From IMG/VR virus record IMGVR_UViG_3300035698_012408: a DNA stretch of 64,000 bases. The stretch is one strand, 5' to 3'. Source of the stretch: a virus. Every line of letters begins with the position of its first letter. Positions within the stretch are counted from its first letter, which is position 1. Position numbers and translations under genes: made by a program. This document shows, piece by piece, positions 1 through 64,000 of the stretch. Under the pieces are notes generated by a model. The model had not been told where the DNA came from and made no database searches. It saw only the letters and a program-made list of their open reading frames with translations.

Positions 1-80
1 ATCTCATCGCCGCTAAGCCCTTCCTCGGCACAGCGAAGAAGAAAGCCCATGCGGAACTGCTCTTTTGATGTTAGAGCCAT
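1..80 (-). CDS. hypothetical protein, N-terminal fragment (gene continues beyond the window start)
   Basis: ATG at 80..78 preceded by GGAG. It encodes MALTSKEQFRMGFLLRCAEEGLSGDE. The motif GFLLRCxExGL recurs near the N-terminus of the giant protein at 18163..22809. Confidence 0.4.
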   Translation of the reverse strand, partial: MALTSKEQFRMGFLLRCAEEGLSGDE

Positions 81-92
81 CCCTGGATCTCC

Positions 93-656
93 TTACAAAT
101 CGACGATAACACCACCGCGGCTCTTCTTGACAGGCCGCTTGTGGATCACGGGGAAGTCCCCGGCATGCACGTTAGGCGGAACAACAGCCTCATGGTCGAT
201 GGCTGCGGTCTTACCGGTCTTCTTGCCGAGTGGTACAACTGGTAATTCGGGGTAACCTTCCTTGTCGGAGCCGGCATGCACTCCAAGACGGATGGTGCTG
301 CTTCGGCGATGCCGTGACCACCATGCCTGCACGGCGGGGTCTGACGGGTCGCCCATATCACGAGCTTCACGGATGCACGCTACGACCGCATTGGCCCCGT
401 TGACCCGCTTTTCTTGTTCTTGTCGCTGCCACGGCTTCATTTCGCACGTGGCCTGCTTCATTCTGGTATTCTTCCGCATAACCGCATTGACACGCTTCTG
501 CATGTCGTTCGGCATCACAATGGTGGCTTCGCCCTCTTTTTTCCCGGGCCGCTCGTCAATAACGCAGATAAGCCCCTCACACGCGAAGACGGAGAGACCC
601 TGGAAACTACGAACAGGGCCTGTGCGGCCCCCAATTGCCCATGCTGGCTTAGTCAC
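93..656 (-). CDS. hypothetical protein
   Basis: Long ORF (track 93..686, TTG-initiated). An in-frame GTG at 656 lies 7 nt after AGGAG (668..664) and is taken as the start. No family recognised. Confidence 0.45.
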   Translation of the reverse strand: MTKPAWAIGGRTGPVRSFQGLSVFACEGLICVIDERPGKKEGEATIVMPNDMQKRVNAVMRKNTRMKQATCEMKPWQRQEQEKRVNGANAVVACIREARDMGDPSDPAVQAWWSRHRRSSTIRLGVHAGSDKEGYPELPVVPLGKKTGKTAAIDHEAVVPPNVHAGDFPVIHKRPVKKSRGGVIVDL

Positions 657-670
657 GACATTTCTCCTGC

Positions 671-684
671 GGTACTTAGAAACC
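671..684. promoter_or_regulatory. copy 1 of the 14-nt motif GGTTTCTAAGTACC (read on the minus strand)
   Basis: Exact 14-mer, 2 nt upstream of the SD of the 93..656 gene and downstream of a sigma70-like candidate promoter. Confidence 0.6.
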
Positions 685-698
685 AATTCCTACGTCTG

Positions 699-728
699 AT
701 TGTAACTGGTATTGCCCATAATAATCAA
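699..728 (-). promoter_or_regulatory. candidate sigma70-like promoter (TTGATT-18-TACAAT)
   Basis: On the minus strand the -35 is at 728..723 and the -10 at 704..699. The 14-mer follows 14 nt downstream. Confidence 0.3.
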
Positions 729-1189
729 GGGCAAGACTTCGCATAGCCTGATTGAACCATCAACTCGTTCAAGTTGACCACGTGCCCATTATCATCAGCC
801 CCGAGCAAAACTACCAGCCATCTGCCGTATTTTCCCGTCTTTTCCTTGGGCAGGCCGCCGAACCATTTGTTCGGAGCCTTCACACTTCGGATCTTCAAAT
901 GGTGGCCGATCGCCTCCACTGACTTGGGATCGTGGCGGTTCAGTGCGTATTTATGGATCAATTCCAGCAAATATGCCTTGGCCGCGAGGCCGTCCGAACG
1001 TGTTGCGAGCGGTCTGACCTCCACCGCGTAACAGTCTAGCAGTCTACCAGTCTGGAAGGCCGCCCACAACCCATATCCAAGCGCGGCATGGTAATAAACC
1101 GTGTCTCCGTCGTAGATGTCATGGATGTAACCATCCCTGACGTAGCTGTTTCGCAACTCAGCATCCATGTACTCTGGGAACTTTGGCAT
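725..1189 (-). CDS. staphylococcal (micrococcal) nuclease-like thermonuclease
   Basis: Motifs YDGDT, RLLDCYAVEVR, GKYGRWLVVLL and LNELMVQSGYAK are collinear with SNase IDGDT, RLLLVDTPE, DKYGRGLAYIY and VNEALVRQGLAK. The start is ATG 1189 or 1204. Confidence 0.6.
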   Translation of the reverse strand: MPKFPEYMDAELRNSYVRDGYIHDIYDGDTVYYHAALGYGLWAAFQTGRLLDCYAVEVRPLATRSDGLAAKAYLLELIHKYALNRHDPKSVEAIGHHLKIRSVKAPNKWFGGLPKEKTGKYGRWLVVLLGADDNGHVVNLNELMVQSGYAKSCP

Positions 1190-1206
1190 TCGATCGATCT
1201 CCATGT

Positions 1207-1239
1207 AAAAAAACCCGATCGGGTTACGGCCCGGTCGGG
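1207..1239 (-). terminator. rho-independent terminator
   Basis: The minus-strand RNA has a 10-bp stem (cccgaccggg / cccgaucggg, one mismatch) and a 6-nt loop, followed by U7. It sits downstream of the lipoprotein gene. Confidence 0.7.
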
Positions 1240-1280
1240 TTAGGGGGCCCACTGCGTAGGCATTCTGCTATTGCGTTCGA

Positions 1281-1676
1281 CTATTCACGCTGATTGTAGC
1301 GGTGGTATTCCACCTGTTCGCCACGGTTACCAAAGAGGCCGAAACGCTGGAGTCTGTAGATAAACCCTTCACCATCAGGTACTTGCTGTTGGCGGGTCTG
1401 TTGTGGGGCTTGACGCGGTTGATTCCAGGGGAGCAGATAGTGCCTAGCCGGGGTCGCGACCCTCGCGGGCAGTGCTGGCGTGTCCACGGTGATGACCATA
1501 TTGCTCGGGTATTGACCCGTCACGTACACCGTGCTCGACTCGATCGGTGCCGATCTTGCCGTCAGTACATCGCAACATGCTACCTGCGTGTTGGCACGAA
1601 TGCCAGCGGTCGACGCACAGCCCATGACCACGACGATCAATAGAACCGATGCGACGATTACGAAAGGTAATCTCAT
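1281..1676 (-). CDS. putative lipoprotein
   Basis: The N-terminus MRLPFVIVASVLLIVVVMGCAST has a hydrophobic signal and a lipobox-like VMGC. SD is AAAGGAGAGG. Confidence 0.55.
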   Translation of the reverse strand: MRLPFVIVASVLLIVVVMGCASTAGIRANTQVACCDVLTARSAPIESSTVYVTGQYPSNMVITVDTPALPARVATPARHYLLPWNQPRQAPQQTRQQQVPDGEGFIYRLQRFGLFGNRGEQVEYHRYNQRE

Positions 1677-1704
1677 CTTACCTCTCCTTTCAATTAGGGT
1701 TTCA

Positions 1705-2100
1705 CTACAGGTGTATCACGGAAGGAGGTACCGCCTCGGGCGACGTCTCCTCAGCTGGGATAGCCCCAGCTTCAACAAGGATCGCGTGGGCTCGCACGCC
1801 TAGCTCTTCCTTGAATCCCTGGTCCAATACAGCGGCCATGATAACTTTACTGGCCCACTGTGAATTTGTCAACATGATACGCTGATATTGTAAATTGGTA
1901 GCGTCCCCGCCGTCCGTATGCACGGTTGTGGGGTCCACACCACTAATACCTGCCCGCATGTCGTCCAGAATGCCCGTGAGCTCCGCATTCGCACGGATAT
2001 TCTGATTTCTTACATTGTCAATGCCCTGCTGAATAACCGCAGCTTCCTGCGGTAACTGCGGCGTTGCAGCCGCCAAAGGGATCTTGGTATCAACGGCCAA
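1705..2100 (-). CDS. hypothetical protein
   Basis: TTG start 8 nt after AGGAGGG. It abuts the upstream stop. Confidence 0.45.
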   Translation of the reverse strand: MAVDTKIPLAAATPQLPQEAAVIQQGIDNVRNQNIRANAELTGILDDMRAGISGVDPTTVHTDGGDATNLQYQRIMLTNSQWASKVIMAAVLDQGFKEELGVRAHAILVEAGAIPAEETSPEAVPPSVIHL

Positions 2101-2104
2101 TGGA

Positions 2105-3181
2105 TTACCCTCCTGCCGGAGGCAATGGAGTCGGTGACGGCATCGGAGCCGCCACGGGGTCTAGCGACGGAGACGTGGGCGGCGTTAGCAACGTGTTCTC
2201 CACACGCCGCATGACATCCTCTCGCAGCCCTGGGTCCATCTCGAACGCTTCGAGCACCCTGGACCCCAGTGGGGTGCGTGGTGCCGCCAACCCCTGCCCG
2301 TGCAGCACGGCCAAGGTGTCAGCCTCCGTCTCGATCACGATCGGATCAGGTGGCGTGACTTCAGGGTCACCGCCCGACAGCCACATGGCTGTTGCGGCGG
2401 CCAGCCCGGCCAATCCGGTACTCACACCGCCAACGCCGACGGCGTTACGGCGAAGCCACCCTGGCTTACGCTGCTCAGGTGCTGCCGGTGCCGGGTCCTC
2501 GACCTCTGGGCCTGTGATTCGAGCTAGTTCTGCTTGATGAGCCGCTTCTTGGGCCTGTCTTGTTTCTTCGGCCATTTCCTGCTCCCGTTGTCGGCGGGCT
2601 GCCGCGACAGCCTCCAACCGTTGTTGTTCATCCTGCTCTGCGCGTACTGCGGCTTCGCAGGCCTTTGCATCACGCCGCTGCTCATCAGCTGCGTCCTTTT
2701 CACGTTTGAGTCGTAAGATCTCGGCATCCCGCTCGGCCATCGCTCTCAAGTGAGCTGTCTGATCAACCGTCGGAGCCGCCGGTGGTGGCGTCACCACTGG
2801 TGGCGGAGTTTCCTGCGACCGTCGCAAGACTTCTTCCCGTACCTCGATCAGAGCTTCTCGTCTGGCCAGTTCCTCTCGTCGCTTCACCTCTTCGATGTCG
2901 ATGCCCTGGGTTGTTGCCGTCTGCTCGAATTCGACCTCAGAAGGCTCAGTACCAAGCACATTGCGTTCGATAGGTCCTGGCACGCCATGCTTACTCGCCG
3001 CGATCTGGCGGAACATGGCTGCTTGATCAAGACGCTCTTGCATAAACGCACGACGCTCTTCCGTCGAAAGCAGAGAGAGCAGATTCGTGCGTCGATACCG
3101 TTGGTGCGTCGTATTTGTCGGGCCGGCTACTACCTGACCCGCACCTTCCCCAACCGGTGGTGCATTGCTTGCGGTGTTCAC
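2105..3181 (-). CDS. coiled-coil (Glu/Arg/Ala-rich) protein with one C-proximal TM helix, TolA-like architecture
   Basis: GTG start after AAGGAG, with a GTGA overlap to the upstream stop. It has long E/R/A/Q heptad-like stretches and the TM segment GVSTGLAGLAAATAMWL. Confidence 0.5.
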   Translation of the reverse strand: MNTASNAPPVGEGAGQVVAGPTNTTHQRYRRTNLLSLLSTEERRAFMQERLDQAAMFRQIAASKHGVPGPIERNVLGTEPSEVEFEQTATTQGIDIEEVKRREELARREALIEVREEVLRRSQETPPPVVTPPPAAPTVDQTAHLRAMAERDAEILRLKREKDAADEQRRDAKACEAAVRAEQDEQQRLEAVAAARRQREQEMAEETRQAQEAAHQAELARITGPEVEDPAPAAPEQRKPGWLRRNAVGVGGVSTGLAGLAAATAMWLSGGDPEVTPPDPIVIETEADTLAVLHGQGLAAPRTPLGSRVLEAFEMDPGLREDVMRRVENTLLTPPTSPSLDPVAAPMPSPTPLPPAGG

Positions 3182-3459
3182 AATTGGAACTCCTTTTCCG
3201 GCTGGGTAGGGCGTACGGCGTCGAGGGCTCCCGATATTCCGCCACCCACAGCACCAGCGACGACGTCGGCCGGTACTGGCACGTCTACTGGGGCGTTCGG
3301 GTCAGCATTGAAGAGCATGTCCGCAGCCCGCATTTCATTAAATGCCAAAATCGAGGCGGCCGCGGTACCTATGTTGGCATCAGAGATAGCCTGTAGGTCT
3401 TCGCGTTCATCCCGCCGCGCTGTCTTCATCAATTTCAATTGTTCAAATGGGTCCTGCAT
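3178..3459 (-). CDS. hypothetical small protein
   Basis: ATG with an AGAGG SD. It is coupled to the downstream gene. Confidence 0.45.
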   Translation of the reverse strand: MQDPFEQLKLMKTARRDEREDLQAISDANIGTAAASILAFNEMRAADMLFNADPNAPVDVPVPADVVAGAVGGGISGALDAVRPTQPEKEFQL

Positions 3460-3473
3460 AACCGACCTCTGCT

Positions 3474-3803
3474 TTACTGCTGGATGGCGCCAGATCCCGG
3501 CGTGCCGACGCTGGTATTGAGGCCTGCCATGTGCGACGGGTCTTGTGAACCACGCAACTGTGCAGCCGCTGCTGCCTCCTGCGGGGACAATTCTGTGAGC
3601 TGCCGCTTGGAGGCGGCTTGATTTTGCATGACGCCAAGCGTCAACACAGCGGCCGGTGAAGCGGCATGTTGCCGACCGACTGCCGAATTAAGTTGGGCAT
3701 TCTGCTGCCCGGTGGCGACCGTCCGCATCGTGAGTTGTTCTGCTACGGCGGGATCAAGATCCGGTCGGTCATCGCCGATAACAACTGGAGTACGTTTTGC
3801 CAT
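3474..3803 (-). CDS. small Ala/Gln-rich protein, paralog B (conserved C-terminus SQDPSHMAGLNT..TP..GAI)
   Basis: It is clearly alignable with the 3926..4216 product (AAVLTLGV, EAAAAA, SQDPSH-AGLNT). SD is AAGGA. Confidence 0.6.
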   Translation of the reverse strand: MAKRTPVVIGDDRPDLDPAVAEQLTMRTVATGQQNAQLNSAVGRQHAASPAAVLTLGVMQNQAASKRQLTELSPQEAAAAAQLRGSQDPSHMAGLNTSVGTPGSGAIQQ

Positions 3804-3839
3804 GATTCTGCATCCTTATAAAAGTCCTGCTGACTGCTA

Positions 3840-3880
3840 AAAAAAGGAAGAGAGGCAACCGGGCCGTTTCCGACCCGGTT
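3840..3880 (-). terminator. candidate rho-independent terminator between the two paralogs
   Basis: 7-bp stem aaccggg/cccgguu (3857-3863 / 3874-3880) and a 10-nt loop, then a pyrimidine-rich tract ending in U6 (3845..3840). Confidence 0.45.
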
Positions 3881-3925
3881 ACCACCTCTTTGTACCTTCA
3901 CTACGCTTTCACGCAGCACAAGCAC

Positions 3926-4216
3926 TTAGCCAGTGATCGCACCAGCGCGAGGGGTGCTCGACGCGGTGTTCAAGCCGGCAAAGTGGCTCGGGTCCTGGCT
4001 CGATCGGACGTTGGCCGCAGCAGCAGCCTCCATCGGGTCAAGCGCGGTTTGCTGATTCAGAGCCGCAGCATTGATCTGCTGGACGCCGAGAGTAAGGACA
4101 GCCGCCGCGTTGGCAACCAGATTACGATCCAGCACTCCATTGAGCTGCTGGGCGTTCTGGGCCGACACGAGCGTCAGCTGCGAGAGCTGGTCCGCAATAG
4201 CGGAATCGAGTGCCAT
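3926..4216 (-). CDS. small Ala/Gln-rich protein, paralog A
   Basis: ATG 4216 after AGGAGG. 96 aa ending SQDPSHFAGLNTASSTPRAGAITG. A terminator follows, consistent with high expression. Confidence 0.6.
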   Translation of the reverse strand: MALDSAIADQLSQLTLVSAQNAQQLNGVLDRNLVANAAAVLTLGVQQINAAALNQQTALDPMEAAAAANVRSSQDPSHFAGLNTASSTPRAGAITG

Positions 4217-4282
4217 TTCGCACCTCCTGTGGTAAACGACGAGGAACCGGGTACTCCCCAGAAGCCTCAACTATTTGCGACT

Positions 4283-4304
4283 AGATTGTCGTACCTGACA
4301 ATCT
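4283..4304 (-). promoter_or_regulatory. perfect 8-bp inverted repeat (agattgtc-N6-gacaatct) in the leader of paralog A
   Basis: Seen directly. It lies between the protease stop (4320) and the paralog A start. Confidence 0.4.
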
Positions 4305-4319
4305 TCAAAGCCGCCCGGC

Positions 4320-6008
4320 TTATTCACCTCGCGACAACGCTTGGAGCTTTTTAGACACCGAGTCACTGCCTTTGATGATTACCGGAGGTTCATCCGGCAA
4401 CGCCGGATACACGACAAGCTGCGGTAGCTCCTTGAACTGGAGACCACGACTTGCTACGTCAAACAGTATGATAGCAGGAAACTTCTTCTGCGCCTCCTCA
4501 AATTCCGCTTTTAATCGCGGCCATGAGTCGAGCGACGAATTGGCTATCAATACAATATGATCTACGCCAGTGCCTTGCTGCAAGGCCCATAACACCGAAA
4601 CGTCAACGTAACTCGGTGAAATAAACTTTGGAGATCGGACCTGGATACTGATTTCTCTGTCGGCTGTGGCTATCTCGTCCACCTGTGTTCGTAAAGTGTC
4701 GAGAGCACTGAGCATGCCAGCCTGCCCTTGCTGAAGCACGGGAGCCATGCCCGCCAATGTCTCTTGACCTACGCCTAACCGGTCCTGGCCTGTGCTTAAC
4801 TGACCCTGCCCAGCGGACAGCCCTGTGAGCGATGCTGTGTGTTCGGCCTGCGTGGCCTGCACTGCGTTCATCGCCGTCTTCAGTTCGCCGATCGCCTCCA
4901 GCACTTCGTCGTGGCTGGTGTCCGGTAACGGAAGATCAACTGAGGCGGGTGGCGGCGGTCCGACGATCAGATCAGGCTGCGGCCGTGCCGGTGTTCTCGC
5001 TCGCACAGATACCCTGCTGCCCGCTGGTACGGAGATGCTGCTACCGTATTGCGGCTGACACTGCACCTGCGTCGGTGGACACTGTGGTTGACATTGCGAC
5101 TGTCCTTGCGACTGGCCACCGCGTTGGAAAAGACCACCGCCGAAGAGACCACCACCGCTGCGACTGCTACTGCAACCCCAACTGAACGTCTCGGGCAATT
5201 GGCTGTCGAGCAACGATTGGAGCGTGCCGGCGTAGGTTCCGTAGACGTTAGTCCCGCCACCTCCCCACAACACGCCAGCCAAACGATTATCGGTAGTCAG
5301 AATACCGCCCCCGCTGTCGCCCTTGTAAATGGGAATGCGAGTGAGGTAGACCTGATTCTTCCCGGTACTCTTATACCGCGTGGTGGTCCGGGAAGCCGGA
5401 ACTACCTTTTTGGTTGCACCGTCCCAACCGACAGATACGTAACCTTTGACGGGGCCTGACCGCGCACGGAACACACCGTCGGGTCCGAAGCCGGTGACAA
5501 CGCAGGACGCTCCAGCAGCCGGATGAACGGCCAACGGAGCGACCCTTTGTGCGTCGTCGACATACACAGCCCACACGCTTACATCATTGTCCCAATCCAC
5601 CAACAAGAGCTGTGCAGCCCGAGAAGTGGTATTGGCACCGATCGCGATGACGTTCGATCGCAACCTGCGACAGACTTCAGTCGACCAACCGGTTGGAAAG
5701 ATATGTGCTACCGTGGCTACCAGCCCGACGGTCTTCCCGCTAGCCAGCTTGTGTTTATTGAACACCGTGCCAGAGCCATACTCGTAATGACAAGTACCGT
5801 CAGTCAACGTGGTATGCACGCGGAGACGGCACGTTACAGCCCGTCGGAGCTCGAAGGTGCTGCCTTGTGATACCGACATGACCCGGAGTTCGGCAGGTGG
5901 CGTTACGCCAACCTTGGCCAGGGGTACGTCAATAGCAATAGCTTGGGTCGCTGTGAAACACGTGACGAACACAAGCACCATCGTGGTAAGAATAACTCGC
6001 ATCTTCAT
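4320..6008 (-). CDS. secreted S1 (trypsin/chymotrypsin-like) serine protease fused to a Cys/Gln-rich linker, a coiled region and a thioredoxin-fold-like C-terminal domain
   Basis: Signal peptide MKMRVILTTMVLVFVTCFTATQAIA. Triad contexts are TVAHIF (His), NDVSVWAV (Asp) and KGDSGGGIL (Ser). Confidence 0.7.
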   Translation of the reverse strand: MKMRVILTTMVLVFVTCFTATQAIAIDVPLAKVGVTPPAELRVMSVSQGSTFELRRAVTCRLRVHTTLTDGTCHYEYGSGTVFNKHKLASGKTVGLVATVAHIFPTGWSTEVCRRLRSNVIAIGANTTSRAAQLLLVDWDNDVSVWAVYVDDAQRVAPLAVHPAAGASCVVTGFGPDGVFRARSGPVKGYVSVGWDGATKKVVPASRTTTRYKSTGKNQVYLTRIPIYKGDSGGGILTTDNRLAGVLWGGGGTNVYGTYAGTLQSLLDSQLPETFSWGCSSSRSGGGLFGGGLFQRGGQSQGQSQCQPQCPPTQVQCQPQYGSSISVPAGSRVSVRARTPARPQPDLIVGPPPPASVDLPLPDTSHDEVLEAIGELKTAMNAVQATQAEHTASLTGLSAGQGQLSTGQDRLGVGQETLAGMAPVLQQGQAGMLSALDTLRTQVDEIATADREISIQVRSPKFISPSYVDVSVLWALQQGTGVDHIVLIANSSLDSWPRLKAEFEEAQKKFPAIILFDVASRGLQFKELPQLVVYPALPDEPPVIIKGSDSVSKKLQALSRGE

Positions 6009-6038
6009 GATTCGGCCTCCCGGCGTTGGCGCCGTGTG

Positions 6039-6278
6039 CTAACCTCCACCGCTCCGGGCCTGCTGCATAGTCCCACGCACTTGAAGAGCTGCGTTTTGGG
6101 CCTCGCCAGCCTGCCGAAGTGCAGTGAGCACAGGTGCAGGGTAATGAATCTGGTGCGGATGAGGTATCCGCCCAGGAGTTGCTGTAGATAGGCACGGACA
6201 ATCGACATAAGCTAGACAACCGCTAGGCTGTTTAGCCGGAACACGTCCGAATCCGCCGCATTGTGGGCAAGCTGCCAT
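6039..6278 (-). CDS. possible small Cys-rich protein (CPQCGGFG, DnaJ-type CxxCxGxG-like)
   Basis: ATG-initiated 79-aa ORF in an otherwise 340-bp gap. There is no clear SD and coding is uncertain. Confidence 0.25.
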   Translation of the reverse strand: MAACPQCGGFGRVPAKQPSGCLAYVDCPCLSTATPGRIPHPHQIHYPAPVLTALRQAGEAQNAALQVRGTMQQARSGGG

Positions 6279-6319
6279 TTTACTGCTTTTCTGCTATTAA
6301 ACTGAATCGGTCTTCAGAA

Positions 6320-6356
6320 TTACTATTATCATGACATTTCTGCCAAGTAATGTCAA
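6320..6356 (-). promoter_or_regulatory. candidate sigma70-like promoter in an AT-rich gap (TTGACA-17-CATGAT, or GATAAT at 19 nt)
   Basis: The only strongly AT-rich stretch in this region. The -35 TTGACA is at 6356..6351 on the minus strand. Confidence 0.3.
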
Positions 6357-7054
6357 GCCTCAACCTCAGGACAGCCGAATGCGTGCTCGTTACACGCCAC
6401 CAACGCGTCTATATTCGCGTTCGCCCGATACTTCTCCCGACACCAGTCGGTGGCGATGGTGAACTCATAATTGTAGAACAGCGACTCGGTTAGGTTCATC
6501 GGGGTGACCTGATAGTGCGGCCGTCTCGCGACCGGGTCCACCTCGCCGCCCAGATGCGTAGCCATGCTGACCGCGTGGGAGCAGAAGGGCTGACGGATGG
6601 ACTCGCCGTTCTGTGGCAGCCGATCATCTGTCGTGGGCGGGTAAAGCCGCCACAGCAGCGGCACACGCCGCACAAGCATGCGAAATAGGCCTAACCATCC
6701 GTAGTCACAGATGGTTAGGTCACGCATGGCGGCAACTGCGCCGGCAGGGTCGAATTCAGGCCACCTATTGTCCGCGTTCGGACTAAACACGTCAATCCGC
6801 CCAGGCTTCCGCATGTGGTAGGCAAACGGCTTCGTGCGACCACCGACACCCTCACGCAGCTCCAACATATCAACGTGATCATTCTCATCACGTCGAAACA
6901 TTGCCGAGTGTGAGTGGACTCCCTGCGTGCCCAACCGGATCAGCTGCGAGATGTAGGAATCACCCCGCAACTGGCAGATCCAAGCATTCTGGATCATCTC
7001 CTTGGCATATTCAGGGGACACCCACAACGGACTGCTGGTATCGAATTCCCGCAT
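6353..7054 (-). CDS. putative permuted papain-like (NlpC/P60, YiiX/C92-like) amidase
   Basis: The His-containing HSHSAMF precedes FCSHAV (Cys). This permuted order is typical of YiiX-like amidases. Confidence 0.4.
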   Translation of the reverse strand: MREFDTSSPLWVSPEYAKEMIQNAWICQLRGDSYISQLIRLGTQGVHSHSAMFRRDENDHVDMLELREGVGGRTKPFAYHMRKPGRIDVFSPNADNRWPEFDPAGAVAAMRDLTICDYGWLGLFRMLVRRVPLLWRLYPPTTDDRLPQNGESIRQPFCSHAVSMATHLGGEVDPVARRPHYQVTPMNLTESLFYNYEFTIATDWCREKYRANANIDALVACNEHAFGCPEVEA

Positions 7055-7065
7055 GACGGTTTCCT

Positions 7066-8064
7066 TTATTCTCCCACGTCGTCGCCATGAGGGACATCCT
7101 CATGGGTTTCGACGGCGGGTTCTTCCTTGGTGACTGGCGGATGCTCAATCACTTCTTCAATTCCAGCCGTGGTCAGCCCGACCTCGCCCTCCTCTGCTTC
7201 CTCCGCGTCGGCGGCATATTGCTTGGCCGGCGATTCGGTCATCTCTGGCAGCTTAACCACGATCGGTTCCGGCGTGGGTAGGACTGCCTGCGGCGGCTCC
7301 GGGGCTTCCCCGGTCTCGATCCACTCCTGGAGCTTCTTGAGGGCCGCTCCATAGAGCAACTCTTCCTGCGGCGCCAGTTGCAGCTCGATGCGTCGCAACG
7401 ACTTATTGTCATCGGCTGGGTTATTCTTCCACTCCTCACCGGGGGCGACACGCTCACGTTCGGGCTCGTCGTCATCTCGATTGAGATCCTGCACGATGAC
7501 GTACTGCTTGAGATTGATGAACTGTGTCATCACCCACTGCGACAATTGCACCTCGCGAGGCACAGGTCGGAGCTGCGACGGCTGCATGTGATTGCCCACC
7601 GCCGAGGCGTCACCGTGAGCCATGTTCCTGATGGCCTCCACGATGTGTGGCGGCATCTGGCCGCCGGTCATTCCGATCGGTTGTCCGTCCGGGCCGAGCT
7701 GGTACATCTGGAACGCACCTTCCGGCGGTCCATCCGGCCCTGTCGGCATCGACGGCATCGACGGCTGAAACGCGGGTGGCTCCGGGACCGCTTCCAGCTG
7801 CCCGCTACCTGCCCGCTTAATCAATTGAACACTCAGCTGCGGCTGCAAATGATCAACCTCCAGCATAAGCGGCTTGTCCAGCGCTTCCCCCATATCGATC
7901 ACGACACGTTGATAACCCTCTTCGGTCGGCTCTTCGTGAATTTCCAGAACTTCCCCGCCCGTCCGGGACGTGCCCTGGAGTTGGGAGAAAATGTCGGGAT
8001 GCTGCCGTGAAATTGCCATGAGTGTTGCACCGGTCAGTGCAACGGTATCACCTACTCGAAACAT
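7066..8064 (-). CDS. hypothetical protein with a Pro-rich middle and an acidic C-terminus
   Basis: ATG after AGGAG. No family recognised. Confidence 0.45.
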   Translation of the reverse strand: MFRVGDTVALTGATLMAISRQHPDIFSQLQGTSRTGGEVLEIHEEPTEEGYQRVVIDMGEALDKPLMLEVDHLQPQLSVQLIKRAGSGQLEAVPEPPAFQPSMPSMPTGPDGPPEGAFQMYQLGPDGQPIGMTGGQMPPHIVEAIRNMAHGDASAVGNHMQPSQLRPVPREVQLSQWVMTQFINLKQYVIVQDLNRDDDEPERERVAPGEEWKNNPADDNKSLRRIELQLAPQEELLYGAALKKLQEWIETGEAPEPPQAVLPTPEPIVVKLPEMTESPAKQYAADAEEAEEGEVGLTTAGIEEVIEHPPVTKEEPAVETHEDVPHGDDVGE

Positions 8065-8073
8065 GCTGCTCTC

Positions 8074-9924
8074 CTATCGAAGCCCTAAGACAGATCCTGC
8101 TACGCCTCGCATGAATCCACCCCAGATGCCAAGGTCTTGAAGTTTCGTCTGGCCGGCTGGCGTAAGCCCGCCCAATGCCCCAAGCACTCCACCAGCTATC
8201 CGCGCGGTGGCGAGATCCAGGCCGGCGTTAGCCAGCCCGGAGATAAAGTGCGTGGGTCGTAATATTGGAGCTCCACCATACATCTGCTGGACTCCAGTAA
8301 CAAGCCCTGACGCCGCAGCCGCAATGTACGGCGGCGTGTTGGGCGTCCCCATGCCGTACGGGTTCGCAGTTGAACTCTGCCGCCCGTTATGCACATCATT
8401 CCAAATCGCTCGATTGAACGAGTCTACCGGTACCTGTTTCAACGACACCCCTGCCGACCCACCATAGCCGGAGTAGGCCACCTTGCAAAATCCTTCAGCT
8501 GCTCGCATGAACAGCTCAGACGGCTGAGGCAACGCTGCCTTCGTCGCCTGCCAATCGCTCCCTTTGTAGAAATTATCCCGAAGCGTCAACTCATTCGGCG
8601 ACATCGGGACTTTCGCGTGTGGCGTCATCATCGTACCCATGAAACCCATCGGCTTCCCAGCCTCTCGGGCCATCCCAGCGTTTGCAAACGCTGGCGGGAC
8701 GCTGGACAACGCACCCATCCCTCCACCTAACATGGCCAACGTCCGACGAAGTCTGTTACGCCGAACGTACTTCTCGGGCAGCAGGTGCTCCAGCAGCGTT
8801 CCGCCGAGGTACCCTCCGCCCGCCCCGAGCAAGCCACCGACTATCGAATTGGTCAATGGCGAAGGCCCGCCTGTGGCGGCCCCAGCCCACTCATACGGCT
8901 TGTTCAAGATGCTCAATGCACCAGCCGCCGATTTGATCAACACCCAGTCATCCTGCCCGTGTGGGCCGTACTCCGACTCGGTTCTGACGCTATCCACGCC
9001 ACTGATGGCCTTCAACGCGTTAGCCCACTTCTGATGGACGTTGTCGCTGTCGCCATCCGACAAGATAGCCCAGAGCTGCTTTGTCTCGGGATTCCACCAC
9101 ACGTCACCATAACCGGGGTCAGATGATGCGGGCAGATACCTGATGACCTTCTTGACCGTCTTCTGGACCGTGGCCGCCTCTTTGTAGCGAGTAGCCACGA
9201 GCGCCGGGACAGCCATCCAGGCCTCCAGTTCTCCCTGCTTTTCGATACGTTGGATGGTCTCGTCTTGCACTTTCGACCATGCCTTCCTGGCGTCTACGCC
9301 GCGATCGTCAATGTAAATATCGGCAATCAGCTTATCGCTGGTGCCATCCGGCTGATCCGGGTTCTCGTTCACATAGTCCCACGGAATGTCGTGTTCGTCA
9401 AGATAGGTCTTCGTGAGTTCGTCATCTCCCCGCACCGTGTTAATGATAACACGCCAGCCGCGACCTTTGAACTCATCCAGAGCTTTTTTAGCCCCTGGAC
9501 GTGGCTTAGGGATGTCTTCGGGATCAAACTTATCATACATCTCTGCAATGGTCCCGTCCAGATCTACTGCCACGGTCGGGACCTTTTCACCGGCTTCTGC
9601 CTGCTTTATTGTATCATCCAGGCCAGCACTTCCATCCCATAGGCCGCGGAAGGCCGCCTGCCCAGCAATCCGCTGCGGAAGTCCTCCATCTGTAGATCGT
9701 AGGCCCGCCAGTGCTTTGCTACTGCTCTGCGTTGTTGCTGTGCGACCCACAACGCTCGACGCCTTTCTGCGCCCCGCGTTGCCTGCCGTTCTCGCTTCTG
9801 CCGTTTTTGCTGGCGTCGCGAGCAGCGTTCCGATTTGCCTTTGGACTTTCCCCGTTTGGTGACCCGTTCCTTTGGCTCGTCGCATCTCATGCGTCGTCTG
9901 TCTCCTATGTGTTGTGGCCATCAT
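8074..9924 (-). CDS. HAD-superfamily phosphatase domain (NT5C/deoxyribonucleotidase-like) fused to a large Gly-rich membrane-associated C-terminal region
   Basis: HAD motif I VAVDLDGTI, motif II IINTVR, motif IV IYIDDRG. The C-terminus has glycine-zipper-like helices (GGLLGAGGGYLGG, GGVLGALGG). Start ATG 9924 after GGGAG. Confidence 0.55.
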   Translation of the reverse strand: MMATTHRRQTTHEMRRAKGTGHQTGKVQRQIGTLLATPAKTAEARTAGNAGRRKASSVVGRTATTQSSSKALAGLRSTDGGLPQRIAGQAAFRGLWDGSAGLDDTIKQAEAGEKVPTVAVDLDGTIAEMYDKFDPEDIPKPRPGAKKALDEFKGRGWRVIINTVRGDDELTKTYLDEHDIPWDYVNENPDQPDGTSDKLIADIYIDDRGVDARKAWSKVQDETIQRIEKQGELEAWMAVPALVATRYKEAATVQKTVKKVIRYLPASSDPGYGDVWWNPETKQLWAILSDGDSDNVHQKWANALKAISGVDSVRTESEYGPHGQDDWVLIKSAAGALSILNKPYEWAGAATGGPSPLTNSIVGGLLGAGGGYLGGTLLEHLLPEKYVRRNRLRRTLAMLGGGMGALSSVPPAFANAGMAREAGKPMGFMGTMMTPHAKVPMSPNELTLRDNFYKGSDWQATKAALPQPSELFMRAAEGFCKVAYSGYGGSAGVSLKQVPVDSFNRAIWNDVHNGRQSSTANPYGMGTPNTPPYIAAAASGLVTGVQQMYGGAPILRPTHFISGLANAGLDLATARIAGGVLGALGGLTPAGQTKLQDLGIWGGFMRGVAGSVLGLR

Positions 9925-9943
9925 AAATCTCCCGTCCCTGGAG

Positions 9944-10672
9944 TTATTCGTCGAAATAGCACTCAAGGTCGGTGCCGGTAAACTCTTGCTTCAGTTCCGT
10001 GTAATTCTCAATCTGCGATGATAAGGATCTAATCCCTACCTTCACTGTATTGGTTGTAGGCGCCGGGCACAATGCCGGATCTACATCAAGATGCTCGTAG
10101 ATGCGACGCATATACCGCAGCGGGGCTGCACACAGCGACTCGTACGTCAAAACGAAAGAATCCGTATAAGCTAGGCCCGTGGTGGACTGGAGCTGACGAA
10201 TGGCGTCAATATCCTGACGCAACGCAGCAGAGTCCACAACCAGCCGCTGATTCCGAATACGCTCAGCTTTACGCCGCCACCCCGCCTGATGCCGTCGAAT
10301 CTGCCATTTCCTGTGATGATCACCCAATTGATGAGACACGAACCGCCGCAGCAGGTTCCACCGCTGAAGCACGATAACCTTCGTGTCTTGAGGTAACAGC
10401 TTAAACAGATCATTGTACTCACGTGGGTTAGTCCAATGAGGCTGCACCCCTTGCCAGCCGTGAAACATGTGCGCGACCGCCCCGGAGCCCTGTGTCGCCA
10501 ACGTCCGCTGAATGCGGGCACTCGTACTCATTCGCGGTCGACCCGCTTTCGCTCCAGGATTAAACACCTCGCCATCACACGCCAAGTCGGGATGAGAGTT
10601 GATCAAGCCGCGGAGCATGTGCGTGCCGCACCGTGGAAAGGTCAAGACTAAAAATCCCTTTGGTTTTGCCAT
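9944..10672 (-). CDS. sulfotransferase-family protein (paralog 1 of 4)
   Basis: 5'-PSB-like FPRCGTHMLRGLINSHP and 3'-PB-like RWNLLRRFVSHQL. C-terminus YFDE. Confidence 0.6.
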   Translation of the reverse strand: MAKPKGFLVLTFPRCGTHMLRGLINSHPDLACDGEVFNPGAKAGRPRMSTSARIQRTLATQGSGAVAHMFHGWQGVQPHWTNPREYNDLFKLLPQDTKVIVLQRWNLLRRFVSHQLGDHHRKWQIRRHQAGWRRKAERIRNQRLVVDSAALRQDIDAIRQLQSTTGLAYTDSFVLTYESLCAAPLRYMRRIYEHLDVDPALCPAPTTNTVKVGIRSLSSQIENYTELKQEFTGTDLECYFDE

Positions 10673-10688
10673 CTATTCAGTTCTCCGA

Positions 10689-11417
10689 CTATTCATTGAA
10701 ATAACACGCGATGTCAGTGTCTGCAAAACGCCTTTTCAATGACTCGTAATTGATTATCATGTCACGTAACGACCTACCCATATGCAGCGGTAGCGTCTCG
10801 GCTTCAATATTCTCGCAAGCATCCGGGTCCGCCCCGAGGTGCTCGTAAATGCGACGCATGTGAAACTCGGTGTGTAGACACAGCTGCTCATACGACACCC
10901 TGTAAGTATTTAGAAACTGGCAACCCCGCGTGGCTAGTATCACCCGAGCGGTGTGTATATCGCCTCGCAACCGCGCGGGGTCTAGCATCACACGTGCATC
11001 TCTTGCTTGCGTTACTAGAACCTGTGCATCACGCTTACTTCGCGTGACGTTCCATACGCTCTTCCTCGCCAACCGCCCCGACGCATACCGTCGCAATAGA
11101 TTCCACCGCTGAATGCACACGACTTTCGTGTCCAATGGTACTTGCTTGAACAAGTCGGCAAACCTAGTTCGTCGCCCTTTCGGCCAGCCGGTACAAGCAT
11201 GAGCTATCATACCAGTAAGCGGCCCCTGCCAATATTCATTTAGGCGAGCCTGCACGCCCCCTGATTCCTTGAACCTGCTAGGATCAAATACCTCATCATG
11301 ACACGTAATGGCTGGGTGTGCATTGAGCAGCGACCGTAAAAAATGACTGCCACTTCTCGGATACGAGAGTAACAGAAATCCTTGCTTACCTTCAGGGAAC
11401 ACCAAACGATCACTCAT
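10689..11417 (-). CDS. sulfotransferase-family protein (paralog 2 of 4)
   Basis: YPRSGSHFLRSLLNAHP and RWNLLRRYASGRL. The start ATG 11417 overlaps the upstream stop as ATGAGTGA. Confidence 0.6.
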   Translation of the reverse strand: MSDRLVFPEGKQGFLLLSYPRSGSHFLRSLLNAHPAITCHDEVFDPSRFKESGGVQARLNEYWQGPLTGMIAHACTGWPKGRRTRFADLFKQVPLDTKVVCIQRWNLLRRYASGRLARKSVWNVTRSKRDAQVLVTQARDARVMLDPARLRGDIHTARVILATRGCQFLNTYRVSYEQLCLHTEFHMRRIYEHLGADPDACENIEAETLPLHMGRSLRDMIINYESLKRRFADTDIACYFNE

Positions 11418-12159
11418 CAAAATAACACGCAAGGTCAGTGCCCGCAAAATGCTTCTTCACCTTTCCATAATTGGTCACTATCTCCCGGATCGGCCGATCC
11501 GCGTTAAGCACCATCGTCTTGGCCTTCACGTGCTTGCACGCATCCGGGTCAGCCCCGAGGTGCTCGTAAATCCGCCGAATATGTTCTTCAGTATTAGCTC
11601 GCAGCTGCTCGTACGTTACCAGATGAGTATTCACGAATTGCAGCCCGAGCGTGGCCAATATTGCTCTGGTGACATCTACATCCAGTCGCAACTTCACCAC
11701 GTCCACACGGATTGTCTGGGTTCTCGCAGCCTCCGCACGGGCTTCAGCGTTGTCCGAACCAGTCATCACCGTCCACTCGTTACTCGCCTGCGCCAGTAAA
11801 TGCGATACGTGCCGTCGAAACAGGTTCCACCGCTGGATGCACACGATCTTCGTGTCCAGCGGCAGCGTCGGGAATAATCCGGCGAAACCACTCTTTGCCC
11901 GCCACACGCAGTCACGCTCCCCACGCCAACCAATATACGCGTGGGCAATCATGCCCGTGAGCGGCCCTTTCCAATACTGGATCAGTCGCTGCTCTACATG
12001 CCCCGGTTCCGGGTAAAGTTCACGGTTAAATATCTCGCCGTGACACTTGATGTCCGGGTGCTCGTTGAGAAGCGATCGCAGGAAATGACTACCACTTCTC
12101 GGATACGAAAGTAGCAGAAATCCTTGCTTGTCTTTGGGAAATGCTAACCGATTACTCAT
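11410..12159 (-). CDS. sulfotransferase-family protein (paralog 3 of 4)
   Basis: YPRSGSHFLRSLLNEHP and RWNLFRRHVSHLL. The start overlaps the upstream stop as ATGAGTAA. Confidence 0.6.
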   Translation of the reverse strand: MSNRLAFPKDKQGFLLLSYPRSGSHFLRSLLNEHPDIKCHGEIFNRELYPEPGHVEQRLIQYWKGPLTGMIAHAYIGWRGERDCVWRAKSGFAGLFPTLPLDTKIVCIQRWNLFRRHVSHLLAQASNEWTVMTGSDNAEARAEAARTQTIRVDVVKLRLDVDVTRAILATLGLQFVNTHLVTYEQLRANTEEHIRRIYEHLGADPDACKHVKAKTMVLNADRPIREIVTNYGKVKKHFAGTDLACYFDE

Positions 12160-12901
12160 CGAAATATGGCTCCATGTCTGTACCCATGCACTGGGCTTTC
12201 AGCTCTTCGTAATTTGTTACCTGTTGACTAATCGGCACCCGGGCAAACCGCACTGACGTGGTCGTAGGATTTAACTGCTTACCAGGATCTACGCCAAGGA
12301 ACTTGTAAATATCCCACATGACCCGCTTGGGCGTGCTGCAAAGCTGCTCATAGGTAATGTGTATAGCATTTTGAAACCGTAGCCCGATCGTGGACTGTGC
12401 GGCTCTGGCCATGTCCACGCTGGTACGCAGAGCACCAAGCGGAATATTTACCGTAGTCCTGTCGTACTCATCCCGCCGAAACTTCCCTGGTGCGTTAGTC
12501 CTTGCCTCCCACGCCCTGCACTTCAATGCCATGCGGTCAGACACGTAGCGTCGCAACAGATTCCAGCGATGCAGCACCACGCAAACCTGCTCAGGCCTAA
12601 AGCTAACCAGCGGCTCGGCCTTCAACATATCGGCCACGCCCGTCTCTATCCACGCCGTCTTGTCAAGCGTGTACTGGCACGTCATGTGATGCGTGTAACC
12701 AACGTGCTTCCCAGCACTGTAATGCTCCAAGACGTTCGCCACCGTGTGAGGCTGTTTCACCTTTTTTGTGTAATGCGACAGCACATTGAACAGCTCGCCG
12801 TGACAGTGCAAGTCTGGATGCGAGTTAATGTAATCGCACATCAGATGCGTCCCAGAACGTGGGAGCGACAACAGCACAAATCCTCGTTTAGACCCTGCCA
12901 T
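12152..12901 (-). CDS. sulfotransferase-family protein (paralog 4 of 4, most divergent)
   Basis: LPRSGTHLMCDYINSHP and RWNLLRRYVSDRM. ATG 12901 overlaps the GT stop (TAATG). Confidence 0.55.
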   Translation of the reverse strand: MAGSKRGFVLLSLPRSGTHLMCDYINSHPDLHCHGELFNVLSHYTKKVKQPHTVANVLEHYSAGKHVGYTHHMTCQYTLDKTAWIETGVADMLKAEPLVSFRPEQVCVVLHRWNLLRRYVSDRMALKCRAWEARTNAPGKFRRDEYDRTTVNIPLGALRTSVDMARAAQSTIGLRFQNAIHITYEQLCSTPKRVMWDIYKFLGVDPGKQLNPTTTSVRFARVPISQQVTNYEELKAQCMGTDMEPYFDE

Positions 12902-13833
12902 TACAAATACTTCTCCAATAACTGCGCCCACTTCTTATGGAACGTCGCCAACCCGAATCGTTCACGTGCGATTTCGACATTTGGCGGTGAGCCTGCCAAT
13001 GCCTTCTTAACAAATCCTGCCAATACGTTCGCGGAAACTACTGCTCCGCGTTTCGGTGGAATCCTTGTCACCATGTCAGCGAACTCTTTGCAGCTGGCAC
13101 GTGCGGAAACCACCACCCGCTTACCCATGCACGCAGCTTCGAGCACACAGTATGGGAATGCTTCATTATGTGACGGCACGCACAACACATCAGTTGCACG
13201 ATAGACGTCGCCCGGCGTATCAGTGTACCCTTGCAACGTCGTCCACCGATTATTCAACCGCCGGGAGCCTGCGACACCCTGACCAGACAGCAGTGCCGGC
13301 TCCTGCAACTTCCGGGCAGCCTTGGCCACCGCAACGGCATTCTTCAGCCCCGAGTTTCTACCAACAAACCCCAACAGGAACTGCTCCCCGTACTTCTCGC
13401 GTAGGTCCTCGCCGACGCGGTCCAACCGCTCACAATCAACACCGTTCGTGATCGTCAACGGCTCTCGGCCGAGAGTCTTCCTCATGTTCCCCGCTACGGG
13501 TGACGAAACAGCGACCAACACGTCGGCGGCCTTCATAGCATCCACCCAGCCAGCGTGCCACTTGTTACGGTGATGCCGCACGCAGATCTGCACGCCGCCA
13601 ACCCGTTTGGTCACGCCGCCACTGGAATCGATGATCACCTTCGCGTCAGTGATAACACCTTGCTGCCACTCCAGCCCTGCCGCTGTAAGCCGCGCAAGTG
13701 CCGCGGGTAGAATCATCGGACCCTGAACACGGACACGCATACCGATAGACTGCAAGTAAGGGGCTAGGCTTAACACCCATGTGAGTCCCCCGCCGCAGTC
13801 CAATTTCTTGAATGCAAATGCTATATCGATCAC
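12901..13833 (-). CDS. GT-B glycosyltransferase (GT4/GT1-like), paralog 1
   Basis: C-terminal motif HNEAFPYCVLEAACMGKRVVVS (E-x7-E type). The N-terminus is homologous to the next gene. GTG 13833 overlaps the upstream TGA (GTGA). Confidence 0.6.
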   Translation of the reverse strand: MIDIAFAFKKLDCGGGLTWVLSLAPYLQSIGMRVRVQGPMILPAALARLTAAGLEWQQGVITDAKVIIDSSGGVTKRVGGVQICVRHHRNKWHAGWVDAMKAADVLVAVSSPVAGNMRKTLGREPLTITNGVDCERLDRVGEDLREKYGEQFLLGFVGRNSGLKNAVAVAKAARKLQEPALLSGQGVAGSRRLNNRWTTLQGYTDTPGDVYRATDVLCVPSHNEAFPYCVLEAACMGKRVVVSARASCKEFADMVTRIPPKRGAVVSANVLAGFVKKALAGSPPNVEIARERFGLATFHKKWAQLLEKYL

Positions 13834-14768
13834 AGATACTTCTCCAATAACTGCATCCACTTTTTGTAGAATAATGGCAGCCCGAAACGCTCTCGGGCTA
13901 CCGCAACGTCGGGAGGCGGGCCTGCCAATGCCTTCTTCACATGTGCTACTATTGCCTCTGCCGTCGGAGTAGTCCTGGCATGCTGCACTTCGATTCGCGT
14001 AACCATATCAGCGTACTCTTCGCAATGTGCGCGAGCTGATACCACCACACGTTTACCGAGACACAGAGCTTCTACCACCGAGAATGGGAAGGCTTCGTGC
14101 TTGGATGGCACGCACATGACGTCAGCGGCTCGATAGACATCGCCTATCGTGGTCGTGTAACCAATCAACTGCGTGTAGTCGTTCTTCAGTCGACTATCCC
14201 CAGCAATGTTACCGCCCGCAAAGATAGCATGGCGATTGAATAGCTTGGCCGCCTTGGCTATCTGTGCTGCGTTCTTCAACTGAGAGTTACGACCGACGAA
14301 CCCCATCAGAAACTCACGACCGAACTTTTTACGCAGGTCCACACCAACCTTGTCCAGACGGTCAATGTCCACGCCGTTGTTGATGACCACGGGCATTCGC
14401 CCAGTGTATCGACGGGTGTTATGAGCCACCGGGATAGACACGGCGACGATTTCATCCGCTTTCTTCGTAGCCTTCACCCAACCACTCAGCCACGTCCGCC
14501 GGCTATGCCGCACGGCGATGACAGGGCCATCATGCTCCCGTGCTACCTTGCAGCCACTGGAGTCGATCACGATGCGGGTATCCTTGATGACACCGATCTC
14601 GAACGGGATGCCCGCTGCTGTCAACGTGGCTATCGCCGTTGGAAACAGCTTCGGTCCCTGGACACGGACGGTCACGCCCTGTGACTGAAGATAAGAGGCG
14701 AGCGAGATTACCCAGGTAAGCCCACCGCCATTATTTAATCCGCGGAACGCGAACGTGATGTCGGTCAT
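13830..14768 (-). CDS. GT-B glycosyltransferase (GT4/GT1-like), paralog 2
   Basis: KHEAFPFSVVEALCLGKRVVVS. It ends LLEKYL like its paralog and has an ATGA overlap with the upstream gene. Confidence 0.6.
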   Translation of the reverse strand: MTDITFAFRGLNNGGGLTWVISLASYLQSQGVTVRVQGPKLFPTAIATLTAAGIPFEIGVIKDTRIVIDSSGCKVAREHDGPVIAVRHSRRTWLSGWVKATKKADEIVAVSIPVAHNTRRYTGRMPVVINNGVDIDRLDKVGVDLRKKFGREFLMGFVGRNSQLKNAAQIAKAAKLFNRHAIFAGGNIAGDSRLKNDYTQLIGYTTTIGDVYRAADVMCVPSKHEAFPFSVVEALCLGKRVVVSARAHCEEYADMVTRIEVQHARTTPTAEAIVAHVKKALAGPPPDVAVARERFGLPLFYKKWMQLLEKYL

Positions 14769-15319
14769 GCCTTCTCCAGATAGAAGATCGTTTCCTTCCG
14801 ATACGTATCCTCGTGGTGGATATGCCCTTTGAGCATCTCACGCAGATCCGCTTCGCATAACCGAATGTTTGGAATGATGTGGCCTTCCCAGTTATCGTCC
14901 CTGACGTTCGTGTCCGTCTCGGCCATTCGCAAGAACAACACCAACGTCATCCGTTTCGTGTAGGACTTGAGAGCGTTTTCGAGAATCTTCCGCCAGTTGA
15001 CGTTATGTTCCAACACGTGACGCATGTTGAGGCAGGGCACGCGGGAGGTGTAGACTTCGAGATCCTTCAGGTAATCACAGAATCCCGCAGTGCCATCAAC
15101 GCCGATATATTCCGGCCGATCGGCTGGGGGCACCATGTTGTGCAGCACCTTCTCGAAGTCGCGGCAACCGCAGCCCCAGTCTTCAATCATGCCGTTGCCT
15201 TCCAGCCACGCGACAGATCGCCGATAGGAAGTTTTGCGTCCGTAGTCCCGCCGATGCGCTCCGTCTTTATAACACGGCGACCACTTACCGGCTCCACTTT
15301 CTTCTCTTGACTTCCCCAC
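14765..15319 (-). CDS. class I SAM-dependent methyltransferase
   Basis: Motif I IEDWGCGCRDF, motif II YIGVDG, then MRHVLEHN. GTG start 7 nt after AAGGAG. Confidence 0.55.
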   Translation of the reverse strand: MGKSREESGAGKWSPCYKDGAHRRDYGRKTSYRRSVAWLEGNGMIEDWGCGCRDFEKVLHNMVPPADRPEYIGVDGTAGFCDYLKDLEVYTSRVPCLNMRHVLEHNVNWRKILENALKSYTKRMTLVLFLRMAETDTNVRDDNWEGHIIPNIRLCEADLREMLKGHIHHEDTYRKETIFYLEKA

Positions 15320-15329
15320 GCTACTCTCC

Positions 15330-16760
15330 TTAAATAATTCGACTTAGTAATTGTGCCACAGGCGATGCCTGCTTTACGAGAAATCCATCCGTGCCAGCCC
15401 CGACACGTGTCCCACCACTCCGCCCATTGTCTCCTGGGACATGAAGCCCATCCTGCCCGGCGGTTCCCGATCTGGAGCTCGCCCCACCACTTGGTCGTGA
15501 TCCTCCCGGAAACTCCGTGGTGCCAGCTCTCTTGGTGGTGGCATTAGGCCCTGCGGCAGGTCCTGCACCTCGTCCATGATCGGCGTGTTCGAGGTCACTC
15601 CGCGAATCCGATCGGCTGCACGTGACAGACCATGTGGCTGTCTTGGTTCGGGCAACGGCTCCAGCATTGCTGGCCGCGTGTGCAACTGCGGCGGTTCGTG
15701 AGACCGTGGCGGCTCCTGCTGGTACAGCGAATGGAACGACTGGAACGCGTGCTCCTGCGGCTCCACCGGCAGATCCCGACTTAGTTGCTCCACCTGCCGC
15801 CCGTCCTCCGTCATTATCCAAGACACTCCGATGAACCTCGGGTCGCTGTACATGTGCTTCCGTTGCGGTCGCGAGACGATCCACAGCGGACCCCCGGGCG
15901 GAGGTGGCGGGGTCCACAGTTGCGGCAGCGACAACACCCGGGACGGCGGCTCCACCAGCTTTGCTAGTGGCGGAGGTAACGGCTTCTCCGGTGGCAGCTT
16001 GATCAGACCCAAATCCCCCGACTTTATAACGCGGATCACGATATGATCGCCAGTCTCGGATCGCATCGAGGACTTGATTTCCTGTCTGAGCCTTCGACGC
16101 ATCCCCCGACTGGCTATCGGCTGCGTAACTGGTTGATTCACTTGCGTTTGTGTCATAGAAACTGCTCCCGCTCTTCCCAAAAACTGGTATGTTTTCGTGA
16201 ATTGGATCGGTACTTAGAAACCGTCCAGGGTTATGAATCAGGCTGCCCTTTTTGACATTGCCAGCCTGAAGGACTCGCTTCTTGCGAATCGCGAAGGTGC
16301 TATGGAACTTGAACTCGCCGTTCTTCGGCAGGCCGCTCAGTCCATAACTTTTACGTAGCTTCTCCAGCTCGGGGCTGTGGATTTCGATCATCCAACACTT
16401 GGAGACGTCATCCCAGCCGTGAGGTGATACTGCCCGCACTGGGCCCAACGTGTAACCGAAGGACTTACCACGTTCTGTTATCTTATCACCTCCACCGATT
16501 TCGTCAATCTCTTCTTTCCGCATTACCGAGACATGAGCCCTATAATTCCCAGAATCTTGCTTGGGTACCTCGGTCCCTGGCTCATTCAACGCTTGGAACG
16601 CACCATGCCCTAAGGCGTTCGGTACGTCCATCAGGAGCCACCCGGAGGCAGATAGGTAGAGTTTGCCCTGGAGCGAGTACGAAAGCTCAGGGGCAGCCGC
16701 AGCCATCTTGCGACCGCCCCGAGCTTCGCAACCTTGGCGGGTTGTATCAGTCATTGACAT
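15330..16760 (-). CDS. 2H phosphoesterase (LigT/cyclic phosphodiesterase/Acb1-like fold) N-terminal domain; 3' extent doubtful
   Basis: Two H-x-[ST]-x motifs (AHVSV and FHSTF) lie about 80 aa apart. The second sits in the LigT-like context ELEKLRKSYGL....FKFHSTFAI. There is no in-frame stop until 15330, but everything after about 16230 overlaps another plausible gene. Confidence 0.5.
   Translation of the reverse strand: MSMTDTTRQGCEARGGRKMAAAAPELSYSLQGKLYLSASGWLLMDVPNALGHGAFQALNEPGTEVPKQDSGNYRAHVSVMRKEEIDEIGGGDKITERGKSFGYTLGPVRAVSPHGWDDVSKCWMIEIHSPELEKLRKSYGLSGLPKNGEFKFHSTFAIRKKRVLQAGNVKKGSLIHNPGRFLSTDPIHENIPVFGKSGSSFYDTNASESTSYAADSQSGDASKAQTGNQVLDAIRDWRSYRDPRYKVGGFGSDQAATGEAVTSATSKAGGAAVPGVVAAATVDPATSARGSAVDRLATATEAHVQRPEVHRSVLDNDGGRAAGGATKSGSAGGAAGARVPVVPFAVPAGAATVSRTAAVAHAASNAGAVARTKTATWSVTCSRSDSRSDLEHADHGRGAGPAAGPNATTKRAGTTEFPGGSRPSGGASSRSGTAGQDGLHVPGDNGRSGGTRVGAGTDGFLVKQASPVAQLLSRII
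15374..16156 (-). CDS. hypothetical Pro-rich protein (alternative frame inside the 15330..16865 ORF)
   Basis: ATG 16156 lies 52 nt downstream of an exact 14-mer copy. Its composition is more protein-like than the Ala/Gly/Ser-rich tail of the overlapping frame. Its stop leaves a normal 54-nt leader before the next gene. Confidence 0.4.
   Translation of the reverse strand: MTQTQVNQPVTQPIASRGMRRRLRQEIKSSMRSETGDHIVIRVIKSGDLGLIKLPPEKPLPPPLAKLVEPPSRVLSLPQLWTPPPPPGGPLWIVSRPQRKHMYSDPRFIGVSWIMTEDGRQVEQLSRDLPVEPQEHAFQSFHSLYQQEPPRSHEPPQLHTRPAMLEPLPEPRQPHGLSRAADRIRGVTSNTPIMDEVQDLPQGLMPPPRELAPRSFREDHDQVVGRAPDREPPGRMGFMSQETMGGVVGHVSGLARMDFS
16209..16222. promoter_or_regulatory. copy 2 of the 14-nt motif
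   Basis: Exact GGTTTCTAAGTACC on the minus strand. Confidence 0.6.
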
Positions 16761-16765
16761 ACCTG

Positions 16766-17461
16766 TTATTCTTTGGATGGTGTGATTGTCGTGCGATCCA
16801 ACAACTGGGAATTGATTACATCCTGGGCCCCACGACTCTCCGCACCCCTTATGATCTGTGGCCACCGGCGATCCTGTTGCATCTGTATCGCCTCCACTTG
16901 TGTTTGCAGCCTACCGATCGACACCCACATTTCTCGACGATCAAGCTGACACTCATCCGTGATCCTATGGAGCTTCTCGACCTCGAAATGTGCATCCATC
17001 AACTGCACCTCTTCCCGTCCCAGCCGATCGATAACATCAGGATGCGCTGGCAGCGCCTCGTGCTCGCTGAGCATCTGACGCGTCTCGCCCACATCCACGC
17101 TTATCGGGGACATCGTCATGTTCACAAAGGCCACGAAGACCCCGCCAAGGGCCAATGAAGCCACGATGGCTGACATAACCAGCGGCCAGCTCACCTGACC
17201 ATGCTGCGATACTTCGTGTTGCTGTTCGTCGATTCGCCGGTGGATCTCAGCTGACCGTCCGGTCGCGCGTAAATCCGACTCCTGCATCATCCGCCGCGTC
17301 TCTTCAAACCCGGCTGTTACGGTGCGGTTTGTCTGCTCGACCATTTGCAACGTATGCTGCATGTCGCGCTCCAACCCGGTGACCCGACCTTCCAAATGTG
17401 CGTGTGCCTGGCCTGTAGCAACAGCGGCCTTCGCAGTCCCTGCTTCTTGTGTTCCAGCCAT
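16766..17461 (-). CDS. single-pass membrane protein with coiled-coil segments
   Basis: TM helix WPLVMSAIVASLALGGVFVAFV flanked by heptad-like regions. The start is uncertain (ATG 17461 or 17530; the track start at 17653 is GTG). Confidence 0.45.
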   Translation of the reverse strand: MAGTQEAGTAKAAVATGQAHAHLEGRVTGLERDMQHTLQMVEQTNRTVTAGFEETRRMMQESDLRATGRSAEIHRRIDEQQHEVSQHGQVSWPLVMSAIVASLALGGVFVAFVNMTMSPISVDVGETRQMLSEHEALPAHPDVIDRLGREEVQLMDAHFEVEKLHRITDECQLDRREMWVSIGRLQTQVEAIQMQQDRRWPQIIRGAESRGAQDVINSQLLDRTTITPSKE

Positions 17462-17734
17462 TATCTCGTCTTTCTTGCAGCCATCCAGGGCCGCTGTTAT
17501 CGTAAGTGCGTATCGAAGAACCCTTGTCATCCCCTGCGACAAGACCGGATAGCCACTAGGACTATCACAACGACGGCATCTTGGGACGCATCCGTCATTC
17601 CACCTCCCGCCTCGTTGGCTTTTACCATGAGACGGTTGCCAAGCAGTACCCACTCCATCTTGGTATGGGTACCGCCGCTAACCGACCAGCGTCTTGGTCA
17701 ATTCGTCGATACGCACTCGCGTGCTCGCTAAATT

Positions 17735-18043
17735 CTACCATCTCCGATCTGCTGTCGCAACACAAGAGGAGCAGCTAACAGCATCTGCTGCCCCGTTGGG
17801 CCTACTACTACGAATCATTATTGTACTCTGCGGGAGGGTCGACCGCAGGAGATCTCTTCGCGGAACTCCTTTGCCCACGGCAAGGTGAAGAACGTAACCT
17901 CGCATCTGTTGGTAGGACCCGTCCCTGAATGACGGTAGGAACCTGGCCAACGCCCGACCGAAACCCCTGGCTACCCAGGTGAACGCCCCGCCAACACTTC
18001 CGAGAGGCAGAGCGCGGGGTTTGAAGGTGTCCAGGCATATCAT
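17735..18043 (-). CDS. possible small basic protein
   Basis: ATG-initiated ORF filling the gap after the giant gene. Signals are weak. Confidence 0.2.
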   Translation of the reverse strand: MICLDTFKPRALPLGSVGGAFTWVARGFGRALARFLPSFRDGSYQQMRGYVLHLAVGKGVPRRDLLRSTLPQSTIMIRSSRPNGAADAVSCSSCVATADRRW

Positions 18044-18162
18044 GCTCTTACCTGTCCCTCCCGGGGACCGCACCACTCTCCGCAACCACCGTACTCGGCT
18101 CACCCGGTTTGTGAACTTGAGCTAGATCACGGCCGCCAGCACGTCCCGCACTCCCGCTGCTT

Positions 18163-21100
18163 TTACGTTGTCGCTGGTGCGACGTTAGCCGGCGTTGCCG
18201 CCGCCTGTGATGTTCGCCATTTGTACCAAAGATCCAAAAACTGATCCTGCTGCTCCGGCGCCACGATGTCCTCCATCATGCCAGATCGCAATCCGGTGAC
18301 GTCGCCCGCGAAGCCAATAACTGAATTACCCCAGCTGCCAAAGCCAGCAGCTCTGTCAAGTTGTTCCTGCTGATCAGGCCCGACCGCATTAAACACGGCC
18401 TCAAGTGCGTGTTCGCCGCCTTGGCCGCCGCGAAGTGCCATCGCCACCATCGGCTTCACTGCCGCCTTCATTGCGTCGGACATCGGCTCCGGTGGAGACA
18501 CCACGTCACTGCCCGCCTCGTACACCTCCTCGGCTCCTGGCTCGAACTGATCTCGCACGAAACCCTGGACGCCTTCTCCGAACATGCCTTGGCGTGCCAG
18601 CGGATAGGCTGCTCCGGCTAACCCTAGCAGGGCCATAAGCCAACTTCCAATACCGCCGCCGTCCTTGCTGGTCATCGCGGACACCAGACCGAGCAGACCA
18701 ACGCCTGCACCGCCATAGAGCAAGACCTGCTCCCAGGTGTCCATGCTTTCGAGCATCCCGCCCACTTCTTCCTCCGGTACGCCTTCAGCCACCAACGCGG
18801 CCGCTGCGTCGTCTGTGACCACCTGCGGTACCGGCTGATCATTTGCAACAGTCTGCACGATCGCCTGCTTATCGGGATCAGCAAATAGGCCAGTTATCGA
18901 CTCGCCAGCTTGATCCAGGTACTCTTGAGCCCTCTCCGGGAACTCGTTTACGAGGCCCGGTATGCCCATACTCTCAAACAGCCCTTCGATCGGGCGTAGC
19001 GGCAGATTCTGCTCTACCCCGGCTTCAGGCTGCTGTGGTCCTTGAACCGGTGCCCCAGGCTGCTGTGGTCCTTGAACCGGTGCCCCAGGCTGCTGTGGTC
19101 CTTGAACCGGCGCTCCGGGCTGCTGTGGTCCTTGCGCCGGCGCTCCGGGCTGTTGCGGACCTTGAACCGGCGCAGGTGGCGGCGTGGGCTGCGCAGGTGG
19201 CTGCGCAGGCTGCTGGGGTCCAGCCACCGGCGTGGCGGGTGTGTTAGGTGGTGTGGGTGTGTTAGGTGGTGTGGGTGTGGTAAGTGGTGCAGTCACCGGA
19301 GGTACCGACGAAACGGGTGGAGCCGCTACCGGCTCCACTGGTGGTGCTGCTGCGGGTGCGGCCGGCCCGGGCACGTTCGGCGTGGCACCAGGGAAGAACG
19401 TCTCCGTACCCTGCGGCAACGTCGTCGCCATCGGTACGTTGCCAAGCATCTCGGCCGGAGGCAGTGTCGCTGGTGGCGTCGGTACGCCTGCTGCCATCTT
19501 CACCCACGACTGTTGCTTCTCCCGCCCGTAGGCCCGGAGCAGGTCCTGCTGTGCTTGTTGCTGGGCTGCCATATCCGCAGCTTGCTCAATCTGAGCTTCG
19601 CTGATTCCCGGTTGGCCGCCGTACTGCTCTGTCAACATCACCTTATATTGCTTAGCGTATTCAGCCACCCGTTGCTCGCCACCCGTCTGCAACGCTTCAC
19701 GCGGTGTCGTGGCAAGTTGCTCTCGATCAAAATCTACAGCAAAGTCAGCGGGATTAGCAGGCTCTACCACTCCGGTGCGTTCCAGCCATCGCTGCGTACC
19801 GCCGCTCTGCTGCTGGTGATTTTCACGCATCCCCTGAACAGCGCCACCTCCGGCCGTCCACTTCAGTGGGATAGTCAGATCTTTAAGACCCTTGGTAACA
19901 GACGGATTCATTCCGGGAATCCTCTGCGACGCGCCAGACATACCACGAAGTGCCGCCCAGGACGGAAGATCTTCTACGACCCCGGCACCTGCCTCAGTAA
20001 GCATTCGCTGAGCTATATTTGCCCCGGGCTGGTTTCCTATCTCGCGAATGCGATCTGCCCCAAGCTGTTGGTAATCACCAAGATTACCGCCGCCGGGCAT
20101 CGGCACGCCATCGATACCGATCTGTATCCCTTCATACGCCGGTGCGAGTGCTTGATACTTAGCGAGCGTATTGAGTGTCGGTTGGAACCCTTTAATACCC
20201 TTCCCCAAACCCCCGAACGCCAGCGACTGAGCAACCTGTGGAGCTGCCTCGACACCGCGGCCAACCATCCGTTTAAGACCACGCCCGACGGGGCCACTCT
20301 CCAATGCCCCTTCCGACAAATCACGACGCGCGCCCGCCCGCCCGGTTCGCGTATCGCGAGCCAGCTGCCCAAGATACTTCATCCGCTGCAACATGTCTTC
20401 CCGAGATGCCTGCGGAAGACTCTGATCTATAGCCCCTTGCATAAGCCGCGGCGCACTGTACTCCGTTAGCTCGCTCATCTGATTCAGTTGTGTCTGGGCG
20501 TCAGCGTCGCCGGCACCAGCGGCTGCGCGTAGTTCATCCAGTCGGTCGCCATTGCTCAACATCTGTCGCGCATTGTGCGAGTTCCCGCGATTCACATCCT
20601 CCATCGCTAGGGTGCGTGCGAACTCTTCTGGATGGCGATTTGCTTCACGCATCTGACCACCGTAGTCGCCCAAGCTCCCCTGCGCGCTGTTCGGATGCAG
20701 CCCCACCCTTGCCGCGTGCGGATTGATACCTTCTCTCAGTGGTGTCAGAATGGGCGAGATAAGGTCATTCAAACCACCTAACGCTCCGGTGTCTGGATTT
20801 TCACCTGTAGCCGCAGCAGACATTCGACCCCCAAGCGGTCCGAGTGTCCTCAACGCGACCAGTGCCTGAGGTATATTTAGAGCGCCACGACCTACATTAG
20901 ATGCTATATCACGAGCCATATCCCCACCGGTACGTCGATCATTCGCCACCGCGTAGGAATTAGCTGCATACTGTGCTGCCTCATCGCCCAACGGCGCGAG
21001 ATTCAATATATGATTACCACGCTCTCCCCCCGGTGCCGTGGTCTTCTGCCCAAAGAAAAACCCGGCGCCTGGAGCTTGCCCGACCGGGATAGGTGCCAAG

Positions 21101-22809
21101 CCTCTGCGAAAAAGATCCTCCATTACCTTGGGATTACCGTGCAAACCAGTGTTACCCAGCCACCACCGCAGCCCGGAATTCACCGACGTATCAATGTTCT
21201 CCCGGAAGACACGAGACTTGTGATCACTGAGCAGCCCACGAACACGCTCATAAGGATCGTCGCCCGCCCCGACGGGTTTGTCATGCTGCGTCCGCAGCCG
21301 TACATTCCAAGCGTTCGGATTGGAGGTGCCAAAAAACGCCTCACCGCGAGGATCATCCTGAGCGTGGGCATAACCTGCCGGAATCTCTCGTATGTCCTGC
21401 CGTGGCTGTGCAGACCGTCCTTCTCCGTATTCTCCGTACATCTTGCTGGCGTGGTCGTACATGCCCACCTTCTGCCCGAAGTAGTTCGTAGAGAATGCGC
21501 GGAGTCGCCGCGTCACTTCCTCCGTGTCACCCCGGACCATCGGATCTGACATGATAGAGTCTGTCCGCTTCCTGAAATACCGATCAGTCTCACGCAGCTT
21601 CGTGAAGGTTGGCGTGAGTACACCGCCATTCTCAGCGTTCACGGTGTCCGCAAAAACGTCTTCAGTAGCCAGCCTTGCCATCTCCTCAGTAAAGTTGCCA
21701 GGGGCAAACGAATCAAAGGTCGGTGTTGGGTTCGAGCGAGGAGCGTTCCTCCGTGCATCCCGAGCTTTCACGCTGCGTTTCAGATAGTCCAAGCTGTTGG
21801 CATAATCATGCTTCTTGTACCCCGACAGCGCCATATTCAGGCTGTGAGGATTGTCACTGTCATCACGGGACTGATGCTCGACCATAGTCCGCCAAGCCTC
21901 TTGCGCCCCGTCGTTCCCTCTCGCTCGATAGTCGTCATCCCACAGCTTCCGGTTGTTCTGCCAATCCTTCCAAGGGCCTTCACGGTATGCGTCGAGTGCC
22001 GTGTGCTGCTCTGGGGTCATCCGCCCCTCAGGCTCTCTGAAACGTCCCGAGAAGGCCACCGAGGAGTGGTCGAACTCCGGCTTGGCTTGCCGGTTGCTGT
22101 TGTAGCCCAATAGTTGCTGGAGCTGCTCCGGCGGGGCCGGCGGCGTGTAGTAGCCCATCTCGCGGTTCAGCTGCGGCGGTGGCTGGAGCTGGTCAAGCGT
22201 CGCCGGGGAGAACTGCATAGACTCGTCCACATGAGACTGATCACGTAGATTACCCAGTTGCGCGCCTTGTGGCATGCTGCCTGTCTGGTCCAGGTAGGAC
22301 GACTGCTCTGGGGCCTGTGTTGGATTAGGGGCCCGCGGGATGGGTTGGTTCGGCTGCCCGGCCCAATTGGTCGCCGGAGGCTGCGGACCCTGCACCGGGG
22401 GCTGGGCCGGTAGGGAATCAGGGAGATTTGGCTTGTAATCAGGGGTTTGAGCGTCCGAAATAAGCCGATTCGCCGGTCTCACGCCGTCCAGATTGGGATT
22501 ACGCCACGGATGCGTGTCCGGGGTGTACGGCGACTTCCCCGCAGCGATATTGTCCTGCATGTAGGGCGGCGGACCGATCGCACACTTCTCGAACTCTGCC
22601 GCTACTGCGGGATGGAAGTCGATAGCGTGCTGAATGGCAGAAAAGACCTCCCGATCGCTGTTAAGCCCAGCTTCCTTGCAGCGCAGCAGAAAACCGGCTA
22701 CAAATGCGGACTTTTCAGGCGTTACAGCCCGTAAATTGATAGCCGCAGCTGCGGATTGCAGCTCAGCAGTGGTTTGGGTCGGACCAATCAATGAGAAAGC
22801 GCCAGCCAT
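18163..22809 (-). CDS. giant (about 1548 aa) protein with a Pro/Gln-rich tandem-repeat region and C-terminal TM helices; possible internal virion, ejection or tape-measure-like protein
   Basis: ATG 22809 after AAGGAGGG. N-terminal motif GFLLRCKEAGL, repeats (V)QGPQQPGAP x5, TM-like VLLYGGAGVGLLGLV and WLMALLGLAGAAYPLA. The function is inferred only from size and architecture. Confidence 0.5.
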   Translation of the reverse strand: MAGAFSLIGPTQTTAELQSAAAAINLRAVTPEKSAFVAGFLLRCKEAGLNSDREVFSAIQHAIDFHPAVAAEFEKCAIGPPPYMQDNIAAGKSPYTPDTHPWRNPNLDGVRPANRLISDAQTPDYKPNLPDSLPAQPPVQGPQPPATNWAGQPNQPIPRAPNPTQAPEQSSYLDQTGSMPQGAQLGNLRDQSHVDESMQFSPATLDQLQPPPQLNREMGYYTPPAPPEQLQQLLGYNSNRQAKPEFDHSSVAFSGRFREPEGRMTPEQHTALDAYREGPWKDWQNNRKLWDDDYRARGNDGAQEAWRTMVEHQSRDDSDNPHSLNMALSGYKKHDYANSLDYLKRSVKARDARRNAPRSNPTPTFDSFAPGNFTEEMARLATEDVFADTVNAENGGVLTPTFTKLRETDRYFRKRTDSIMSDPMVRGDTEEVTRRLRAFSTNYFGQKVGMYDHASKMYGEYGEGRSAQPRQDIREIPAGYAHAQDDPRGEAFFGTSNPNAWNVRLRTQHDKPVGAGDDPYERVRGLLSDHKSRVFRENIDTSVNSGLRWWLGNTGLHGNPKVMEDLFRRGLAPIPVGQAPGAGFFFGQKTTAPGGERGNHILNLAPLGDEAAQYAANSYAVANDRRTGGDMARDIASNVGRGALNIPQALVALRTLGPLGGRMSAAATGENPDTGALGGLNDLISPILTPLREGINPHAARVGLHPNSAQGSLGDYGGQMREANRHPEEFARTLAMEDVNRGNSHNARQMLSNGDRLDELRAAAGAGDADAQTQLNQMSELTEYSAPRLMQGAIDQSLPQASREDMLQRMKYLGQLARDTRTGRAGARRDLSEGALESGPVGRGLKRMVGRGVEAAPQVAQSLAFGGLGKGIKGFQPTLNTLAKYQALAPAYEGIQIGIDGVPMPGGGNLGDYQQLGADRIREIGNQPGANIAQRMLTEAGAGVVEDLPSWAALRGMSGASQRIPGMNPSVTKGLKDLTIPLKWTAGGGAVQGMRENHQQQSGGTQRWLERTGVVEPANPADFAVDFDREQLATTPREALQTGGEQRVAEYAKQYKVMLTEQYGGQPGISEAQIEQAADMAAQQQAQQDLLRAYGREKQQSWVKMAAGVPTPPATLPPAEMLGNVPMATTLPQGTETFFPGATPNVPGPAAPAAAPPVEPVAAPPVSSVPPVTAPLTTPTPPNTPTPPNTPATPVAGPQQPAQPPAQPTPPPAPVQGPQQPGAPAQGPQQPGAPVQGPQQPGAPVQGPQQPGAPVQGPQQPEAGVEQNLPLRPIEGLFESMGIPGLVNEFPERAQEYLDQAGESITGLFADPDKQAIVQTVANDQPVPQVVTDDAAAALVAEGVPEEEVGGMLESMDTWEQVLLYGGAGVGLLGLVSAMTSKDGGGIGSWLMALLGLAGAAYPLARQGMFGEGVQGFVRDQFEPGAEEVYEAGSDVVSPPEPMSDAMKAAVKPMVAMALRGGQGGEHALEAVFNAVGPDQQEQLDRAAGFGSWGNSVIGFAGDVTGLRSGMMEDIVAPEQQDQFLDLWYKWRTSQAAATPANVAPATT
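19026..19175 (-). repeat. five tandem 30-bp in-frame repeats (caggctgctgtggtccttgaaccggtgccc)
   Basis: Copies 1 and 2 are identical and copies 3 to 5 degenerate progressively. They encode GPQQPGAPVQ units. Confidence 0.9.
19237..19272 (-). repeat. 2 x 18-bp tandem repeat (gggtgtgttaggtggtgt) encoding TPTPPN
   Basis: Exact duplication seen directly. Confidence 0.85.
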
Positions 22810-22925
22810 CGCACACGCCCTCCTTGGGTGCAAAAGAGGTTGCTGCTGGGAACCAGCTTGGTCCCACGGTGTTAATCATACCCCAACTCTCACCGCAATG
22901 CGAGAGGAGTCAAGAATATCGCCCA

Positions 22926-23129
22926 TTAAGGGCGATCCACGTTGACAGCTCTGGGCCGCTCCCGTGATTCGTCAATCTCATAGACGACAGCGTCATCGAC
23001 CTCCAATTCGTCGAATAATGCCCGGTCCGCCACGCCTGTGGCGTGGAAAAAGACGTCCTTCCCACCGTCAGCCGGCTTCAGGAACCCAAACCCCTTCTCG
23101 TGGACTATCTTAACAATCGTGCCATTCAT
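22926..23129 (-). CDS. cold-shock domain protein (CspA family)
   Basis: MNGTIVKIVHEKGFGFLKP..GGKDVFFHATGV carries RNP1 KGFGF and RNP2 VFFHA. Confidence 0.8.
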   Translation of the reverse strand: MNGTIVKIVHEKGFGFLKPADGGKDVFFHATGVADRALFDELEVDDAVVYEIDESRERPRAVNVDRP

Positions 23130-23188
23130 TAGCTTATCATTCCCTCTTGGAACAGTTCCATTCCTGTTCTGCCGTTCCGACGACAGTA

Positions 23189-23905
23189 TCAATCAGTTTG
23201 CGGGGCCAACCCGCATTGTTCTATTTGGTCCGGTGCATACGGGCGGGTGGGACACATCAGGCTCGGCTTATCCGAGAAGCTCAGCAGCGGCGTCTTCGCC
23301 GTAAACATGTCGAACGTGTCCCAGTGATTCCGCAGCCACATGTCAACAGGGACGCGAGCGAACGCATACCCGTGATACAGCTTCTGCAACCTCCCCGTCC
23401 TGTTATAGAGATACCCCAAGCTGCCCCAGCCGTAAATACCAGAATACAGCAAACGCGTGGCCTCTTTTTTCCTGGGTCCCGACGTCCTGGGCTCCGGCCC
23501 TTCATTCCAGCCGTACTTGCGATCGAACAGGTTGATGGCGTCCCACGAGTCGAGCTGCTTAGCGTGTGCTATCAGCGTCAACAGCGATTTCCTGAACCCA
23601 ACAAGCGGGACCACGTCATCCTCCAGCACCACCAAGTGAGGCTGCTTGTATCGTGTGATAAAGTAGTACAACGCCTTCGAGTGCCCCTCCAGGCAGCTGC
23701 GACACCGCTGAAGATAATTGCTGTCTGTGATGTCGCCGCCCGGGCGGTCGTACATCCCCGTCATATAATTGCCATTGACCTGTTCCGGCGGCGGCGAACG
23801 GATGAAGTCGAAGGGCACGCCGACAGCCTTCATGTTCTCACGCATCATCTCTTGACGATCCGTGGCTCCCGGCACTGTCACAACTAATACTTTGCAATTC
23901 ATCAA
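23189..23905 (-). CDS. glycosyltransferase family 25-like (GT-A)
   Basis: N-terminus KVLVVTVPGATDRQEMMRENMKAVGVPFDFI and VVLEDDVVP are typical of LPS-type GT25 enzymes. Confidence 0.55.
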   Translation of the reverse strand: MMNCKVLVVTVPGATDRQEMMRENMKAVGVPFDFIRSPPPEQVNGNYMTGMYDRPGGDITDSNYLQRCRSCLEGHSKALYYFITRYKQPHLVVLEDDVVPLVGFRKSLLTLIAHAKQLDSWDAINLFDRKYGWNEGPEPRTSGPRKKEATRLLYSGIYGWGSLGYLYNRTGRLQKLYHGYAFARVPVDMWLRNHWDTFDMFTAKTPLLSFSDKPSLMCPTRPYAPDQIEQCGLAPQTD

Positions 23906-23943
23906 AATAACCTCCAGCGTCGCAGTGACGCCTGCCCCTTATT

Positions 23944-24951
23944 CTAACTTGCCCACCCCTGCACGTCGAGACGTGCTCGCACCGCAGGGATATATTTATA
24001 ACAAGCGTCTATGATGCACTTTGCAAAGTATTCGACATTGAGCCAATGCTTATCCATCGCCTTCAGGTACTCGTGGGCCGCCATAATGCGATCTCGCTGC
24101 AATAATTCCGGTGCTTCCTTGATGTCATCATAGAACAACGGGTAGCCCGTGCCAAGGTATTCTTCCAGTGCCGGCTTCCGATTTAGCAGGATTGGTGCTT
24201 CCCTCGCGATGCACTCAACCACCGTGTTCGTGGCCGTCACGCCCAGGTAATGGGCAAAGATCACGCTCGACGCTACCAGCTCATTGTACTCGGCATTCGG
24301 TATCCAGCCGTGCTCCTGCACCCGTGGAGGCCGTGGGCAGTCCCGATTGTGCTCCAAGCAGTGATGATGGGCGTTCCGCTGCCACGGGTACTGATGCTCC
24401 AGCAGACGATGCTTCTCGTAGCCGGGCGGCACCCGCATCGTGTAGATCTGCGACGTGTCGCGCAGGTACCAGCCGGTCTGCACTAGCCGCCGCTTCAGCT
24501 TGTCAGGGTCCCACTTCGGGACATCCAACCGCGTCGGATGCCTGATGGGCACGACTGGACACAGCCCCCACTTCTCCAGATGTGGTATCTGCGACTCGCT
24601 CATGGCGATGAGGAAGCTGCACTTCTCTCTCGCCGCGAACCAGCGATCCTGAATGGCCCCGGTGCATTTCGACCAATGCCCGAGCGGGTTGCACCACTGG
24701 TACCGTAGCGGGCGATCGGCCGGCAGATGGCAGACCCCGAACCACGTGTCGCACTGCGAACTATTCTGGAATATGCTCCAGTCAACCGGCAGCCCCAGCG
24801 TACGCTCCACTGCATCATCAAAGATCACCGTGCTGTCGACGTCGAACAGCGGTGCCAGATGCTTCTGAATCCAGGGCCACCCATCACAGTGGTCCCAATC
24901 CTTATGATGCGGATGATCCGGGACCTTCCGAAATATCTTCTCGACCGTCAT
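23944..24951 (-). CDS. putative glycosyltransferase (GT-B-like C-terminal half)
   Basis: The C-terminal TATNTVVECIAREAPILLNRKPALEEYLGTGYPLFY resembles a GT-B nucleotide-sugar-binding region. The assignment is weak. Confidence 0.3.
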   Translation of the reverse strand: MTVEKIFRKVPDHPHHKDWDHCDGWPWIQKHLAPLFDVDSTVIFDDAVERTLGLPVDWSIFQNSSQCDTWFGVCHLPADRPLRYQWCNPLGHWSKCTGAIQDRWFAAREKCSFLIAMSESQIPHLEKWGLCPVVPIRHPTRLDVPKWDPDKLKRRLVQTGWYLRDTSQIYTMRVPPGYEKHRLLEHQYPWQRNAHHHCLEHNRDCPRPPRVQEHGWIPNAEYNELVASSVIFAHYLGVTATNTVVECIAREAPILLNRKPALEEYLGTGYPLFYDDIKEAPELLQRDRIMAAHEYLKAMDKHWLNVEYFAKCIIDACYKYIPAVRARLDVQGWAS

Positions 24952-25426
24952 GCTCTCTGCTCCCTGCCATGCCTGCTGTTACTGTTTCAACGACGTTCTG
25001 CACTTCTCCAGCTTCGGGGATCTCCCCAGCCTCAACGATCATAACAGCCATCGTGAAGCCCTCACGCGATGACGAGGCCTCCAAGCAGCTGCGACCCTTC
25101 ACAGTATACCACTTGTTGTAAGACTCCTCCAGGAACTCGTTCAGATGCTTCGCACCGGCCTTCACGCCCTCAGTCTGCCACATGGCCATGAAGTCCGAGC
25201 ACATCGTCGCGGCCGCAACCTCTCCCATCCTTTCCGCACTTGGTGGGATGAGCCGTATCGAGATCTCATAACCGTTGAGCACCACGTTCAGCAGCAGCGA
25301 GTCGTACGGGTTGTCCCGTGACGTCACTGCCTCCAACATCATGCGATGCACGGCCCGATAGGTTACCTCCGCGAGTGCCCGCTCCTTCAACACCGCAATC
25401 TGTTCTTCAGTCGTCGTCATGATCAT
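24902..25426 (-). CDS. hypothetical protein
   Basis: ATG ORF. It overlaps the downstream start by 50 nt. Confidence 0.4.
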   Translation of the reverse strand: MIMTTTEEQIAVLKERALAEVTYRAVHRMMLEAVTSRDNPYDSLLLNVVLNGYEISIRLIPPSAERMGEVAAATMCSDFMAMWQTEGVKAGAKHLNEFLEESYNKWYTVKGRSCLEASSSREGFTMAVMIVEAGEIPEAGEVQNVVETVTAGMAGSREHDGREDISEGPGSSAS

Positions 25427-25468
25427 TCTCCTGCTATAGCACTGCTTATTACGTAACCACGACGGCTG

Positions 25469-26197
25469 CTATCGGCCCTCGGGGAAACACGCTTCCGCTA
25501 CACCATCATAGACTTCTTTCATCAGAAGGTCCACCACGGCTTGTTCAGTTCCGTCCAAGTCTCGTGAGCCCGGCTTGCGTTTCAGCACGTGCTTCTTCGA
25601 CCATGTGTTGTTGCCATGCCAGAACCGGCAGTAGAGCGCCGGGTCGTTGTTCAGCACCCGCAGGCGGCCCTGATTCTTGTACTTCAGGAGGAACTCGGTG
25701 TCCTCGTGCTTGCCAAGAGCAGGGAAGCGAATGCCGTCCAGGGGCCAGAGCATGGTACCAGCGAACCCACCCACCCGGGACGACTTGCCGTTGTTGACGA
25801 ACGCCGACCCGTCAAACAGGTTGATGTGGACCTCCCGGCGGAAGATCGTCACTTCCTGCGTCACGAAGTTGGTCTGGCCCCGCTGCCATGCGATCCGGTG
25901 CGGCGTGGCATGATCGTCGTCGTCCCACTGCATCATGTAGGGTGAATCCGCCGTATCCATCGCGAGGTTCCGCAGCTCGCCCAGGGTCATCCCCTGCTCG
26001 GCAACGTGCAGCTCCTCAACATTTTGGTCGGCAAACTCGTTCGGCTCCAGCAGGGGGATGGGGTTGTCGTTGACAATCAGCAGCTTGGCTGTGACCCCCA
26101 AGAGCTGTTGCGCTAGGAAAGCCCCCACGGCACATCTCGCCATCGGGTACCGATTGACCGTCTTGCCCGTCACCATTACGCATGTGATGTCTACCAT
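25469..26197 (-). CDS. glycosyltransferase family 2-like (GT-A)
   Basis: ITCVMVTGKTVNRYPMARCAVGAFLAQQ....LLIVNDNP and MMQWDDDDHATPHRI (DxD region). SD AGGAGG. Confidence 0.5.
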   Translation of the reverse strand: MVDITCVMVTGKTVNRYPMARCAVGAFLAQQLLGVTAKLLIVNDNPIPLLEPNEFADQNVEELHVAEQGMTLGELRNLAMDTADSPYMMQWDDDDHATPHRIAWQRGQTNFVTQEVTIFRREVHINLFDGSAFVNNGKSSRVGGFAGTMLWPLDGIRFPALGKHEDTEFLLKYKNQGRLRVLNNDPALYCRFWHGNNTWSKKHVLKRKPGSRDLDGTEQAVVDLLMKEVYDGVAEACFPEGR

Positions 26198-26969
26198 CCT
26201 CTTGTCCTCCTGGTTTGTGGATTATCCCGTTACCATCTGCTTGTTGGGCACACGCCCCACTGTTCGCAATTGCTGACCCGTATGACTCATCATGCTGGAA
26301 TAACGTCTGCGTCTCTTCCAGCACCAGGGTGTTCAGCCCGTTGGCCAAATACAGGTCACACGGCATCCCGCCGCCATCCTGGGCCGTGATCCATTTCTGC
26401 CTGCCGGTCTCACCAATTAGGTAGGCCAGACAGCCCTCGTGCCACTTCATGCCCGTCCTGGGCAGCTCACGCCAATGCGTAAAGTGTGTGACAGGATAGA
26501 GATAACACCCGCTGCCCGATGGCATCTCATCACTCTGTAGCTCCCCAAACCTCTTCCCAAATAACGTAGTCACTATTTTGAAGGTGCTCGGTTTCCTCAC
26601 GTGGAAGCTGACCGCCTCGTAGCGGCCGTTGGCCAGAAAGGCCTTGCAGCGGTTGACAATTCGTGTCCATTCCGCTGTTGGTACGGTGGGGTTGGCGTCA
26701 TCCTCGAAAATGAGCGTGTAGGGCGAGCTGGCGGCAGCGCACATGGCTTGGTGGCCTCGGAAGGCTCGATACTGCCGTAGAGCGTAGCCGTGGATGAATG
26801 GCCTGTCTGCGGTCCTGTCCATCAGGTTCTCTGGATGCGACTCGTAGAACTCCCAATCTGGGTTGCAGTGCTCGTTGTACGGGATGCCTGCGATGTCGAG
26901 CTGCTCCATCGTGATAGATGGCTTCTGCCCACAGGTCATCACAAATACTTCGATGTCCTTGTCTAGCAT
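26016..26969 (-). CDS. GT-A glycosyltransferase, GT25-like
   Basis: IEVFVMTCGQKPSITMEQLDIAGIPY and TLIFEDDANP. The last roughly 60 codons run through the SD and start of the next gene, so the 3' end is doubtful. Confidence 0.4.
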   Translation of the reverse strand: MLDKDIEVFVMTCGQKPSITMEQLDIAGIPYNEHCNPDWEFYESHPENLMDRTADRPFIHGYALRQYRAFRGHQAMCAAASSPYTLIFEDDANPTVPTAEWTRIVNRCKAFLANGRYEAVSFHVRKPSTFKIVTTLFGKRFGELQSDEMPSGSGCYLYPVTHFTHWRELPRTGMKWHEGCLAYLIGETGRQKWITAQDGGGMPCDLYLANGLNTLVLEETQTLFQHDESYGSAIANSGACAQQADGNGIIHKPGGQEDGRHHMRNGDGQDGQSVPDGEMCRGGFPSATALGGHSQAADCQRQPHPPAGAERVCRPKC

Positions 26970-26970
26970 C

Positions 26971-27384
26971 TCACACCTTCACTGCTTTTTTGAATAACAC
27001 CATGATGTCAGTTGTCAAGATCATCATATCCTCGATCGACGTGGCCATCCCGATCGCGGAGACAATTGGCCCTACCAATGCCAGCCGCTCTGCGGTATCC
27101 GCGTCTTGCAGATACAGTCGGCACCGTGGATGCCGCCTGTGTACCGGCAGAAATACTTCTTGCCAGTGATCCCACACGGGTGTCGGCATGATCAATCGAT
27201 TGATCTCGCAGACGGGCACCTTGTCTGGCGCACCGAGCCGCACGTACTCAGCCAGCCCGCCGGGCATCTCCCAGTCCACATGATCGCCGTCCCACCCGAT
27301 CCTCACCGTTGCAGTCCGAATCGCCATCGGGTACCGAACCCCTGGCACGCGGGTGCTTGCAAATGGTATCGTAATCGTGGGCAT
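26971..27384 (-). CDS. hypothetical protein
   Basis: ATG after GAGGAG. Confidence 0.45.
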   Translation of the reverse strand: MPTITIPFASTRVPGVRYPMAIRTATVRIGWDGDHVDWEMPGGLAEYVRLGAPDKVPVCEINRLIMPTPVWDHWQEVFLPVHRRHPRCRLYLQDADTAERLALVGPIVSAIGMATSIEDMMILTTDIMVLFKKAVKV

Positions 27385-27408
27385 CCAGGCTCTCCTCTAT
27401 CTACGAAC

Positions 27409-27431
27409 AAAGGCCGGAATATCCGGCCCTT
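27409..27431 (-). terminator. candidate terminator hairpin
   Basis: A 9-bp stem that is complete only on the minus-strand RNA (one G-U pair), a 5-nt loop and a U-rich tail uuuguu. Confidence 0.45.
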
Positions 27432-27497
27432 GTAGCTGCTTGGATTAGCTGCGTCTCGACCTGCTAGCTGTTAGCTTAACAAAAGTCGACGGGGTTG

Positions 27498-29252
27498 TCA
27501 TCCCCGTTCAGCGAACGAGGTAGCAAATTGCACAACATCCGCCTTCTTCGTCAGCTTCTTCAGCCGTCTGTTGTGCGGCTGCGGCATGGCCTTCTTGCCC
27601 GTCTTGTGCGTCATGGAGTAACGCGGGGCCTTGGCACAAGCAGCTGCTTGCTTCTCTTCGTCTTCCTCGTCGTCCGAGCCAAACGCACTGTAGAGCCCGT
27701 AGGCCCCTAATCCGCCGAGACCGAGAGCCGCTGGGCCAAGCCAGCCACTGTCGGAGAGCTGTCGCGTCCAGGCGTCCGGGGCTTCGCCGCCGAGGTTCTC
27801 GAACCACTTCCGAGCTGTGTCGATCGAGTTCGACATCCAACCCCGATCTTGATCCGTGCCTGGGCGTGGTGCGCGATTGGATGTCTGCTGCCCCGCCACC
27901 ATATACGGCTTCTTGGCGTAGAACAGCGAGGCCAGCCCTCGGTCATCCGGGACATCTGCCATGCTGTTGGCATACGTGATGCCCTTCGGCAATGCTGACC
28001 CGGGCGTGGGTGTCGAGCGGGCTTGCATGGCCTTCTCATAGTTCTTCCACAGCCCGGGCATGGGTGTTGGCGGTGGCGTGTCTACCGGCGGTGTGAACGT
28101 AGGCGCCCCTGGCACATAGTTCGGCTGCGGTGGTGCTTGCAATGGTGGTGGCGAGCCCGTCGGCGCTGCACCATCCATCACCGGGCCTGCTAGCTTAGTG
28201 AGAGTCATGTCATTCTCCATTCCCTGGAGTAATAGGTTTGATTTATGAGCAGCCGTCTTGAGCTCCGACTTCTCTTCTTCGTCGTCTTCTTCCTCGGCCC
28301 CGCCGCCCATGTGGAGGAGCTTGTAAATTCCTAGAAGCCCCGCAGCTGTCACGCCGAGGCCAGCGGCGGCTCTCCACGGGTTGATCTCCGGTGGAGCCAG
28401 CCCTTGCAGTTTGTTGTAATATTTCTGCGTGAAGGTTGGTGCCCCGGTCACTTTGCTCCACCCGTAGCGAGCCCAGCCTGGAACGCCTTCAACGAGCGCA
28501 TGTGGCCCACCGTCCACTGTAGCATCCCAATAATCCTTCAGCGTGTTGGAGCCGCCACCAGCTGGCTGCCCGCCATTGCGTGCGTTCTCCATCCGCTTCT
28601 TCAACAACACCATTGACATGCTGGGGAACTCGTCCTCGTGCATTGCCCAGTTAGCACCATGATTATGGATATGATGTTCGGTGTTCGGATGACGGTAGGT
28701 GGTAAGCTGCGACTGCCCTGTCTCCGGCACGGCCACAAGGCTCTCCACGAACCCCATGCGTTCGAGATCCTCCAGCCCGACACCGCGACCACGCGATGAA
28801 ATGCCTTGCGGCGACTTGGCTGCAAATGCCTCATGCAACGATGCGGGAGGAGCTGGAGCAGCTGGGTTCGCTGTTGGTGCTGCTGTCCCAAGCGATGGGG
28901 TTGTTGGTGCTGCCGGCGCCGGTGCCGGCGCCGATGCCGCCGCAGTATTCGGAAACAGCACTCGCGGTAACAACGGATCGGGTGCGTCAGGATCAGTGTC
29001 CAGTCGCTGTGCATGCTCACTCAAATTGTAAACAGGCGACTGCTCATCCGACGTCACGCCGAAACGCCGCATCACGCCCTCGGCCGACAGCGGAGAGACC
29101 GTCTCATTGTAAGCCTCCCGCCACGGTTCGATGACACCTTCCCCGGGCTGTACCTTGTGCCCTTCGGGTGCCACAATACGTGGATCGAGGTAGGACGCCG
29201 CACCAACGGCAGTCGAGGCCAAATTGAACCCTTGTAAGAGTTGCGGAAGCAT
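27498..29252 (-). CDS. Pro-rich membrane protein with an internally duplicated module (Gly-rich TM helix followed by an acidic run)
   Basis: AAAGLGVTAAGLLGIYKLL..GGGAEEEDDEEEK and PAALGLGGLGAYGLYSAFGSDDEEDEEK. Confidence 0.45.
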   Translation of the reverse strand: MLPQLLQGFNLASTAVGAASYLDPRIVAPEGHKVQPGEGVIEPWREAYNETVSPLSAEGVMRRFGVTSDEQSPVYNLSEHAQRLDTDPDAPDPLLPRVLFPNTAAASAPAPAPAAPTTPSLGTAAPTANPAAPAPPASLHEAFAAKSPQGISSRGRGVGLEDLERMGFVESLVAVPETGQSQLTTYRHPNTEHHIHNHGANWAMHEDEFPSMSMVLLKKRMENARNGGQPAGGGSNTLKDYWDATVDGGPHALVEGVPGWARYGWSKVTGAPTFTQKYYNKLQGLAPPEINPWRAAAGLGVTAAGLLGIYKLLHMGGGAEEEDDEEEKSELKTAAHKSNLLLQGMENDMTLTKLAGPVMDGAAPTGSPPPLQAPPQPNYVPGAPTFTPPVDTPPPTPMPGLWKNYEKAMQARSTPTPGSALPKGITYANSMADVPDDRGLASLFYAKKPYMVAGQQTSNRAPRPGTDQDRGWMSNSIDTARKWFENLGGEAPDAWTRQLSDSGWLGPAALGLGGLGAYGLYSAFGSDDEEDEEKQAAACAKAPRYSMTHKTGKKAMPQPHNRRLKKLTKKADVVQFATSFAERG

Positions 29253-29255
29253 CAG

Positions 29256-29675
29256 TTATTGCCTCCGACTGCGTAACGGCGACCTGAGGGGTGATTGCAG
29301 CCGCGAGAACATCCGCTCTCCATCGTCCTCGTCACCTTGGACCTGATCCATAAGATGACTGGTGCCCAGGTAGCCGGCACCGCCGCCAGCGATCATGGCA
29401 AGCACTCGCAGCCACGGGTTCTGGACTTTGTCGGTCAGAGCCCCGCCAAGCATCGCACCGACACCAGTGCCGGTACCCTTGGCTGCCCCACGAGTGACGT
29501 CTCGTAAGGTGTCGCCGGTGTTGCTGGCAAGAAGCCCGCCACCGAGTGCAGATGCGCCGATCATCCACGGGGCTGCCGCCCCAGCGTTCATCTCCTGGTC
29601 AGCAGCCTTCTCCAACGGAGCGGCGGCCAGATCTTGCGCCCACTTAATCATCAGCTGCGTGCCTGTGCTTGGCAT
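29256..29675 (-). CDS. glycine-zipper membrane protein
   Basis: IGASALGGGLLAS, GTGTGVGAMLGGAL and AMIAGGGAGYLG. ATG 29675 after GGAG. Confidence 0.45.
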   Translation of the reverse strand: MPSTGTQLMIKWAQDLAAAPLEKAADQEMNAGAAAPWMIGASALGGGLLASNTGDTLRDVTRGAAKGTGTGVGAMLGGALTDKVQNPWLRVLAMIAGGGAGYLGTSHLMDQVQGDEDDGERMFSRLQSPLRSPLRSRRQ

Positions 29676-29704
29676 TACGATCTCCAATCCCTGGAAACGT
29701 GTCG

Positions 29705-29899
29705 TTATCGTGCTTTGTCCGGCCAGTAGACCGTGCAACCGAGGTCGTGGTTATAGCAGCTGTTGAGCCGCTTCATCTGATGCTCATCTTGGCGCCAGTG
29801 CTTCTTCAACCATTCGTAGTCAGGTGTCTTGAGTCGCCCTGTCGCGATCGCGTCTGCTCTTGCCCGTGCTCTTGGGCCCATTACGGCGGTGTCAGCCAT
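29705..29899 (-). CDS. small hypothetical protein
   Basis: ATG 29899 lies 8 nt after AGGAG. It fills the gap between neighbouring genes. Confidence 0.45.
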   Translation of the reverse strand: MADTAVMGPRARARADAIATGRLKTPDYEWLKKHWRQDEHQMKRLNSCYNHDLGCTVYWPDKAR

Positions 29900-30246
29900 C
29901 GCAATAACTCCTGTCCGGTGAGTACCTCACCCGCTGCTTTGGTCTGCCGTAGCAAGACCGCTTTCCCTGTGGTAGCGTCGTAATCCACCAGGAACATCCT
30001 CGGTATCTTCGTGACACCATACTTAGTAAACGCCGAGTCGTCTGTTGCATTATCGGCATCATACGCCCAAATGGCAATACCATGTTGCCGAATTACGGCC
30101 TGAGCAGCCGCCGTGCGGAGGTGCGCTGACTGTGATTGACAGCCAGGGCACCACGCCGCACTAAACCTCATAACGACCGTTTCACCTGCTTGGCTCGATG
30201 ACATCAGAAACCATAAGAACATCAGGCACAACAGGTAACGTCGCAT
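29881..30246 (-). CDS. exported thioredoxin-like protein (WCPGC)
   Basis: Signal peptide MRRYLLCLMFLWFLMSSSQA, then FSAAWCPGCQ. Confidence 0.7.
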   Translation of the reverse strand: MRRYLLCLMFLWFLMSSSQAGETVVMRFSAAWCPGCQSQSAHLRTAAAQAVIRQHGIAIWAYDADNATDDSAFTKYGVTKIPRMFLVDYDATTGKAVLLRQTKAAGEVLTGQELLRWLTPP

Positions 30247-30250
30247 AATC

Positions 30251-30895
30251 TTACTCCCAGGCCCTCTTCTCGACCGGAACGCACGCCTCGCCCTGAGCCG
30301 CCAGCAGCAACGCCATGTCATCAAAGCTGATCTTGGCGTAGCCCTTCTTGCCCCAGTTCTCGCCCCAGGAGTTCTTGATCTTGAAGAACCCCTTGGTGAC
30401 GTTGACGCCGCAGCATAGGTAGGCGTGACCGCCGTGAATGGCCCCTGTGGCGTGGATGAAGCCCTTCTTGTCGGTCTCCATCATGCCCGCCATCCAGTTC
30501 GTGCCCAAGACAATAGGGCCGATCTCCAGCAGTGTGTCGACCATCTCCTGTAACGTCTTGGCCCACCAATACGACTCGACCATGCCGAGACGCTGGGCTA
30601 CCTTGACGCCAGCACGCACCGACGTCCCGTCGTAGCTCTCGCCCACCCACTCGTCATTCTGCTGTGCGAAGGCATAGATGCCATTCGGGTTCAGCATCTG
30701 GCGGATCGGGTGGGCAGCCAGGAAGTGAGCAACCGAGAAGCCCACACAACGAGGCGTGGAGCCTTGGTCGCCAGTCCACCAGCCGGTGTTCCAGTAACGG
30801 TAGGTCCGCGCGTCCAAAGCGACGGCCCAAGTAGGTATGCGGAACTTCTCGTCACGCTTATCGGGAGCGTAATGACGTGCGAATTGACGAATCAT
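30251..30895 (-). CDS. papain-like cysteine protease (peptidase C1 family)
   Basis: DQGSTPRCVGFS (Gln/Cys), GGHAYLCCG (His) and KIKNSWGENWGKKGYAKI (Asn-Ser-Trp-Gly) are collinear with papain. Confidence 0.7.
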   Translation of the reverse strand: MIRQFARHYAPDKRDEKFRIPTWAVALDARTYRYWNTGWWTGDQGSTPRCVGFSVAHFLAAHPIRQMLNPNGIYAFAQQNDEWVGESYDGTSVRAGVKVAQRLGMVESYWWAKTLQEMVDTLLEIGPIVLGTNWMAGMMETDKKGFIHATGAIHGGHAYLCCGVNVTKGFFKIKNSWGENWGKKGYAKISFDDMALLLAAQGEACVPVEKRAWE

Positions 30896-30908
30896 CTGAT
30901 TCTCCAGG

Positions 30909-31760
30909 TTATAGTTTGACTTTGGTCATCCCTAGTGTTCCCACTGGGATGTTGACAGCTTGTTCTTTGCCGAGCAGGATGCCCCCGGCGACCACCCAGG
31001 CGAAGGCCTCGAACATGTAGGCCTGCTTAGCGGCGTAGACCTCGATCGGCTTCCGCTGCTTCACCTCGACAATCGTCTCACCCTTGCCGCGGGTGGTACG
31101 CATGTGTTTTCGGGCAGTCTTGGTCTTGGCGTTTAGCTCCTGGGCAATGCCTATGAGCATCTGGGCCAGCAGGTCTGCCAAAGCATAGCAGTCCAGCTCC
31201 TCCAGGTCTATGCAGTAACGGGCCGAGACGATGCGATCCTTCTTAATTCCCGGCTGTCCGAACTGCCTGGGCAGCTGGGTCGTAATCTCGTCCACCAGTG
31301 TCCAATCGCCGCGACGCTGGCGAGTAGCCCGAGAGCTCCATGTCTGCAAGACGGCTTGGATCTCCGCCTGCCCGCCATGTGCGAGCACCGGCAGCAGTAG
31401 AGTATGAATCTTCGGCTCAGGCACGTGCCGATTGAGTTCCTTATCGGTCCGCAGATACACGTTGATGGGGATCGTGGCGAACGGGATGCTCATGGCCACG
31501 TCGCGAGCAGGGCCCCCACGTCTGCCTCTTCGGTTGCGGTGCCGAGTACAGCGGGTCACATACCAGTCCAGCTCGCGGATGATCTGATCAATCTCCTGCT
31601 TGGTCAGTGTGGACGGTAGGCGGCCACGCATTATCGCCTCGTGGTCCTGCCGGACTCCGTGCGTCGGATTAGGCTCTGGATGTCCTGCCAGTGTGTCGGC
31701 ACCGATAACTGCAAAAGCGGCCGAAGCCGCCACACCCGTGATCATGTCTCTGCGTTTCAT
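30909..31760 (-). CDS. hypothetical protein with a Tat-like signal peptide
   Basis: MKRRDMITGVAASAAFAVIGADTLA (RR followed by a hydrophobic h-region). Confidence 0.4.
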   Translation of the reverse strand: MKRRDMITGVAASAAFAVIGADTLAGHPEPNPTHGVRQDHEAIMRGRLPSTLTKQEIDQIIRELDWYVTRCTRHRNRRGRRGGPARDVAMSIPFATIPINVYLRTDKELNRHVPEPKIHTLLLPVLAHGGQAEIQAVLQTWSSRATRQRRGDWTLVDEITTQLPRQFGQPGIKKDRIVSARYCIDLEELDCYALADLLAQMLIGIAQELNAKTKTARKHMRTTRGKGETIVEVKQRKPIEVYAAKQAYMFEAFAWVVAGGILLGKEQAVNIPVGTLGMTKVKL

Positions 31761-31776
31761 CTCTCTGCCTTTCTAC

Positions 31777-32205
31777 TTAATCTGCATATAAATCCAACGG
31801 ATACCGATGCAGCAGCTGCACACACTCCTTTGTAACCATCGCATCACGGAGATTGTAAGCACTCCAAATAAACTCAGATGAATCAGGGTGCAGGCCCCAC
31901 GTAAAGGTGTGGATGCCGGCAGCTCTCGCCTCGTCGTAATCCATGAAATCTATTTCTTCATCCGACTCCCAGTCATTCGAGCACGCCGGGGCATCGAAAA
32001 GATCACAACCCAGGACAGCGTCCCATTCATCCCCGTGCTCCACGAGATAACGAACAAGGACGCCAAGAAACACTGCTTCTACCCCCGCGAAATCCATATT
32101 CCCGAAAGGTCCAGCCGTCCTTGCCTGCTCACGGGTCAGTATCTCCGACGGCTTCAATAACCCCTGCGATCGCCTGTCTTCACTACTCACGGCGTCGGCC
32201 ATCAT
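31777..32205 (-). CDS. hypothetical protein
   Basis: ATG ORF. A 14-mer and a candidate promoter lie upstream. Confidence 0.45.
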   Translation of the reverse strand: MMADAVSSEDRRSQGLLKPSEILTREQARTAGPFGNMDFAGVEAVFLGVLVRYLVEHGDEWDAVLGCDLFDAPACSNDWESDEEIDFMDYDEARAAGIHTFTWGLHPDSSEFIWSAYNLRDAMVTKECVQLLHRYPLDLYAD

Positions 32206-32250
32206 ATTCCTGCTTTCTACGTTGTACGAATCCCTGCCACTGTCTCATTC

Positions 32251-32264
32251 GGTTTCTAAGTACC
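32251..32264. promoter_or_regulatory. copy 3 of the 14-nt motif (opposite orientation)
   Basis: Exact GGTTTCTAAGTACC on the plus strand, 4 nt downstream of the -10 of a candidate minus-strand promoter. Confidence 0.6.
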
Positions 32265-32268
32265 AATT

Positions 32269-32297
32269 ATCATACCCGAGCAGCTGCCCAGGCTCAA
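32269..32297 (-). promoter_or_regulatory. candidate sigma70-like promoter TTGAGC-17-TATGAT
   Basis: On the minus strand the -35 is at 32297..32292 and the -10 at 32274..32269. Confidence 0.35.
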
Positions 32298-32302
32298 TAG
32301 CG

Positions 32303-33412
32303 CTACCGTACCTGCACGCCAGCCCTCCCACGCGGGTCAGCCGGCAGATCTGGACGGACCACCAAAGGTGGTATCCACTTCACCGTGTAACCCTTCTTTG
32401 TGTGGTATCCGTGGAAATGCCCGCTCCGCACATGCGAGTGAGACAACTCACGGGTCTGCTCACTGTCAAGATACTTGACTCGCCGCTGTTCTGCAAGCTC
32501 CAGTAGCCGCTCACTGCGGCCCACCGTGTAGCCTTTGCCCTCGTTCCGTCGCCTAGTGGCTCGAAGATGCAGCTTCACCATTGTTTCGGCATCTGCACCC
32601 TTGAGCTTCTGGATGTCCTTGCTTAGCACGTCCGCCTGCACCAGCCGGTCCTCGCCGGTGATCAGGAACGAGAGCGAAAATATGAGCCGCCACAGTTTAT
32701 CCCGAGTGATCGCCCGATCTGCGGCTTGCGCGTCATTGAGACCCGAATGGCGCAACAGCCGTTCATGGGTGTTGATTATCGCCTCTTCAACCGTCTTTCT
32801 CTTATCCACTACCAGGATCTCTCCACACGCCTTCATTGGGTCCGCGGTATCATGCTCGTCCCGATAATGTATGTTCAGCTCCAGCAGCTCACCCTGGTGC
32901 TCTAGTTCCACGTCGAACATCCGCGACATGGTATCCGTGAACGTCGTAGACCCTGACATTGTGAACGGCGCAAAAGTGTCACAATGCCACGGCTGCGGGT
33001 CCCACACCGCCTCACATCTGTAAATCAACACGCTCGTCACGTAACAGCCCGGGCGGCCCATCGAGATTGCTCCCTTCGGTACCCGCACTTCCCAAGCGTC
33101 GAACGGTGACTTGAAATACTCGCCCGGCACGTCAATACGTGTGCGGCATAGGGAGTCAAGCAAGCTGGAATACACTTTGTAATATGGCCGGCCAAGGTCC
33201 CAGAAACGCTGATTAGACGCCGCCAGCCGTGCCATGCCAGCAGTCTCCGCATCCGGTCTGCTGTGACCTGTCCTGACGTCGTCATCCTTAATGATTCTAT
33301 CAAAGAGTTCGCTAAACATCTGCGTCCGACCCGCCGGGGTCGTCGCTGTCTTCCCGTGCAACATTCCAAGCACTGTCTTATACGCAATAAACTCGTCGCC
33401 TTTTCCGTTCAT
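32303..33412 (-). CDS. hypothetical protein
   Basis: ATG 33412 after AGGAGAAG. The His-rich C-terminus is SHSHVRSGHFHGYH. No family recognised. Confidence 0.45.
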   Translation of the reverse strand: MNGKGDEFIAYKTVLGMLHGKTATTPAGRTQMFSELFDRIIKDDDVRTGHSRPDAETAGMARLAASNQRFWDLGRPYYKVYSSLLDSLCRTRIDVPGEYFKSPFDAWEVRVPKGAISMGRPGCYVTSVLIYRCEAVWDPQPWHCDTFAPFTMSGSTTFTDTMSRMFDVELEHQGELLELNIHYRDEHDTADPMKACGEILVVDKRKTVEEAIINTHERLLRHSGLNDAQAADRAITRDKLWRLIFSLSFLITGEDRLVQADVLSKDIQKLKGADAETMVKLHLRATRRRNEGKGYTVGRSERLLELAEQRRVKYLDSEQTRELSHSHVRSGHFHGYHTKKGYTVKWIPPLVVRPDLPADPRGRAGVQVR

Positions 33413-33431
33413 CTGCTTCTCCTGCTTCTGC

Positions 33432-34211
33432 TTATCTGATGCCCAGGGCACGACTACACCACGCCTTGCCGTAAATGTAGATCAGCCACCGTCGTACGAT
33501 GTCCGCGTCCTTCGCACTCTGAAGATTATACAACCAAGCGTGGCTCGACGCCATATCCCCCGCTCTGTGCTTCTTCCCCAGGAGGTACAGCCTGATTGTC
33601 CGCTCGGCTTGATACTTCACCAGGGCACGCAGATGCTTCGTGTCGTAGGCCCAGGTGGGCTGTTTGAGCTTCCGATGCTCTACGACAGCCAGCAGATGAA
33701 ATGAATACCCCATCATCTCCATCATCTGCTGCATGTCCCCGTAGTTCCCTGCCCCTGTCTCCACATTATGTTGGGCAGAGCTAAGATAGGCCGACCACTC
33801 GTCCAGGACGTAGGCAGGCTCGTTGTTCCAGTCCCTCTGCTGATCGAGCATGTAGAGCTTGTAACTCATGCCCCGGAGGCTCTGTGGCACTGCCGCGGCC
33901 ACGTTGGCGAGCGTTACGGGTTTCGGCTCCAACAAGACGTAGGAGCGGCCCCAACCGCCGTAGCTGGCGTTGTACTGGCTCGTCCCGCTGCCATAGCGGT
34001 TCCGCACCTCGCTGTTCATCTGGTGCGTGGTCTCATGGATGCGGGTGGTTTCCTCCCCAGTACGGTGCGGCTGCTTCGTTCTGGCCATCACGTCAGCATA
34101 GGCTCCCCGTCCCTGGGGAGTTCGGTACTCTGGTACTGTCACCCATTGCGCGGCAGCGGGGGACGCCAGGAGGAAAAACGCAATCAACTTCACGCCTGCA
34201 CGTGAAAACAT
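33432..34211 (-). CDS. secreted protein with an HExxH motif (putative zinc metallopeptidase)
   Basis: Signal peptide MFSRAGVKLIAFFLLASPAAAQ, and IHETTHQ. Confidence 0.35.
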   Translation of the reverse strand: MFSRAGVKLIAFFLLASPAAAQWVTVPEYRTPQGRGAYADVMARTKQPHRTGEETTRIHETTHQMNSEVRNRYGSGTSQYNASYGGWGRSYVLLEPKPVTLANVAAAVPQSLRGMSYKLYMLDQQRDWNNEPAYVLDEWSAYLSSAQHNVETGAGNYGDMQQMMEMMGYSFHLLAVVEHRKLKQPTWAYDTKHLRALVKYQAERTIRLYLLGKKHRAGDMASSHAWLYNLQSAKDADIVRRWLIYIYGKAWCSRALGIR

Positions 34212-34242
34212 ATCCTTGTTCCTTAGATAAAGCGGCTTTACC

Positions 34243-34848
34243 TTAGCCTAGATCGATCTCTCGTAACTCCCGTACTGCCGCTAAGTTCTTATAGCAATCT
34301 CCCAACCACGCACTCGCGCCGTCGCAGAAACTCTTGGTATCATCCAGCTTTCGTAATTTGCGCTTAGCGTGGCCGATAGCTGCCTGCGTGTTCGCCGCGT
34401 CGTCAATGACCGCCTGCGTCTCGGCAATCTCCATTCCGACCTTTCCTAAGTCACGCAATACTTGGTTGCGCAGGGCCTTCACCGTATCCAGCTCAGCCGT
34501 CCCGATTCGCGAGAGTAATCCATCGATCTCGGTGTGCAGCTCCGTGATCTCCTGCTCTTGCTCCAGCAGCACCTCGTCGGTCAGGTCACACGTCAGCTCG
34601 TCATGGTTCTCCATCCGCTCCTTCCAGATGCGGGCCTGATAAGCTGCATGGGGGCGACTGTAGCCCTTAACGTCCACGATCGAGTCCTGGAGTGTCATCC
34701 CCTTCGCCACTCGATGTGCGATCTTGATCATCGCGAGGCGGTAACGGCTGCCCGTCGGGAGCTGGGCGGCTGCGGCCACGAGTCGGCGACTCATCTTGGC
34801 CCAGCCGCATCGCTTACACTTGATTTCTTTGTCTGTTAGACTTGTCAT
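34243..34848 (-). CDS. hypothetical coiled-coil protein
   Basis: ATG 34848 lies 1 nt after the upstream TAA. Confidence 0.4.
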   Translation of the reverse strand: MTSLTDKEIKCKRCGWAKMSRRLVAAAAQLPTGSRYRLAMIKIAHRVAKGMTLQDSIVDVKGYSRPHAAYQARIWKERMENHDELTCDLTDEVLLEQEQEITELHTEIDGLLSRIGTAELDTVKALRNQVLRDLGKVGMEIAETQAVIDDAANTQAAIGHAKRKLRKLDDTKSFCDGASAWLGDCYKNLAAVRELREIDLG

Positions 34849-34849
34849 C

Positions 34850-35158
34850 TTATCCTGCTTTCCGCGATGCTTGCGCTTCACTAATTTTACGTTCTTCCTT
34901 CCAACGCTTGGTTGTCAACCAGTATGACAAACCGAGATGAAAACAATGTCGACTTTCCGCAAGCTCCTTCAGGCCCTCCGCCACTGCCCTTGCGTGCGAC
35001 GAGAGGCTTTCGTCCTTACTCTGTGTCGTGAATTTATCAACATACCATAGGACCTCAGATATATCCTCCAGTGCGTCGTCCGCTAACTCCTTCAGCATAG
35101 CTAATCTCGCCGCATCCTCGGCGTCACGTATTTGTTGCGACTGCTCTTGGCCCATCAC
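34850..35158 (-). CDS. hypothetical protein
   Basis: ATG ORF in the array. Confidence 0.4.
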   Translation of the reverse strand: MMGQEQSQQIRDAEDAARLAMLKELADDALEDISEVLWYVDKFTTQSKDESLSSHARAVAEGLKELAESRHCFHLGLSYWLTTKRWKEERKISEAQASRKAG

Positions 35159-35175
35159 ACTGCTTTCTGCTTGGG

Positions 35176-35730
35176 TTAGCCCCTGACGCGGCGAGCCACG
35201 TCAAGGTCGTAAGTATTCTGACCTGTTTGATTCGATACCGGGCGTCGCCACGTGTCCGCAGCGTTGCATCGGACCATATCATCTGCGTATACCCAGTCAG
35301 CGTTGTAAACGCGATCGTAACCCGCTGGTGTGTCCGTGTCTACGACCGGCTGCACTATCGGAGGTGGCAACACCGCAGGGCCGGGTGTCGTAAACAGGTC
35401 AGATGCGGCTGCCTGCAACGTAAACCGACTGGTCTGTTGTTGCTGCCGTAACCACTGATCCAGCCATAACAGACACTGCTCCGCCTTCTTCAGCTTGGTA
35501 CGCATTTTAGCTGTCGGACGGTTGTTTAACTGTCGTCGCGCCGTCGTAAGATCGGCGGCCCTGGTGCGCTGCAACTCCTCGAACAAACCATCGCGGAGCT
35601 CTTGGGCCTGTGCGATCGGCACCGGGCTCTGCTGTTGTGTCGGTTGCGTCCTTGGCATCGTGATGCCTGCGGGTATCCCGACACCAACGCCCTGCGGTTG
35701 ATAACCGCCGCCTGGAAGTGTATTATCCAT
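35176..35730 (-). CDS. hypothetical protein
   Basis: ATG ORF in the array. Confidence 0.4.
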   Translation of the reverse strand: MDNTLPGGGYQPQGVGVGIPAGITMPRTQPTQQQSPVPIAQAQELRDGLFEELQRTRAADLTTARRQLNNRPTAKMRTKLKKAEQCLLWLDQWLRQQQQTSRFTLQAAASDLFTTPGPAVLPPPIVQPVVDTDTPAGYDRVYNADWVYADDMVRCNAADTWRRPVSNQTGQNTYDLDVARRVRG

Positions 35731-35741
35731 GTCTCTGCTTT

Positions 35742-36380
35742 CTAGTCTAAGTCCGGTTCAATAAAGTCACTAGGCAAGCCACCGTGTGTCTCTGCCTGCT
35801 GCTCTGCCGCAATCAGTCGCGGCCGTAACCAGTCCGTGACGTGCGTGAACTTGATAGCTTCACCTGCCGCCCTGTTCTGCTCCGCCCCGGCATCAATCAC
35901 CAGATCTTCCTCCGACCCGTCTGCGGATAAAGCTGTAAACTGTGACGCTGCCGCCGCGAGGTTATCACATGCCACCACGCGCTCCGCCTCCGCCGTGGCA
36001 ATCAACGACCTAAGCAAGCGAGGGTGTTCGTCGCGGATAAGATAGTCCATACGGCGTGTATTTTCGAGATAACTCGACAGCATCTCCCCAAGCACTACGC
36101 ATGAGATGCGAAGGTCATCGTCGACCGCCTGCAACCAGCCACAAGCTCTAGCTCTCAGATGCTCGCTAAAATCGGGTATGTCCGGCATGTTGGCATCGTC
36201 GGCATACGCCTTAACGAGGCCATCCAACAAACTGCCACCAGCCTCCACGAAGACTGCGACGGCGGTGATCTTCTCGCCAAAGTCGAACTCGTCCGGGATC
36301 ACTGAACATGCCTCCCGTAGCCCGTGGCACACCATAGCGTACCGTGGGTCATTGCACCTAGATGGATCGATAGAAGACAT
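35742..36380 (-). CDS. hypothetical protein
   Basis: ATG ORF in the array. Confidence 0.4.
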   Translation of the reverse strand: MSSIDPSRCNDPRYAMVCHGLREACSVIPDEFDFGEKITAVAVFVEAGGSLLDGLVKAYADDANMPDIPDFSEHLRARACGWLQAVDDDLRISCVVLGEMLSSYLENTRRMDYLIRDEHPRLLRSLIATAEAERVVACDNLAAAASQFTALSADGSEEDLVIDAGAEQNRAAGEAIKFTHVTDWLRPRLIAAEQQAETHGGLPSDFIEPDLD

Positions 36381-36383
36381 CTG

Positions 36384-36998
36384 CTACTCCTGATTAGTTA
36401 ATAACCTTGCCACCTGGAAATTGCGAATATTCGTTATGCCGCATAGATGTGCCGGTATTTCTCGCCACGCCTCCGTGTCGTCTTTCCGCACCATGTCACT
36501 GGCGTGGAGCATTTGAGGCGACCGGCAAAAGAAACACCCCTCTGGGACATCTTGCTGGGCGCCTGCCGTGTAGTCTGACGTCTGGCCCAATAGGGTACCG
36601 CATCGCGGGCAGCGAGTGTCCGGGTCATTGTAATCCTGAATACCGGTGCGGCCACATTGTAGGCACGTGACACCTGGGGCGGCTTCCTGCGTACGCAGCA
36701 AAAATGCCGTCTCTTCCGGCGTATCGACCCCGAACCACTCCTCGAACAGCCGACATGCGGGCGTGTACGCGCTCACTATCGGGTAGCGTTCATGAATGGC
36801 CCGCGGATCAGCACCCGGAGCGTACCACGGCGGCGCCGCGAGGCACATGCCTATCTCTGGATGCGGCACCTCCTGCGATGAATCACACTCGTGCTCACCG
36901 CTTGTCGGGTGATACGCATTACACTCGCAACACGTCTTACTTAGGAACAATTGACGAGGTACTCGCGATAGCGGTGCCTCAGGGGGTTGGGTGCTCAT
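36384..36998 (-). CDS. Cys-rich protein with zinc-ribbon-like CxxC pairs
   Basis: CLQCG...CPRCG plus further Cys clusters. The start ATG 36998 is chosen to minimise overlap. Confidence 0.4.
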   Translation of the reverse strand: MSTQPPEAPLSRVPRQLFLSKTCCECNAYHPTSGEHECDSSQEVPHPEIGMCLAAPPWYAPGADPRAIHERYPIVSAYTPACRLFEEWFGVDTPEETAFLLRTQEAAPGVTCLQCGRTGIQDYNDPDTRCPRCGTLLGQTSDYTAGAQQDVPEGCFFCRSPQMLHASDMVRKDDTEAWREIPAHLCGITNIRNFQVARLLTNQE

Positions 36999-37422
36999 TG
37001 TCTCTGCTTTCTGCTGCTGCTTCGACCACGGTGTCCCCACCGGGCCGTTTCGGAAATATGAAGATGTATTTCCAATCCTTGGAAGATCCGGCGAGTCCAT
37101 CGCCGGTTGGATGCGGATCAAAGAAGATGTCTCCATTATACCCAATCACGGTGTGGTTGCAACCGCCACGGGGTGAAGGACCAGAAATAATATGCAAACC
37201 CCAGAGTTCACTGAAGCCATCCAGCTTACCGGGCTTGGCGTCCACCCGTGCCAGATCACGCTCCTCCAGCCACTGATAGAAGTTGATCGGCCACTCGGGC
37301 TCCGATCGCCAGTGTGGGAGCTGGACGATCGGTATCTGGAGCAACGTAGCCACGCATGCCCGCAGACAGTCACCAAACGTGTCACTGGACGAGAGTACCT
37401 GCTGCTGGTAAACGCGTAACAT
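36979..37422 (-). CDS. possible Cys-His peptidase-like protein
   Basis: N-terminal GDCLRACVATLL, later NHTVIGY and FFDPHP could form a Cys/His/Asp arrangement. This is speculative. Confidence 0.25.
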   Translation of the reverse strand: MLRVYQQQVLSSSDTFGDCLRACVATLLQIPIVQLPHWRSEPEWPINFYQWLEERDLARVDAKPGKLDGFSELWGLHIISGPSPRGGCNHTVIGYNGDIFFDPHPTGDGLAGSSKDWKYIFIFPKRPGGDTVVEAAAESRDNEHPTP

Positions 37423-38005
37423 CGAGAGCCCTCTGGTGTGCTGTCTGGGGATCGTAAGTCCAAACGTAGCTGGATGGATGCTTCCATCCGTACAACGTCA
37501 GGTCCAATGCCGCCTGCACGCTCCTGCGATTAGCGTCATGCCCCGCCAGCAGCCCCGTTGGGGACAGCAATGGCAACCACGCCCTGATGTCTGCTACTAC
37601 TTCATCGGTTGTGTGCCCTCCATCAATGAAGATGAAGTCAAATAGACCGAGAGGAGCCAGCAACCGTGCTGCCTCCTCACTTGATGTCGGTACGAACTCC
37701 ACGATGCCGGCATCCACCCACTGTGCTAGGTTCCGCTTGGCATGGCGGATGAAGTTGGTATCGCTCACTGCCTCCTTATGTGATGTCAACTGCTCCGTCG
37801 CTGATCCTCGGAAGTGATCCACGGCCCAGATATGCCCTCGGGCAAACTCTGCCATGCACGCGGTACTCTTCCCCTTCCACACTCCGATCTCCACGCAGTT
37901 CACATGCTGCGAGGCCTGCTCTGCTACGAACTGCATAGCTGCTGGGTCGAACCAGCCTTCGATACGTGCAGCCTTGTAAGTTGAGGGGACACGAATGTCA
38001 GCCAT
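37382..38005 (-). CDS. class I SAM-dependent methyltransferase (Methyltransf_24/TylF-like)
   Basis: VEIGVWKGKST, IWAVDHF and FIFIDGGHTTDEV. Confidence 0.55.
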   Translation of the reverse strand: MADIRVPSTYKAARIEGWFDPAAMQFVAEQASQHVNCVEIGVWKGKSTACMAEFARGHIWAVDHFRGSATEQLTSHKEAVSDTNFIRHAKRNLAQWVDAGIVEFVPTSSEEAARLLAPLGLFDFIFIDGGHTTDEVVADIRAWLPLLSPTGLLAGHDANRRSVQAALDLTLYGWKHPSSYVWTYDPQTAHQRALDVTRLPAAGTLVQ

Positions 38006-38366
38006 CTGCTGGTCCACCTTCGGAATAGTCAGTTGCCCAGTCGCACTTGTCCAGGTACTCGCAGATCTGTGCCTTCAGCTCCGTGAGTCGTGTCTTCCTG
38101 CGGTTGTCCTTCCCCAACGGTACCACAGTGATAGGCGCGTCATCGGCACCGAGTAAGCGCTTGGCCTGCGGTACCAACTCGGCGGGGTAATCAATAACGG
38201 CCACAACGTCGACCAAAGCAGATGCTGCCTTGATGGCTCGACGGTGGCCGATACCTAACGCACAGGCCTTGTGGCCCCGATCATTGAGAAGTTCTGCTAT
38301 TACTGCCGAGCGTCCTTCGCCCGATGGTCCAATACACAATATCCGCTGCGGCTGCTTTGACATCAT
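37998..38366 (-). CDS. hypothetical protein
   Basis: ATG(ATG) 38366 after AAGGGAG. See the rejected LMW-phosphatase idea. Confidence 0.4.
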   Translation of the reverse strand: MMSKQPQRILCIGPSGEGRSAVIAELLNDRGHKACALGIGHRRAIKAASALVDVVAVIDYPAELVPQAKRLLGADDAPITVVPLGKDNRRKTRLTELKAQICEYLDKCDWATDYSEGGPADG

Positions 38367-38374
38367 TGTCTCCC

Positions 38375-38857
38375 TTAGCGTAAATGCCGTGGGATGAAAT
38401 GTTCCCACACGATCTCGAACTCACCACCCTGCTTGTCCCACCAATAGGTATTATCGCAGCCGTTGTGGTTGCACTTCCCCTCCTTACCTTCGGTGTAGAG
38501 ATTCAATGGCCATCCGCACGCCGGGCACACTGGTCCGTCATGCTCGTCGCCATCATCATGTCGTATCGCTCCCGACATCGTGTCCTGCATCTTTCCGCCT
38601 GCTTCCGGCGACTGCTCTTCCAGTATGATTAGATCCGGTACCGGACACCCTTCAGGTCCGCATACCGGTGCAACAGGTGTTGCGGGCGTAACGCCCATGC
38701 CCCGCTGTGCCTCGATCGATATGTTATCGATCCGGTCATGCACTGCATCAAGCTCGAACTTCACGAACACGGTCATGAAGATGCCTGCGCAGATGACGAT
38801 AAATATGGTCAGCCAGAGAGCTGCCATGTGTTGCTGCTGTCTCGGGTTACTGGCCAT
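38375..38857 (-). CDS. single-pass membrane protein with a Cys-rich C-terminal domain
   Basis: TM helix AALWLTIFIVICAGIFMTVFV, and CPACGW...CNHNGC. ATG 38857 after GGAGGG. Confidence 0.45.
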   Translation of the reverse strand: MASNPRQQQHMAALWLTIFIVICAGIFMTVFVKFELDAVHDRIDNISIEAQRGMGVTPATPVAPVCGPEGCPVPDLIILEEQSPEAGGKMQDTMSGAIRHDDGDEHDGPVCPACGWPLNLYTEGKEGKCNHNGCDNTYWWDKQGGEFEIVWEHFIPRHLR

Positions 38858-38928
38858 TGGTGAATCCCTCCACTTGTTTGGCTTCCCATTTAGACTTGTG
38901 TAATCCGATAAACCACCGGTCGCTAACA

Positions 38929-39225
38929 TTAACATGGTGTCCCCTGCTTGTTCTTGTTGGCTGCTCTACGATCCAACAGCTTGTGAATCCAACCGCCCCA
39001 CCTGCCGAAGCAGCACCCGAACCAGTGACCCAGCTCATGTGGTAAGTCGCGGAGCCCTCTGTCCTTCTTCAGGAAGATGGCGTTGTAAAAAGGGCTGTAG
39101 GCGGCAGTGCTCGACGACGTGATCCAGTCAGGGAGCTCTTCGCTCTGATAGATCTTGGGCAGCCGCCACCGTGATCCTTTGTACCACGGCTCGCTGCTCC
39201 AGTCTACAGCGTCGGCATCCCGCAT
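38929..39225 (-). CDS. small HExxH metallopeptidase-like protein (ImmA/IrrE M78-like?)
   Basis: AIFLKKDRGLRDLPHELGHWFG. ATG 39225 lies 7 nt after GAGGA and 12 nt after a 14-mer copy. Confidence 0.35.
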   Translation of the reverse strand: MRDADAVDWSSEPWYKGSRWRLPKIYQSEELPDWITSSSTAAYSPFYNAIFLKKDRGLRDLPHELGHWFGCCFGRWGGWIHKLLDRRAANKNKQGTPC

Positions 39226-39237
39226 GCTGCTATCCTC

Positions 39238-39251
39238 GGTTTCTAAGTACC
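39238..39251. promoter_or_regulatory. copy 4 of the 14-nt motif
   Basis: Exact GGTTTCTAAGTACC on the plus strand, between a structured terminator-like element and the SD of 38929..39225. Confidence 0.6.
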
Positions 39252-39341
39252 AAAAGAAAATAACGCGTGCCCGGCCAATCTTAACCCAGGCATGCAACCC
39301 GCAATCGGAGAAATCTTGCCAAGTTGCACGTTACGCGTTAT
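39252..39341 (-). terminator. compound stem-loop, candidate terminator
   Basis: 9-bp closing stem auaacgcgu/acgcguuau (39341-39333 / 39268-39260) enclosing a nested 6-bp stem (tgcaac/gttgca), followed by uuucuuuu. Confidence 0.4.
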
Positions 39342-39347
39342 CGTAGT

Positions 39348-42008
39348 CTACGCTCCGCCGGGCTTGCCGATCAGTTTCTCAAGACCCTGATCAGGCTGAG
39401 CCGCACTGAAGCCAGTGAGCGGCGGCTTGTTGGGAGTAGGCGGTGGTGTGGTCATCCCCGGAGGCTTGGGTGTCAGGGCCGCAGCGCTGGCTCCCAGGCC
39501 GCCCGGCTTCGCAGTCGGGGGCATCGGAGGTGTTGCGGTCGAAGGGCCGCCAGGAGGCGGTACGGGCGCCCCTACGGTTGGCTTCGGTGGCGTACCTGTT
39601 GGTGCCGCCCCGGATAACAGATCCATCGCACCACCGAGTGCCGGAGGCTTACCACCGCCGAACATCGGTTGCGGTGTCGCACCACCTTGATAGTGCTGGG
39701 CCATCTGCGACCCGAACGACGGAGATGCCGGAGGAGCTGCTGGACCGGCGGGTGCTCGCGACATGCCCGGAGTCGGGGCGGCTCCAACCGCACCTGCTCC
39801 TGGAGTCGGAGCTCCACGCCTTGCCGCGGCACCGGGTGCCGTTGGCGTGGGTGGTCGATTCGCCTGGAAGGTCGGGGAGACCGGCTCACGCCCTGGGGCC
39901 TGGATCGGTTGAACTTCGTCCGGCAGCCCGGCGATCGGCGACGATTGTCGCACAGGTCCGGCAGGTGCTGGCTTCACTTCATCAGGCAGCGAGGCTATCT
40001 GGGGAGCTGGCTGGCGTTGCGGGCCGACCGGTGCCGGCCTCACTTCGCCGGGCAGCGATGCCATCGGAGCCGCAGGCTTCCGCTGCGGGGCTCCACCCGT
40101 CGTGGAGGGCTGCGTCATGGAAGCTGCCCCGGCCATGCCTGCTGGTGACGGCAGCGGCGTGGCTGAGTTCACCATGCTCCCTGCCTGCCCCAGTGGGCTT
40201 GGCGCCGATGCTGCGTTCGCAATGTTACCTGCCTGCCCCAGCGTGCCAGGGGCCTTCGCCGACGACACGATGTTACCAGCCTGCCCCATCTGACTCGGAG
40301 CCTTCGCAGCGTTCACGATGTTACCAGCCTGCCCCAGCGTGTTAGGAGCCGCCCCACCCAGCAATGCTGCCAGCGGCGGAGCCGGCTGTTGTGCCGCGGG
40401 TGGCTTGACTGGCGCCGGTCCGCCGCTCGACGCGATCGTTGGAGTCGGCCCTGTGATATTCGACGGCTTGGAAGCAGCCCCGGACCCTGGGCTCGTGGTC
40501 CCAGAGCCCGAGCCTGCAACCTGGGAGGGACGCGACCGGCCTCGGCCACCACGGCCTCCGCCTTTCCCTCGTCCCTTACCTCGTCGGGTAGACTTGGCTG
40601 TGGCGGTCGGCGACGGAGCAGCTGGTGATCCGATGCCAGCCGCTGCTGCTCTCGCAGCCGCTGCTGACTGATATGCTCCACCCATCTGATCCGGGGACGG
40701 CTTGTTCCCCACTGTCCACGGTGGTGTGGCGCCATCGTCGTTCAAGATGTCTCGATCGCGTGTGGCTTGATTGCGGGCGTCATGTGCCCTGACCAACGCT
40801 TCGTACTGCGGCGTGCCCGGTTTGGGAGCCGCCAGCTTCTCAAAGAGCTGTGAGGAGCCACACAGCGACTTAGCTGGTGCTTGCGAGCTGTGAGACGTTT
40901 CACAGCCGCTTATCTTCTCACGGAGCTGTGAGGCGTTTAACAGCGTCGAAGCAACGAACACGGTGCTGTCAGAGCTCTCACAGCTTCCTTGGCTCGCTTG
41001 CTTGTCTCGCATCGTGCTCAGGAGCCTCTCGCCGTCTCGGCCAGTGGTCATGCCCAACGATGTCAGCAGACCCATCACGCCCTCGGTCGGCAGAGTTGGG
41101 TGCTGCGAGGCTACGACTTCACGCAGTTCGCTCTCCACAGTCTTGTCCTGTGACCACGAAGCCACCTTGAAACCCTTGGCCACGCCCGTAGCGTGGTTGC
41201 CGTCGATTGTATTATTCACGGGATCGAGCCCTCCGTTAGAGTCAATGGGGTTAGCCGCGATGGCACTGCCAGCACCAGGAAACGACGGAGCTTTCTGGCC
41301 ACCTGCCGGTAGTCCTATCTGCATCGGGCCGAAGCCCGCCATCTGGGGCTTACCACTCGGTGGTTGCAGGAACTGTTGCATTCCTGCCATCGCCTGTGGC
41401 ATAGCAAATGACGACGATTGTGGCGACTGCATATTTGGCGACATTGGAGGCTGCATACCAGGAACTGCCGCTGTCTTGTCGCGGCCCTCCAACTTGGAGC
41501 CGTCGGGGAGCAGGAATGGGAAAAAGTCACGGATGACCCCTGCTGCTTTAAGTCGTGTGCTATCAAGGATTTGCCGCTTATTGGGGCTCGCAGGCACGCT
41601 GGCTAAGTTGCTGTCAGAGCTCTCACAGCCCGTCACAGCAGATAAACCAGGACGTCCCAAGGCACCCAAATCAATAAAACCTGCCTGTTTTGGCACCCTA
41701 TTGGGGTAAACCGTGCCCAAAACACCCCCTGAATCCACTTTACCCCGCGCCGCGTATAACGTACTTAGGTGTCGTGTTTTGGCAAGTTCGCTGTGAGCTT
41801 TCTTCTCTTTCCGCTCCCTGTCGTCCTTTTTATTTGGCAATTTGTCGTGTTTCGTTCTCGCGAAATTGCTCGCGAGATTGCTGGCGCCAGGTGGCTTGAT
41901 TGACGACGCAACAGACTTTACAATGGCTGGCGGGTGGGATGGCTCTGCCTTCTGGTGAGCTCGCACCATGCCAAACAACCGCTGCTGTGGTTTAGACTTT
42001 GCTGGCAT
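39348..42008 (-). CDS. 886-aa low-complexity Pro/Ala/Gly-rich protein with a DUF3008-like N-terminus
   Basis: The N-terminus MPAKSKPQQRLFGMV...FARTKHDKLPNKK resembles DUF3008 (recalled from memory). It contains several in-frame tandem repeats and the embedded inverted-repeat array. Confidence 0.5.
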   Translation of the reverse strand: MPAKSKPQQRLFGMVRAHQKAEPSHPPAIVKSVASSIKPPGASNLASNFARTKHDKLPNKKDDRERKEKKAHSELAKTRHLSTLYAARGKVDSGGVLGTVYPNRVPKQAGFIDLGALGRPGLSAVTGCESSDSNLASVPASPNKRQILDSTRLKAAGVIRDFFPFLLPDGSKLEGRDKTAAVPGMQPPMSPNMQSPQSSSFAMPQAMAGMQQFLQPPSGKPQMAGFGPMQIGLPAGGQKAPSFPGAGSAIAANPIDSNGGLDPVNNTIDGNHATGVAKGFKVASWSQDKTVESELREVVASQHPTLPTEGVMGLLTSLGMTTGRDGERLLSTMRDKQASQGSCESSDSTVFVASTLLNASQLREKISGCETSHSSQAPAKSLCGSSQLFEKLAAPKPGTPQYEALVRAHDARNQATRDRDILNDDGATPPWTVGNKPSPDQMGGAYQSAAAARAAAAGIGSPAAPSPTATAKSTRRGKGRGKGGGRGGRGRSRPSQVAGSGSGTTSPGSGAASKPSNITGPTPTIASSGGPAPVKPPAAQQPAPPLAALLGGAAPNTLGQAGNIVNAAKAPSQMGQAGNIVSSAKAPGTLGQAGNIANAASAPSPLGQAGSMVNSATPLPSPAGMAGAASMTQPSTTGGAPQRKPAAPMASLPGEVRPAPVGPQRQPAPQIASLPDEVKPAPAGPVRQSSPIAGLPDEVQPIQAPGREPVSPTFQANRPPTPTAPGAAARRGAPTPGAGAVGAAPTPGMSRAPAGPAAPPASPSFGSQMAQHYQGGATPQPMFGGGKPPALGGAMDLLSGAAPTGTPPKPTVGAPVPPPGGPSTATPPMPPTAKPGGLGASAAALTPKPPGMTTPPPTPNKPPLTGFSAAQPDQGLEKLIGKPGGA
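40174..40365 (-). repeat. 4 x 48-bp in-frame tandem repeat
   Basis: Anchors atgttacc at 40222, 40270 and 40318, and atgctccc at 40174. It encodes GQAGNIV..AKAP... x4. Confidence 0.85.
40847..40984. repeat. phased array of four 20-bp inverted repeats GCTGT-N10-ACAGC
   Basis: Elements at 40847-40866, 40887-40906, 40925-40944 and 40965-40984, with spacing 40/38/40 bp. Arms are 6-7 of 8 complementary. Confidence 0.85.
41610..41629. repeat. fifth copy of the 20-bp inverted repeat (identical to 40965-40984)
   Basis: gctgtcagagctctcacagc is repeated exactly. Confidence 0.85.
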
Positions 42009-42109
42009 CCTAGTACCTTTCATCGTGAACTGGTATGATCGCTGCCTGCTTGTTATCATTAGTGTAGCCTGATGACCGTCACTATTGCAACCCCGTAAGG
42101 AAGAGATTC

Positions 42110-43153
42110 ATGTCAACACACGCAGATCAGCCATTCGCTGATGCTCCCAGTCCCGAAGCGTACGCTATCGCCCCGCCAGAGCCTTTCGCTCAACTCATGC
42201 CAGGACTGATAGTCATGGAGGGGGACATCCGCCTCGGGCTCGACCACCTGGGTGATGGTTGGAATGAAGTCACCCAAGGGTACGTCGGTATCACCGTGCC
42301 TGATGCTCAGGTGGCTTATGCTCGCTTGATCATGCCCGAGAACTTCTCTCGACTCGTCAATGGGACCTTCGTTCATCCCCGTGATCAGCTCTGGCGGAGT
42401 GGTGAGCCTCGCTGGGTGCCGGTACCGGCTGAGTGGATCGCTCGTGGCATGACCGTTGATGGTATCCGGGAGGAACTCGCGGAAGAAGCCCAGCTCTACA
42501 TCTGCCGTCCTGACTTCGATGCTCCTGATCACCGAGTGTTGCCCATTCCGCCCCATCACCGAGCCCTTGCAGCTGCCGAACCGATCCGATATGGCGATAA
42601 AGCCATCCACGCAGGGCTCGATGACTGGCAAACTGTCGCTGTTGGGCTCCGTGGGCAGGAATGTGGTGAACCGTGCGAACCGAACAAGTTCGTCCGCTAC
42701 TGCCGGCCTATCCACCCCCAAGCCCAGAACTGGTATGTTGACCTTCGACCCGATCGAGGTGACGATACCGGCCCCGGATCAGCCGTCACACCCTTCGCAA
42801 CGCTCGAAGGTGGCCAAAATGCGATCGAAAAGGCCTCCCAAGACGCCAATATCACCGTCTATGGCGTGATTTGGGAGGTTCGAGGCACCCCGCTGGTCGC
42901 TTATGACCTCCCTGAGCCTCAAAAACAGGGTTATCAGGCCCCAATACTCGAATGTGACCCTGCTGAAGAGGCCGATCGAGCTCGGCTGAGCGCCCTGGCA
43001 CCCAAAATACCGATCGAACCGACCGGTGCGGCCGAAAAGACCGCTGCTACCCCTAAATTGCAAAAAGAACACATCAAGGCGATGATCCAGAGCCTCGAAC
43101 AAGCACTTCTGGTAGCTCATACCATGCTAGCGGAGATTGAGAGCGGAGAATGA
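42110..43153 (+). CDS. hypothetical protein (first of the only two plus-strand genes)
   Basis: ATG after AAGGAAGAG. 347 aa, no family recognised. Confidence 0.5.
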   Translation: MSTHADQPFADAPSPEAYAIAPPEPFAQLMPGLIVMEGDIRLGLDHLGDGWNEVTQGYVGITVPDAQVAYARLIMPENFSRLVNGTFVHPRDQLWRSGEPRWVPVPAEWIARGMTVDGIREELAEEAQLYICRPDFDAPDHRVLPIPPHHRALAAAEPIRYGDKAIHAGLDDWQTVAVGLRGQECGEPCEPNKFVRYCRPIHPQAQNWYVDLRPDRGDDTGPGSAVTPFATLEGGQNAIEKASQDANITVYGVIWEVRGTPLVAYDLPEPQKQGYQAPILECDPAEEADRARLSALAPKIPIEPTGAAEKTAATPKLQKEHIKAMIQSLEQALLVAHTMLAEIESGE

Positions 43154-43563
43154 CCATGCGTGACCGAATTATCGACCTAGATGGTGCCGATGACAAGCCT
43201 ACGCGGGCTGAGCGGAGCTACACCGTCTATTGCGAGTGCGAAAACTGCGGAGAGCTCGAATATATCGAGATCGAACGCGGTATTCTCATCACCAACGCCG
43301 TCTGCCCCTTCTGTGACTGCATGTCGCTCATCCGAGCGGCTGAACCGGGCAGTCTCGAAGAGTTCGAGGACCTCGAAGACGACCCATTGGACACCGGGGT
43401 GGACTTTCAGACGATTGTGGACTCCCTGGAGCTCCAAAAAGCGAGGGAATCACAAGAAGGCATGCCTCACATGCCGATCAGCCCGTTCGATCGCTCGGTA
43501 GCTGAGTTGGCACGGCAGGTACGTGAGGAACAACGACACGGGAGCAGGCAAGACGCTGGCTGA
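43150..43563 (+). CDS. zinc-ribbon protein with an acidic C-terminal half
   Basis: ATGA coupling to the upstream gene. CECENCG...CPFCDC. Confidence 0.5.
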   Translation: MTMRDRIIDLDGADDKPTRAERSYTVYCECENCGELEYIEIERGILITNAVCPFCDCMSLIRAAEPGSLEEFEDLEDDPLDTGVDFQTIVDSLELQKARESQEGMPHMPISPFDRSVAELARQVREEQRHGSRQDAG

Positions 43564-43573
43564 GACGCCAAGC

Positions 43574-43587
43574 GGTACTTAGAAACC
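43574..43587. promoter_or_regulatory. copy 5 of the 14-nt motif
   Basis: Exact copy, 10 nt after the plus-strand stop, overlapping the 5' arm of the terminator hairpin by 4 nt. Confidence 0.6.
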
Positions 43588-43626
43588 ACCTGGATCGGAC
43601 TTTCCGGCCCAGGTGGTTCTTTTTTT
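43584..43626 (+). terminator. rho-independent terminator at the convergent junction (possibly bidirectional)
   Basis: Perfect 10-bp stem aaccacctgg/ccaggtggtt and a 15-nt loop, then cTTTTTTT. An A-run lies on the other side for the minus strand. Confidence 0.75.
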
Positions 43627-43631
43627 AGCTA

Positions 43632-45176
43632 TTAGTCAGCTGGGTCGCGAGGAGGTCCGTCCGATTCCCAACCACTCTCTCGCGGAGTCCTGGGCACGTC
43701 CATGTAAGCACGCGGATCGAGCGTTTCACCAGCTGTCGGGCGGCCTATCGCGGGATGTGAGACGACTTCTCCCCAATTCTCCCTACGATTGGACCTACAC
43801 ACGCCGTGGACATCCACATAAGTATCAGGCTCTTGTACAGGTCTTACCGCCGCCCCGCCTACCTCGAACGTGTCAGATCGCACATACTCTGATCCGGCAT
43901 CGGCCATGAGCAGCGACGGGTCGTCAGGGTCCCGGGGTCGCCCGGATCGCGTTGGCCGGTTGCCGTTCTGATCCACGGGATGTTCTTCATCCCGATCGGC
44001 AGCCGCCAACACCGACGGATCGATCCCGCCGGGTCGTTGTGTGACCAGCAACGCCGGATCGACGCCATTTGCTGCCGCATCACGTGCTTCCAGCTGTTGA
44101 GCACGACGCCTCCGGTGCCCCTCCAGTCGATTGTCTTCTGGGGTGCCGCAACCAGGAGGTGGTGTCTCGCCAATGGCCATGCCCGGAGATGGCGTGGGCC
44201 GCATCCTGACCTGCTCGTCGTGCATCCGCTGCATTTCCTCTTCGAGATCCAAGCCGAGTGACGCCGCCCGGCTGCTAGAAGACATGCCAGGAACGTCCAT
44301 CATTAGTGCAGAAGCGCTGTTGGCCGCGGAGAGTGAGGAGGACGAAGAGGCGGAAGAAGACGATGATTCGGCGGTCGGAGGATTAAGCGAAATCATGGCC
44401 AACGCCGCACTTATGTTGAAATTATAGGCATGTGCAACACTCGCGACAGCATCCGTGCCCATTGCCCGGTAGACCGCCCGGGCCGTCCGCACCAGCTGCC
44501 GAGCTTCGCCGCCGTCAACGTGGCCGCGGTCCTCAATGCTATTTGCGAGCCGCTGCGCCATGTCGTACGCCGCGATGGCGGCCGCTAGGTCTTCGCAGAG
44601 TGAGTCAGCCCACTCATCCTCTTCATTGGGTACCGGCGCCGGGGCGTCTGGATCATGCAGGGAGACCCCTGACGAGCGTATATCGAAGATGCCCTGTTGA
44701 TGCAACGCCTCGTCGGCCTCAACAACCGCAGGTATGGTGGGAGCGGTGCTAGGTTGTGTTCCAGGCTCGTCGAGGTCAATCACACGCTCCTGCCGACCCG
44801 TGTCAGCCACCACAGCGTGAGATAGCCGTATCTCGTCCATCCACAGATGATACCCCTCGAATTCCAGCTCGGTCAAGAGGAGACTAGGGTATGTGTCAGG
44901 CCGCTGCCCGTGAAGCCGTGTGAATATCCCAGAAGCTGCTATGTAGGCCAGTCTCGCCGAGTCCTCTTCGTAGAAGTCACAAAGCGTGACGGTTTGTGCC
45001 CTCCTTAACATTATCGGGTCCGTGGGCTGCGGACCTGATGGTTGCGATCGCGCCACCAGCGACCACGGCGGCGTCCTTGCATCGTCCGTCTGCTTCACGT
45101 GCTCGACCAACTGGATGCTCGTCAGATTGTCATAACTGACAGTGCTGTCCCGCCTGACCACAATGAATGGGTTCAT
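43632..45176 (-). CDS. hypothetical protein with a Ser-rich low-complexity centre
   Basis: ATG ORF of 514 aa. Confidence 0.45.
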   Translation of the reverse strand: MNPFIVVRRDSTVSYDNLTSIQLVEHVKQTDDARTPPWSLVARSQPSGPQPTDPIMLRRAQTVTLCDFYEEDSARLAYIAASGIFTRLHGQRPDTYPSLLLTELEFEGYHLWMDEIRLSHAVVADTGRQERVIDLDEPGTQPSTAPTIPAVVEADEALHQQGIFDIRSSGVSLHDPDAPAPVPNEEDEWADSLCEDLAAAIAAYDMAQRLANSIEDRGHVDGGEARQLVRTARAVYRAMGTDAVASVAHAYNFNISAALAMISLNPPTAESSSSSASSSSSLSAANSASALMMDVPGMSSSSRAASLGLDLEEEMQRMHDEQVRMRPTPSPGMAIGETPPPGCGTPEDNRLEGHRRRRAQQLEARDAAANGVDPALLVTQRPGGIDPSVLAAADRDEEHPVDQNGNRPTRSGRPRDPDDPSLLMADAGSEYVRSDTFEVGGAAVRPVQEPDTYVDVHGVCRSNRRENWGEVVSHPAIGRPTAGETLDPRAYMDVPRTPRESGWESDGPPRDPAD

Positions 45177-45177
45177 G

Positions 45178-45828
45178 TTAGAACTCCGTCTTGATAACTC
45201 GCCTGAACCTCTTGTTCTTGTTGCAGGCCGCTCGAACGTCCAGCAGCACCTGCTTCAGAGGCTGATTTCCATCCACGACCGGATAACCTAAGTTCTCAGC
45301 AGCCTCCAGGTAGGCCTCGCGAAGCCGCGTCCGCCACTCAAGGTCTCGAACCTCGAATCGATCGAGCGGCATCCCGCCACGCCCATCTGTATTACGCTTG
45401 CGGTGGATTCCCGTCTCCGGGTCGACGTCCAACACGATGTAGACGTCGGGATTGACGCCAACGAGCCTGTCGTGCAGCCACCGAATGAGGCTTTTGTCCG
45501 CGTACTCAAGCATACCCTGGTACACATAAGTTGACAAGACCCAGCGGTCTGCGACCACGTCACCACCGTCATGCAGATGCGCGATGATCCCTGGGGTAAG
45601 CGAGTGACGTGCTGTCGTGTAGAGCAGAACCTGCTCTGTCGGTGTAAGATCAAGGTCTTGATCTAAGATAATCGGCCGTAGCCGTTTTCCGAGCTCTGAT
45701 GTCCCGGGGTCATGTACCAGTTCGACACGAGGCCGCTGGTAAGCTGTCAGACGACGCTTGAGCGCCTCTGCCACAGTTGTTTTGCCGCATCCGTCGATTC
45801 CTTCCACACAAATAAACAAACCACGCAT
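45178..45828 (-). CDS. tmk: thymidylate kinase
   Basis: P-loop FICVEGIDGCGKTT, the DRW(V)LSTYVYQG region, and LID-like RKRNTDGRGG. SD GGAGGA. Confidence 0.85.
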   Translation of the reverse strand: MRGLFICVEGIDGCGKTTVAEALKRRLTAYQRPRVELVHDPGTSELGKRLRPIILDQDLDLTPTEQVLLYTTARHSLTPGIIAHLHDGGDVVADRWVLSTYVYQGMLEYADKSLIRWLHDRLVGVNPDVYIVLDVDPETGIHRKRNTDGRGGMPLDRFEVRDLEWRTRLREAYLEAAENLGYPVVDGNQPLKQVLLDVRAACNKNKRFRRVIKTEF

Positions 45829-45865
45829 TGGATCGATCCTCCATTTCCAATCCCCCCTTGACTAA

Positions 45866-45914
45866 TCAAACAAAAAGCAATCGGCTGACACCAATCCCTT
45901 GGCAGTCAGCCGAT
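45866..45914 (-). terminator. rho-independent terminator
   Basis: Perfect 11-bp stem aatcggctgac/gtcagccgatt with an inner ccaa/ttgg extension, followed on the minus strand by gcUUUUUgUUUg. Confidence 0.8.
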
Positions 45915-45989
45915 TACGCCACTCATTGGCAAAGAGCCGGTAGCATCATGCTACCTTCGTCAGTCCCTTGACGGAGTCCTCCCAGCCAG

Positions 45990-46448
45990 TCAGGCCGGCA
46001 GTGTCGATGGAGGCTGCGTGGCAGGGTCATCCCCAGCACACTCAGGCGCCTCCGATTTATCACTCTCCTCCACAGCACACGGCTGCGAAGCGTCGCAATG
46101 ATCACATTCATCATCGCACGTGTCGAGTGGCGGGTCTTCCGTACCTTCTTCCGCCTTGTCGCAGCTGCACGCCGTCTCGGGCAGCGAGTTAATCGCATCA
46201 GCTGCGGCGGGTGTCGCAACCTCGGCCGGTGGTGCTGGGGAGCTCAGAGGGGGTGCCGGGTTTTCCGCCATCGCTTCTACCCGGAGAATTGCCCGGTGCT
46301 CCTGCCCGTCCGCGTCCCGCACTGTCAGTTTGATGTGATCACCACAACCTGAGGCCGCTACGATATGCGAGCCATCAGGTTGACTGACCCCGGCGATGAT
46401 ACCCTCCGCAATTGATAAATTGGTGAGGGCGATAAACAATCCTTGCAT
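45990..46448 (-). CDS. hypothetical protein with an acidic Cys-containing C-terminus
   Basis: ATG 46448 after AAGGAG, with a TAATG overlap to the upstream stop. Confidence 0.45.
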   Translation of the reverse strand: MQGLFIALTNLSIAEGIIAGVSQPDGSHIVAASGCGDHIKLTVRDADGQEHRAILRVEAMAENPAPPLSSPAPPAEVATPAAADAINSLPETACSCDKAEEGTEDPPLDTCDDECDHCDASQPCAVEESDKSEAPECAGDDPATQPPSTLPA

Positions 46449-46945
46449 TAACCTACTCCTTGTGTACAAATAACCTTGGCCACGTCGTGAAAATAGATGA
46501 GCGCCTTGGCACCGTCACTGAGCGTGAGGTACACTCCCTGCTCTTCATGGGGCTGGCCGGGGCCTTGATAGATGCCGTCCCAATGATTGTTGGCACGATC
46601 CGTCGTGCGGTAACGTAATCCCACTACCATGTTAGATATTGAGATAATCCGCTGGTCATGCGGAGGTGAGTCGTCGCCGCGAACTCGGAAAGAAATGAGT
46701 TCGCCGGCGTCGAACATCGCTTCGATGAGCGGTTCGCCCTTGTCTAAAAGGCCGTTTACCAAACCGAGCGAACCAACCGCAAAGTCTACTGATGGGTTGT
46801 CTACGATGGGTACCACGATAATGGTCTCGTGCTGAGCCAGCTGCTCATTGCACCCATGCCTCGCCTCGATAAGCCGCTGCATCGCTTGCCAGTCACGACG
46901 CACTGCGTCATTTAGTATCTCCACAACTTTCGATGCTTTGACCAT
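46448..46945 (-). CDS. hypothetical protein
   Basis: ATG ORF in the array. Confidence 0.45.
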   Translation of the reverse strand: MVKASKVVEILNDAVRRDWQAMQRLIEARHGCNEQLAQHETIIVVPIVDNPSVDFAVGSLGLVNGLLDKGEPLIEAMFDAGELISFRVRGDDSPPHDQRIISISNMVVGLRYRTTDRANNHWDGIYQGPGQPHEEQGVYLTLSDGAKALIYFHDVAKVICTQGVG

Positions 46946-47276
46946 CGGGCGTATCCCCCTGCTTGCTGGCGTGTGTATCCCTGGCTGCTTCAGCCCTGTG
47001 ATGAACGGCTGCTCTTCGTGACGCCGCTTCCGTTGTGGCCTGGGTGTAGAGTTCCTCAGTCCCTAAGGTCTGAAGATGTTCGGCGATGGCCTTCGATTGC
47101 TTGTTTAAGATAGCAATCGTCGCCGGTCCTTCTTCGGAGACAGAAATGATGTTGTCTTTGTCGACCTCTTGAGGCTCGATCATAAGACTTGCTACGGTAC
47201 CATCCGAGTACATGACACGTGCCAGAAGACTGACCGTGGCCACTTTAGGTTTGGTATTTACTGCTGATTCAGCCAT
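46908..47276 (-). CDS. hypothetical protein
   Basis: ATG after GGAGAGGA. Confidence 0.45.
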   Translation of the reverse strand: MAESAVNTKPKVATVSLLARVMYSDGTVASLMIEPQEVDKDNIISVSEEGPATIAILNKQSKAIAEHLQTLGTEELYTQATTEAASRRAAVHHRAEAARDTHASKQGDTPDGQSIESCGDTK

Positions 47277-47321
47277 TCATTCCTCTCCGTTTGATACTTA
47301 GATATTACATGCAGCAGGTGT

Positions 47322-48443
47322 CTACGTCAATAGTTCTTCGGCAGCTTTCTGTAATTCCTCCGCTAAAACTGCTCGAACCGTCGTAAAATCCCTGACGCCG
47401 GTGCCATAGGTCGTCATACCGGCGATGAAACGATCGAGGACAAACGCCACGTCACCGCCGTAGCTATTCATCAGCTCCCGTGTGGCCAGCGTGAACTCAT
47501 ATTGGGCGCTATGCTGCGATTGCTCCACTGAACTGGCAGCTGCCCGCTGTAATGCTCTTGCCGACTCTTCGTTGATACCGTGCAACGCTGTCAGTGCGGC
47601 CATGCCATTATCCGAGGTGGCATCCACAGGGCGTCCCAACCGTGGAACCTCCGGTGACACCTCCGGTGACAGCCCCAACGCCTCCAGCAGCGATCGGGAT
47701 GATGCAGCTTGACCCGCCTGGGCGTCATTTATCAGACTCCTAACCTCTGCGGCTGCTTCTGCCTGTCGCTCGGTGTCTGGTGACGCCTGTAAAGCGCCAA
47801 CCCAATTGTCCGCAAAGTTGAGGGCTGCGTCTGACCCGGGGATGTTTGAACGCCGCAAGAGCTCAAACACCCGACCGTGGGAGTTGGGTGGTGCGAAGTT
47901 GCGAGCCTCTCTCGCCCTTGCCGCCTGCCGCACAGTCTTCGCTGCCGCATTTAGAGATGGTTCATGGCCACGCAGCACCTGAACGATAACATCCTGCGCC
48001 ACCTCGTGATCCTGCAACCCTGCCACCAACTCCGCTGCCTCTTCATACCTCGCTTCACGGCGTTCCGTCTCCAACCGGTGTGTTACCACCGCACGTTCCG
48101 CGGCCTCCCGCTCACGCACTATGTTATTGGCTACACGCTCCTCTTCTCGCTGTCTCGCCAAGGTCACGTACGCTTCCACCGTCTCCACAACGTGCAGCAT
48201 CGTGGGCGGGTTGCCGCGTCTCGGCATTATATGCCCTTGAAGACGAAACTCTTCAATATTGGCAATGGCGTCAGCTAGTCGCGCACCAATATATTCGTTG
48301 GCCATGTGGTCATCGTTAATATCGGCCCACGGCAGCTCCGCCAAAAATGCCTCGGCCTGAGCCTCCGACGTTACGTCTGAAAGCTCAACCCGAAACATGA
48401 TTTGACGCTCTGCGCGGTCATTATCATCACTGTTGTGGCTCAT
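47322..48443 (-). CDS. hypothetical helical protein
   Basis: ATG ORF of 373 aa. Confidence 0.45.
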   Translation of the reverse strand: MSHNSDDNDRAERQIMFRVELSDVTSEAQAEAFLAELPWADINDDHMANEYIGARLADAIANIEEFRLQGHIMPRRGNPPTMLHVVETVEAYVTLARQREEERVANNIVREREAAERAVVTHRLETERREARYEEAAELVAGLQDHEVAQDVIVQVLRGHEPSLNAAAKTVRQAARAREARNFAPPNSHGRVFELLRRSNIPGSDAALNFADNWVGALQASPDTERQAEAAAEVRSLINDAQAGQAASSRSLLEALGLSPEVSPEVPRLGRPVDATSDNGMAALTALHGINEESARALQRAAASSVEQSQHSAQYEFTLATRELMNSYGGDVAFVLDRFIAGMTTYGTGVRDFTTVRAVLAEELQKAAEELLT

Positions 48444-48807
48444 TCATCCCCCAGGTTGGAGTCGCCACCGTGCTGCCCTTGCCGCCGCGTGGTCGCTTGT
48501 CTGGCGTAACCGCCATACTGCCGTCGTTGCCGCCCACGCCCGACATGCCCGTGTCAACGTCACAGAACGTCAACGCCGTCCCATCCTGGAACCGCAGGCC
48601 GAGGTTACTGCCGAGGAAATCCAACGCGATCGGCGCGTTCTCGGTAAACAGCTCACGAGCCTTCGCGATGAAGTCGCTAGCCATCAGGATCTGCCCTGGC
48701 TTCTCTTCAGCCAGCTTCTTCATGACAAAATCAAACACGTCGCTGTACACGCCTTCCGTCGCCGGTGCGTTGATAGGGATGCCAGCGTCTGTGGGGTCAA
48801 TACTCAT
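48427..48807 (-). CDS. hypothetical protein
   Basis: ATG 48807 lies 5 nt after AAGGAGG. Confidence 0.45.
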   Translation of the reverse strand: MSIDPTDAGIPINAPATEGVYSDVFDFVMKKLAEEKPGQILMASDFIAKARELFTENAPIALDFLGSNLGLRFQDGTALTFCDVDTGMSGVGGNDGSMAVTPDKRPRGGKGSTVATPTWGMNEPQQ

Positions 48808-49153
48808 CAGAACCTCCTTCAATTACAATGGGTCGCAAAACTTTATGGTACTCGAAACCGTCCAGCTCCTGCTGGATAACGGCATGCACCACATCAATGT
48901 CTGCGTTCGTGCTGCGATCCTTCACGTTCAAGCGAAAGACGCCGGGTGAGTCACAGACCACGGAAACCTCTTCCACGTATTTCCCTACATTATGCGTCAT
49001 GTCCACGCTACGCACTGCACGAATGATGGCCCGTGCCATCTCCGTAATTGCCCTGGTAGCTACGACGTCACGCCCTGCTGCAATATTATTCATCGCATGC
49101 GCTGTGTCTTCGTCAGATGGCCCATCTACTTCTGGATCATACTCTTCGCTCAT
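48797..49153 (-). CDS. hypothetical protein
   Basis: ATG after GAGGTGG, with an ATGA overlap. Confidence 0.45.
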   Translation of the reverse strand: MSEEYDPEVDGPSDEDTAHAMNNIAAGRDVVATRAITEMARAIIRAVRSVDMTHNVGKYVEEVSVVCDSPGVFRLNVKDRSTNADIDVVHAVIQQELDGFEYHKVLRPIVIEGGSDEY

Positions 49154-50202
49154 TTTTCCACCTCAATATCATCTAACTGAATAACGCGATGCTCACGCTC
49201 CACCGGCAATTTGCTGTCTCGTATACTTATCTCGCCATGTGGCTCGGGATCGAAGAACAGCTCCGCCCCGTTATGCACTACCAACCATCTAATCAGCATG
49301 GTGCCAGGGTCCATGCTCTGCACCAACACGAGCTGATCAGAAATCGGGTAACGCATGCGAACGCTGTATCGTTTATCCGTCACACTGGCAGCTTGTGCGA
49401 AGTTCATCGTGAAGTCGAACTCGCCCAGCGACACTGGCTCATCGTGCAGCCGCATGACAGCAGTGTGTAACGCCTGTAGCACGCATTGGAGCCCAAAATC
49501 GTGTGTCTGCATATTCTGCTGCTGCGCGAACAACACCGTTGACGTAAATGCCGCCTTGGTACTGCTTGGCAACCGCATCCCGTGCGTCTCATGCCCTCTC
49601 GCGAAGTTGGCGGTATTGCCTGACCAATGTCTTGGGATATTACTACGCAACTGGGACGGGTCCATGCCGGTCATGCCGGTAGGTCCGTACCCGGAAGGTC
49701 CGTACCCGGAAGCACCCATAGGGCGATCGTAACCTGAACCACCAGCAGCCGCACCCGGGGAATCAGTACCAGACGAACTATCTCCATGCTCAAATGACCA
49801 GTCCTCAGCATCGGAGTCAAGGTGGTGTGGTCTAGCCTCTTCCGCAGCAGGCACACCGACAGGCCCAGGCTCGCCTACCTCGCCGGTCGGACAGCCTTCA
49901 GGTCCCGAGGGCTCACCCGCTGCCCTGTCGCGTAACGCGTCCACCGTTGCACTCACCGCGTCGTTGATTTCCGTCATTTGTGACTCCACACCTGTCATCC
50001 TATCCGCTAACTCATCCGACCTCTGATGCCGCTGCCGCTGCTCCTCTCGTAAATTATCTACCTCTCGCGATCGCGTCTCTATATCTGCCAAATCTGCCAA
50101 CGCCGCATGACTACGCCGTCGCTGTATGCGTATCCGCAACCAGTGATACACGATGAATGCACCGATTACCCATAGACACAGTAAAAATGACGTCAAACTC
50201 AC
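49150..50202 (-). CDS. N-terminally anchored membrane protein with a coiled coil and a Gly/Tyr/Pro-rich linker
   Basis: GTG start. TM helix SFLLCLWVIGAFIVYHWL. It is the first gene after the tubulin terminator. Confidence 0.45.
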   Translation of the reverse strand: MSLTSFLLCLWVIGAFIVYHWLRIRIQRRRSHAALADLADIETRSREVDNLREEQRQRHQRSDELADRMTGVESQMTEINDAVSATVDALRDRAAGEPSGPEGCPTGEVGEPGPVGVPAAEEARPHHLDSDAEDWSFEHGDSSSGTDSPGAAAGGSGYDRPMGASGYGPSGYGPTGMTGMDPSQLRSNIPRHWSGNTANFARGHETHGMRLPSSTKAAFTSTVLFAQQQNMQTHDFGLQCVLQALHTAVMRLHDEPVSLGEFDFTMNFAQAASVTDKRYSVRMRYPISDQLVLVQSMDPGTMLIRWLVVHNGAELFFDPEPHGEISIRDSKLPVEREHRVIQLDDIEVEK

Positions 50203-50220
50203 TACATTCTCCCGCTACAC

Positions 50221-50258
50221 GAAAAAAGGCGGCCGGGCGCTAAGCCTCAGCCGCCTTT
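50221..50258 (-). terminator. rho-independent terminator after the tubulin-like gene
   Basis: 9-bp stem aaaggcggc/gccgccuuu followed by U6 on the minus strand. Confidence 0.8.
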
Positions 50259-50291
50259 CCCTGGCGTCCGATTCATGTTTGATTATCTGAA

Positions 50292-51455
50292 TTATACACC
50301 AAGGAAGTCTGCGACGCTATCCCGGGTCTCCCCGGCTTTCACCGCAAGCTCCTGAAGACGTTCCAACGGCATCGGCAAGTTCCCCACCATTGCGAGAATC
50401 TTGATGCCGTCGCCCCCGCTGGCCGGGTAGACGCCTGGGAACACTGCGGAATCGGCCGGAGTAAGGATACGATTCATCATCTCGGTGCCGTGGTCCAGCA
50501 CGCCAACCGTGATAGGCTCCGGCCCGGACCAAGCTGCGCCACTCACGACGTAGATGAGCCCGGCGACGTTGCCCTGGGTGAGATCGATCGTAGCCAACAC
50601 ATTCCGGCGAAGCTGATCACGGATGGGCGTACTGACGTCGCTCGGCTCCGCCCACTTCGTGATATTGCAAGCTGCAAAGGCCACAATTCCACTGTCCATG
50701 ATCTTGCTGAAATCGGCCGGATCGAATGTCGTACCACCCACATCCTCGCTCTCCGTGCCGGCGAGCCGGTTGAAGGTATGGAGGATCTGAGCCGTACTCT
50801 GGTTAGATGCCGGTTTCTCTTGTGGTACTGGCACCTTGGCACCATAGAGCGTTTTGAACTTCTCGTTGTCGATGAAGATCACAGGGCTCACCTTGAGCTT
50901 GTTCAGCACCTTCGCCGAGTGGAGAATGTTCTTTGCGCTACGCTGGCCTTCGGAGTCCTTTGGCATGGCCATGATGACACCAACACGCGGAGGTCGCTTC
51001 TTCTCCTGCATGTAGCGCTTGGCTACCTGGACCACCTTAGCGAACGCCCCGGCACCCGTACCGCCCGCCCCAGAGAGGCAGACAAACACGTAATCCGGGT
51101 CCTCGCCCCAGCAGCGCTGGAAGAGATCATAGAGATCCTCGTCCTTATCCGCTACCAGTCGAGCCGCCGTGTGCGGATCTTTACCTGCACCCCGCGCCTG
51201 CCCCACATCGAGCTTGGCGGTGTCCGGGAACGTCTTCAGCTCGGCCAAGTCGGCAATCGCCGTGTTGACCGCACAGACTCGGGTGTACCCGATTTCCTGA
51301 AACGTCTTGGCTATCCGCCCGCCAGCTTGTCCGACACCCACAAACGCGAATTTGTAAGCTACCGGATGATCAAACTTGTCGGCGATAGTCATCCCCGTAG
51401 GGCTCTCAGGAACCTCTGGTAGGTCCCCAATGTTGAGATGGATGTCATCACTCAT
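50292..51455 (-). CDS. tubulin/FtsZ-superfamily GTPase, TubZ/PhuZ-like
   Basis: T1 loop FVGVGQAGGRIA. T4 loop SGAGGTGAG matches the tubulin signature [SAG]GGTG[SA]G. AVNTA, GAGKDP and VIFIDNE are collinear with the TubZ segments AVNFA, GAARTP and VIVNDN. Confidence 0.75.
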   Translation of the reverse strand: MSDDIHLNIGDLPEVPESPTGMTIADKFDHPVAYKFAFVGVGQAGGRIAKTFQEIGYTRVCAVNTAIADLAELKTFPDTAKLDVGQARGAGKDPHTAARLVADKDEDLYDLFQRCWGEDPDYVFVCLSGAGGTGAGAFAKVVQVAKRYMQEKKRPPRVGVIMAMPKDSEGQRSAKNILHSAKVLNKLKVSPVIFIDNEKFKTLYGAKVPVPQEKPASNQSTAQILHTFNRLAGTESEDVGGTTFDPADFSKIMDSGIVAFAACNITKWAEPSDVSTPIRDQLRRNVLATIDLTQGNVAGLIYVVSGAAWSGPEPITVGVLDHGTEMMNRILTPADSAVFPGVYPASGGDGIKILAMVGNLPMPLERLQELAVKAGETRDSVADFLGV

Positions 51456-51475
51456 AATATCACTGGACTCCCTGG

Positions 51476-52018
51476 TTACTCCGGGACCGATGCGATCTGG
51501 GTAAGGTCAAACCCGTCGTCCTCGGCACCAGCATTTTCATCCTGAACGTCGTCGGCTGCCATCTTGTTGAGCTCTACGACGACCTCATTGTACAGAGGCA
51601 GATTCGCCGATTGCAGCTCGACCAGAGCTGTATTGTAATCATCCGCACCCATTGATGCAAGGCTTTCCGCCGTGACGCGAGCCTGCGAAGGCCTCTCCGA
51701 GATGGTGGAATCGCCGAGTTGTAGCTCGGCAGTGCCGGCCTGCGCCGGCGCGGGGTCCTGCGTGGCAGGTCTCGCGACGGTTGCCGCAACCTCGGCCGTC
51801 ACGACCGGATCGATGACAATCGCCGGCTCCGGCAACGGCTCCGGTGTCGGTGACGGTGGAGCAACCACAGCCGCCGCAACAGGCTCCTTGGGAAAATGAT
51901 TCGCGACAGGCAACGCCCTGGGTTTCGCACCCGCGACGCCGACTGGCGTGAAATTCTTCTGTGAAGACGGTGGCGGCTCTCTGTCCCGCAGTCGCTTACG
52001 GTACTTGATTTGACTCAT
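51476..52018 (-). CDS. Pro/Ala-rich, acidic C-terminus protein directly upstream of the tubulin gene
   Basis: ATG after AAGGAG. It is largely low-complexity, with a short structured-looking C-terminal part. Confidence 0.45.
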   Translation of the reverse strand: MSQIKYRKRLRDREPPPSSQKNFTPVGVAGAKPRALPVANHFPKEPVAAAVVAPPSPTPEPLPEPAIVIDPVVTAEVAATVARPATQDPAPAQAGTAELQLGDSTISERPSQARVTAESLASMGADDYNTALVELQSANLPLYNEVVVELNKMAADDVQDENAGAEDDGFDLTQIASVPE

Positions 52019-52032
52019 CGCTAAATCTCCTT

Positions 52033-53085
52033 TTAAGCAAATATCCGTCGAATATTAGACCCAAAGGTCTCACGACGGAGGTGAAGGCCCTTCGACACGC
52101 TTTGCTGCAACGAATACAGCCGCTCCGTGTCTAAGGCGTCATTCCGAAATACATCATCCATGAGAGCATAATCAGGAGCAGCACAAGGCAACCCTATATT
52201 ATTCTTCTCTTCGGACGTGTCAACCAGAATCCCGTGAACACCGTTCACAAACATCTCGGACATCGGCTGACAGTTAAATGTCACAACAGGTGTCCCCATT
52301 GTCACCGATAACAGCCCTACCATACAAGTGCTTTCCCAGTGTGTTGGCCAGAAAGTTACATCATGCTGACGGAAGAGCAGCGGCCGGGACGCTGGATGCA
52401 CCCCCTTATATAATGAAAGTCGACCCGGGAATTGCTTCTTCAATTGCTTCAGTAAGCGCTTCCCAGGCGACGCAATTGTTGACGAATTATAAACCACGCT
52501 GAGCGAGGCTTTCGGACATCCCTCTAAGGCTCGTCCGGCCACTTCCAGGGCTGTCAATTCTACACGCCTCGCCACGCCGTCGTATATCGGCATGAGTATC
52601 TTTGGTGCGGTCGGCTGGTAGTCCTGCGGCTTCTTGCAGATTGGCAAACCCACGTCCCAAGGAACCACAACCACGTTATCCAGTTTCCATTGATAGCCGA
52701 GAAACTGTGCCGCCGCCATCGTTGGCGCGATCACCATGTCAGCTGCCTGTAAGGCTGCCCGGTCAGCTACCCGCGACTCCATGCTCAGCTCATGCCACAG
52801 CACAAAAATACATGTGCGACGCTGCTGTTTCTTCGCATACTTGACTTGCTGCGGGTGCGGGATACTCGTCCACAAGACGATGTCGCACTGTTGCAGCCAC
52901 TTCGTAAATTTAAGGTCACGGCTTCGCCGAACCTGTGCATCCCACTTGTTCGACACGCGACGCGGTGTGTCAGTCATTGTTAATATCGACACGTCATGCC
53001 CATGTGCGACAGCCGAATCCGCAATGCGTAATCCTGCATAAGTCGCTTCATGAAAACAGTAACGGGTACAGATGCCTAGATTCAC
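52033..53085 (-). CDS. GT-B glycosyltransferase (GT1/GT4-like)
   Basis: ESTCMVGLLSVTMGTPVVTFNCQPMSEMFVNGVHGILVD matches the E..lEA.a.G.PVv....E.v..g..G pattern. GTG start. Confidence 0.55.
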   Translation of the reverse strand: MNLGICTRYCFHEATYAGLRIADSAVAHGHDVSILTMTDTPRRVSNKWDAQVRRSRDLKFTKWLQQCDIVLWTSIPHPQQVKYAKKQQRRTCIFVLWHELSMESRVADRAALQAADMVIAPTMAAAQFLGYQWKLDNVVVVPWDVGLPICKKPQDYQPTAPKILMPIYDGVARRVELTALEVAGRALEGCPKASLSVVYNSSTIASPGKRLLKQLKKQFPGRLSLYKGVHPASRPLLFRQHDVTFWPTHWESTCMVGLLSVTMGTPVVTFNCQPMSEMFVNGVHGILVDTSEEKNNIGLPCAAPDYALMDDVFRNDALDTERLYSLQQSVSKGLHLRRETFGSNIRRIFA

Positions 53086-53088
53086 AGC

Positions 53089-53925
53089 TCAACCCTTGAA
53101 AGCCTTCACACTATCTGCCATAGCGTACGGGGGATTGACATAAAAACCAATGCGACCCTTGGAGCCCCGATGCCACGTGCGTCGAGGACGTACCAATGAA
53201 ACCACACCAAAATGCTGACACACAAACGGCACCAATAACCCTGCCCAGAGTCCGTTCCGCGATGCTGCTTTCTTCAATTGATCATCAAACTTCTGTTTTG
53301 TATTATGCTTGCGCCTGAAGAAATTATCAAGCGTAGTAAACCCTTCCCGTGTTACGTACAAACACTGCGCGGTGATCCCGCCCTCGCGCACACGCTGCTT
53401 ATCGCAGTTCTTTATTTTCTTGTTCAGATGCAGTCCCGAGAGGATTGCCAGCGGTTTAGCGAATAATAACTCATCCGCCGCCACCTGCGTCAAGCGTTCG
53501 TACCAATCCTCTTTGAATATCACATCATCTTGTAGCAAGATGACCCCAGGAGCATCAGGATATTTGTCGAACATGCGACAGACAGCTTGGCAGGACGCAT
53601 TGACCACGCCAGCCGGCTTCTTCCCTAGCCGCACGACACCGACACGTCCACGCAATCCTACAGGTGGCTTCGCACTTTTGTTGATTACGTCAAGCCCCAA
53701 CTTCTTCCACATGGCATGTTGTGGCCACTTGTGTTCCGACCCTGTCCCTCGGGCGGTAGTGTAGTACGTTCGGGCCTCCGTGGTGTCGCTGGCATCATCA
53801 AACACAGTCAGCGGCACAGCTTCAGGAAGCCGTGTCGCCGACAATGATCGTAAGGTCACGTCAAGGTAATGAATACGGTTACGTGATATGATGCCAATCG
53901 GCACCAGTTTACCAACTTCTGCCAA
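53089..53925 (-). CDS. GT-A glycosyltransferase (GT2-like)
   Basis: IGIISRNRIHYLDVTLRSL....PLTVFDDASD and ILLQDDVIF. TTG start 7 nt after AGGAG. Confidence 0.5.
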   Translation of the reverse strand: MAEVGKLVPIGIISRNRIHYLDVTLRSLSATRLPEAVPLTVFDDASDTTEARTYYTTARGTGSEHKWPQHAMWKKLGLDVINKSAKPPVGLRGRVGVVRLGKKPAGVVNASCQAVCRMFDKYPDAPGVILLQDDVIFKEDWYERLTQVAADELLFAKPLAILSGLHLNKKIKNCDKQRVREGGITAQCLYVTREGFTTLDNFFRRKHNTKQKFDDQLKKAASRNGLWAGLLVPFVCQHFGVVSLVRPRRTWHRGSKGRIGFYVNPPYAMADSVKAFKG

Positions 53926-53935
53926 TTCTCTGCTC

Positions 53936-56053
53936 CTAGTTTAAGTCGATAAACCTGCTCTGCTTACCGAATTCCCGTTGAATGTCCGCTTCCTTCCTTC
54001 CGTGATACCACGCCATGAGCTGCTGCTCCGCGGAGGAGACGTCTCTTGGCGTGTTCTCCTCCAGCACTCGCAACACGGGATTGTCGACCGCCGCGGCCTG
54101 CTTCCCATACTGCTGCTGCAACACCATCTCTCGCCCTTGCAGTGACGCGTCTCGTTTGATCTCGTCCATCTGGGACTTGACCAACGCATGAATCGTCGGA
54201 TCTTCCTGCTTGAGCTGAATGAGGAAGGAATCCTTCTGTGACTCTGGCATGGCTATGGCCTGCTGGGCCAACGTGGACGCCGTGGTATTCATCTCCTCGA
54301 CAGACTGTGGCTTGTTAGGCAGCAATGGCTGCCCGGCCATGAACGCATACACGGCACCCTGCGGGCCTTGCGGCTGACCCATAGCGCCCATCGGCGGAGC
54401 AGGCTGCCCACCCGGGGCAGGTGCGGCTGGAGCGCCACCGCCCGGCATCGCGCCGGGCATTCCCTGCATGGCTGGCATCTGCCCACCCGCGGCTGCCGGA
54501 TCTCCACCAGGAGGTGGTTGAGGCAGTGCCATCTCATCCATGACGGCTGACTGCTCCATCTCTTCCTGCATATCCTGCGTGGCCTCGGCCGTGATCCGTT
54601 CTTCTTCCAGCTTGCGTCGCTCTTCTTCGGCGTACTCGATGCCGACGCTGGCGAGCCCGGTGGTTCGACTGACCTGTCCACCCATCATGAGCTGGAGCTT
54701 GGCCATCTGACGATTCAAGTCGTCCGCATGGGTGACCCGCTGCAATCGAGCGTTCACAGGTTCCCACGACATGACTTGACTGATCTTATCAACGAGCTTG
54801 TTGAGGAAGCGATTCAGATTATGTACGAGGTGACTCCAGTTGGCCTCAAACAGCCGCAGCGCGGCTGGAGCCGACTGAACGCTCAATGAGCCCTTGTAGA
54901 GCTCCACAGGGATACCGATGGACGTCAGCAGCGTATCCATGCCCAATTCCAGCAAGTCCTTCGGAGCGAGCTGTGTAGCGTCACCACCGAGGGCCTGATA
55001 ATCGATCGGGAACGGCAAGATGTTCCAGCGAGCTGGATCTCGTCGCCGCTGCTTGAGCATGTTATTCACACGCCCTGTGAACGACCCGAGATTGATGCTT
55101 AGGACTGGGTCATTGACCTCGCCACCCTGGCCTGGGCGTGGCTGCGGAGTGATCACGCGGAACGGGATCACGTAATCCAAGGCGATCGCTTCATTGTAGC
55201 GATGAAGCACCTGGACGTACCACGCCTGTCGGAAGTTGGCCAGCACACGCGAAATACCCCAGCCGCGATTTCTCACGCCGGCCAAGGCTTGTTCTTTCAT
55301 GTGGTAGACAACGTCGTTGTCAAACAGCAAGGCCTGATTATTCTGCACGGCCTCGACGATCTCCCAACTGGCCCGCTCCAGATGGAACAGATGACCCTTG
55401 CGCACCAGATTCTGGTAATCCTCGGGGATTCGCCAGATGAACGACGCGTCGTCCGTGTGCGGGTCCCACAGCACGTCTATCTCGTGTGGGTTCCATCGTT
55501 TGATCTTGATCTGGCCATTCTCGCCAGATCGACGATCGATATGCTCCCAGGCCCCTGTGTAATCACACTCGGGACATTTCGCGTTGAACTGATACCCAGT
55601 CCACGAGAAATTGAACATGTCCGTGTTGTAAACTCGCTTCAGCGGTAACTCCAGCCCGCAGTCGGGGCAGGCAAGATACCTGCGGAATGGGACCAGCAGA
55701 CTGGTGAAGCTGTTACCGTATACCAGATAGTCCAGAGCGACGGTGGCCAGCACGTCCTTGATACCCAGGGTATCGTTGAGGAAATCCTCGTACTTCTTCT
55801 TCTCCTCGCGGCCGATCCGTTCATCTCCGTCACCCGCTGACACGATCTCAATGTCGGTCAGGAAGTATGAGATGATCCGAGCAAGCGCAGAACGATATGG
55901 CCCATTGGCCATAGCGATATACTCACACCAGCGTAATGCGTCCCTGATAGTCGTGGGCATGGCCGTGGAGGCCACATCACAAAACGGGTCAGGAAAACGA
56001 TCGTCAGCGTGCGTATTACTCCCTTGTGTGGGAGAACTAAATAGGTTGGCCAT
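53936..56053 (-). CDS. portal (head-tail connector) protein, podovirus T7-type-like, with a zinc-ribbon insertion
   Basis: The segments DYLVYGNSFTSLLVPF and RGWGISRVLANFRQAWYVQVLHRYNEAIALDYVIPFRVITPQ parallel T7 gp8 QLVVAGNVLLYLP and ESYGRSYIEEYLGDLRSLENLQEAIVK...GLVNP. The C-terminus is Gly/Met/Pro/Ala/Gln-rich. The assignment is from memory, not a search. Confidence 0.55.
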   Translation of the reverse strand: MANLFSSPTQGSNTHADDRFPDPFCDVASTAMPTTIRDALRWCEYIAMANGPYRSALARIISYFLTDIEIVSAGDGDERIGREEKKKYEDFLNDTLGIKDVLATVALDYLVYGNSFTSLLVPFRRYLACPDCGLELPLKRVYNTDMFNFSWTGYQFNAKCPECDYTGAWEHIDRRSGENGQIKIKRWNPHEIDVLWDPHTDDASFIWRIPEDYQNLVRKGHLFHLERASWEIVEAVQNNQALLFDNDVVYHMKEQALAGVRNRGWGISRVLANFRQAWYVQVLHRYNEAIALDYVIPFRVITPQPRPGQGGEVNDPVLSINLGSFTGRVNNMLKQRRRDPARWNILPFPIDYQALGGDATQLAPKDLLELGMDTLLTSIGIPVELYKGSLSVQSAPAALRLFEANWSHLVHNLNRFLNKLVDKISQVMSWEPVNARLQRVTHADDLNRQMAKLQLMMGGQVSRTTGLASVGIEYAEEERRKLEEERITAEATQDMQEEMEQSAVMDEMALPQPPPGGDPAAAGGQMPAMQGMPGAMPGGGAPAAPAPGGQPAPPMGAMGQPQGPQGAVYAFMAGQPLLPNKPQSVEEMNTTASTLAQQAIAMPESQKDSFLIQLKQEDPTIHALVKSQMDEIKRDASLQGREMVLQQQYGKQAAAVDNPVLRVLEENTPRDVSSAEQQLMAWYHGRKEADIQREFGKQSRFIDLN

Positions 56054-56075
56054 CCCTAGCTCCTGGATATATTTT

Positions 56076-56089
56076 GGTACTTAGGAACC
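56076..56089. promoter_or_regulatory. copy 6 of the 14-nt motif (one mismatch: GGTTCCTAAGTACC on the minus strand)
   Basis: 22 nt upstream of the portal ATG. Its internal TAA is the stop codon of the upstream gene. Confidence 0.55.
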
Positions 56090-56257
56090 AGATGGGTCGA
56101 CGCGTCCCGCCACTTGATCCGCCAAGCGATGTGTCACGTCGTCATCCAGATTCTGGGTCTGTGAAGCTGCGGTAGCCTGCTTTTCTCCTGGTCGTTGGAC
56201 ATTCCGATCTTCGACATCGGGTGTCTGACCCGGCTCTACAACGGCTCGCTTTTCCAT
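56081..56257 (-). CDS. small hypothetical protein
   Basis: ATG 56257 after GGAGGG. Confidence 0.4.
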   Translation of the reverse strand: MEKRAVVEPGQTPDVEDRNVQRPGEKQATAASQTQNLDDDVTHRLADQVAGRVDPSGS

Positions 56258-56277
56258 CGGCGTACCCTCCTTCTGGG

Positions 56278-57405
56278 TTACTCTGGCGGCAGCGCACCGG
56301 TTTCCGTGATCATCAGAGTACAATGCTCCAAATGACCAACGGCGTACTGCACACCCGTTGTTTGTACCCGATAAACCTCCTCCGTACCAGTGACATTCAT
56401 GGCCAACGGTGGAGGATTATCACTTTCGGCCACCGGCGGGAACCACCGAGGCCCCTGGTATCGATTGTCGTAAACGAGAATGATAAATCCAGGCTGCACG
56501 ATCACGTCATGGTAATACGCCCTGTTCGTGCCATACCCTTCCATCTCGAAGACGACCTCGATCGTCGGCTGCGCCGGCCCTGCCTGAGCGCGAGAACCAG
56601 CTGGGGCTTCGTCACGCAGATCGATTGCCCTGAGCTCACGAGTGGGTTCGGGTGCTGGCGGCTGCTGGTTAAAGGCTGCCAGAGGAGCTACACGGCGCTG
56701 CGGGGCTGCGTGGGCCGCGGTTTGAAGCGTTGGAGCAGGAATCTCCTGCTGTACCGCAGGTTGCGGTGCAAACTGTTGTACAGCCACAGGTTGCTGTGCC
56801 TGCGGCGGCATCGGTTGAACGGGTTGTGCAACATACGGCTGCACGGGCTGCTGTGATTGATGGTGCATAACCGGTTGCTGTGCAACAGGTTGAGCCATCT
56901 CAAGCGGCTGCTCTTGCAACGCCGGGCCTGCCCCCGCGACAGTTGCGGCGATACCGTGCATGGTTGCCGCCCCTCGCAGTCGCAACGTCTCGATGCTCGT
57001 CGGTTCCGGTGTGACGTCGCGGGCCATAGCGATCCCAGCGGCCACAGTCTGCTGATTGATGTCGCCAAGCCGGACGCGTGAGCTCTGCCCGGCAATATGC
57101 GGATCAATCACGACCTCGATGTCGCTGGTTACGTGTGGGGACGTGCCCTGAGGGATGCCTCCCATCGTGGAACGTGGGATAATGGTACCATTCAACCCTG
57201 CGGGTCCGGGTCGCATTACGCCTGTCACAGGCGTGCCAGCAGCCGTACGCTCACCCGCGGCTGGGCGGTACCCATATTGCGTCTCAGGCGTAACAGGTCG
57301 GCCGGTGTCACGCTGGGGTAGAGGCTGTGCATCTCCATAGCCTCCGGTCTCTCCGTCGAAAAACGGGTCCAGCTGCACAATCCTATTGCGTTCTGTCATT
57401 ATCAT
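56278..57405 (-). CDS. hypothetical protein with a Gln/Pro-rich centre
   Basis: ATG ORF of 375 aa. It is the first gene after a strong terminator. Confidence 0.45.
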   Translation of the reverse strand: MIMTERNRIVQLDPFFDGETGGYGDAQPLPQRDTGRPVTPETQYGYRPAAGERTAAGTPVTGVMRPGPAGLNGTIIPRSTMGGIPQGTSPHVTSDIEVVIDPHIAGQSSRVRLGDINQQTVAAGIAMARDVTPEPTSIETLRLRGAATMHGIAATVAGAGPALQEQPLEMAQPVAQQPVMHHQSQQPVQPYVAQPVQPMPPQAQQPVAVQQFAPQPAVQQEIPAPTLQTAAHAAPQRRVAPLAAFNQQPPAPEPTRELRAIDLRDEAPAGSRAQAGPAQPTIEVVFEMEGYGTNRAYYHDVIVQPGFIILVYDNRYQGPRWFPPVAESDNPPPLAMNVTGTEEVYRVQTTGVQYAVGHLEHCTLMITETGALPPE

Positions 57406-57499
57406 ACCTTTCTGCGATTACACTGCTTATCTGCTCTGACGGGTAACAACTATAGCTTACCCCGTCAGCCACGAAAGGGCAACAGGGCTTCCAATAGCT

Positions 57500-57544
57500 A
57501 AAAAAAAGTCTACGACCGACCCGGGGTCACCCCCGAGCCGATCG
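57500..57544 (-). terminator. rho-independent terminator
   Basis: A 14-bp stem that is fully paired only on the minus-strand RNA (three G-U pairs) and a 4-nt loop. After a 5-nt spacer comes U8. Confidence 0.8.
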
Positions 57545-57552
57545 CACACGTA

Positions 57553-57876
57553 TCATTCCCATGAATCGGGAGCTAGTCCTGGGACCACTCCAGCATCCAC
57601 AAGTGTCAATCTCGGAACGCGGAAAAACAACACACCAACGCTGTCAAGCCCGTGTGAAAAATTACACAGTGCATCGGCCTGGGCTGGTTGAACCAGCACA
57701 AACCCACGGGCGTGGGCCTCGGCATGCGTATCGAAGTCCTCGACAACACAGGCTACCAGTGCCATTCGGCGACCGGGCCATCGCGGTAACACCCGCGGTT
57801 TGCCATCATACCGTGCGAGCCACGACTCTACCGGCTCGGCGCCGGTATTGAGTTCGTAGTTAGACGGTGACTTCAT
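57553..57876 (-). CDS. small hypothetical protein
   Basis: ATG 57876 after GAGGAG. It is the C-terminal part of track ORF 57553..58293. Confidence 0.4.
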   Translation of the reverse strand: MKSPSNYELNTGAEPVESWLARYDGKPRVLPRWPGRRMALVACVVEDFDTHAEAHARGFVLVQPAQADALCNFSHGLDSVGVLFFRVPRLTLVDAGVVPGLAPDSWE

Positions 57877-59218
57877 CTCGCTTCTCCTCTTTCTGTTCCT
57901 GCTGCTTGGTCTGCGGCTGGTGGGCCCAACCACTGGACGCCGGCCAGAAATTGGCTGACACCCGCTCACGTTCGAGCGTGTGGCTATCGAACCGCAGGGC
58001 GTCCTCCAGGTCGAGCCGCGTGTCGCGATAGAGCACCTGCAAGCGGTGCATCTTACTCGCGAACAAGGGTTTCCCGGGGCTGCGAGCAGCCGCCAAGAGA
58101 TCCTCATCCGTGCAAAGCGGAGAGAGTGCCGGCTTGGTCGTCTCAATATGGTGACGCACCAGCGCGACGGACTCTTTGTCCGACAGGACCGCAAGGAAGC
58201 GTGACGGGGCCTGAAGCGGCTTGTCATGCTCCACGATCGCCAAGTCAATGGCTGCATCGTCGAAGATCGCGGACGCCGGCCCGAGGGCCTCACGCACAGC
58301 GATCACCAACGCCAAGAGGCGATCATCTTCGCCAGCTCGTTCGAGCTCTTCCCGCAGGTCAAACCCAGCGGCTGCCGCACAAGCGGCGGCAGGGTTCGGG
58401 AACTCGAAGCCCGACATATCCCTGACGGGATTGTGGACCTCTTGCCCCTGAAGATGCCGATGGTCCTCCAGAACCTTCACGGCGCGTGCCACGGACGCGG
58501 GGTCCGCCACGTACCGATGATCGATCGCCCACAGGTTTGTGGGATTCTCCTCCGACTGCGGGGGGAGCCAAAGCTCCGGCCACTCAGTCTGAGCGAGCAT
58601 GTTGAGCGTATCCCCGTGCATCTGTCGCATCTCTTTGGGCGACTTGCCCATGTGAAGGCGGATGCGTTCAACGATCGCCGGGGTCACCTCTGCGTCGATA
58701 CTCGACATGTCCTGATAACACAGGAGGAAATGCGGGAGCTCCGGCACGACGCCGAGCTTCCAATTCTGCTCCGCCGCGCGGACGCGGGCAGCGTCCATGT
58801 CGAGGGCCAACGACACCCAGTCCCCGTTGGGGCGGTCGCCGGCCTTCACGCCATCCGTCGCGTAACGCGGATCGAGGATTCGACCACGAGCGCCAGGATG
58901 CGGGCCTCGGTGAAAATCATGCGACATCCTGACACAAGCGTAATCAACGCTCGCGCTGTGGACATCCAGTTGGGCTGTGATGCAACCCAGCTCAATAGCC
59001 TCGCGGCCGTCGTTCTCCCAGGACACCTGGATCTGGGCACTTGCCGTGCCGATAGGGACGACCGATCGTCCCTTCAGGTTCCACGTGATTCCCCACACGG
59101 GGAACAGACGCTTCGCCCGATGATACGGGCGTTTCGTGATCCGGGAGAAGTGGCGCTTGGCCAGGGGGTTGCTGGTCCTTGCGGACTTGCGAGTACGGGT
59201 GTTCGTGTTCTTCGACAT
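57860..59218 (-). CDS. hypothetical protein with a basic N-terminus
   Basis: ATG after AGGAG. 452 aa with no Walker A motif, so not called terminase. Confidence 0.45.
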   Translation of the reverse strand: MSKNTNTRTRKSARTSNPLAKRHFSRITKRPYHRAKRLFPVWGITWNLKGRSVVPIGTASAQIQVSWENDGREAIELGCITAQLDVHSASVDYACVRMSHDFHRGPHPGARGRILDPRYATDGVKAGDRPNGDWVSLALDMDAARVRAAEQNWKLGVVPELPHFLLCYQDMSSIDAEVTPAIVERIRLHMGKSPKEMRQMHGDTLNMLAQTEWPELWLPPQSEENPTNLWAIDHRYVADPASVARAVKVLEDHRHLQGQEVHNPVRDMSGFEFPNPAAACAAAAGFDLREELERAGEDDRLLALVIAVREALGPASAIFDDAAIDLAIVEHDKPLQAPSRFLAVLSDKESVALVRHHIETTKPALSPLCTDEDLLAAARSPGKPLFASKMHRLQVLYRDTRLDLEDALRFDSHTLERERVSANFWPASSGWAHQPQTKQQEQKEEKRDEVTV

Positions 59219-59248
59219 CGTTCGGTCTCCTATGAGAAGCCATATTCA

Positions 59249-59458
59249 TTACGATACCGGGACAAGTTTGCGTAGATCTTCAGCCCTGGTGGACTCGACC
59301 TCCTCGATCGCCCCAAGCTGGTCCCACTCAGCTTGAGAGATAGTTAATTGCCTGCCCGGCTTTCCCTTCTCCCGACTGTAAAGAGTCAGGAGGAGTCCAC
59401 CGGGTACCCGTCGCATGCGCTTGACGGGCTTGCCTTCGTAGAATCGTGTTTTAGGCAT
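59249..59458 (-). CDS. small hypothetical protein
   Basis: ATG 59458. An AT-rich region lies upstream. Confidence 0.35.
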   Translation of the reverse strand: MPKTRFYEGKPVKRMRRVPGGLLLTLYSREKGKPGRQLTISQAEWDQLGAIEEVESTRAEDLRKLVPVS

Positions 59459-59599
59459 CAGTTCGCTTTCATGGTACGGTCCTCCATAAAGTAGAATAAG
59501 CGAAAATTCGCACGGGGCCACGGCCTAAATGTGGTAACCCAAAACGTAAGTACAAGTCTTCATGTTATATGACGTGTAATACGCCTGGATTTAGCACCT

Positions 59600-60439
59600 T
59601 TAGTCATCGAACATCGGCGTGTCGCCGGTGCTGACTATCGCAGGTGGCCCCGGCACATTTTCACCATCGACAGCGTCACCGCCGTCGGCCGTCTCGTCTG
59701 ATTCGTCGGTCTCTTCGTCGTCGAAGTCTTCTTCCAGCGGATCTGTCGGTGCCACGTTCTTATCCAGTGACGGACCGACCCAGCCGAATTCTTCATCGTC
59801 GAGCGAGTCACCTTCGGGTATCTCGAATAACGGCAATGCACCCAATGGAGTACGAAGGAATCTATTTGGTCCTCTAGTAACAATCAATCGCTGCCCGAGG
59901 AACGGGAACAAGTGACACGACGTACCAAGCAGCTCCCGCACTACGGTGATCAGCTCGGTCACACACTCGAACGCTTCCACACGCGGCCAGTCATCCTCGG
60001 GAATGACGACGAGATGATACATCTGGTCCGTCTGCCGCTGCTGGTTCAACAGTGCCGCCAACAACGTCTGTGCCGCTGGTGGTATCAACGCATCGCCCGG
60101 ACTTGGCGCGCGGGGCGGCGGAGTCACGGCCGCAACAGGTTGCTCCCCTGCTTCGACTACCGGTGCCGTCTTAGGTCGAACCCGAGGCTTCGGTTTCGGC
60201 GGCATCGACGGCGGGGGTGGCGGCGTCCTCTTCTGCTGTGGAGACTGGGACTGCCCGTCGTCCTTCTTCTTCCTCGGACCCCCGCCCGTCAGTGGCGCTC
60301 CCACCATTGCCCCAGGCTCCGGCTTGGACGGTGCCGGAACCCGCGGTGGCATTACCGGGGTCGACACCTTCGCCGGTGCAGTCGGCGTGGGGGATTGGAC
60401 CGTTTCGGAGGGCGGCGTCTGTTTGTTGTTGTCCGGCAT
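59600..60439 (-). CDS. hypothetical protein with a Pro-rich N-terminal half and an acidic C-terminus
   Basis: ATG 60439 lies 8 nt after GGAG. Confidence 0.45.
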   Translation of the reverse strand: MPDNNKQTPPSETVQSPTPTAPAKVSTPVMPPRVPAPSKPEPGAMVGAPLTGGGPRKKKDDGQSQSPQQKRTPPPPPSMPPKPKPRVRPKTAPVVEAGEQPVAAVTPPPRAPSPGDALIPPAAQTLLAALLNQQRQTDQMYHLVVIPEDDWPRVEAFECVTELITVVRELLGTSCHLFPFLGQRLIVTRGPNRFLRTPLGALPLFEIPEGDSLDDEEFGWVGPSLDKNVAPTDPLEEDFDDEETDESDETADGGDAVDGENVPGPPAIVSTGDTPMFDD

Positions 60440-60710
60440 TCTGTGGCTCCACGTAAAGTACGGTTAGCCCAAGTGTCACGCACTTGAGCTGGTACGGGTC
60501 TTCTTTACTCCCATGCCATGCTGTGTGCATACCCAGCTGGCCAGGGTGAATAATAAGATAACCTGTCTTGTTTACCCACTCGTTGACCTGGGCATCCAAG
60601 GACAGGCTTTCTTCCTTAGTCTCCTCGCGGGAGACCTCAACGAACACACTGGGTGACTCGCGTCTATACCAGCGGTTCTCTGCAAACGTCTTAGTCCGAC
60701 GCAGTTGCAT
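60171..60710 (-). CDS. hypothetical protein; 3' end doubtful
   Basis: The N-terminal ~90 aa look protein-like. The remainder runs 269 nt into the next gene in another frame. Confidence 0.35.
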   Translation of the reverse strand: MQLRRTKTFAENRWYRRESPSVFVEVSREETKEESLSLDAQVNEWVNKTGYLIIHPGQLGMHTAWHGSKEDPYQLKCVTLGLTVLYVEPQNAGQQQTDAALRNGPIPHADCTGEGVDPGNATAGSGTVQAGAWGNGGSATDGRGSEEEEGRRAVPVSTAEEDAATPAVDAAETEASGST

Positions 60711-61053
60711 CTACGGCCTCCTTTTGTGGTTGTTGGTTAGCTCGTCGCGACTGCTGCCCTCGCTTACCAGCGGTTGATCGCCCCTGTCGCTTCTTGGCGA
60801 ACTCCCCGGCTGGCATGTCGAAGTCAAACTGTACCGGTGCTCCATCCCGTCGCTGCACTGTGAACTCGCCGGTGTTAGCATTGAATAGCACCACGGCCTT
60901 ACTCTCCGCCCCGCCAGCGCCGGTGGCTGTCAGATAAGCAGCCTTGACAATATGCTGCCCCCGTAACGTGACGGGCGTAGCATCAATAGCCCTGACCTGC
61001 ATCTGCACATCCACGACTTCCAGTTCTTGCGGCGGTTCAATCTTGAATTTCAT
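60691..61053 (-). CDS. hypothetical protein with a basic C-terminus
   Basis: ATG 61053 after GAAGGA. Confidence 0.45.
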   Translation of the reverse strand: MKFKIEPPQELEVVDVQMQVRAIDATPVTLRGQHIVKAAYLTATGAGGAESKAVVLFNANTGEFTVQRRDGAPVQFDFDMPAGEFAKKRQGRSTAGKRGQQSRRANQQPQKEAVDATASD

Positions 61054-61057
61054 CACG

Positions 61058-61786
61058 TCAATCCTTCTTCGGTAACAGCTGCTCTGGCGACGGTGGTGGT
61101 CCTATCACGGACGCACCCTCTAGCACCATATCAGCCTTTGGGTCCTCATGAACAAGGGTTGGTAACCCTGGGTAAACCATCGGCCGGATGTACGAGAACG
61201 CTCGTGTGCTCGACACCCCGAACACCGTCAGTGGTACAGTGGGGATCTGCTCAATTACCGCCATCCGTTTGATCGCAGGAACATCCAGCATCTGCATCTC
61301 ATAAAAGTTGACCCTGCCGTAGAAATTGGTAGCCCGCTCCATGACAGCTATGCCAGCCACCGTGTTGCGAAGCAGATCCCACCGCTCTCGCACTATCCCA
61401 CATAATCGATGATCCCAGTTCACGGGTCGACCAGCACACAGGCCGATACCCAACCCCGCGAAAAATGGATCTACATAATCCAATACAAAAGGCAGCTCCG
61501 CCGGATTGTCCGACGGATGCAGCCTATTGAACTCTTCAAGCGGGTCACGGTCGAACCGCCCCGCCGTGCAAATGACAGCAGTGGTAAAGAACTCAAATTC
61601 CTGGGCCATCTCTGCAAGCGTATAAACCTTGCGGACTTGTGTGCCATCGCCGTCTCCAGGCCTGCCGGCATCATGTTGCTCCACCCCTTTGACAGGAAGA
61701 CCTTTACGGCCCATCTGCTCCAGGTTGAACTCCGCCATAAGGTCTTCGTTCACGACGATCTTAGGTTTTTGTGGCTCTTCGGACAT
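61058..61786 (-). CDS. hypothetical protein
   Basis: ATG 61786 after AAGGA. The upstream portion of the track ORF was rejected because it overlaps the preceding gene. Confidence 0.45.
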   Translation of the reverse strand: MSEEPQKPKIVVNEDLMAEFNLEQMGRKGLPVKGVEQHDAGRPGDGDGTQVRKVYTLAEMAQEFEFFTTAVICTAGRFDRDPLEEFNRLHPSDNPAELPFVLDYVDPFFAGLGIGLCAGRPVNWDHRLCGIVRERWDLLRNTVAGIAVMERATNFYGRVNFYEMQMLDVPAIKRMAVIEQIPTVPLTVFGVSSTRAFSYIRPMVYPGLPTLVHEDPKADMVLEGASVIGPPPSPEQLLPKKD

Positions 61787-61802
61787 TACTGCTAATCCTT
61801 TG

Positions 61803-62489
61803 CTACACTGGGAACAAGTTGGCGGCCAATGCGATATGCCGGGCCAAGTCAGCCTGAAGCCGTGGGTCGGTATCGATGTTGGCATCTTGCGGCAACTCAA
61901 TACCGAGGAACTGAGCCAATCCGTCGAACGGGATGTCATTCCGATTCTCGGATGGGATGGCCGCGTCGTACGGATCACACCACGGAGCGGGCGCGAAGGG
62001 TCTATGATACCACAACCCGACCGGAATAGCCGATGTGGGCAGCCCTTCACCCGCACAATACCGCAGCGCGTCCATAGCCATCACGCGCAACCGGTCACGA
62101 ATACGCAGCCCGAACAGGCGGACCTGCACGTCATGATCCGCCGAGTTGCCGGAATAAAAGCCGCCATCGTCGAGCAGTTCAGCGATCTGTCGCATCGCAT
62201 TCCAAGCGACTTCGCCTTCCGGCGTACCGAACCCGGCAGCCAACGAGAATACCTCGTCGCCAGCCTCATCCAGCACGACACAGCTCGATACCGTGCCGGC
62301 AACCGGGAGGAAGTGCGCTGTCTCTTCGCGCTTAGCTTCCTTCTCCGCCACTTCCTTCTCCACGCTCTCCGGCTTCTTGCTCCGTGTCGCCACACACGGG
62401 GCGAAGAACTGTTCCCAGTTCGTCCGGCGTCCCAGCGTCACTCCCAGGAAGTACCTGGGCGTCTTCTTCAGTTGGTTTATCTGTGTCAT
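61803..62489 (-). CDS. hypothetical protein, possibly DEDD-type exonuclease-like
   Basis: VVLDEAGDE, GNSADHDVQV and ADLARHIALA could be ExoI-III-like motifs. The assignment is weak. Confidence 0.25.
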   Translation of the reverse strand: MTQINQLKKTPRYFLGVTLGRRTNWEQFFAPCVATRSKKPESVEKEVAEKEAKREETAHFLPVAGTVSSCVVLDEAGDEVFSLAAGFGTPEGEVAWNAMRQIAELLDDGGFYSGNSADHDVQVRLFGLRIRDRLRVMAMDALRYCAGEGLPTSAIPVGLWYHRPFAPAPWCDPYDAAIPSENRNDIPFDGLAQFLGIELPQDANIDTDPRLQADLARHIALAANLFPV

Positions 62490-62856
62490 CCTTCTCTACC
62501 TCTTTTTGCATTTGGACAAAAATGTCGATGATGGGGACAACAGTATCCAGCACTTGCAACTGGAGCTCTGCCGGTGTCCCCGGTTCCGCCACCGCCATCT
62601 CCTGAGCACTCATGCCAAGGGTCTGGAGAACAAGCTCGGGACTTTGGATGTCCCAACCCTGCTCCATCTCCTGGGACAGCGCACCCCGGACAAGGAGGAA
62701 TAGCCGCCGCGCGATGATGTCGACCATCACGAGCTTCGGTATGATGGGGCTCTCGGCCATGAGGATTCGGGCATCTTCAGCCGCATCCTCTAACTTCTTC
62801 TTCGAGAGATCCTCAAGATTGGCCCCGACGATCGGGGACGGTGTATTTTCTGACAT
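62332..62856 (-). CDS. hypothetical acidic protein
   Basis: ATG after AAGGA. It overlaps the downstream start by 158 nt. Confidence 0.4.
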   Translation of the reverse strand: MSENTPSPIVGANLEDLSKKKLEDAAEDARILMAESPIIPKLVMVDIIARRLFLLVRGALSQEMEQGWDIQSPELVLQTLGMSAQEMAVAEPGTPAELQLQVLDTVVPIIDIFVQMQKEVEKDDTDKPTEEDAQVLPGSDAGTPDELGTVLRPVCGDTEQEAGERGEGSGGEGS

Positions 62857-62896
62857 GACAATTATCCTTACTAAAATCGTACATGAAAATCAACGA

Positions 62897-63136
62897 TCAG
62901 GCAATACTCAATGCTATCGATGGCCTAATCACGGTATGCGGAAACTTCTTAGCGAACGCCTCACGCGCGGCGACTTCTTTAATCGCCCCAGCTTCGGTCT
63001 TATGGTACGTCCGTAGGAACGAACCACCATACGCCTCCCACTGCTGAATGTCAATATATTCGGGCCACTCATGGCCACTGATCGGGTTTTTGTGCCATTT
63101 CGTCTTATGCGACTGACAATAGCCAATACCGGCCAT
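62897..63136 (-). CDS. small hypothetical protein
   Basis: ATG ORF of 79 aa. Confidence 0.4.
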   Translation of the reverse strand: MAGIGYCQSHKTKWHKNPISGHEWPEYIDIQQWEAYGGSFLRTYHKTEAGAIKEVAAREAFAKKFPHTVIRPSIALSIA

Positions 63137-63137
63137 A

Positions 63138-63815
63138 CTAATCTCCCAGAACTCGTTTCCAGCTTGCGTCGTAGAAATGGAAGCCGTGGGCCTCCGGGTA
63201 CTCGGTCATCAGGGTCTCAATTGACTTACCCTGCAACCGCTCACGCTCTTCGTAGGTCACCGGCGACATTGCCTCGCGTGGCAACATCCGTAAAAACTCA
63301 AAATTACCGCAGACCCATTCATCGTAAATAAGGGTATATGCCATCCAGTCACGCACCACCGGCGTAAATATCATTGGCCCGCCCCGCAGATGGGGCATAC
63401 CATTCGCAGTGCTCTCCCACGTGCTCGCGAGCTTCGCCATCATGGCACCCACCACAGGGTGCTCCGGTACTGATGCGATAAAACTGGTAGCCACGAAATC
63501 CTCTGTCTCGAAAGCCACCACCATCGCGGCGTCACACAGCAGCGACTCAATGTTGCGAACACACAGATGATCCGTATCCAGATACACACCACCATACGTG
63601 GACAGCAACTCGAACCGCATTATATCAGCTTTTTCTGACGGCGTCCTCGCTACGTCGTACAAGCGTTGCAGCCGCAACGGTGGGCGATTATTCTCCGTCC
63701 ACAGCCGCGACTCCCACCCAGGGTGAAGCGACAACGTCATGTCACGCCACTCTTGGAACTGCGCTGGGAAGGGGTCATCACCAAGCCAAATATGGTGAAA
63801 TATTTTCGGAATCAT
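63138..63815 (-). CDS. glycosyltransferase, GT32 / DXD sugar-binding family
   Basis: MIPKIFHHIWLGDDPFP...LHPGWESRLWTE...LLSTYGGVYLDTD is typical of the Gly_transf_sug domain. ATG 63815 lies 1 nt after the upstream stop. Confidence 0.75.
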   Translation of the reverse strand: MIPKIFHHIWLGDDPFPAQFQEWRDMTLSLHPGWESRLWTENNRPPLRLQRLYDVARTPSEKADIMRFELLSTYGGVYLDTDHLCVRNIESLLCDAAMVVAFETEDFVATSFIASVPEHPVVGAMMAKLASTWESTANGMPHLRGGPMIFTPVVRDWMAYTLIYDEWVCGNFEFLRMLPREAMSPVTYEERERLQGKSIETLMTEYPEAHGFHFYDASWKRVLGD

Positions 63816-63816
63816 A

Positions 63817-64000
63817 CTAACCACCTTGTGGTAAGGGTCCGTCGAGCGGATCGCCCAGCTTCGCCGCGTCAATACGGCGACGAGCTGCGACCGCGAACTT
63901 TTCAGATAACTCAAAACCAATATACTGCCGGTCGAGCTTCTTCGCTACCGCCAGCGTCGTACCAGATCCGGCCATCGGGTCCAGCACCACGTCACCGGGA
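63817..64000 (-). CDS. N6/N4 DNA methyltransferase, C-terminal fragment (continues beyond the window end)
   Basis: My own translation reads PGDVVLDPMAGSGTTLAVAKKLDRQYIGFELSEKFAVAARRRI. This is the AdoMet motif DPxxGSGTT of the N6_N4_Mtase family. Stop TAG at 63819..63817. Confidence 0.85.
   Translation of the reverse strand, partial: PGDVVLDPMAGSGTTLAVAKKLDRQYIGFELSEKFAVAARRRIDAAKLGDPLDGPLPQGG

Follow-up and report, generated by a model that had tools for sequence, protein, structure and literature searches.

The stretch of DNA analysed here, which we call the window, is 64 kb long. It belongs to an uncultivated phage whose genome measures about 200 kb, and covers roughly one third of that genome. 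It encodes a TubZ-like tubulin and a portal protein of 705 aa (53936-56053, minus strand); the first-pass annotation had already named the latter, and a tblastn match of 27% to gp204 of Salmonella phage Arash, annotated as a portal protein, bears this out. There are more than 1000 metagenomic homologues of the portal protein, on contigs of 200-229 kb. Close to the left end lies a conserved gene of 187 aa with a GTG start (93-656, minus strand), which in relatives opens an operon that runs into multisubunit RNA polymerase genes, just beyond the left end of the window. In four relatives, the genes downstream of it code for proteins that combine RNA_pol_Rpb2_6 and Rpb1_2 domains and for proteins with the Rpb1_5 domain. 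The AF2 model of the 187-aa protein has a pLDDT of 79, and a comparison of the model with PDB gave no fold match. Arash, which is a distant relative, packages such a polymerase in its virions (PMC10585845). The relatives are also rich in selfish nucleases, for instance inteins within the genes for terminase and RNA polymerase.

Dispersed over the window is the 14-nt word GGTTTCTAAGTACC. It has five exact copies, at 671-684 (copy 1, minus strand), 16209-16222 (copy 2, minus), 32251-32264 (copy 3, plus), 39238-39251 (copy 4, plus) and 43574-43587 (copy 5, minus), and one copy with a single mismatch, GGTTCCTAAGTACC, at 56076-56089 (copy 6, minus). Our motif search returned the same set that the first-pass annotation had listed and no copy with two mismatches in the window, and the single match with three mismatches, at 10905, is at chance level. 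When up to three mismatches are allowed there are 7 matches in the window, against 2.1 ± 1.4 in shuffled sequences, and the chance expectation for the motif is about 5e-4 per 64 kb. In a k-mer census the motif was the sole dispersed repeat of the window, the remaining repeated 12- to 14-mers being tandem repeats within genes, and it is also the only over-represented intergenic word. The placement at gene starts and boundaries that had been claimed earlier is clear from the counts: none of the six copies falls within a called gene, and only 8% of the positions are of this kind (0.08^6, or about 3e-7). A partial dyad had been claimed as well, and this is correct for GGT...TA...ACC, that is for 8 of the 14 positions, but not for the inner bases, which are asymmetric and kept exactly in every copy. 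A palindromic operator bound by a dimer, in the style of KorA/KorB, LexA or GntR, was rejected because there are no two equivalent inverted half-sites and the inner bases are asymmetric.

Four of the copies read GGTTTCTAAGTACC or its one-mismatch version in the main, minus-strand direction of the genes (fw), and copies 3 and 4 are reversed (rv). Copy 1 (fw) sits between a sigma70-like promoter (TTGATT-18-TACAAT, 699-728, minus strand), with 14 nt from the end of its -10 hexamer to the motif, and the Shine-Dalgarno sequence (SD) of the 187-aa gene, with 2 nt to AGGAG and 14 nt to the GTG. Copy 2 (fw) is located 52 nt upstream of the gene at 15374-16156. The open reading frame upstream of this copy, which has a 2H phosphoesterase domain, continues across the motif in frame 3 without meeting a stop. 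Copy 3 (rv) lies 45-48 nt upstream of the gene at 31777-32202/32205, and the -10 of a second sigma70-like pair (TTGAGC-17-TATGAT, 32269-32297, minus strand) ends 4 nt before it. Copy 4 (rv) fits directly between a terminator-like hairpin with a T-rich tail (39252-39295, minus strand), which follows a gene of 903 aa and ends at the motif, and the SD (GAGGA) of the gene at 38929-39225; the SD abuts the motif and the start is 12 nt away. The fold of this hairpin is no better than that of shuffled sequences, and a weak promoter-like match, TTAAGA-16-TATTTT, overlaps it. Copy 5 (fw) is found at the only convergent junction of the window, where the plus-strand genes are backed by a codon model, and its last 4 nt are part of the stem (AACCACCTGG/CCAGGTGGTT) of a bidirectional intrinsic terminator (43584-43626) with a T7 run on the plus strand and an A7 run upstream. 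Copy 6 (fw) precedes the portal ATG by 22 nt. When re-measured, the distances of five copies to minus-strand starts agreed with those given in the first-pass annotation, and its observation that the upstream gene (58 aa, 56081-56257) ends with the TAA inside copy 6 was also borne out; its terminator at the convergent junction proved to be a strong hairpin on both strands (-32.3 and -30.5 kcal/mol, z -3.85 and -4.0). The two sigma70-like pairs that it had pointed out do exist, each with 9 of 12 matches, and the one at 699-728 is conserved in relatives, but that level of matching is not enriched in the window as a whole and the pair at 32269-32297 is at chance level. The operator-like position that it had proposed on these grounds holds for copy 1, while the promoter at copy 3 is no more than a candidate.

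Related genomes have their own versions of the word. A contig of 210 kb has 14 exact copies of (GC)GGTGCTTAATTACC, always preceded by GC, and one of 192 kb has 11 distinct exact copies of (G)GGTTTCTAATTACC, preceded by G, while GGTTCCTAATTACC is the version of further relatives (L095, L362, L363 and L369). Variants with one or two mismatches are nearly absent within a genome: 0 in the window (which has the five exact copies and the single-mismatch copy 6), 1 in the 210-kb contig and 1 in the 192-kb contig. Between related genomes, positions 4-6 and 10 have changed in concert, and the flanks are without homology, which implies a reader that has changed along with its sites. The density is one site per 10-15 kb, and in L095 and L369 there are one or two sites in the 20-22 kb examined. 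In the other multi-copy genomes 13 of 14, 10 of 11 and 2 of 3 copies lie outside called genes. At most sites the distance from the motif to the SD or start is 0-25 nt, about 12 sites in four genomes contain or overlap the stop codon of the upstream gene, and at 8 sites only 0-5 nt separate the motif from the next start. Downstream of the sites stands a varied set of genes (PolA, an SbcD-like protein, the portal protein and the RNA polymerase operon). The orientation is close to 17 fw and 17 rv over four genomes, and all four use both strands. The sites are thus exact, specific to each genome, restricted to the junctions of genes and without a preferred orientation.

Three junctions carry a site across the relatives: upstream of the RNA polymerase operon, upstream of the portal gene and at the convergent junction. 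The position of copy 1 is also occupied in L366 (CGTTTCTAAGTACC), L370 (GGTTCCTATTCACC) and the 210-kb contig (GGTGCTTAATTACC). The promoter in front of it (TTGAYT-18-TACAAT/TAACTT) is conserved and ends 5-14 nt upstream of the motif; its -35 plus AT(G/T)ATGGGC are shared by the window, L370 and L367, and both -35 and -10 are present in L366. The position before the portal gene has the motif in L095, L362, L363 and L369 (GGTTCCTAATTACC) as well as in the 210-kb contig (GGTGCTTAATTACC), and the equivalent convergent junction has it in L095 (GGTTCCTATTTACC) and L369 (GGTTTCTATTTACC). All three of these anciently conserved sites are fw, which leaves room for a directional role there. The proteins of genomes that share site junctions are only 30-65% identical, and this includes two junctions where the orientation differs: at the orthologous junctions of the SbcD-like gene and of the 323/354-aa gene, the motif is reversed between two related genomes. 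This argues against both a directional promoter and an RNA element. The first-pass annotation had taken the orientations as evidence of a site in duplex DNA rather than of a directional promoter, and the near-equal use of both orientations, the flipped orthologous junctions and the site at the convergent junction all speak in favour of this view.

From the arrangement of the sites we tentatively prefer to see the motif as an operator or roadblock for a phage DNA-binding protein that coevolves with it. The protein would be encoded by the phage, would read the asymmetric word of 14-16 bp on double-stranded DNA, and would act regardless of the orientation of the motif. Where a copy overlaps the start region of a host-type promoter it may serve as an operator, as before the RNA polymerase operon (copy 1) and probably at copies 3 and 4, and where a copy fills the gap between a stop and a start, or a convergent junction, the bound protein could block or insulate against read-through transcription. 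We infer that the reader is a binding protein and not a nuclease or a polymerase, and also that its binding represses or insulates transcription. A promoter-like match in the operator position occurs at 4 of 34 sites against 9 of 257 control gene starts, a modest enrichment in favour of an operator, and the conserved site at the convergent junction, which serves no downstream gene, also fits. At least 7 other borders of transcription units bounded by terminators in the window have no motif, and it therefore does not mark boundaries in general. Nothing indicates that the phage is temperate, which gives no reason to expect a classical immunity repressor. No candidate for the binding protein was found, and the 50 window proteins that were scanned, from about one third of the genome, gave no Pfam match to HTH, repressor, integrase or ParB families.

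The phage family encodes a multisubunit RNA polymerase, which raises the prior for a phage-specific promoter, and the motif could be the promoter, or a core element of it, for this enzyme. Transcripts would then start just downstream of the motif and have very short or no leaders. The beta/beta'-like operon adjoins the window, a polymerase of this kind travels in the virions of Arash (PMC10585845), and the early promoters of jumbo phages are conserved, AT-rich and phage-specific (PMC7598289), which matches the exactness and the genome-specific variants of the motif. Its status as the only over-represented intergenic word, its short distance to most starts and the common direction of the three conserved sites would also be as expected of a promoter. 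About half of the copies however point against the genes, with no open reading frames on the opposite strand to serve, and at orthologous junctions of two genomes the direction is reversed; the conserved copy at the convergent junction could yield nothing but antisense RNA, many units delimited by terminators are without the motif, and the genes that follow it are a mixed set. We therefore find a promoter quite unlikely. The reversed copies are also an obstacle if the motif acts in RNA, as a processing site, as an enhancer of initiation or of translational coupling between cistrons, or by pairing of fw and rv copies in long polycistronic transcripts, since the two orientations are different RNAs and yet hold equivalent positions and are swapped at orthologous junctions. 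Many copies are certainly transcribed, with a stop codon inside the motif and a start 0-5 nt further on without an SD, and the word is AU-rich as RNA in a genome of 57% GC and has a stop codon in one or two of its frames, whichever way it is read. But the local structure is not stable, the motif alone making a stem of 3 bp, there is no Rfam match in the window, an AU-rich enhancer does not need 14-16 exact bases, and the copy at the convergent junction has no cistron to serve. A role in RNA is to us highly improbable.

A site where a phage nickase, a recombinase or a replication or packaging factor processes the DNA is read in the duplex, for which independence of orientation is natural, and it would need no link to gene expression at the convergent junction. 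The placement at junctions would in that case only reflect that a fixed word of 14 bp is too costly in coding sequence. In its "digital" character, exact and with scarce near-variants, the motif is like the words at which tf, phiKMV and T5 DNA is nicked (PMC3517423). Selfish nucleases abound in the relatives, and the copies are spaced more regularly than at random (CV 0.42, p 0.07, for the window; CV 0.56, p 0.024, for the 210-kb contig). The known nick motifs are however found on one strand only (PMC3517423), and here both strands are used. That junctions are shared in spite of protein identities of 30-65%, two of them with flipped orientation, points to a selection tied to the neighbouring genes, the motif at site 1 stays between a conserved promoter and the SD, and no gene for a nickase or recombinase was found. 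We consider a processing site rather unlikely. It could also be argued that the repeats themselves are without function and are due to chance, to an assembly artefact or to what is left of a tiny sequence that was mobile or was spread by recombination. The copies have no flanks in common, no function has been demonstrated for them, and their number varies widely, from one exact GGTTCCTAATTACC in the whole 155-kb contig of L095 to 14 copies in the 210-kb contig. The low chance expectation, the recurrence of the same pattern in independent assemblies from different samples, the three junctions with conserved position and the joint change of all copies of a genome speak against this, and there is no known way for a flankless unit of 14 bp to move. 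Repeats without a function are hardly credible.

There is precedent for a phage protein that reads many dispersed asymmetric words. For repressors of the L5 type the targets number more than 20 asymmetric 13-mers, which lie within promoters as well as in narrow gaps between genes (PMC9283540). The stoperators and operators of Cluster A mycobacteriophages, which are read by repressors of the L5 gp71 type, are similar to our motif in that they are asymmetric words of 13-14 bp, nearly exact, dispersed and present in a phage-specific variant, and in that they occur both in promoter regions and in very short gaps where they overlap stop and start codons (PMC9283540). Stoperators are however strongly co-oriented with transcription and lose their function on reversal, they are about 5-10 times denser than one site per 10-15 kb, and the phages that carry them are temperate siphoviruses of about 50 kb whose repressor is known, whereas the phage here is of about 200 kb and encodes an RNA polymerase. 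The C1 protein of P1 binds 22 dispersed asymmetric operators of 17 bp, by which many separate operons across a large phage genome are controlled (PMC8546580). As with our sites, the asymmetry of the word implies a reader of the monomer type. P1 is on the other hand a temperate plasmid prophage, and a C1 homologue was not detected with Pfam in the 50 window proteins. The operators of P1 are also more degenerate, and are located at promoters; they are not known to be squeezed in between coupled cistrons or to lie at convergent junctions.

The early promoters of phiKZ, AR9 and their relatives, phages with non-canonical multisubunit RNA polymerases, are likewise short, AT-rich, highly conserved, phage-specific and placed upstream of operons, with motifs of roughly 10 nt in jumbo phages that were recognised by analysis of the sequence (PMC7598289). 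They are directional with the genes, whereas half of our copies are reversed, orthologues are flipped and one copy sits at a convergent junction. The conserved words of 13 bp called start-associated sequences (SAS) that stand a few bases upstream of many start codons in Cluster K mycobacteriophages include the ribosome-binding site and keep a single orientation, and our motif differs from them by its two orientations and by often lying directly before an ATG without an SD. The nick motifs of T5, phiKMV and tf, for which a coevolution of nickase and site has been proposed, are short exact words too, with 4-14 copies per genome and a function that is not known (PMC3517423), but they are restricted to one strand and a link to junctions has not been reported, whereas ours are on both strands and at junctions. 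Taken together, the motif appears to resemble the stoperators of mycobacteriophages and the C1 operators of P1, but seems, unlike the stoperators, to be independent of orientation.

The 14-bp motif is present in the window in five exact copies (GGTTTCTAAGTACC; 671-684, 16209-16222 and 43574-43587 on the minus strand, 32251-32264 and 39238-39251 on the plus strand) and in a sixth copy with one mismatch (GGTTCCTAAGTACC; 56076-56089, minus strand). This is the number that the first-pass annotation had reported, and a mismatch scan of the window found no two-mismatch copy and a lone three-mismatch match, which is at chance level. A census of repeated 10-, 12- and 14-mers leaves the motif as the sole dispersed repeat, the remaining ones being tandem arrays within two large genes. 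When a codon-usage model, trained on the window itself, was used to call genes (coding fraction 91%), all six copies fell outside the called genes, although only 8% of the positions would put a 14-mer essentially clear of them (p ~3e-7), and the proposed bias toward gene junctions is thereby upheld. Three further points were as first described: how far the copies lie from the next gene start, that copy 6 contains a stop codon, and that a hairpin stands at the convergent junction. The spacing of the copies is rather more even than random, both here (CV 0.42, p 0.07) and in a 210-kb IMG/VR contig with multiple copies (CV 0.56, p 0.024). In-frame tandem repeats are found at 19026-19289 in the gene of a 1548-aa protein (a 30-nt unit repeated 4.9 times, plus 21-nt and 18-nt units) and at 39964-40945 in that of a 903-aa protein (66-, 48- and 38-nt units). 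Neither protein has a detectable homologue in Pfam, PHROGs or PDB, and the 1548-aa protein was for that reason rejected as a possible polymerase.

Nearly every copy among about 37 sites in four genomes lies in a gene junction. The upstream stop codon is within or overlaps the motif at about 12 of them, the next start codon follows after 0-5 nt at 8, which leaves no room for an SD, and the remaining sites have an SD 0-11 nt downstream. The downstream genes are mixed, and include DNA polymerase A, an SbcD-like nuclease, the portal, the RNA polymerase operon, a glycosyltransferase and many small ORFans. Clear hairpin-plus-T-run terminators without the motif stand in at least seven more intergenic regions of the window, e.g. 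on the gene strand at 1212-1225, 3854-3883, 27385-27497, 45829-45989, 50203-50291 and 57511-57546. The motif is thus not a general marker of transcription-unit starts, and transcription after these terminators must restart from other promoter types. Two of the motif-free terminators are followed by an identical tail, TTTTTTTAGC. The best sigma70-like match of the window, TTGACA-17-(TG)CATGAT at 6356-6328, overlaps a stretch of 344 nt (6009-6352) that has an AT-rich upstream end and no convincing gene, only one 79-codon ORF of low GC3. Copy 2 is crossed without a stop by a 511-codon open frame (15330-16865, minus strand) with a 2H-SAK phosphoesterase domain (residues 87-197) and good coding signal to about 16223, which overlaps the gene 15374-16156 in another frame. 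The TAA of the motif is one base out of this frame, and the reading through may come from an indel in the sequencing, from decay of the gene end or from a frameshift.

The window has no DNA similarity, in near or distant search modes, to any of 50,697 phage records; most of its proteins are without a match in Pfam or PHROGs, and the genes flanking the motif gave no informative match there. The portal protein (53936-56053) has tblastn matches to gp204 of Salmonella phage Arash and to three Vibrio phages. Its homologues in metagenomes are more than 1000, at 55-85% identity and on contigs of up to 200-229 kb, so the window represents about a third of the genome of a large phage, from a family that is widespread and uncultivated. 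One copy was binned with an Aquaspirillum MAG, a hint at a Betaproteobacteria host. A tubulin/FtsZ-family protein (50292-51455, minus strand) is conserved in the related loci L363 and L095, beside the portal block (71-74% identity). It is closest to plasmid TubZ/RepX and FtsZ, and the idea of a nucleus-forming (PhuZ-type) phage was dropped; the PDB sequence search with the tubulin returned no PhuZ entry, and the portal search no chimallin. Also encoded are a thymidylate kinase, several glycosyltransferases, a sulfotransferase, trypsin-like and papain-like proteases and a methyltransferase. A sugar-modifying block at 8074-15319 (a phosphoheptose-isomerase-like domain, the sulfotransferase and two GT4 glycosyltransferases), with further glycosyltransferases at 23944-24951 and 52033-53085, suggests phage glycan or DNA modification.

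A gene for a 187-aa protein lies at the left edge of the window (93-656), and in four relatives it is the first gene of an operon (L366 3368-11060, L370 7607-15177, L367 12843-20552, L368 12944-19738) that also encodes two further proteins, one of 1483-2264 aa with RNA_pol_Rpb2_6 and Rpb1_2 domains, the other of 633-650 aa with an Rpb1_5 domain; their counterparts here would lie past the left edge. The family thus has its own multisubunit RNA polymerase. The polymerase is of a fused beta/beta'-like type; its large subunit has 1483-1644 aa, and reaches 2264 aa in L368, where it holds an intein with a LAGLIDADG domain. The distant relative Arash encodes large proteins annotated as RNA polymerase beta/beta' close to its portal, and these are abundant in the virions (PMC10585845). 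In the 210-kb contig (IMGVR_UViG_3300037067_026010), a 1447-aa protein encoded on the opposite strand to most genes (196547-200890, plus strand) looks, by eye, like a large terminase split by intein and homing-endonuclease segments.

Three junctions have kept the motif between genomes, in all cases in the sense of the surrounding genes. One is upstream of the 187-aa gene and the RNA polymerase operon, in the window, L366, L370 and the 210-kb contig (protein identity to the window 70%, 59% and 44%, respectively). Here the motif starts 5-14 nt past the -10 element, between a sigma70-like promoter and the SD. The operator-like position noticed at site 1 is an arrangement of promoter, motif and SD that is kept in all four genomes. 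The -35 element TTGAYT and the following AT(G/T)ATGGGC are kept in the window, L370 and L367, and both -35 and -10 in L366, while the more distant L367 and L368 retain the promoter or its -35 element without the motif. The second junction is upstream of the portal, in the window, L095, L362, L363, L369 and the 210-kb contig, and the first nine bases of the motif are there the Gly-Ser-stop or Gly-Ala-stop of a 56-58-aa gene. The third is the convergent junction beside a terminator hairpin, in the window, L095 (GGTTCCTATTTACC) and L369 (GGTTTCTATTTACC). For sites 3 and 4, the two reversed copies of the window, no homologous loci were found with the 903-aa and 382-aa proteins as anchors.

The spelling of the motif differs between lineages around a common skeleton, GGTNNNTANNNACC, which, in the loci examined, matches nothing but the motif sites of the window and of its three closest lineages, apart from two isolated places in other relatives. 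The 210-kb contig has 14 exact copies of GGTGCTTAATTACC, always with GC directly 5', and a 192-kb IMG/VR contig 11 distinct exact copies of GGTTTCTAATTACC with G directly 5'; the closest portal relatives (L095, L362, L363, L369) have GGTTCCTAATTACC in low copy. The exact-motif scan of IMG/VR gave mostly single chance matches without relation to the window, and chance singletons are among the matches listed for metagenome contigs. A 59-kb contig stands apart, with three copies in the spelling of the window and no protein in common with it; by eye it looks like a tail/baseplate region of a large phage, its relation to the window being unproven. Each 14-mer has only about 35-95 unrelated single matches elsewhere across all IMG/VR, so 3-14 copies on one contig are far more than chance would give. 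One- or two-mismatch variants are very rare, with a single one in the window, another in the 94 kb covered of the 192-kb contig and none in the 110 kb covered of the 210-kb contig, and no flanking similarity is shared between copies. The copies of a genome must therefore have changed together, at positions 4-6 and 10, and such a joint change of 14-bp units without their flanks would be best explained by a protein recognising the motif, a putative reader, that changed alongside. In the low-copy genomes L095 and L369 the sites are 1-2 bases apart from each other, and in the window and the 210-kb and 192-kb contigs identical copies have multiplied in both orientations. On these comparisons, we regard the motif as a family trait with a spelling specific to the lineage.

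A clade of portal relatives with a GC content of 50% has no such motif within the 10-20 kb examined per genome, and neither has Arash, the nearest cultured phage by portal (27% identity, the portal being the only homology to the window), a comparable dispersed motif in 91 kb. Arash does have an element of about 160 bp in two copies about 110 kb apart (L371 26628-26785 and L365 ~30350-30510), bounded by an inverted 14-mer, CAAACGTTGTAACC, that is unrelated to the motif. An intragenic GGTTCCTAATTACC is found in L362 (5907-5920) and L363 (5889-5902), where it encodes RFLIT within NRFLITP and is identical in spite of differing synonymous sites nearby; the orthologue in the window (59600-60439) has NRFLRTP at this place, with unrelated codons.

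If a copy is called forward when GGTTTCTAAKTACC runs in the same sense as the genes around it, there are four forward and two reversed copies in the window, 10 and 4 in the 210-kb contig, 3 and 7-8 in the 192-kb contig, and 0 and 3 in the 59-kb contig, about 17:17 in all. At two orthologous junctions of the 210-kb and 192-kb contigs, upstream of the SbcD-like gene, where the motif abuts the start codon in both, and of a 323/354-aa gene (blastp 1e-45 and 1e-39), it is forward in one genome and reversed in the other. The first-pass annotation had held that the varying orientation speaks against a directional promoter, and this now stands on firmer ground. Nothing speaks more strongly than this opposite orientation at orthologous junctions against a directional promoter or terminator, or against an element at the RNA level, and we find a role in RNA very unlikely. 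A promoter for a phage polymerase would suit the polymerase operon discovered in the family, and phage-specific AT-rich promoter words are known in RNA-polymerase-encoding phages (PMC7598289), but the overall orientations, the opposed orthologous junctions and the site at the convergent junction contradict it and make it rather improbable. A nick, recombination or replication site would agree with the digital, exact nature of the copies, with their even spacing and with their independence of orientation; known nick motifs are however single-stranded in distribution (PMC3517423), and why the same junctions hold a site would be left unexplained, so we consider it unlikely, if worth keeping in mind. 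That so exact and so placed a motif should have no function is hardly credible. A palindromic-dimer operator, a sigma70 -10 element, an ECF-type promoter, and IHF, parS, dif and DasR-like boxes were set aside by eye, since spacing or symmetry does not fit.

The motif is a self-contained unit of 14-16 bp; it is asymmetric, is read base by base, keeps to particular gene junctions and has no set orientation. These traits together fit best with a site in duplex DNA for a protein that acts by occupancy. We tentatively propose that it is such a site, bound by a putative phage-encoded protein and serving as operator or as roadblock/insulator. The operator role would apply where the motif and the initially transcribed region of a host-type promoter overlap, as at site 1 and possibly at sites 3 and 4, which have -10-like hexamers ending 4-5 nt upstream of them, and the roadblock or insulator role to the copy of the convergent junction and to those wedged between tightly packed cistrons. 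The 187-aa protein, as candidate reader, gave an AF2 model with a confident N-terminal domain and no fold match in PDB. A more speculative idea, which we would not call likely, is that motif and reader make up a previously undescribed system of RNA-polymerase-encoding large phages, in which an asymmetric 14-16-bp word in either orientation divides a long one-directional genome into expression or topological domains. The division could rest on a protein serving as roadblock or insulator, or on a non-canonical phage polymerase able to use the element from both orientations, and word and reader would co-evolve so that every phage lineage holds a private code.

The family is widespread in metagenomes, yet uncultivated and almost wholly unannotated, and the motif, being lineage-specific, exact and positionally conserved, is a first handle on how it organises its gene expression or DNA handling. 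Exact 14-16-mers could also serve as practical markers for binning and classifying metagenomic fragments of these genomes. Should the motif prove to be a promoter of the polymerase or a site of nicking instead, one could start from it directly to study the biochemistry of a new phage RNA polymerase with fused beta/beta', or of a new nickase. Were the reader a regulator, variants of the motif would mark specificity groups, as stoperator variants do for the immunity groups of mycobacteriophages, and an orientation-independent asymmetric roadblock would, if true, be a new regulatory design.

Our search of the jumbo-phage literature found no described motif like this one. The nearest parallels to it are found in the L5-type repressor, which has operators and stoperators (PMC9283540), and in P1, which has 22 dispersed asymmetric C1 operators (PMC8546580). 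Against a reading of the repressor/stoperator type is that lysogeny is not indicated for this phage and that no reader was found; and the function of stoperators depends on their orientation, whereas the motif sites in the window and its relatives are independent of it.

What the first reader, a model, noticed from the sequence alone, without database searches (positions are those of the whole stretch)
9944..15319. Translationally coupled cassette of four tandem sulfotransferase paralogs, two GT4 paralogs and a methyltransferase
Four consecutive ORFs carry PAPS-binding-like motifs: P-R-[SC]-G-[ST]-H...L[LI]N.HP and RWNL[LF]RR.[VA]S. All end in YF[DN]E.

Three of the junctions reuse stop-start overlaps (ATGAGTGA, ATGAGTAA, TAATG), which is the signature of tandem duplication.

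Upstream of them in the operon are two paralogous GT-B glycosyltransferases. Both have the E-x7-E motif, both end LLEKYL, and they have GTGA and ATGA overlaps. A class I SAM methyltransferase precedes these.

In a phage-like context this predicts an element-encoded pathway that builds a sulfated and methylated glycan. To my knowledge a block of four sulfotransferases is not a described feature of phage genomes.

Possible targets are virion proteins, the host envelope or capsule (seroconversion or superinfection exclusion), or hypermodified DNA. No PAPS-synthesis genes are present in the window, so host PAPS would be used.
Basis: partly seen in the sequence, partly recalled or inferred. Interest (0 to 1): 0.8.

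Follow-up and report, generated by a model that had tools for sequence, protein, structure and literature searches.

The report
Phage operon with four sulfotransferases
A large uncultured tailed phage carries an operon of one methyltransferase-like protein, two sugar-adding enzymes and four sulfate-adding enzymes, which most likely builds a heavily sulfated sugar structure, something not yet shown for any phage.

Summary
On the minus strand of 9944-15319 lie seven tightly packed genes: a 184-aa class I methyltransferase-fold protein, two GT4 glycosyltransferases (60% identical) and four PAPS-type sulfotransferases (33-56% identical). Five of the six junctions are stop/start overlaps.

All four sulfotransferases pass Pfam Sulfotransfer_3. 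They keep the PAPS-binding motifs and a Glu that aligns with the TPST catalytic base. The ST1 model matches only sulfotransferases in the PDB.

The context is a tailed phage. The window encodes a portal homologous to Salmonella phage Arash gp204 (E 5e-61). An Arash-like fused RNA polymerase subunit lies just outside the window. Contigs reach 215-230 kb.

Three further phage lineages carry the same core (methyltransferase-like, GT4, sulfotransferase) at the same position, but with 1-2 glycosyltransferases and 1-2 sulfotransferases. The four-copy array is therefore the largest seen in a birth-and-death family.

Single sulfotransferases are already annotated in phages and giant viruses. I found no tandem array and no characterised viral sulfotransferase.

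The acceptor is unknown. It could be protein glycan, lipid or envelope glycan, or DNA. The best reading is a cytoplasmic pathway that uses host PAPS to make a multiply sulfated, possibly methylated glycan.

The parts
14765..15319 (-). 184-aa small class I SAM methyltransferase-fold protein; first gene of the conserved core
   Evidence: It has no Pfam hit of its own. It has more than 280 homologs, and 23 of 36 aligned members hit Methyltransf_23. The AF2 model has pLDDT 91.7, and all top 50 Foldseek PDB hits are SAM methyltransferases, with TMq typically 0.4-0.65. Motif I reads EDWGCGCRDF, so the third Gly is replaced. D75 at the end of beta-2 is invariant. An AAGGAG sequence lies 7 nt upstream of the GTG start.
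13830..14768 (-). GT4a, a GT-B glycosyltransferase of 312 aa with E-x7-E
   Evidence: Pfam: Glycos_transf_1 48 bits, Glyco_trans_1_4 46.3 bits, Glyco_transf_4 29.3 bits. PHROG 2170 glycosyltransferase. Its ATG overlaps the MT stop (ATGA). It has no TM segment and a pI of 9.8.
12901..13833 (-). GT4b, a paralogous GT-B glycosyltransferase of 310 aa with E-x7-E
   Evidence: It is 60% identical to GT4a. Pfam: Glyco_trans_1_4 40.7 bits, Glycos_transf_1 37.4 bits. Its GTG start overlaps the GT4a stop (GTGA).
12152..12901 (-). ST1, a PAPS-type sulfotransferase of 249 aa; the most divergent copy
   Evidence: Sulfotransfer_3 41.4 bits over the full length. The AF2 model has pLDDT 84.4. All top 50 Foldseek PDB hits are sulfotransferases, including TPST2, Stf0 and 3-OST. 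TAATG junction with GT4b.
11410..12159 (-). ST2, a PAPS-type sulfotransferase of 249 aa
   Evidence: Sulfotransfer_3 40 bits and Sulfotransfer_1 27.9 bits. It is 56% identical at the protein level and 63% at the DNA level to ST3, and the pair has 100/100 bootstrap support. ATGAGTAA overlap with ST1.
10689..11417 (-). ST3, a PAPS-type sulfotransferase of 242 aa; recent duplicate of ST2
   Evidence: Sulfotransfer_3 37.7 bits. ATGAGTGA overlap with ST2.
9944..10672 (-). ST4, a PAPS-type sulfotransferase of 242 aa; last copy
   Evidence: Sulfotransfer_3 34.5 bits. It follows a 16-nt spacer containing GGAG. Its closest relative is the last ST of the two-copy array in related phage L015 (53% identity).
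15330..16754 (-). Conserved upstream neighbour: protein with a 2H phosphoesterase (2H-SAK) domain and a low-complexity C-terminus; link to the cassette unknown
   Evidence: Pfam 2H-SAK 34.3 bits. The same gene precedes the cassette in all related phages. There it is fused to InPase and SET domains.
8074..9921 (-). Conserved downstream neighbour: 615-aa protein with a HAD phosphatase-like domain and a Gly/Ala-rich C-terminus; link to the cassette unknown
   Evidence: PHROG 1238, E 2e-22. NCBIfam BT0820-family HAD phosphatase, E 4e-9. Proteins of about 590-611 aa or more occupy the same position in three related lineages; in L034 the call at this position is 497 aa.

Best explanation
The region is a co-directional, probably translationally coupled operon of a large (at least 215 kb) uncultured tailed phage. 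The phage is distantly related to Salmonella phage Arash.

The operon encodes seven soluble cytoplasmic enzymes:
- a small class I SAM methyltransferase-fold protein;
- two GT4 (GT-B, E-x7-E) glycosyltransferases;
- four PAPS-dependent sulfotransferases of the NodH/Stf0/TPST-like Sulfotransfer_3 group.

The most likely mechanism is as follows:
1. During infection the GT4 enzymes use host NDP-sugars to put one or two sugars on an acceptor.
2. The methyltransferase-like protein methylates the sugar or the acceptor.
3. The four sulfotransferases use host-made PAPS to sulfate different hydroxyls or residues of that glycan. This gives a multiply sulfated, strongly anionic glycoconjugate.

The methyltransferase-GT4-sulfotransferase trio is a conserved core of this phage clade. 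Gene copy number changes by tandem duplication and loss, with 1, 2 or 4 sulfotransferases and 1 or 2 glycosyltransferases. This suggests the product is under diversifying pressure, as surface or conflict-related molecules are.

The acceptor is not determined. My ranking is:
1. a phage protein, such as a virion or ejected protein with Pro/Thr/Ser-rich linkers;
2. a lipid or envelope glycan;
3. a small molecule;
4. DNA.

What is shown: enzyme families, folds, conserved catalytic motifs, phage identity, synteny and copy-number variation. What is inferred: that the enzymes act on one common product, the use of host PAPS, different regiospecificity of the paralogs, and the acceptor.
For: **Enzyme identity**
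- All four sulfotransferases exceed the Sulfotransfer_3 gathering score.
- A profile of the four hits TPST1/2 (E 1.9e-8) and NodH 9vki (E 1.4e-7) in the PDB.
- The ST1 model matches only PAPS sulfotransferases.

**Catalytic residues**
- R15 and G17 (5'-PSB), R112 and S121 (3'-PB), E36 and H72 (ST1 numbering) are invariant in the four paralogs. In a 16-sequence alignment with more distant family members all but H72 stay invariant, and H72 is conserved in at least 90%.
- E36 aligns with the second Glu of the TPST 'CGEE' motif, with the same Arg-to-Glu spacing of 21 residues. All four copies therefore look active.

**Link between the sulfotransferases and glycan synthesis**
- The nearest non-phage relative is a Candidatus Peribacter protein that fuses a GT2 domain to three sulfotransferase domains. 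Sources name it glycosyltransferase or 'LPS sulfotransferase NodH'.
- Cellular family members sit next to GT2 and GT8 genes and further sulfotransferases. L025 has three within 8 kb.

**Conserved core**
- The order 2H-SAK protein, MT-like, GT4, ST, 65-aa protein, then a large protein of about 500-610 aa recurs in L010/L027 (GT x2, ST x1), L015=L034 (GT x1, ST x2) and L036 (GT x1, ST x1).
- The seven phage sulfotransferases analysed form one clade (96/100 bootstrap), and ST2+ST3 pair at 100/100.

**Location of the enzymes**
- No TM segment is found in any of the seven proteins.

**Phage identity**
- The portal homolog of Arash gp204 scores E 4.6e-61.
- The fused beta/beta' RNA polymerase subunit is 31% identical to Arash gp206 over 96% of its length.
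- A tubulin/TubZ-like protein and a thymidylate kinase are also present.

**Other observations that fit**
- Further glycan genes lie elsewhere in the window: Methyltransf_24, a third GT4, a GT32-like DXD enzyme and two weak GT hits.
- Mucin-like Pro/Thr/Ser-rich proteins that could serve as acceptors are present at 39348-42059 and 18163-22833.
Against: - No acceptor, product or activity has been shown. Everything about the product is inferred from family membership and gene order.
- Gene adjacency does not prove a shared substrate.
- None of the sulfotransferases or glycosyltransferases approaches any NCBIfam equivalog cut-off. Sugar, position and acceptor therefore cannot be read from homology.
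- The best PDB E-values are to protein-tyrosine sulfotransferases, not carbohydrate sulfotransferases.
- The methyltransferase-like protein lacks the third Gly of motif I and has no Pfam hit itself. It could be inactive or could act on something else.
- In other phage-like contigs this methyltransferase family lies among nucleotide-metabolism genes. That fits a DNA-directed role as well as a glycan one.
- No major capsid or terminase gene was seen in the roughly 80-85 kb inspected. Timing (early or late) and virion association are unknown.
Confidence: 0.55

Rival explanations
1. Host-envelope remodelling. The cassette builds a sulfated glycolipid, or sulfates and extends a lipid-linked envelope glycan (LPS, capsule or glycolipid) of the infected cell. 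This would block superinfection, change surface charge, or alter lysis and adsorption properties.
For: - The weak best NCBIfam matches of the GTs are to cell-envelope enzymes: TuaC, LPS GlcNAc transferase, GlcNAc-phosphatidylglycerol synthase and MshA/BshA.
- Source names for sulfotransferase relatives are 'LPS sulfotransferase NodH'.
- Weak hits to NoeE and Stf0, which sulfate a lipo-oligosaccharide and a glycolipid precursor.
- Peripheral GT4 enzymes often act at the membrane on lipid acceptors (established knowledge).
Against: - The cassette and its conserved neighbours contain no flippase, polymerase, Und-P-linked initiating transferase or any membrane protein.
- The phage looks like a large virulent-type phage with its own RNA polymerase, not a lysogenic converter.
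- The cassette is a core, syntenic part of the phage clade rather than a sporadic moron.
Confidence: 0.2
2. Protein tyrosine sulfation. The four enzymes are TPST/RaxST-like sulfotransferases that sulfate tyrosines of phage or host proteins. The neighbouring GTs act independently.
For: - The best sequence and Foldseek E-values are to TPST1/2.
- The PRSG[ST]...HPD..C.GE segment is nearly identical to the TPST 5'-PSB and catalytic Glu segment.
- The nearby acidic 332-aa protein (7066-8064, pI 4.4) has Tyr residues in acidic contexts.
Against: - Only two short stretches align to TPST, whereas NodH aligns over residues 7-157.
- TM-scores are higher to Stf0 (0.50-0.54) than to TPST (0.41-0.44).
- The closest cellular relatives are fused to or clustered with glycosyltransferases.
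- A sulfotransferase is always adjacent to a GT4 in all four phage lineages.
Confidence: 0.1
3. DNA hypermodification. The GT-B enzymes glycosylate a modified base in phage DNA, as T4 does. The methyltransferase-like protein and the sulfotransferases then decorate the sugar. This would give sulfated glycosyl-DNA that resists host nucleases.
For: - In other phage-like contigs the small methyltransferase-like family sits among nucleotide-metabolism and replication genes: Thy1/ThyX, dCMP deaminase, dATP/dGTP pyrophosphohydrolase and DnaB. In L020 it also sits beside three GTs.
- This phage encodes thymidylate kinase, dUTPase/dCTP deaminase and an N6/N4 DNA methyltransferase.
- The GTs and sulfotransferases are all basic, with pI 9.0-9.8.
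- Both GTs give weak hits to GT4-conflict.
Against: - No pyrimidine hydroxymethylase or thymidylate-synthase homolog was found in the roughly 80-85 kb inspected.
- Sulfated DNA has no precedent.
- Cellular relatives of the sulfotransferases lie in glycan clusters.
- The cassette neighbours are proteases and a polyvalent-type protein, not nucleotide enzymes.
Confidence: 0.08
4. Small-molecule product. The cassette makes a soluble sulfated, methylated sugar or glycoside, for example a compatible solute or a signal, rather than decorating a macromolecule.
For: - Structural similarity to Stf0, which sulfates free trehalose (TMq 0.50-0.54).
- The GT4 family includes MshA and BshA, which glycosylate small acceptors.
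- All the enzymes are soluble.
Against: - Four sulfotransferases for one small molecule is hard to rationalise.
- The copy-number turnover among close relatives looks more like an arms-race trait.
- There is no transporter or precursor-synthesis gene nearby.
Confidence: 0.07

Closest known systems
NodH / NoeE (rhizobial Nod-factor sulfotransferases) and Stf0 (mycobacterial trehalose 2-sulfotransferase)
   Same: - PAPS-type fold.
- 5'-PSB and 3'-PB motifs.
- The NodH structure 9vki aligns over residues 7-157 of the profile.
- Stf0 gives the highest TM-scores.
- Sources label relatives of the family 'LPS sulfotransferase NodH'.
   Different: - Scores are far below the equivalog cut-offs: Stf0 16 bits against 400, NoeE at most 29 bits against 500.
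- The genes are phage-encoded.
- There are four tandem copies.
- They are coupled to GT4 enzymes and a small methyltransferase rather than to nod or sulfolipid genes.
Protein-tyrosine sulfotransferases (TPST1/2)
   Same: - Best E-values by both sequence profile and Foldseek.
- The PRSGT...HPD.RCGEE segment is nearly identical, including the Glu that aligns with the TPST catalytic base.
   Different: - Only two short segments align.
- TMq is only 0.41-0.44.
- The genomic association is with glycosyltransferases.
- No evidence for peptide substrates.
Synechan (xss) sulfated exopolysaccharide cluster of Synechocystis PCC 6803
   Same: - Glycosyltransferases and more than one sulfotransferase sit in one cluster that makes a sulfated glycan.
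- That cluster has two sulfotransferases and eight glycosyltransferases. Its authors note that such clusters are otherwise unknown in bacteria (PMC8205485).
   Different: - xss also has a Wzx flippase, Wzy polymerase, co-polymerase and regulators. The phage cassette has none of these.
- The phage cassette has four paralogous sulfotransferases and lies in a phage genome.
Virus-encoded glycan machineries: mycobacteriophage virion glycosylation (Freeman et al. 2023, PMC10527164, seen in the reference list) and chlorovirus PBCV-1 A064R, a GT-GT-methyltransferase protein (PMC9614988 and PMC5408694, listed). Details are recalled from memory; the papers were not read here.
   Same: - Soluble virus-encoded glycosyltransferases, with a sugar methyltransferase in PBCV-1.
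- They act in the cytoplasm on virion proteins.
   Different: - I found no report of sulfation in those systems.
- They lack sulfotransferase genes in the cluster.
- There is no sequence relationship.
Candidatus Peribacter GT2 + 3x sulfotransferase fusion protein (P0125, 1047 aa)
   Same: - It is the closest non-phage relative (E 2e-42).
- It combines several tandem sulfotransferase modules of the same family with a glycosyltransferase.
   Different: - It is a single cellular polypeptide with a GT2 domain, not GT4.
- About 25-30% identity or less, by analogy with the other outgroups (not computed for P0125).
- It has no methyltransferase.
Sulfotransferase genes already annotated in viruses (Synechococcus phage S-SCSM1, uncultured Caudovirales, Hokovirus, Marseillevirus LCMAC, Lymphocystis disease virus 3)
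   Same: They have a sulfotransferase fold and a viral origin (Foldseek against BFVD).
   Different: - They belong to different sulfotransferase families. tblastn found no match for window ST2 or for nine diverse members of the present family in 50,697 GenBank phage records.
- I did not inspect their gene neighbourhoods, so whether any sits in a tandem array or next to a GT4 or methyltransferase is not known.
- None has been characterised, as far as my literature searches show.

Membership tests
PAPS-dependent sulfotransferases (Pfam Sulfotransfer_3, PF13469) | Score above the curated Pfam gathering threshold | tested here: met
   ST4 34.5, ST3 37.7, ST2 40.0 and ST1 41.4 bits against a cut-off of 27.
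PAPS-dependent sulfotransferases (Pfam Sulfotransfer_3, PF13469) | 5'-phosphosulfate-binding loop (P-loop-like PxxGxx) and 3'-phosphate-binding Arg...Ser motif | tested here: met
   PR[SC]G[ST]H and RWNL[LF]RR.[VA]S are present in all four. R15, G17, R112 and S121 are invariant in the four paralogs and in a 16-sequence family alignment.
PAPS-dependent sulfotransferases (Pfam Sulfotransfer_3, PF13469) | Sulfotransferase alpha/beta fold | tested here: met
   The ST1 AF2 model has pLDDT 84.4. All top 50 Foldseek PDB hits are sulfotransferases with probability 0.96-1.00. ST2-ST4 are covered by homology only.
PAPS-dependent sulfotransferases (Pfam Sulfotransfer_3, PF13469) | Catalytic base in position | tested here: met
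   The invariant E36 aligns with the second Glu of TPST 'CGEE'. That this Glu (E99 of TPST2) is the catalytic base is recalled from the literature and was not checked here.
PAPS-dependent sulfotransferases (Pfam Sulfotransfer_3, PF13469) | PAPS-dependent sulfotransfer activity | not testable with these tools
   Needs an enzyme assay.
Stf0 (trehalose 2-sulfotransferase) and NoeE (Nod-factor sulfotransferase) equivalogs | Score above the NCBIfam equivalog cut-off | tested here: not met
   Stf0 NF047724 scores 16.4 bits against 400. NoeE NF052394 scores at most 28.8 bits against 500. The proteins are not members of these specific families.
Protein-tyrosine sulfotransferase (TPST) | Full-length similarity to TPST | tested here: not met
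   Only two short stretches align: profile positions 13-36 and 166-197. TMq is 0.41-0.44.
Protein-tyrosine sulfotransferase (TPST) | Peptide (Tyr) acceptor | not testable with these tools
   Needs an enzyme assay.
GT4 glycosyltransferases (GT-B, retaining) | C-terminal Glycos_transf_1 / Glyco_trans_1_4 domain above the gathering threshold | tested here: met
   GT4a 48.0 and 46.3 bits; GT4b 37.4 and 40.7 bits; cut-offs 26.4 and 27.
GT4 glycosyltransferases (GT-B, retaining) | E-x7-E motif | tested here: met
   E225-x7-E233 in GT4a and the aligned pair in GT4b.
GT4 glycosyltransferases (GT-B, retaining) | N-terminal Glyco_transf_4 domain | tested here: inconclusive
   GT4a scores 29.3 bits against 28.5, so it passes. 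GT4b scores 19.7 bits, so it does not.
Class I SAM-dependent methyltransferases | Rossmann-like methyltransferase fold | tested here: met
   The AF2 model has pLDDT 91.7 and pTM 0.88. All top 50 PDB hits are SAM methyltransferases.
Class I SAM-dependent methyltransferases | Match to a curated methyltransferase model | tested here: inconclusive
   The window protein has no Pfam or NCBIfam hit. 23 of 36 aligned homologs hit Methyltransf_23, with a best E of 2e-6.
Class I SAM-dependent methyltransferases | Motif I GxGxG and an acidic residue at the end of beta-2 | tested here: inconclusive
   Motif I reads EDWGCGCRDF. The third Gly is replaced here and in the closest relatives. D75 in YIGVDG is invariant.
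Tailed phages (Caudoviricetes) | Portal protein | tested here: met
   Window 53936-56053 matches the annotated portal gp204 of Salmonella phage Arash by tblastn: E 4.6e-61, 26.5% identity over 474 aa.
Tailed phages (Caudoviricetes) | Major capsid protein and large terminase | tested here: inconclusive
   Neither was recognised by PHROGs, Pfam or tblastn against Arash, in the window plus about 17-20 kb beyond its ends covered by three overlapping fetched loci.
Phage DNA glycosylation systems (T4-like) | Enzyme that makes a hydroxymethyl-pyrimidine acceptor | tested here: inconclusive
   No thymidylate-synthase or hydroxymethylase homolog was found in the region inspected (same calls). The rest of the genome was not seen.

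The most novel reading that the evidence does not exclude
The cassette decorates the phage's own DNA. GT-B enzymes would glycosylate a modified base, and the methyltransferase-like protein and the four sulfotransferases would then methylate and poly-sulfate the sugar. This would be the first sulfated nucleic-acid modification. A less radical but still new reading is that the phage coats virion or ejected proteins with poly-sulfated O-glycans. That would be the first virus-built sulfated glycan.
Probability: 0.08. Interest if true: 0.95.

Novelty: new variant of a known kind. Interest (0 to 1): 0.6.

Why it matters
Sulfated glycans are rare in bacteria. The synechan authors state that, apart from cyanobacterial polysaccharides and a few lipo-oligosaccharides, none are known (PMC8205485). 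My literature searches found no characterised phage or virus sulfotransferase.

A conserved methyltransferase-GT4-sulfotransferase core in a new clade of large phages would extend virus-encoded glycobiology to sulfation. Its sulfotransferase count varies between 1, 2 and 4 among close relatives.

It would also provide:
- a compact set of paralogous sulfotransferases, possibly with distinct regiospecificities, for glyco-engineering;
- a concrete, clonable seven-gene system to test what phages gain from poly-anionic glycans, for example receptor masking, nuclease or defence evasion, virion stability in saline habitats, or metal binding.

It also draws attention to an almost entirely uncharacterised phage lineage with a portal and fused RNA polymerase of the Arash type and a tubulin homolog.

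Tried and rejected
**Searches that found nothing**
- blastn of the region against GenBank phages: no match.
- tblastn of ST2, and of nine diverse members of the sulfotransferase family, against 50,697 phage records: no match.
- IMG/VR scans with ST2 and with the clade alignment: no true relatives. The one weak hit, L007, was not pursued.
- GTDB genome scan with the clade alignment: no relative, so there is no host clue.
- Metagenome scan: it only recovered the continuation of the same deep-sea-sediment contig (L027 = L010) plus distant family members.
- Word-index protein search with ST1: it found only itself. The exhaustive profile search was needed to find relatives.
- tubulin homolog against phages: no match.

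**Context annotation that gave little**
- PHROGs and Pfam on about 60 window ORFs left most unannotated.
- PDB sequence searches with the 1556-aa, 903-aa and 584-aa proteins gave nothing useful. The idea that the 584-aa protein is a chimallin-like nuclear-shell protein has no support.
- Whole-genome tblastn against Arash found only the portal and RNA polymerase, so the relationship is remote. About 10 kb of Arash (100-110 kb) was not fetched.

**Other checks**
- The sigma-70 promoter and terminator scan gave nothing above chance. This is expected for a phage with its own RNA polymerase.

**Ideas rejected**
- That the four sulfotransferases are a non-sulfotransferase P-loop family.
- That the four copies arose by one lineage-specific fourfold duplication: they are monophyletic in 0 of 100 bootstrap replicates.
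- That the element is a plasmid or a chromosomal island: it has a portal and a phage-type RNA polymerase.

**Not verified**
- The sample habitat of JGI 3300005935 and 3300025736 could not be confirmed from the literature.

Full report
**1. What is in the sequence**

The minus strand of 9944-15319 carries seven consecutive ORFs:
- a 184-aa protein, 14765-15319;
- two proteins of about 310 aa, 13830-14768 and 12901-13833;
- four proteins of 242-249 aa, 12152-12901, 11410-12159, 10689-11417 and 9944-10672.

I read the junctions directly.
- ATGA, GTGA, TAATG, ATGAGTAA and ATGAGTGA are stop/start overlaps.
- Only the last junction (ST3/ST4) is a 16-nt spacer, with a GGAG.
- AAGGAG precedes the first gene.

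One small exception is that ST1 reads YINSHP rather than L[LI]N.HP.

**2. What the proteins are**

*Sulfotransferases.*
- All four small paralogs exceed the curated Sulfotransfer_3 threshold, at 34.5-41.4 bits against 27.
- A profile of the four finds TPST1/2 (E 1.9e-8) and the NodH structure 9vki (E 1.4e-7, aligned over positions 7-157) in the PDB.
- An AlphaFold model of ST1 built on a 40-sequence alignment has pLDDT 84.4.
- In the PDB it matches only PAPS-dependent sulfotransferases: TPST2, Stf0, 3rnl, 3-OST and SULTs.
- R15/G17 (5'-PSB loop), R112/S121 (3'-PB motif), E36 and H72 are invariant in the four copies; in a 16-sequence family alignment all but H72 stay invariant.
- E36 aligns with the second Glu of TPST 'CGEE', with the same Arg-to-Glu spacing. 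From memory, that Glu is the TPST2 catalytic base.
- All four copies therefore look catalytically competent.

*Glycosyltransferases.*
- The two 310-aa proteins are 60% identical.
- They are GT4-type GT-B glycosyltransferases with E-x7-E.

*Methyltransferase-like protein.*
- The 184-aa protein has no Pfam or NCBIfam hit itself.
- It belongs to a family of more than 280 small proteins. 23 of 36 aligned members hit Methyltransf_23.
- Its model has pLDDT 91.7 and matches only class I SAM methyltransferases.
- Motif I (EDWGCGCRDF) has lost its third glycine in this protein and its closest relatives. The fold is certain, but activity is not.

*Location and specificity.*
- None of the seven proteins has a TM-like segment.
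- The glycosyltransferases and sulfotransferases are basic, with pI 9.0-9.8.
- No NCBIfam equivalog comes near its cut-off. Donor, acceptor and position cannot be read from homology.

**3. What the element is**

The window is 64 kb of genes that are almost all on one strand. It has no tRNA and very few PHROG or Pfam hits.

The decisive evidence came from outside the finding.
- About 7-8 kb beyond the low end of the window, the same contig encodes a 1481-aa protein. It combines RNA polymerase beta (Rpb2_6) and beta' (Rpb1_2) domains.
- A 633-aa Rpb1_5 protein follows it.
- The fused subunit matches gp206 of the isolated Salmonella phage Arash over its full length (31% identity, 96% coverage). 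It also matches three 187-kb Vibrio phages.
- Comparing all window ORFs with the Arash genome then showed that window 53936-56053 (705 aa) is homologous to the Arash portal protein gp204 (E 4.6e-61).
- Arash is a published 'orphan' phage (PMC10585845).

Other features fit a large tailed phage only remotely related to anything isolated.
- A tubulin/TubZ-like GTPase at 50292-51455.
- A thymidylate kinase.
- dUTPase/dCTP deaminase and an N6/N4 DNA methyltransferase just beyond the high end of the window.
- Contig lengths of 215 and 230 kb.

No capsid or terminase gene was recognised in the roughly 80-85 kb I could inspect. The 'phage-like context' is nevertheless supported.

**4. Relatives and evolution of the cassette**

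*Where the cassette recurs.*
- The identical cassette occurs in several independent assemblies.
- Using the methyltransferase-like protein and GT4a as handles, I found three further related phage lineages with the same gene order. That order is: 2H-SAK polyvalent-type protein, MT-like, GT4, ST, a 65-aa protein, a large protein of about 500-610 aa, then an M10 peptidase and a trypsin-like protease.

| Lineage | Source | GT4 genes | ST genes |
|---|---|---|---|
| Window phage | this window | 2 | 4 |
| L010/L027 | deep-sea sediment assembly SDBU | 2 | 1 |
| L015 = L034 | Logan SRR12613172, JGI 3300037628 | 1 | 2 |
| L036 | Logan ERR10503146 | 1 | 1 |

- In L010 the sulfotransferase was mis-called at an internal Met. 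Its real GTG start overlaps the GT stop.
- The MT-GT4-ST trio is therefore a conserved core of this phage clade. The window phage has the largest array.

*Phylogeny.*
- The seven sulfotransferases from three of these lineages form one clade against the nearest outgroups (96/100 bootstrap).
- ST2 and ST3 are a recent pair (56% protein identity, 63% DNA identity, 100/100).
- ST4 is closest to the last copy of the two-copy array (53%).
- The four window copies are never monophyletic (0/100).
- The overlapping ...YFDE-stop / Met-Ser... junction is also present in L015.
- The array is therefore an old tandem family evolving by birth and death, not one recent fourfold duplication.
- The GT pair is 85% identical in L010 but 60% here. 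This suggests independent duplication or gene conversion.

**5. Wider family**

- The exhaustive profile search found 6199 cluster representatives at E below 1e-3. Beyond the phage clade, the best hit is only E 2e-42.
- That best hit is a Candidatus Peribacter protein fusing a GT2 domain to three sulfotransferase domains. Sources name it glycosyltransferase or 'LPS sulfotransferase NodH'.
- Two cellular contexts I inspected place family members beside GT2, GT8 and YdjC genes and further sulfotransferases. L025 has three within 8 kb.
- This ties the family to glycan sulfation rather than protein sulfation, although TPST gives the best PDB E-values.
- The methyltransferase-like family elsewhere lies in phage-like contigs. 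In L020 it sits beside GT2, GT2 and GT17 genes, Thy1 and DnaB. In L022 it sits among thioredoxin, a sigma factor, a Thy1-like gene and dCMP deaminase.
- That pattern keeps a DNA-directed role alive as a minority hypothesis.

**6. Mechanism**

The best-supported reading is a cytoplasmic assembly line.
1. The GT4 enzymes add one or two sugars from host NDP-sugars.
2. The methyltransferase-like protein methylates.
3. The four diverged sulfotransferases sulfate distinct positions using host PAPS.

- No ATP sulfurylase, APS kinase or PAP phosphatase was detected in any scanned ORF.
- The window also encodes a Methyltransf_24 protein (37382-38017, E 6.8e-20), a third GT4 (52033-53085), a GT32-like DXD enzyme (63138-63920) and two weak GT-like proteins. 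The phage therefore invests broadly in glycan chemistry.
- Possible protein acceptors exist. The 903-aa protein at 39348-42059 is a repetitive Pro/Ala/Ser/Thr-rich protein. The 1556-aa protein at 18163-22833 has TPTPPN and GPQQPGAP repeats.
- No flippase, polymerase or membrane protein accompanies the cassette. This weakens, but does not exclude, an envelope target.
- No hydroxymethylase was seen. This weakens a DNA target.
- I rank the acceptors as: phage protein glycan, then lipid or envelope glycan, then tyrosine, small molecule and DNA. None of this has been shown.

**7. Novelty**

- Sulfotransferase-fold proteins are already annotated in viruses. Examples are Synechococcus phage S-SCSM1, several uncultured Caudovirales, Hokovirus, Marseillevirus LCMAC and LCDV-3.
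- Metagenomic AMG lists also mention them. The mere presence of a sulfotransferase in a phage is not new.
- Window ST2 and nine diverse members of this family find nothing in 50,697 GenBank phages. The phage clade itself is absent from IMG/VR.
- No paper in the library uses 'phage', 'viral' or 'virus-encoded sulfotransferase'.
- Even in bacteria, a cluster with two sulfotransferases was reported as unusual (PMC8205485).
- A conserved phage MT-GT4-ST core that expands to four tandem sulfotransferases is therefore a new variant of a known kind, namely virus-encoded glycan-modifying clusters.
- Its product, if confirmed, would be the first virus-made sulfated glycan.

**8. Verdict**

- Observation: confirmed.
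- Interpretation: supported for enzyme identities, tandem-duplication origin, phage context and lack of PAPS genes in the window.
- The product and target remain inferred.
- Interest is 0.6. This is solid and unusual, and directly testable by expressing seven genes, but it rests on annotation-level evidence with an unknown acceptor.

Noticed in passing
window 53936-56053 (-): A 705-aa protein homologous to the portal protein gp204 of Salmonella phage Arash (tblastn E 4.6e-61, 26.5% identity over 474 aa). PHROGs and Pfam did not recognise it. It is the only structural hallmark identified in the window.
   Followed up: yes
L012 15354-19799 and from 21040 on (same contig, roughly 7-12 kb beyond the low end of the window): A 1481-aa protein fuses RNA polymerase beta (Rpb2_6) and beta' (Rpb1_2) domains, and a 633-aa Rpb1_5 protein follows. 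The same architecture occurs in Arash gp206/gp216 and in Vibrio phages D181, D148 and D69. It is an unusual compact two-gene multisubunit-type RNA polymerase.
   Followed up: partly
window 50292-51455 (-): A tubulin/FtsZ-family GTPase (Pfam Tubulin, E 3e-11). Its closest solved relatives are RepX/TubZ and CetZ. tblastn finds no match in GenBank phages. It may be a phage cytoskeletal or segregation protein.
   Followed up: partly
window 39348-42059 (-), the GC-rich stretch (0.65) at 39-41 kb: A 903-aa repetitive Pro/Ala/Gly/Ser/Thr-rich, mucin-like protein. Its N-terminal ~100 residues hit five unknown-function PHROGs. The DNA has tandem repeats of 48 and 66 nt. It is a possible glycosylation acceptor.
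   Followed up: partly
window 18163-22833 (-): A 1556-aa protein with no database match, TPTPPN and GPQQPGAP repeats (30-nt DNA tandem repeat at 19026-19173) and a hydrophobic Gly-rich C-terminal region. Related phages have counterparts of 1051-1067 aa or more.
   Followed up: no
window 37382-38017 (-), 52033-53085 (-), 63138-63920 (-), 23944-24951 (-), 23189-23905 (-): Additional glycan-related genes are scattered through the window: a Methyltransf_24 protein (E 6.8e-20), a third GT4, a GT32-like DXD glycosyltransferase (Gly_transf_sug, E 6.8e-11), and weak Glyco_trans_1_2 and GT25 hits.
   Followed up: no
window 15330-16754 (-) and L010 7765-9999, L034 3902-6202, L036 5178-7457: The gene just upstream of the cassette encodes a 2H phosphoesterase 'Swiss Army Knife' domain protein. 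In the relatives it is a roughly 750-aa polyvalent protein that also carries InPase and SET domains. In the window phage those domains are missing and the C-terminus is low-complexity.
   Followed up: no
window 8074-9921 (-): A 615-aa protein with a basic N-terminus, a HAD-type phosphatase domain (BT0820 family) and a long Gly/Ala-rich glycine-zipper-like C-terminus. It is conserved directly downstream of the cassette in three related lineages; in L034 the call at that position is 497 aa. A second glycine-zipper protein lies at 29256-29738.
   Followed up: no
window 4320-6008 (-), 30251-30895 (-), 45178-45828 (-): A trypsin-like serine protease (Trypsin_2), a papain-family cysteine protease domain and a thymidylate kinase. 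In related phages an M10 metallopeptidase with a PG-binding domain sits next to the trypsin-like gene. The window phage has no such gene there.
   Followed up: no
whole window 1-64000: Essentially all plausible genes lie on the minus strand, with steadily negative GC skew. There is no tRNA. Most ORFs have no PHROG or Pfam match. This is a very poorly charted phage lineage.
   Followed up: partly
L020 2265-6549 (Logan SRR35788915; NCBI JAITZC010000937.1): In an unrelated phage-like contig, a homolog of the small methyltransferase-like protein sits directly after GT2, GT2 and GT17 genes and a 181-aa ORF. ThyX and DnaB are nearby. The MT-like/GT association may therefore be more general than this clade.
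   Followed up: no
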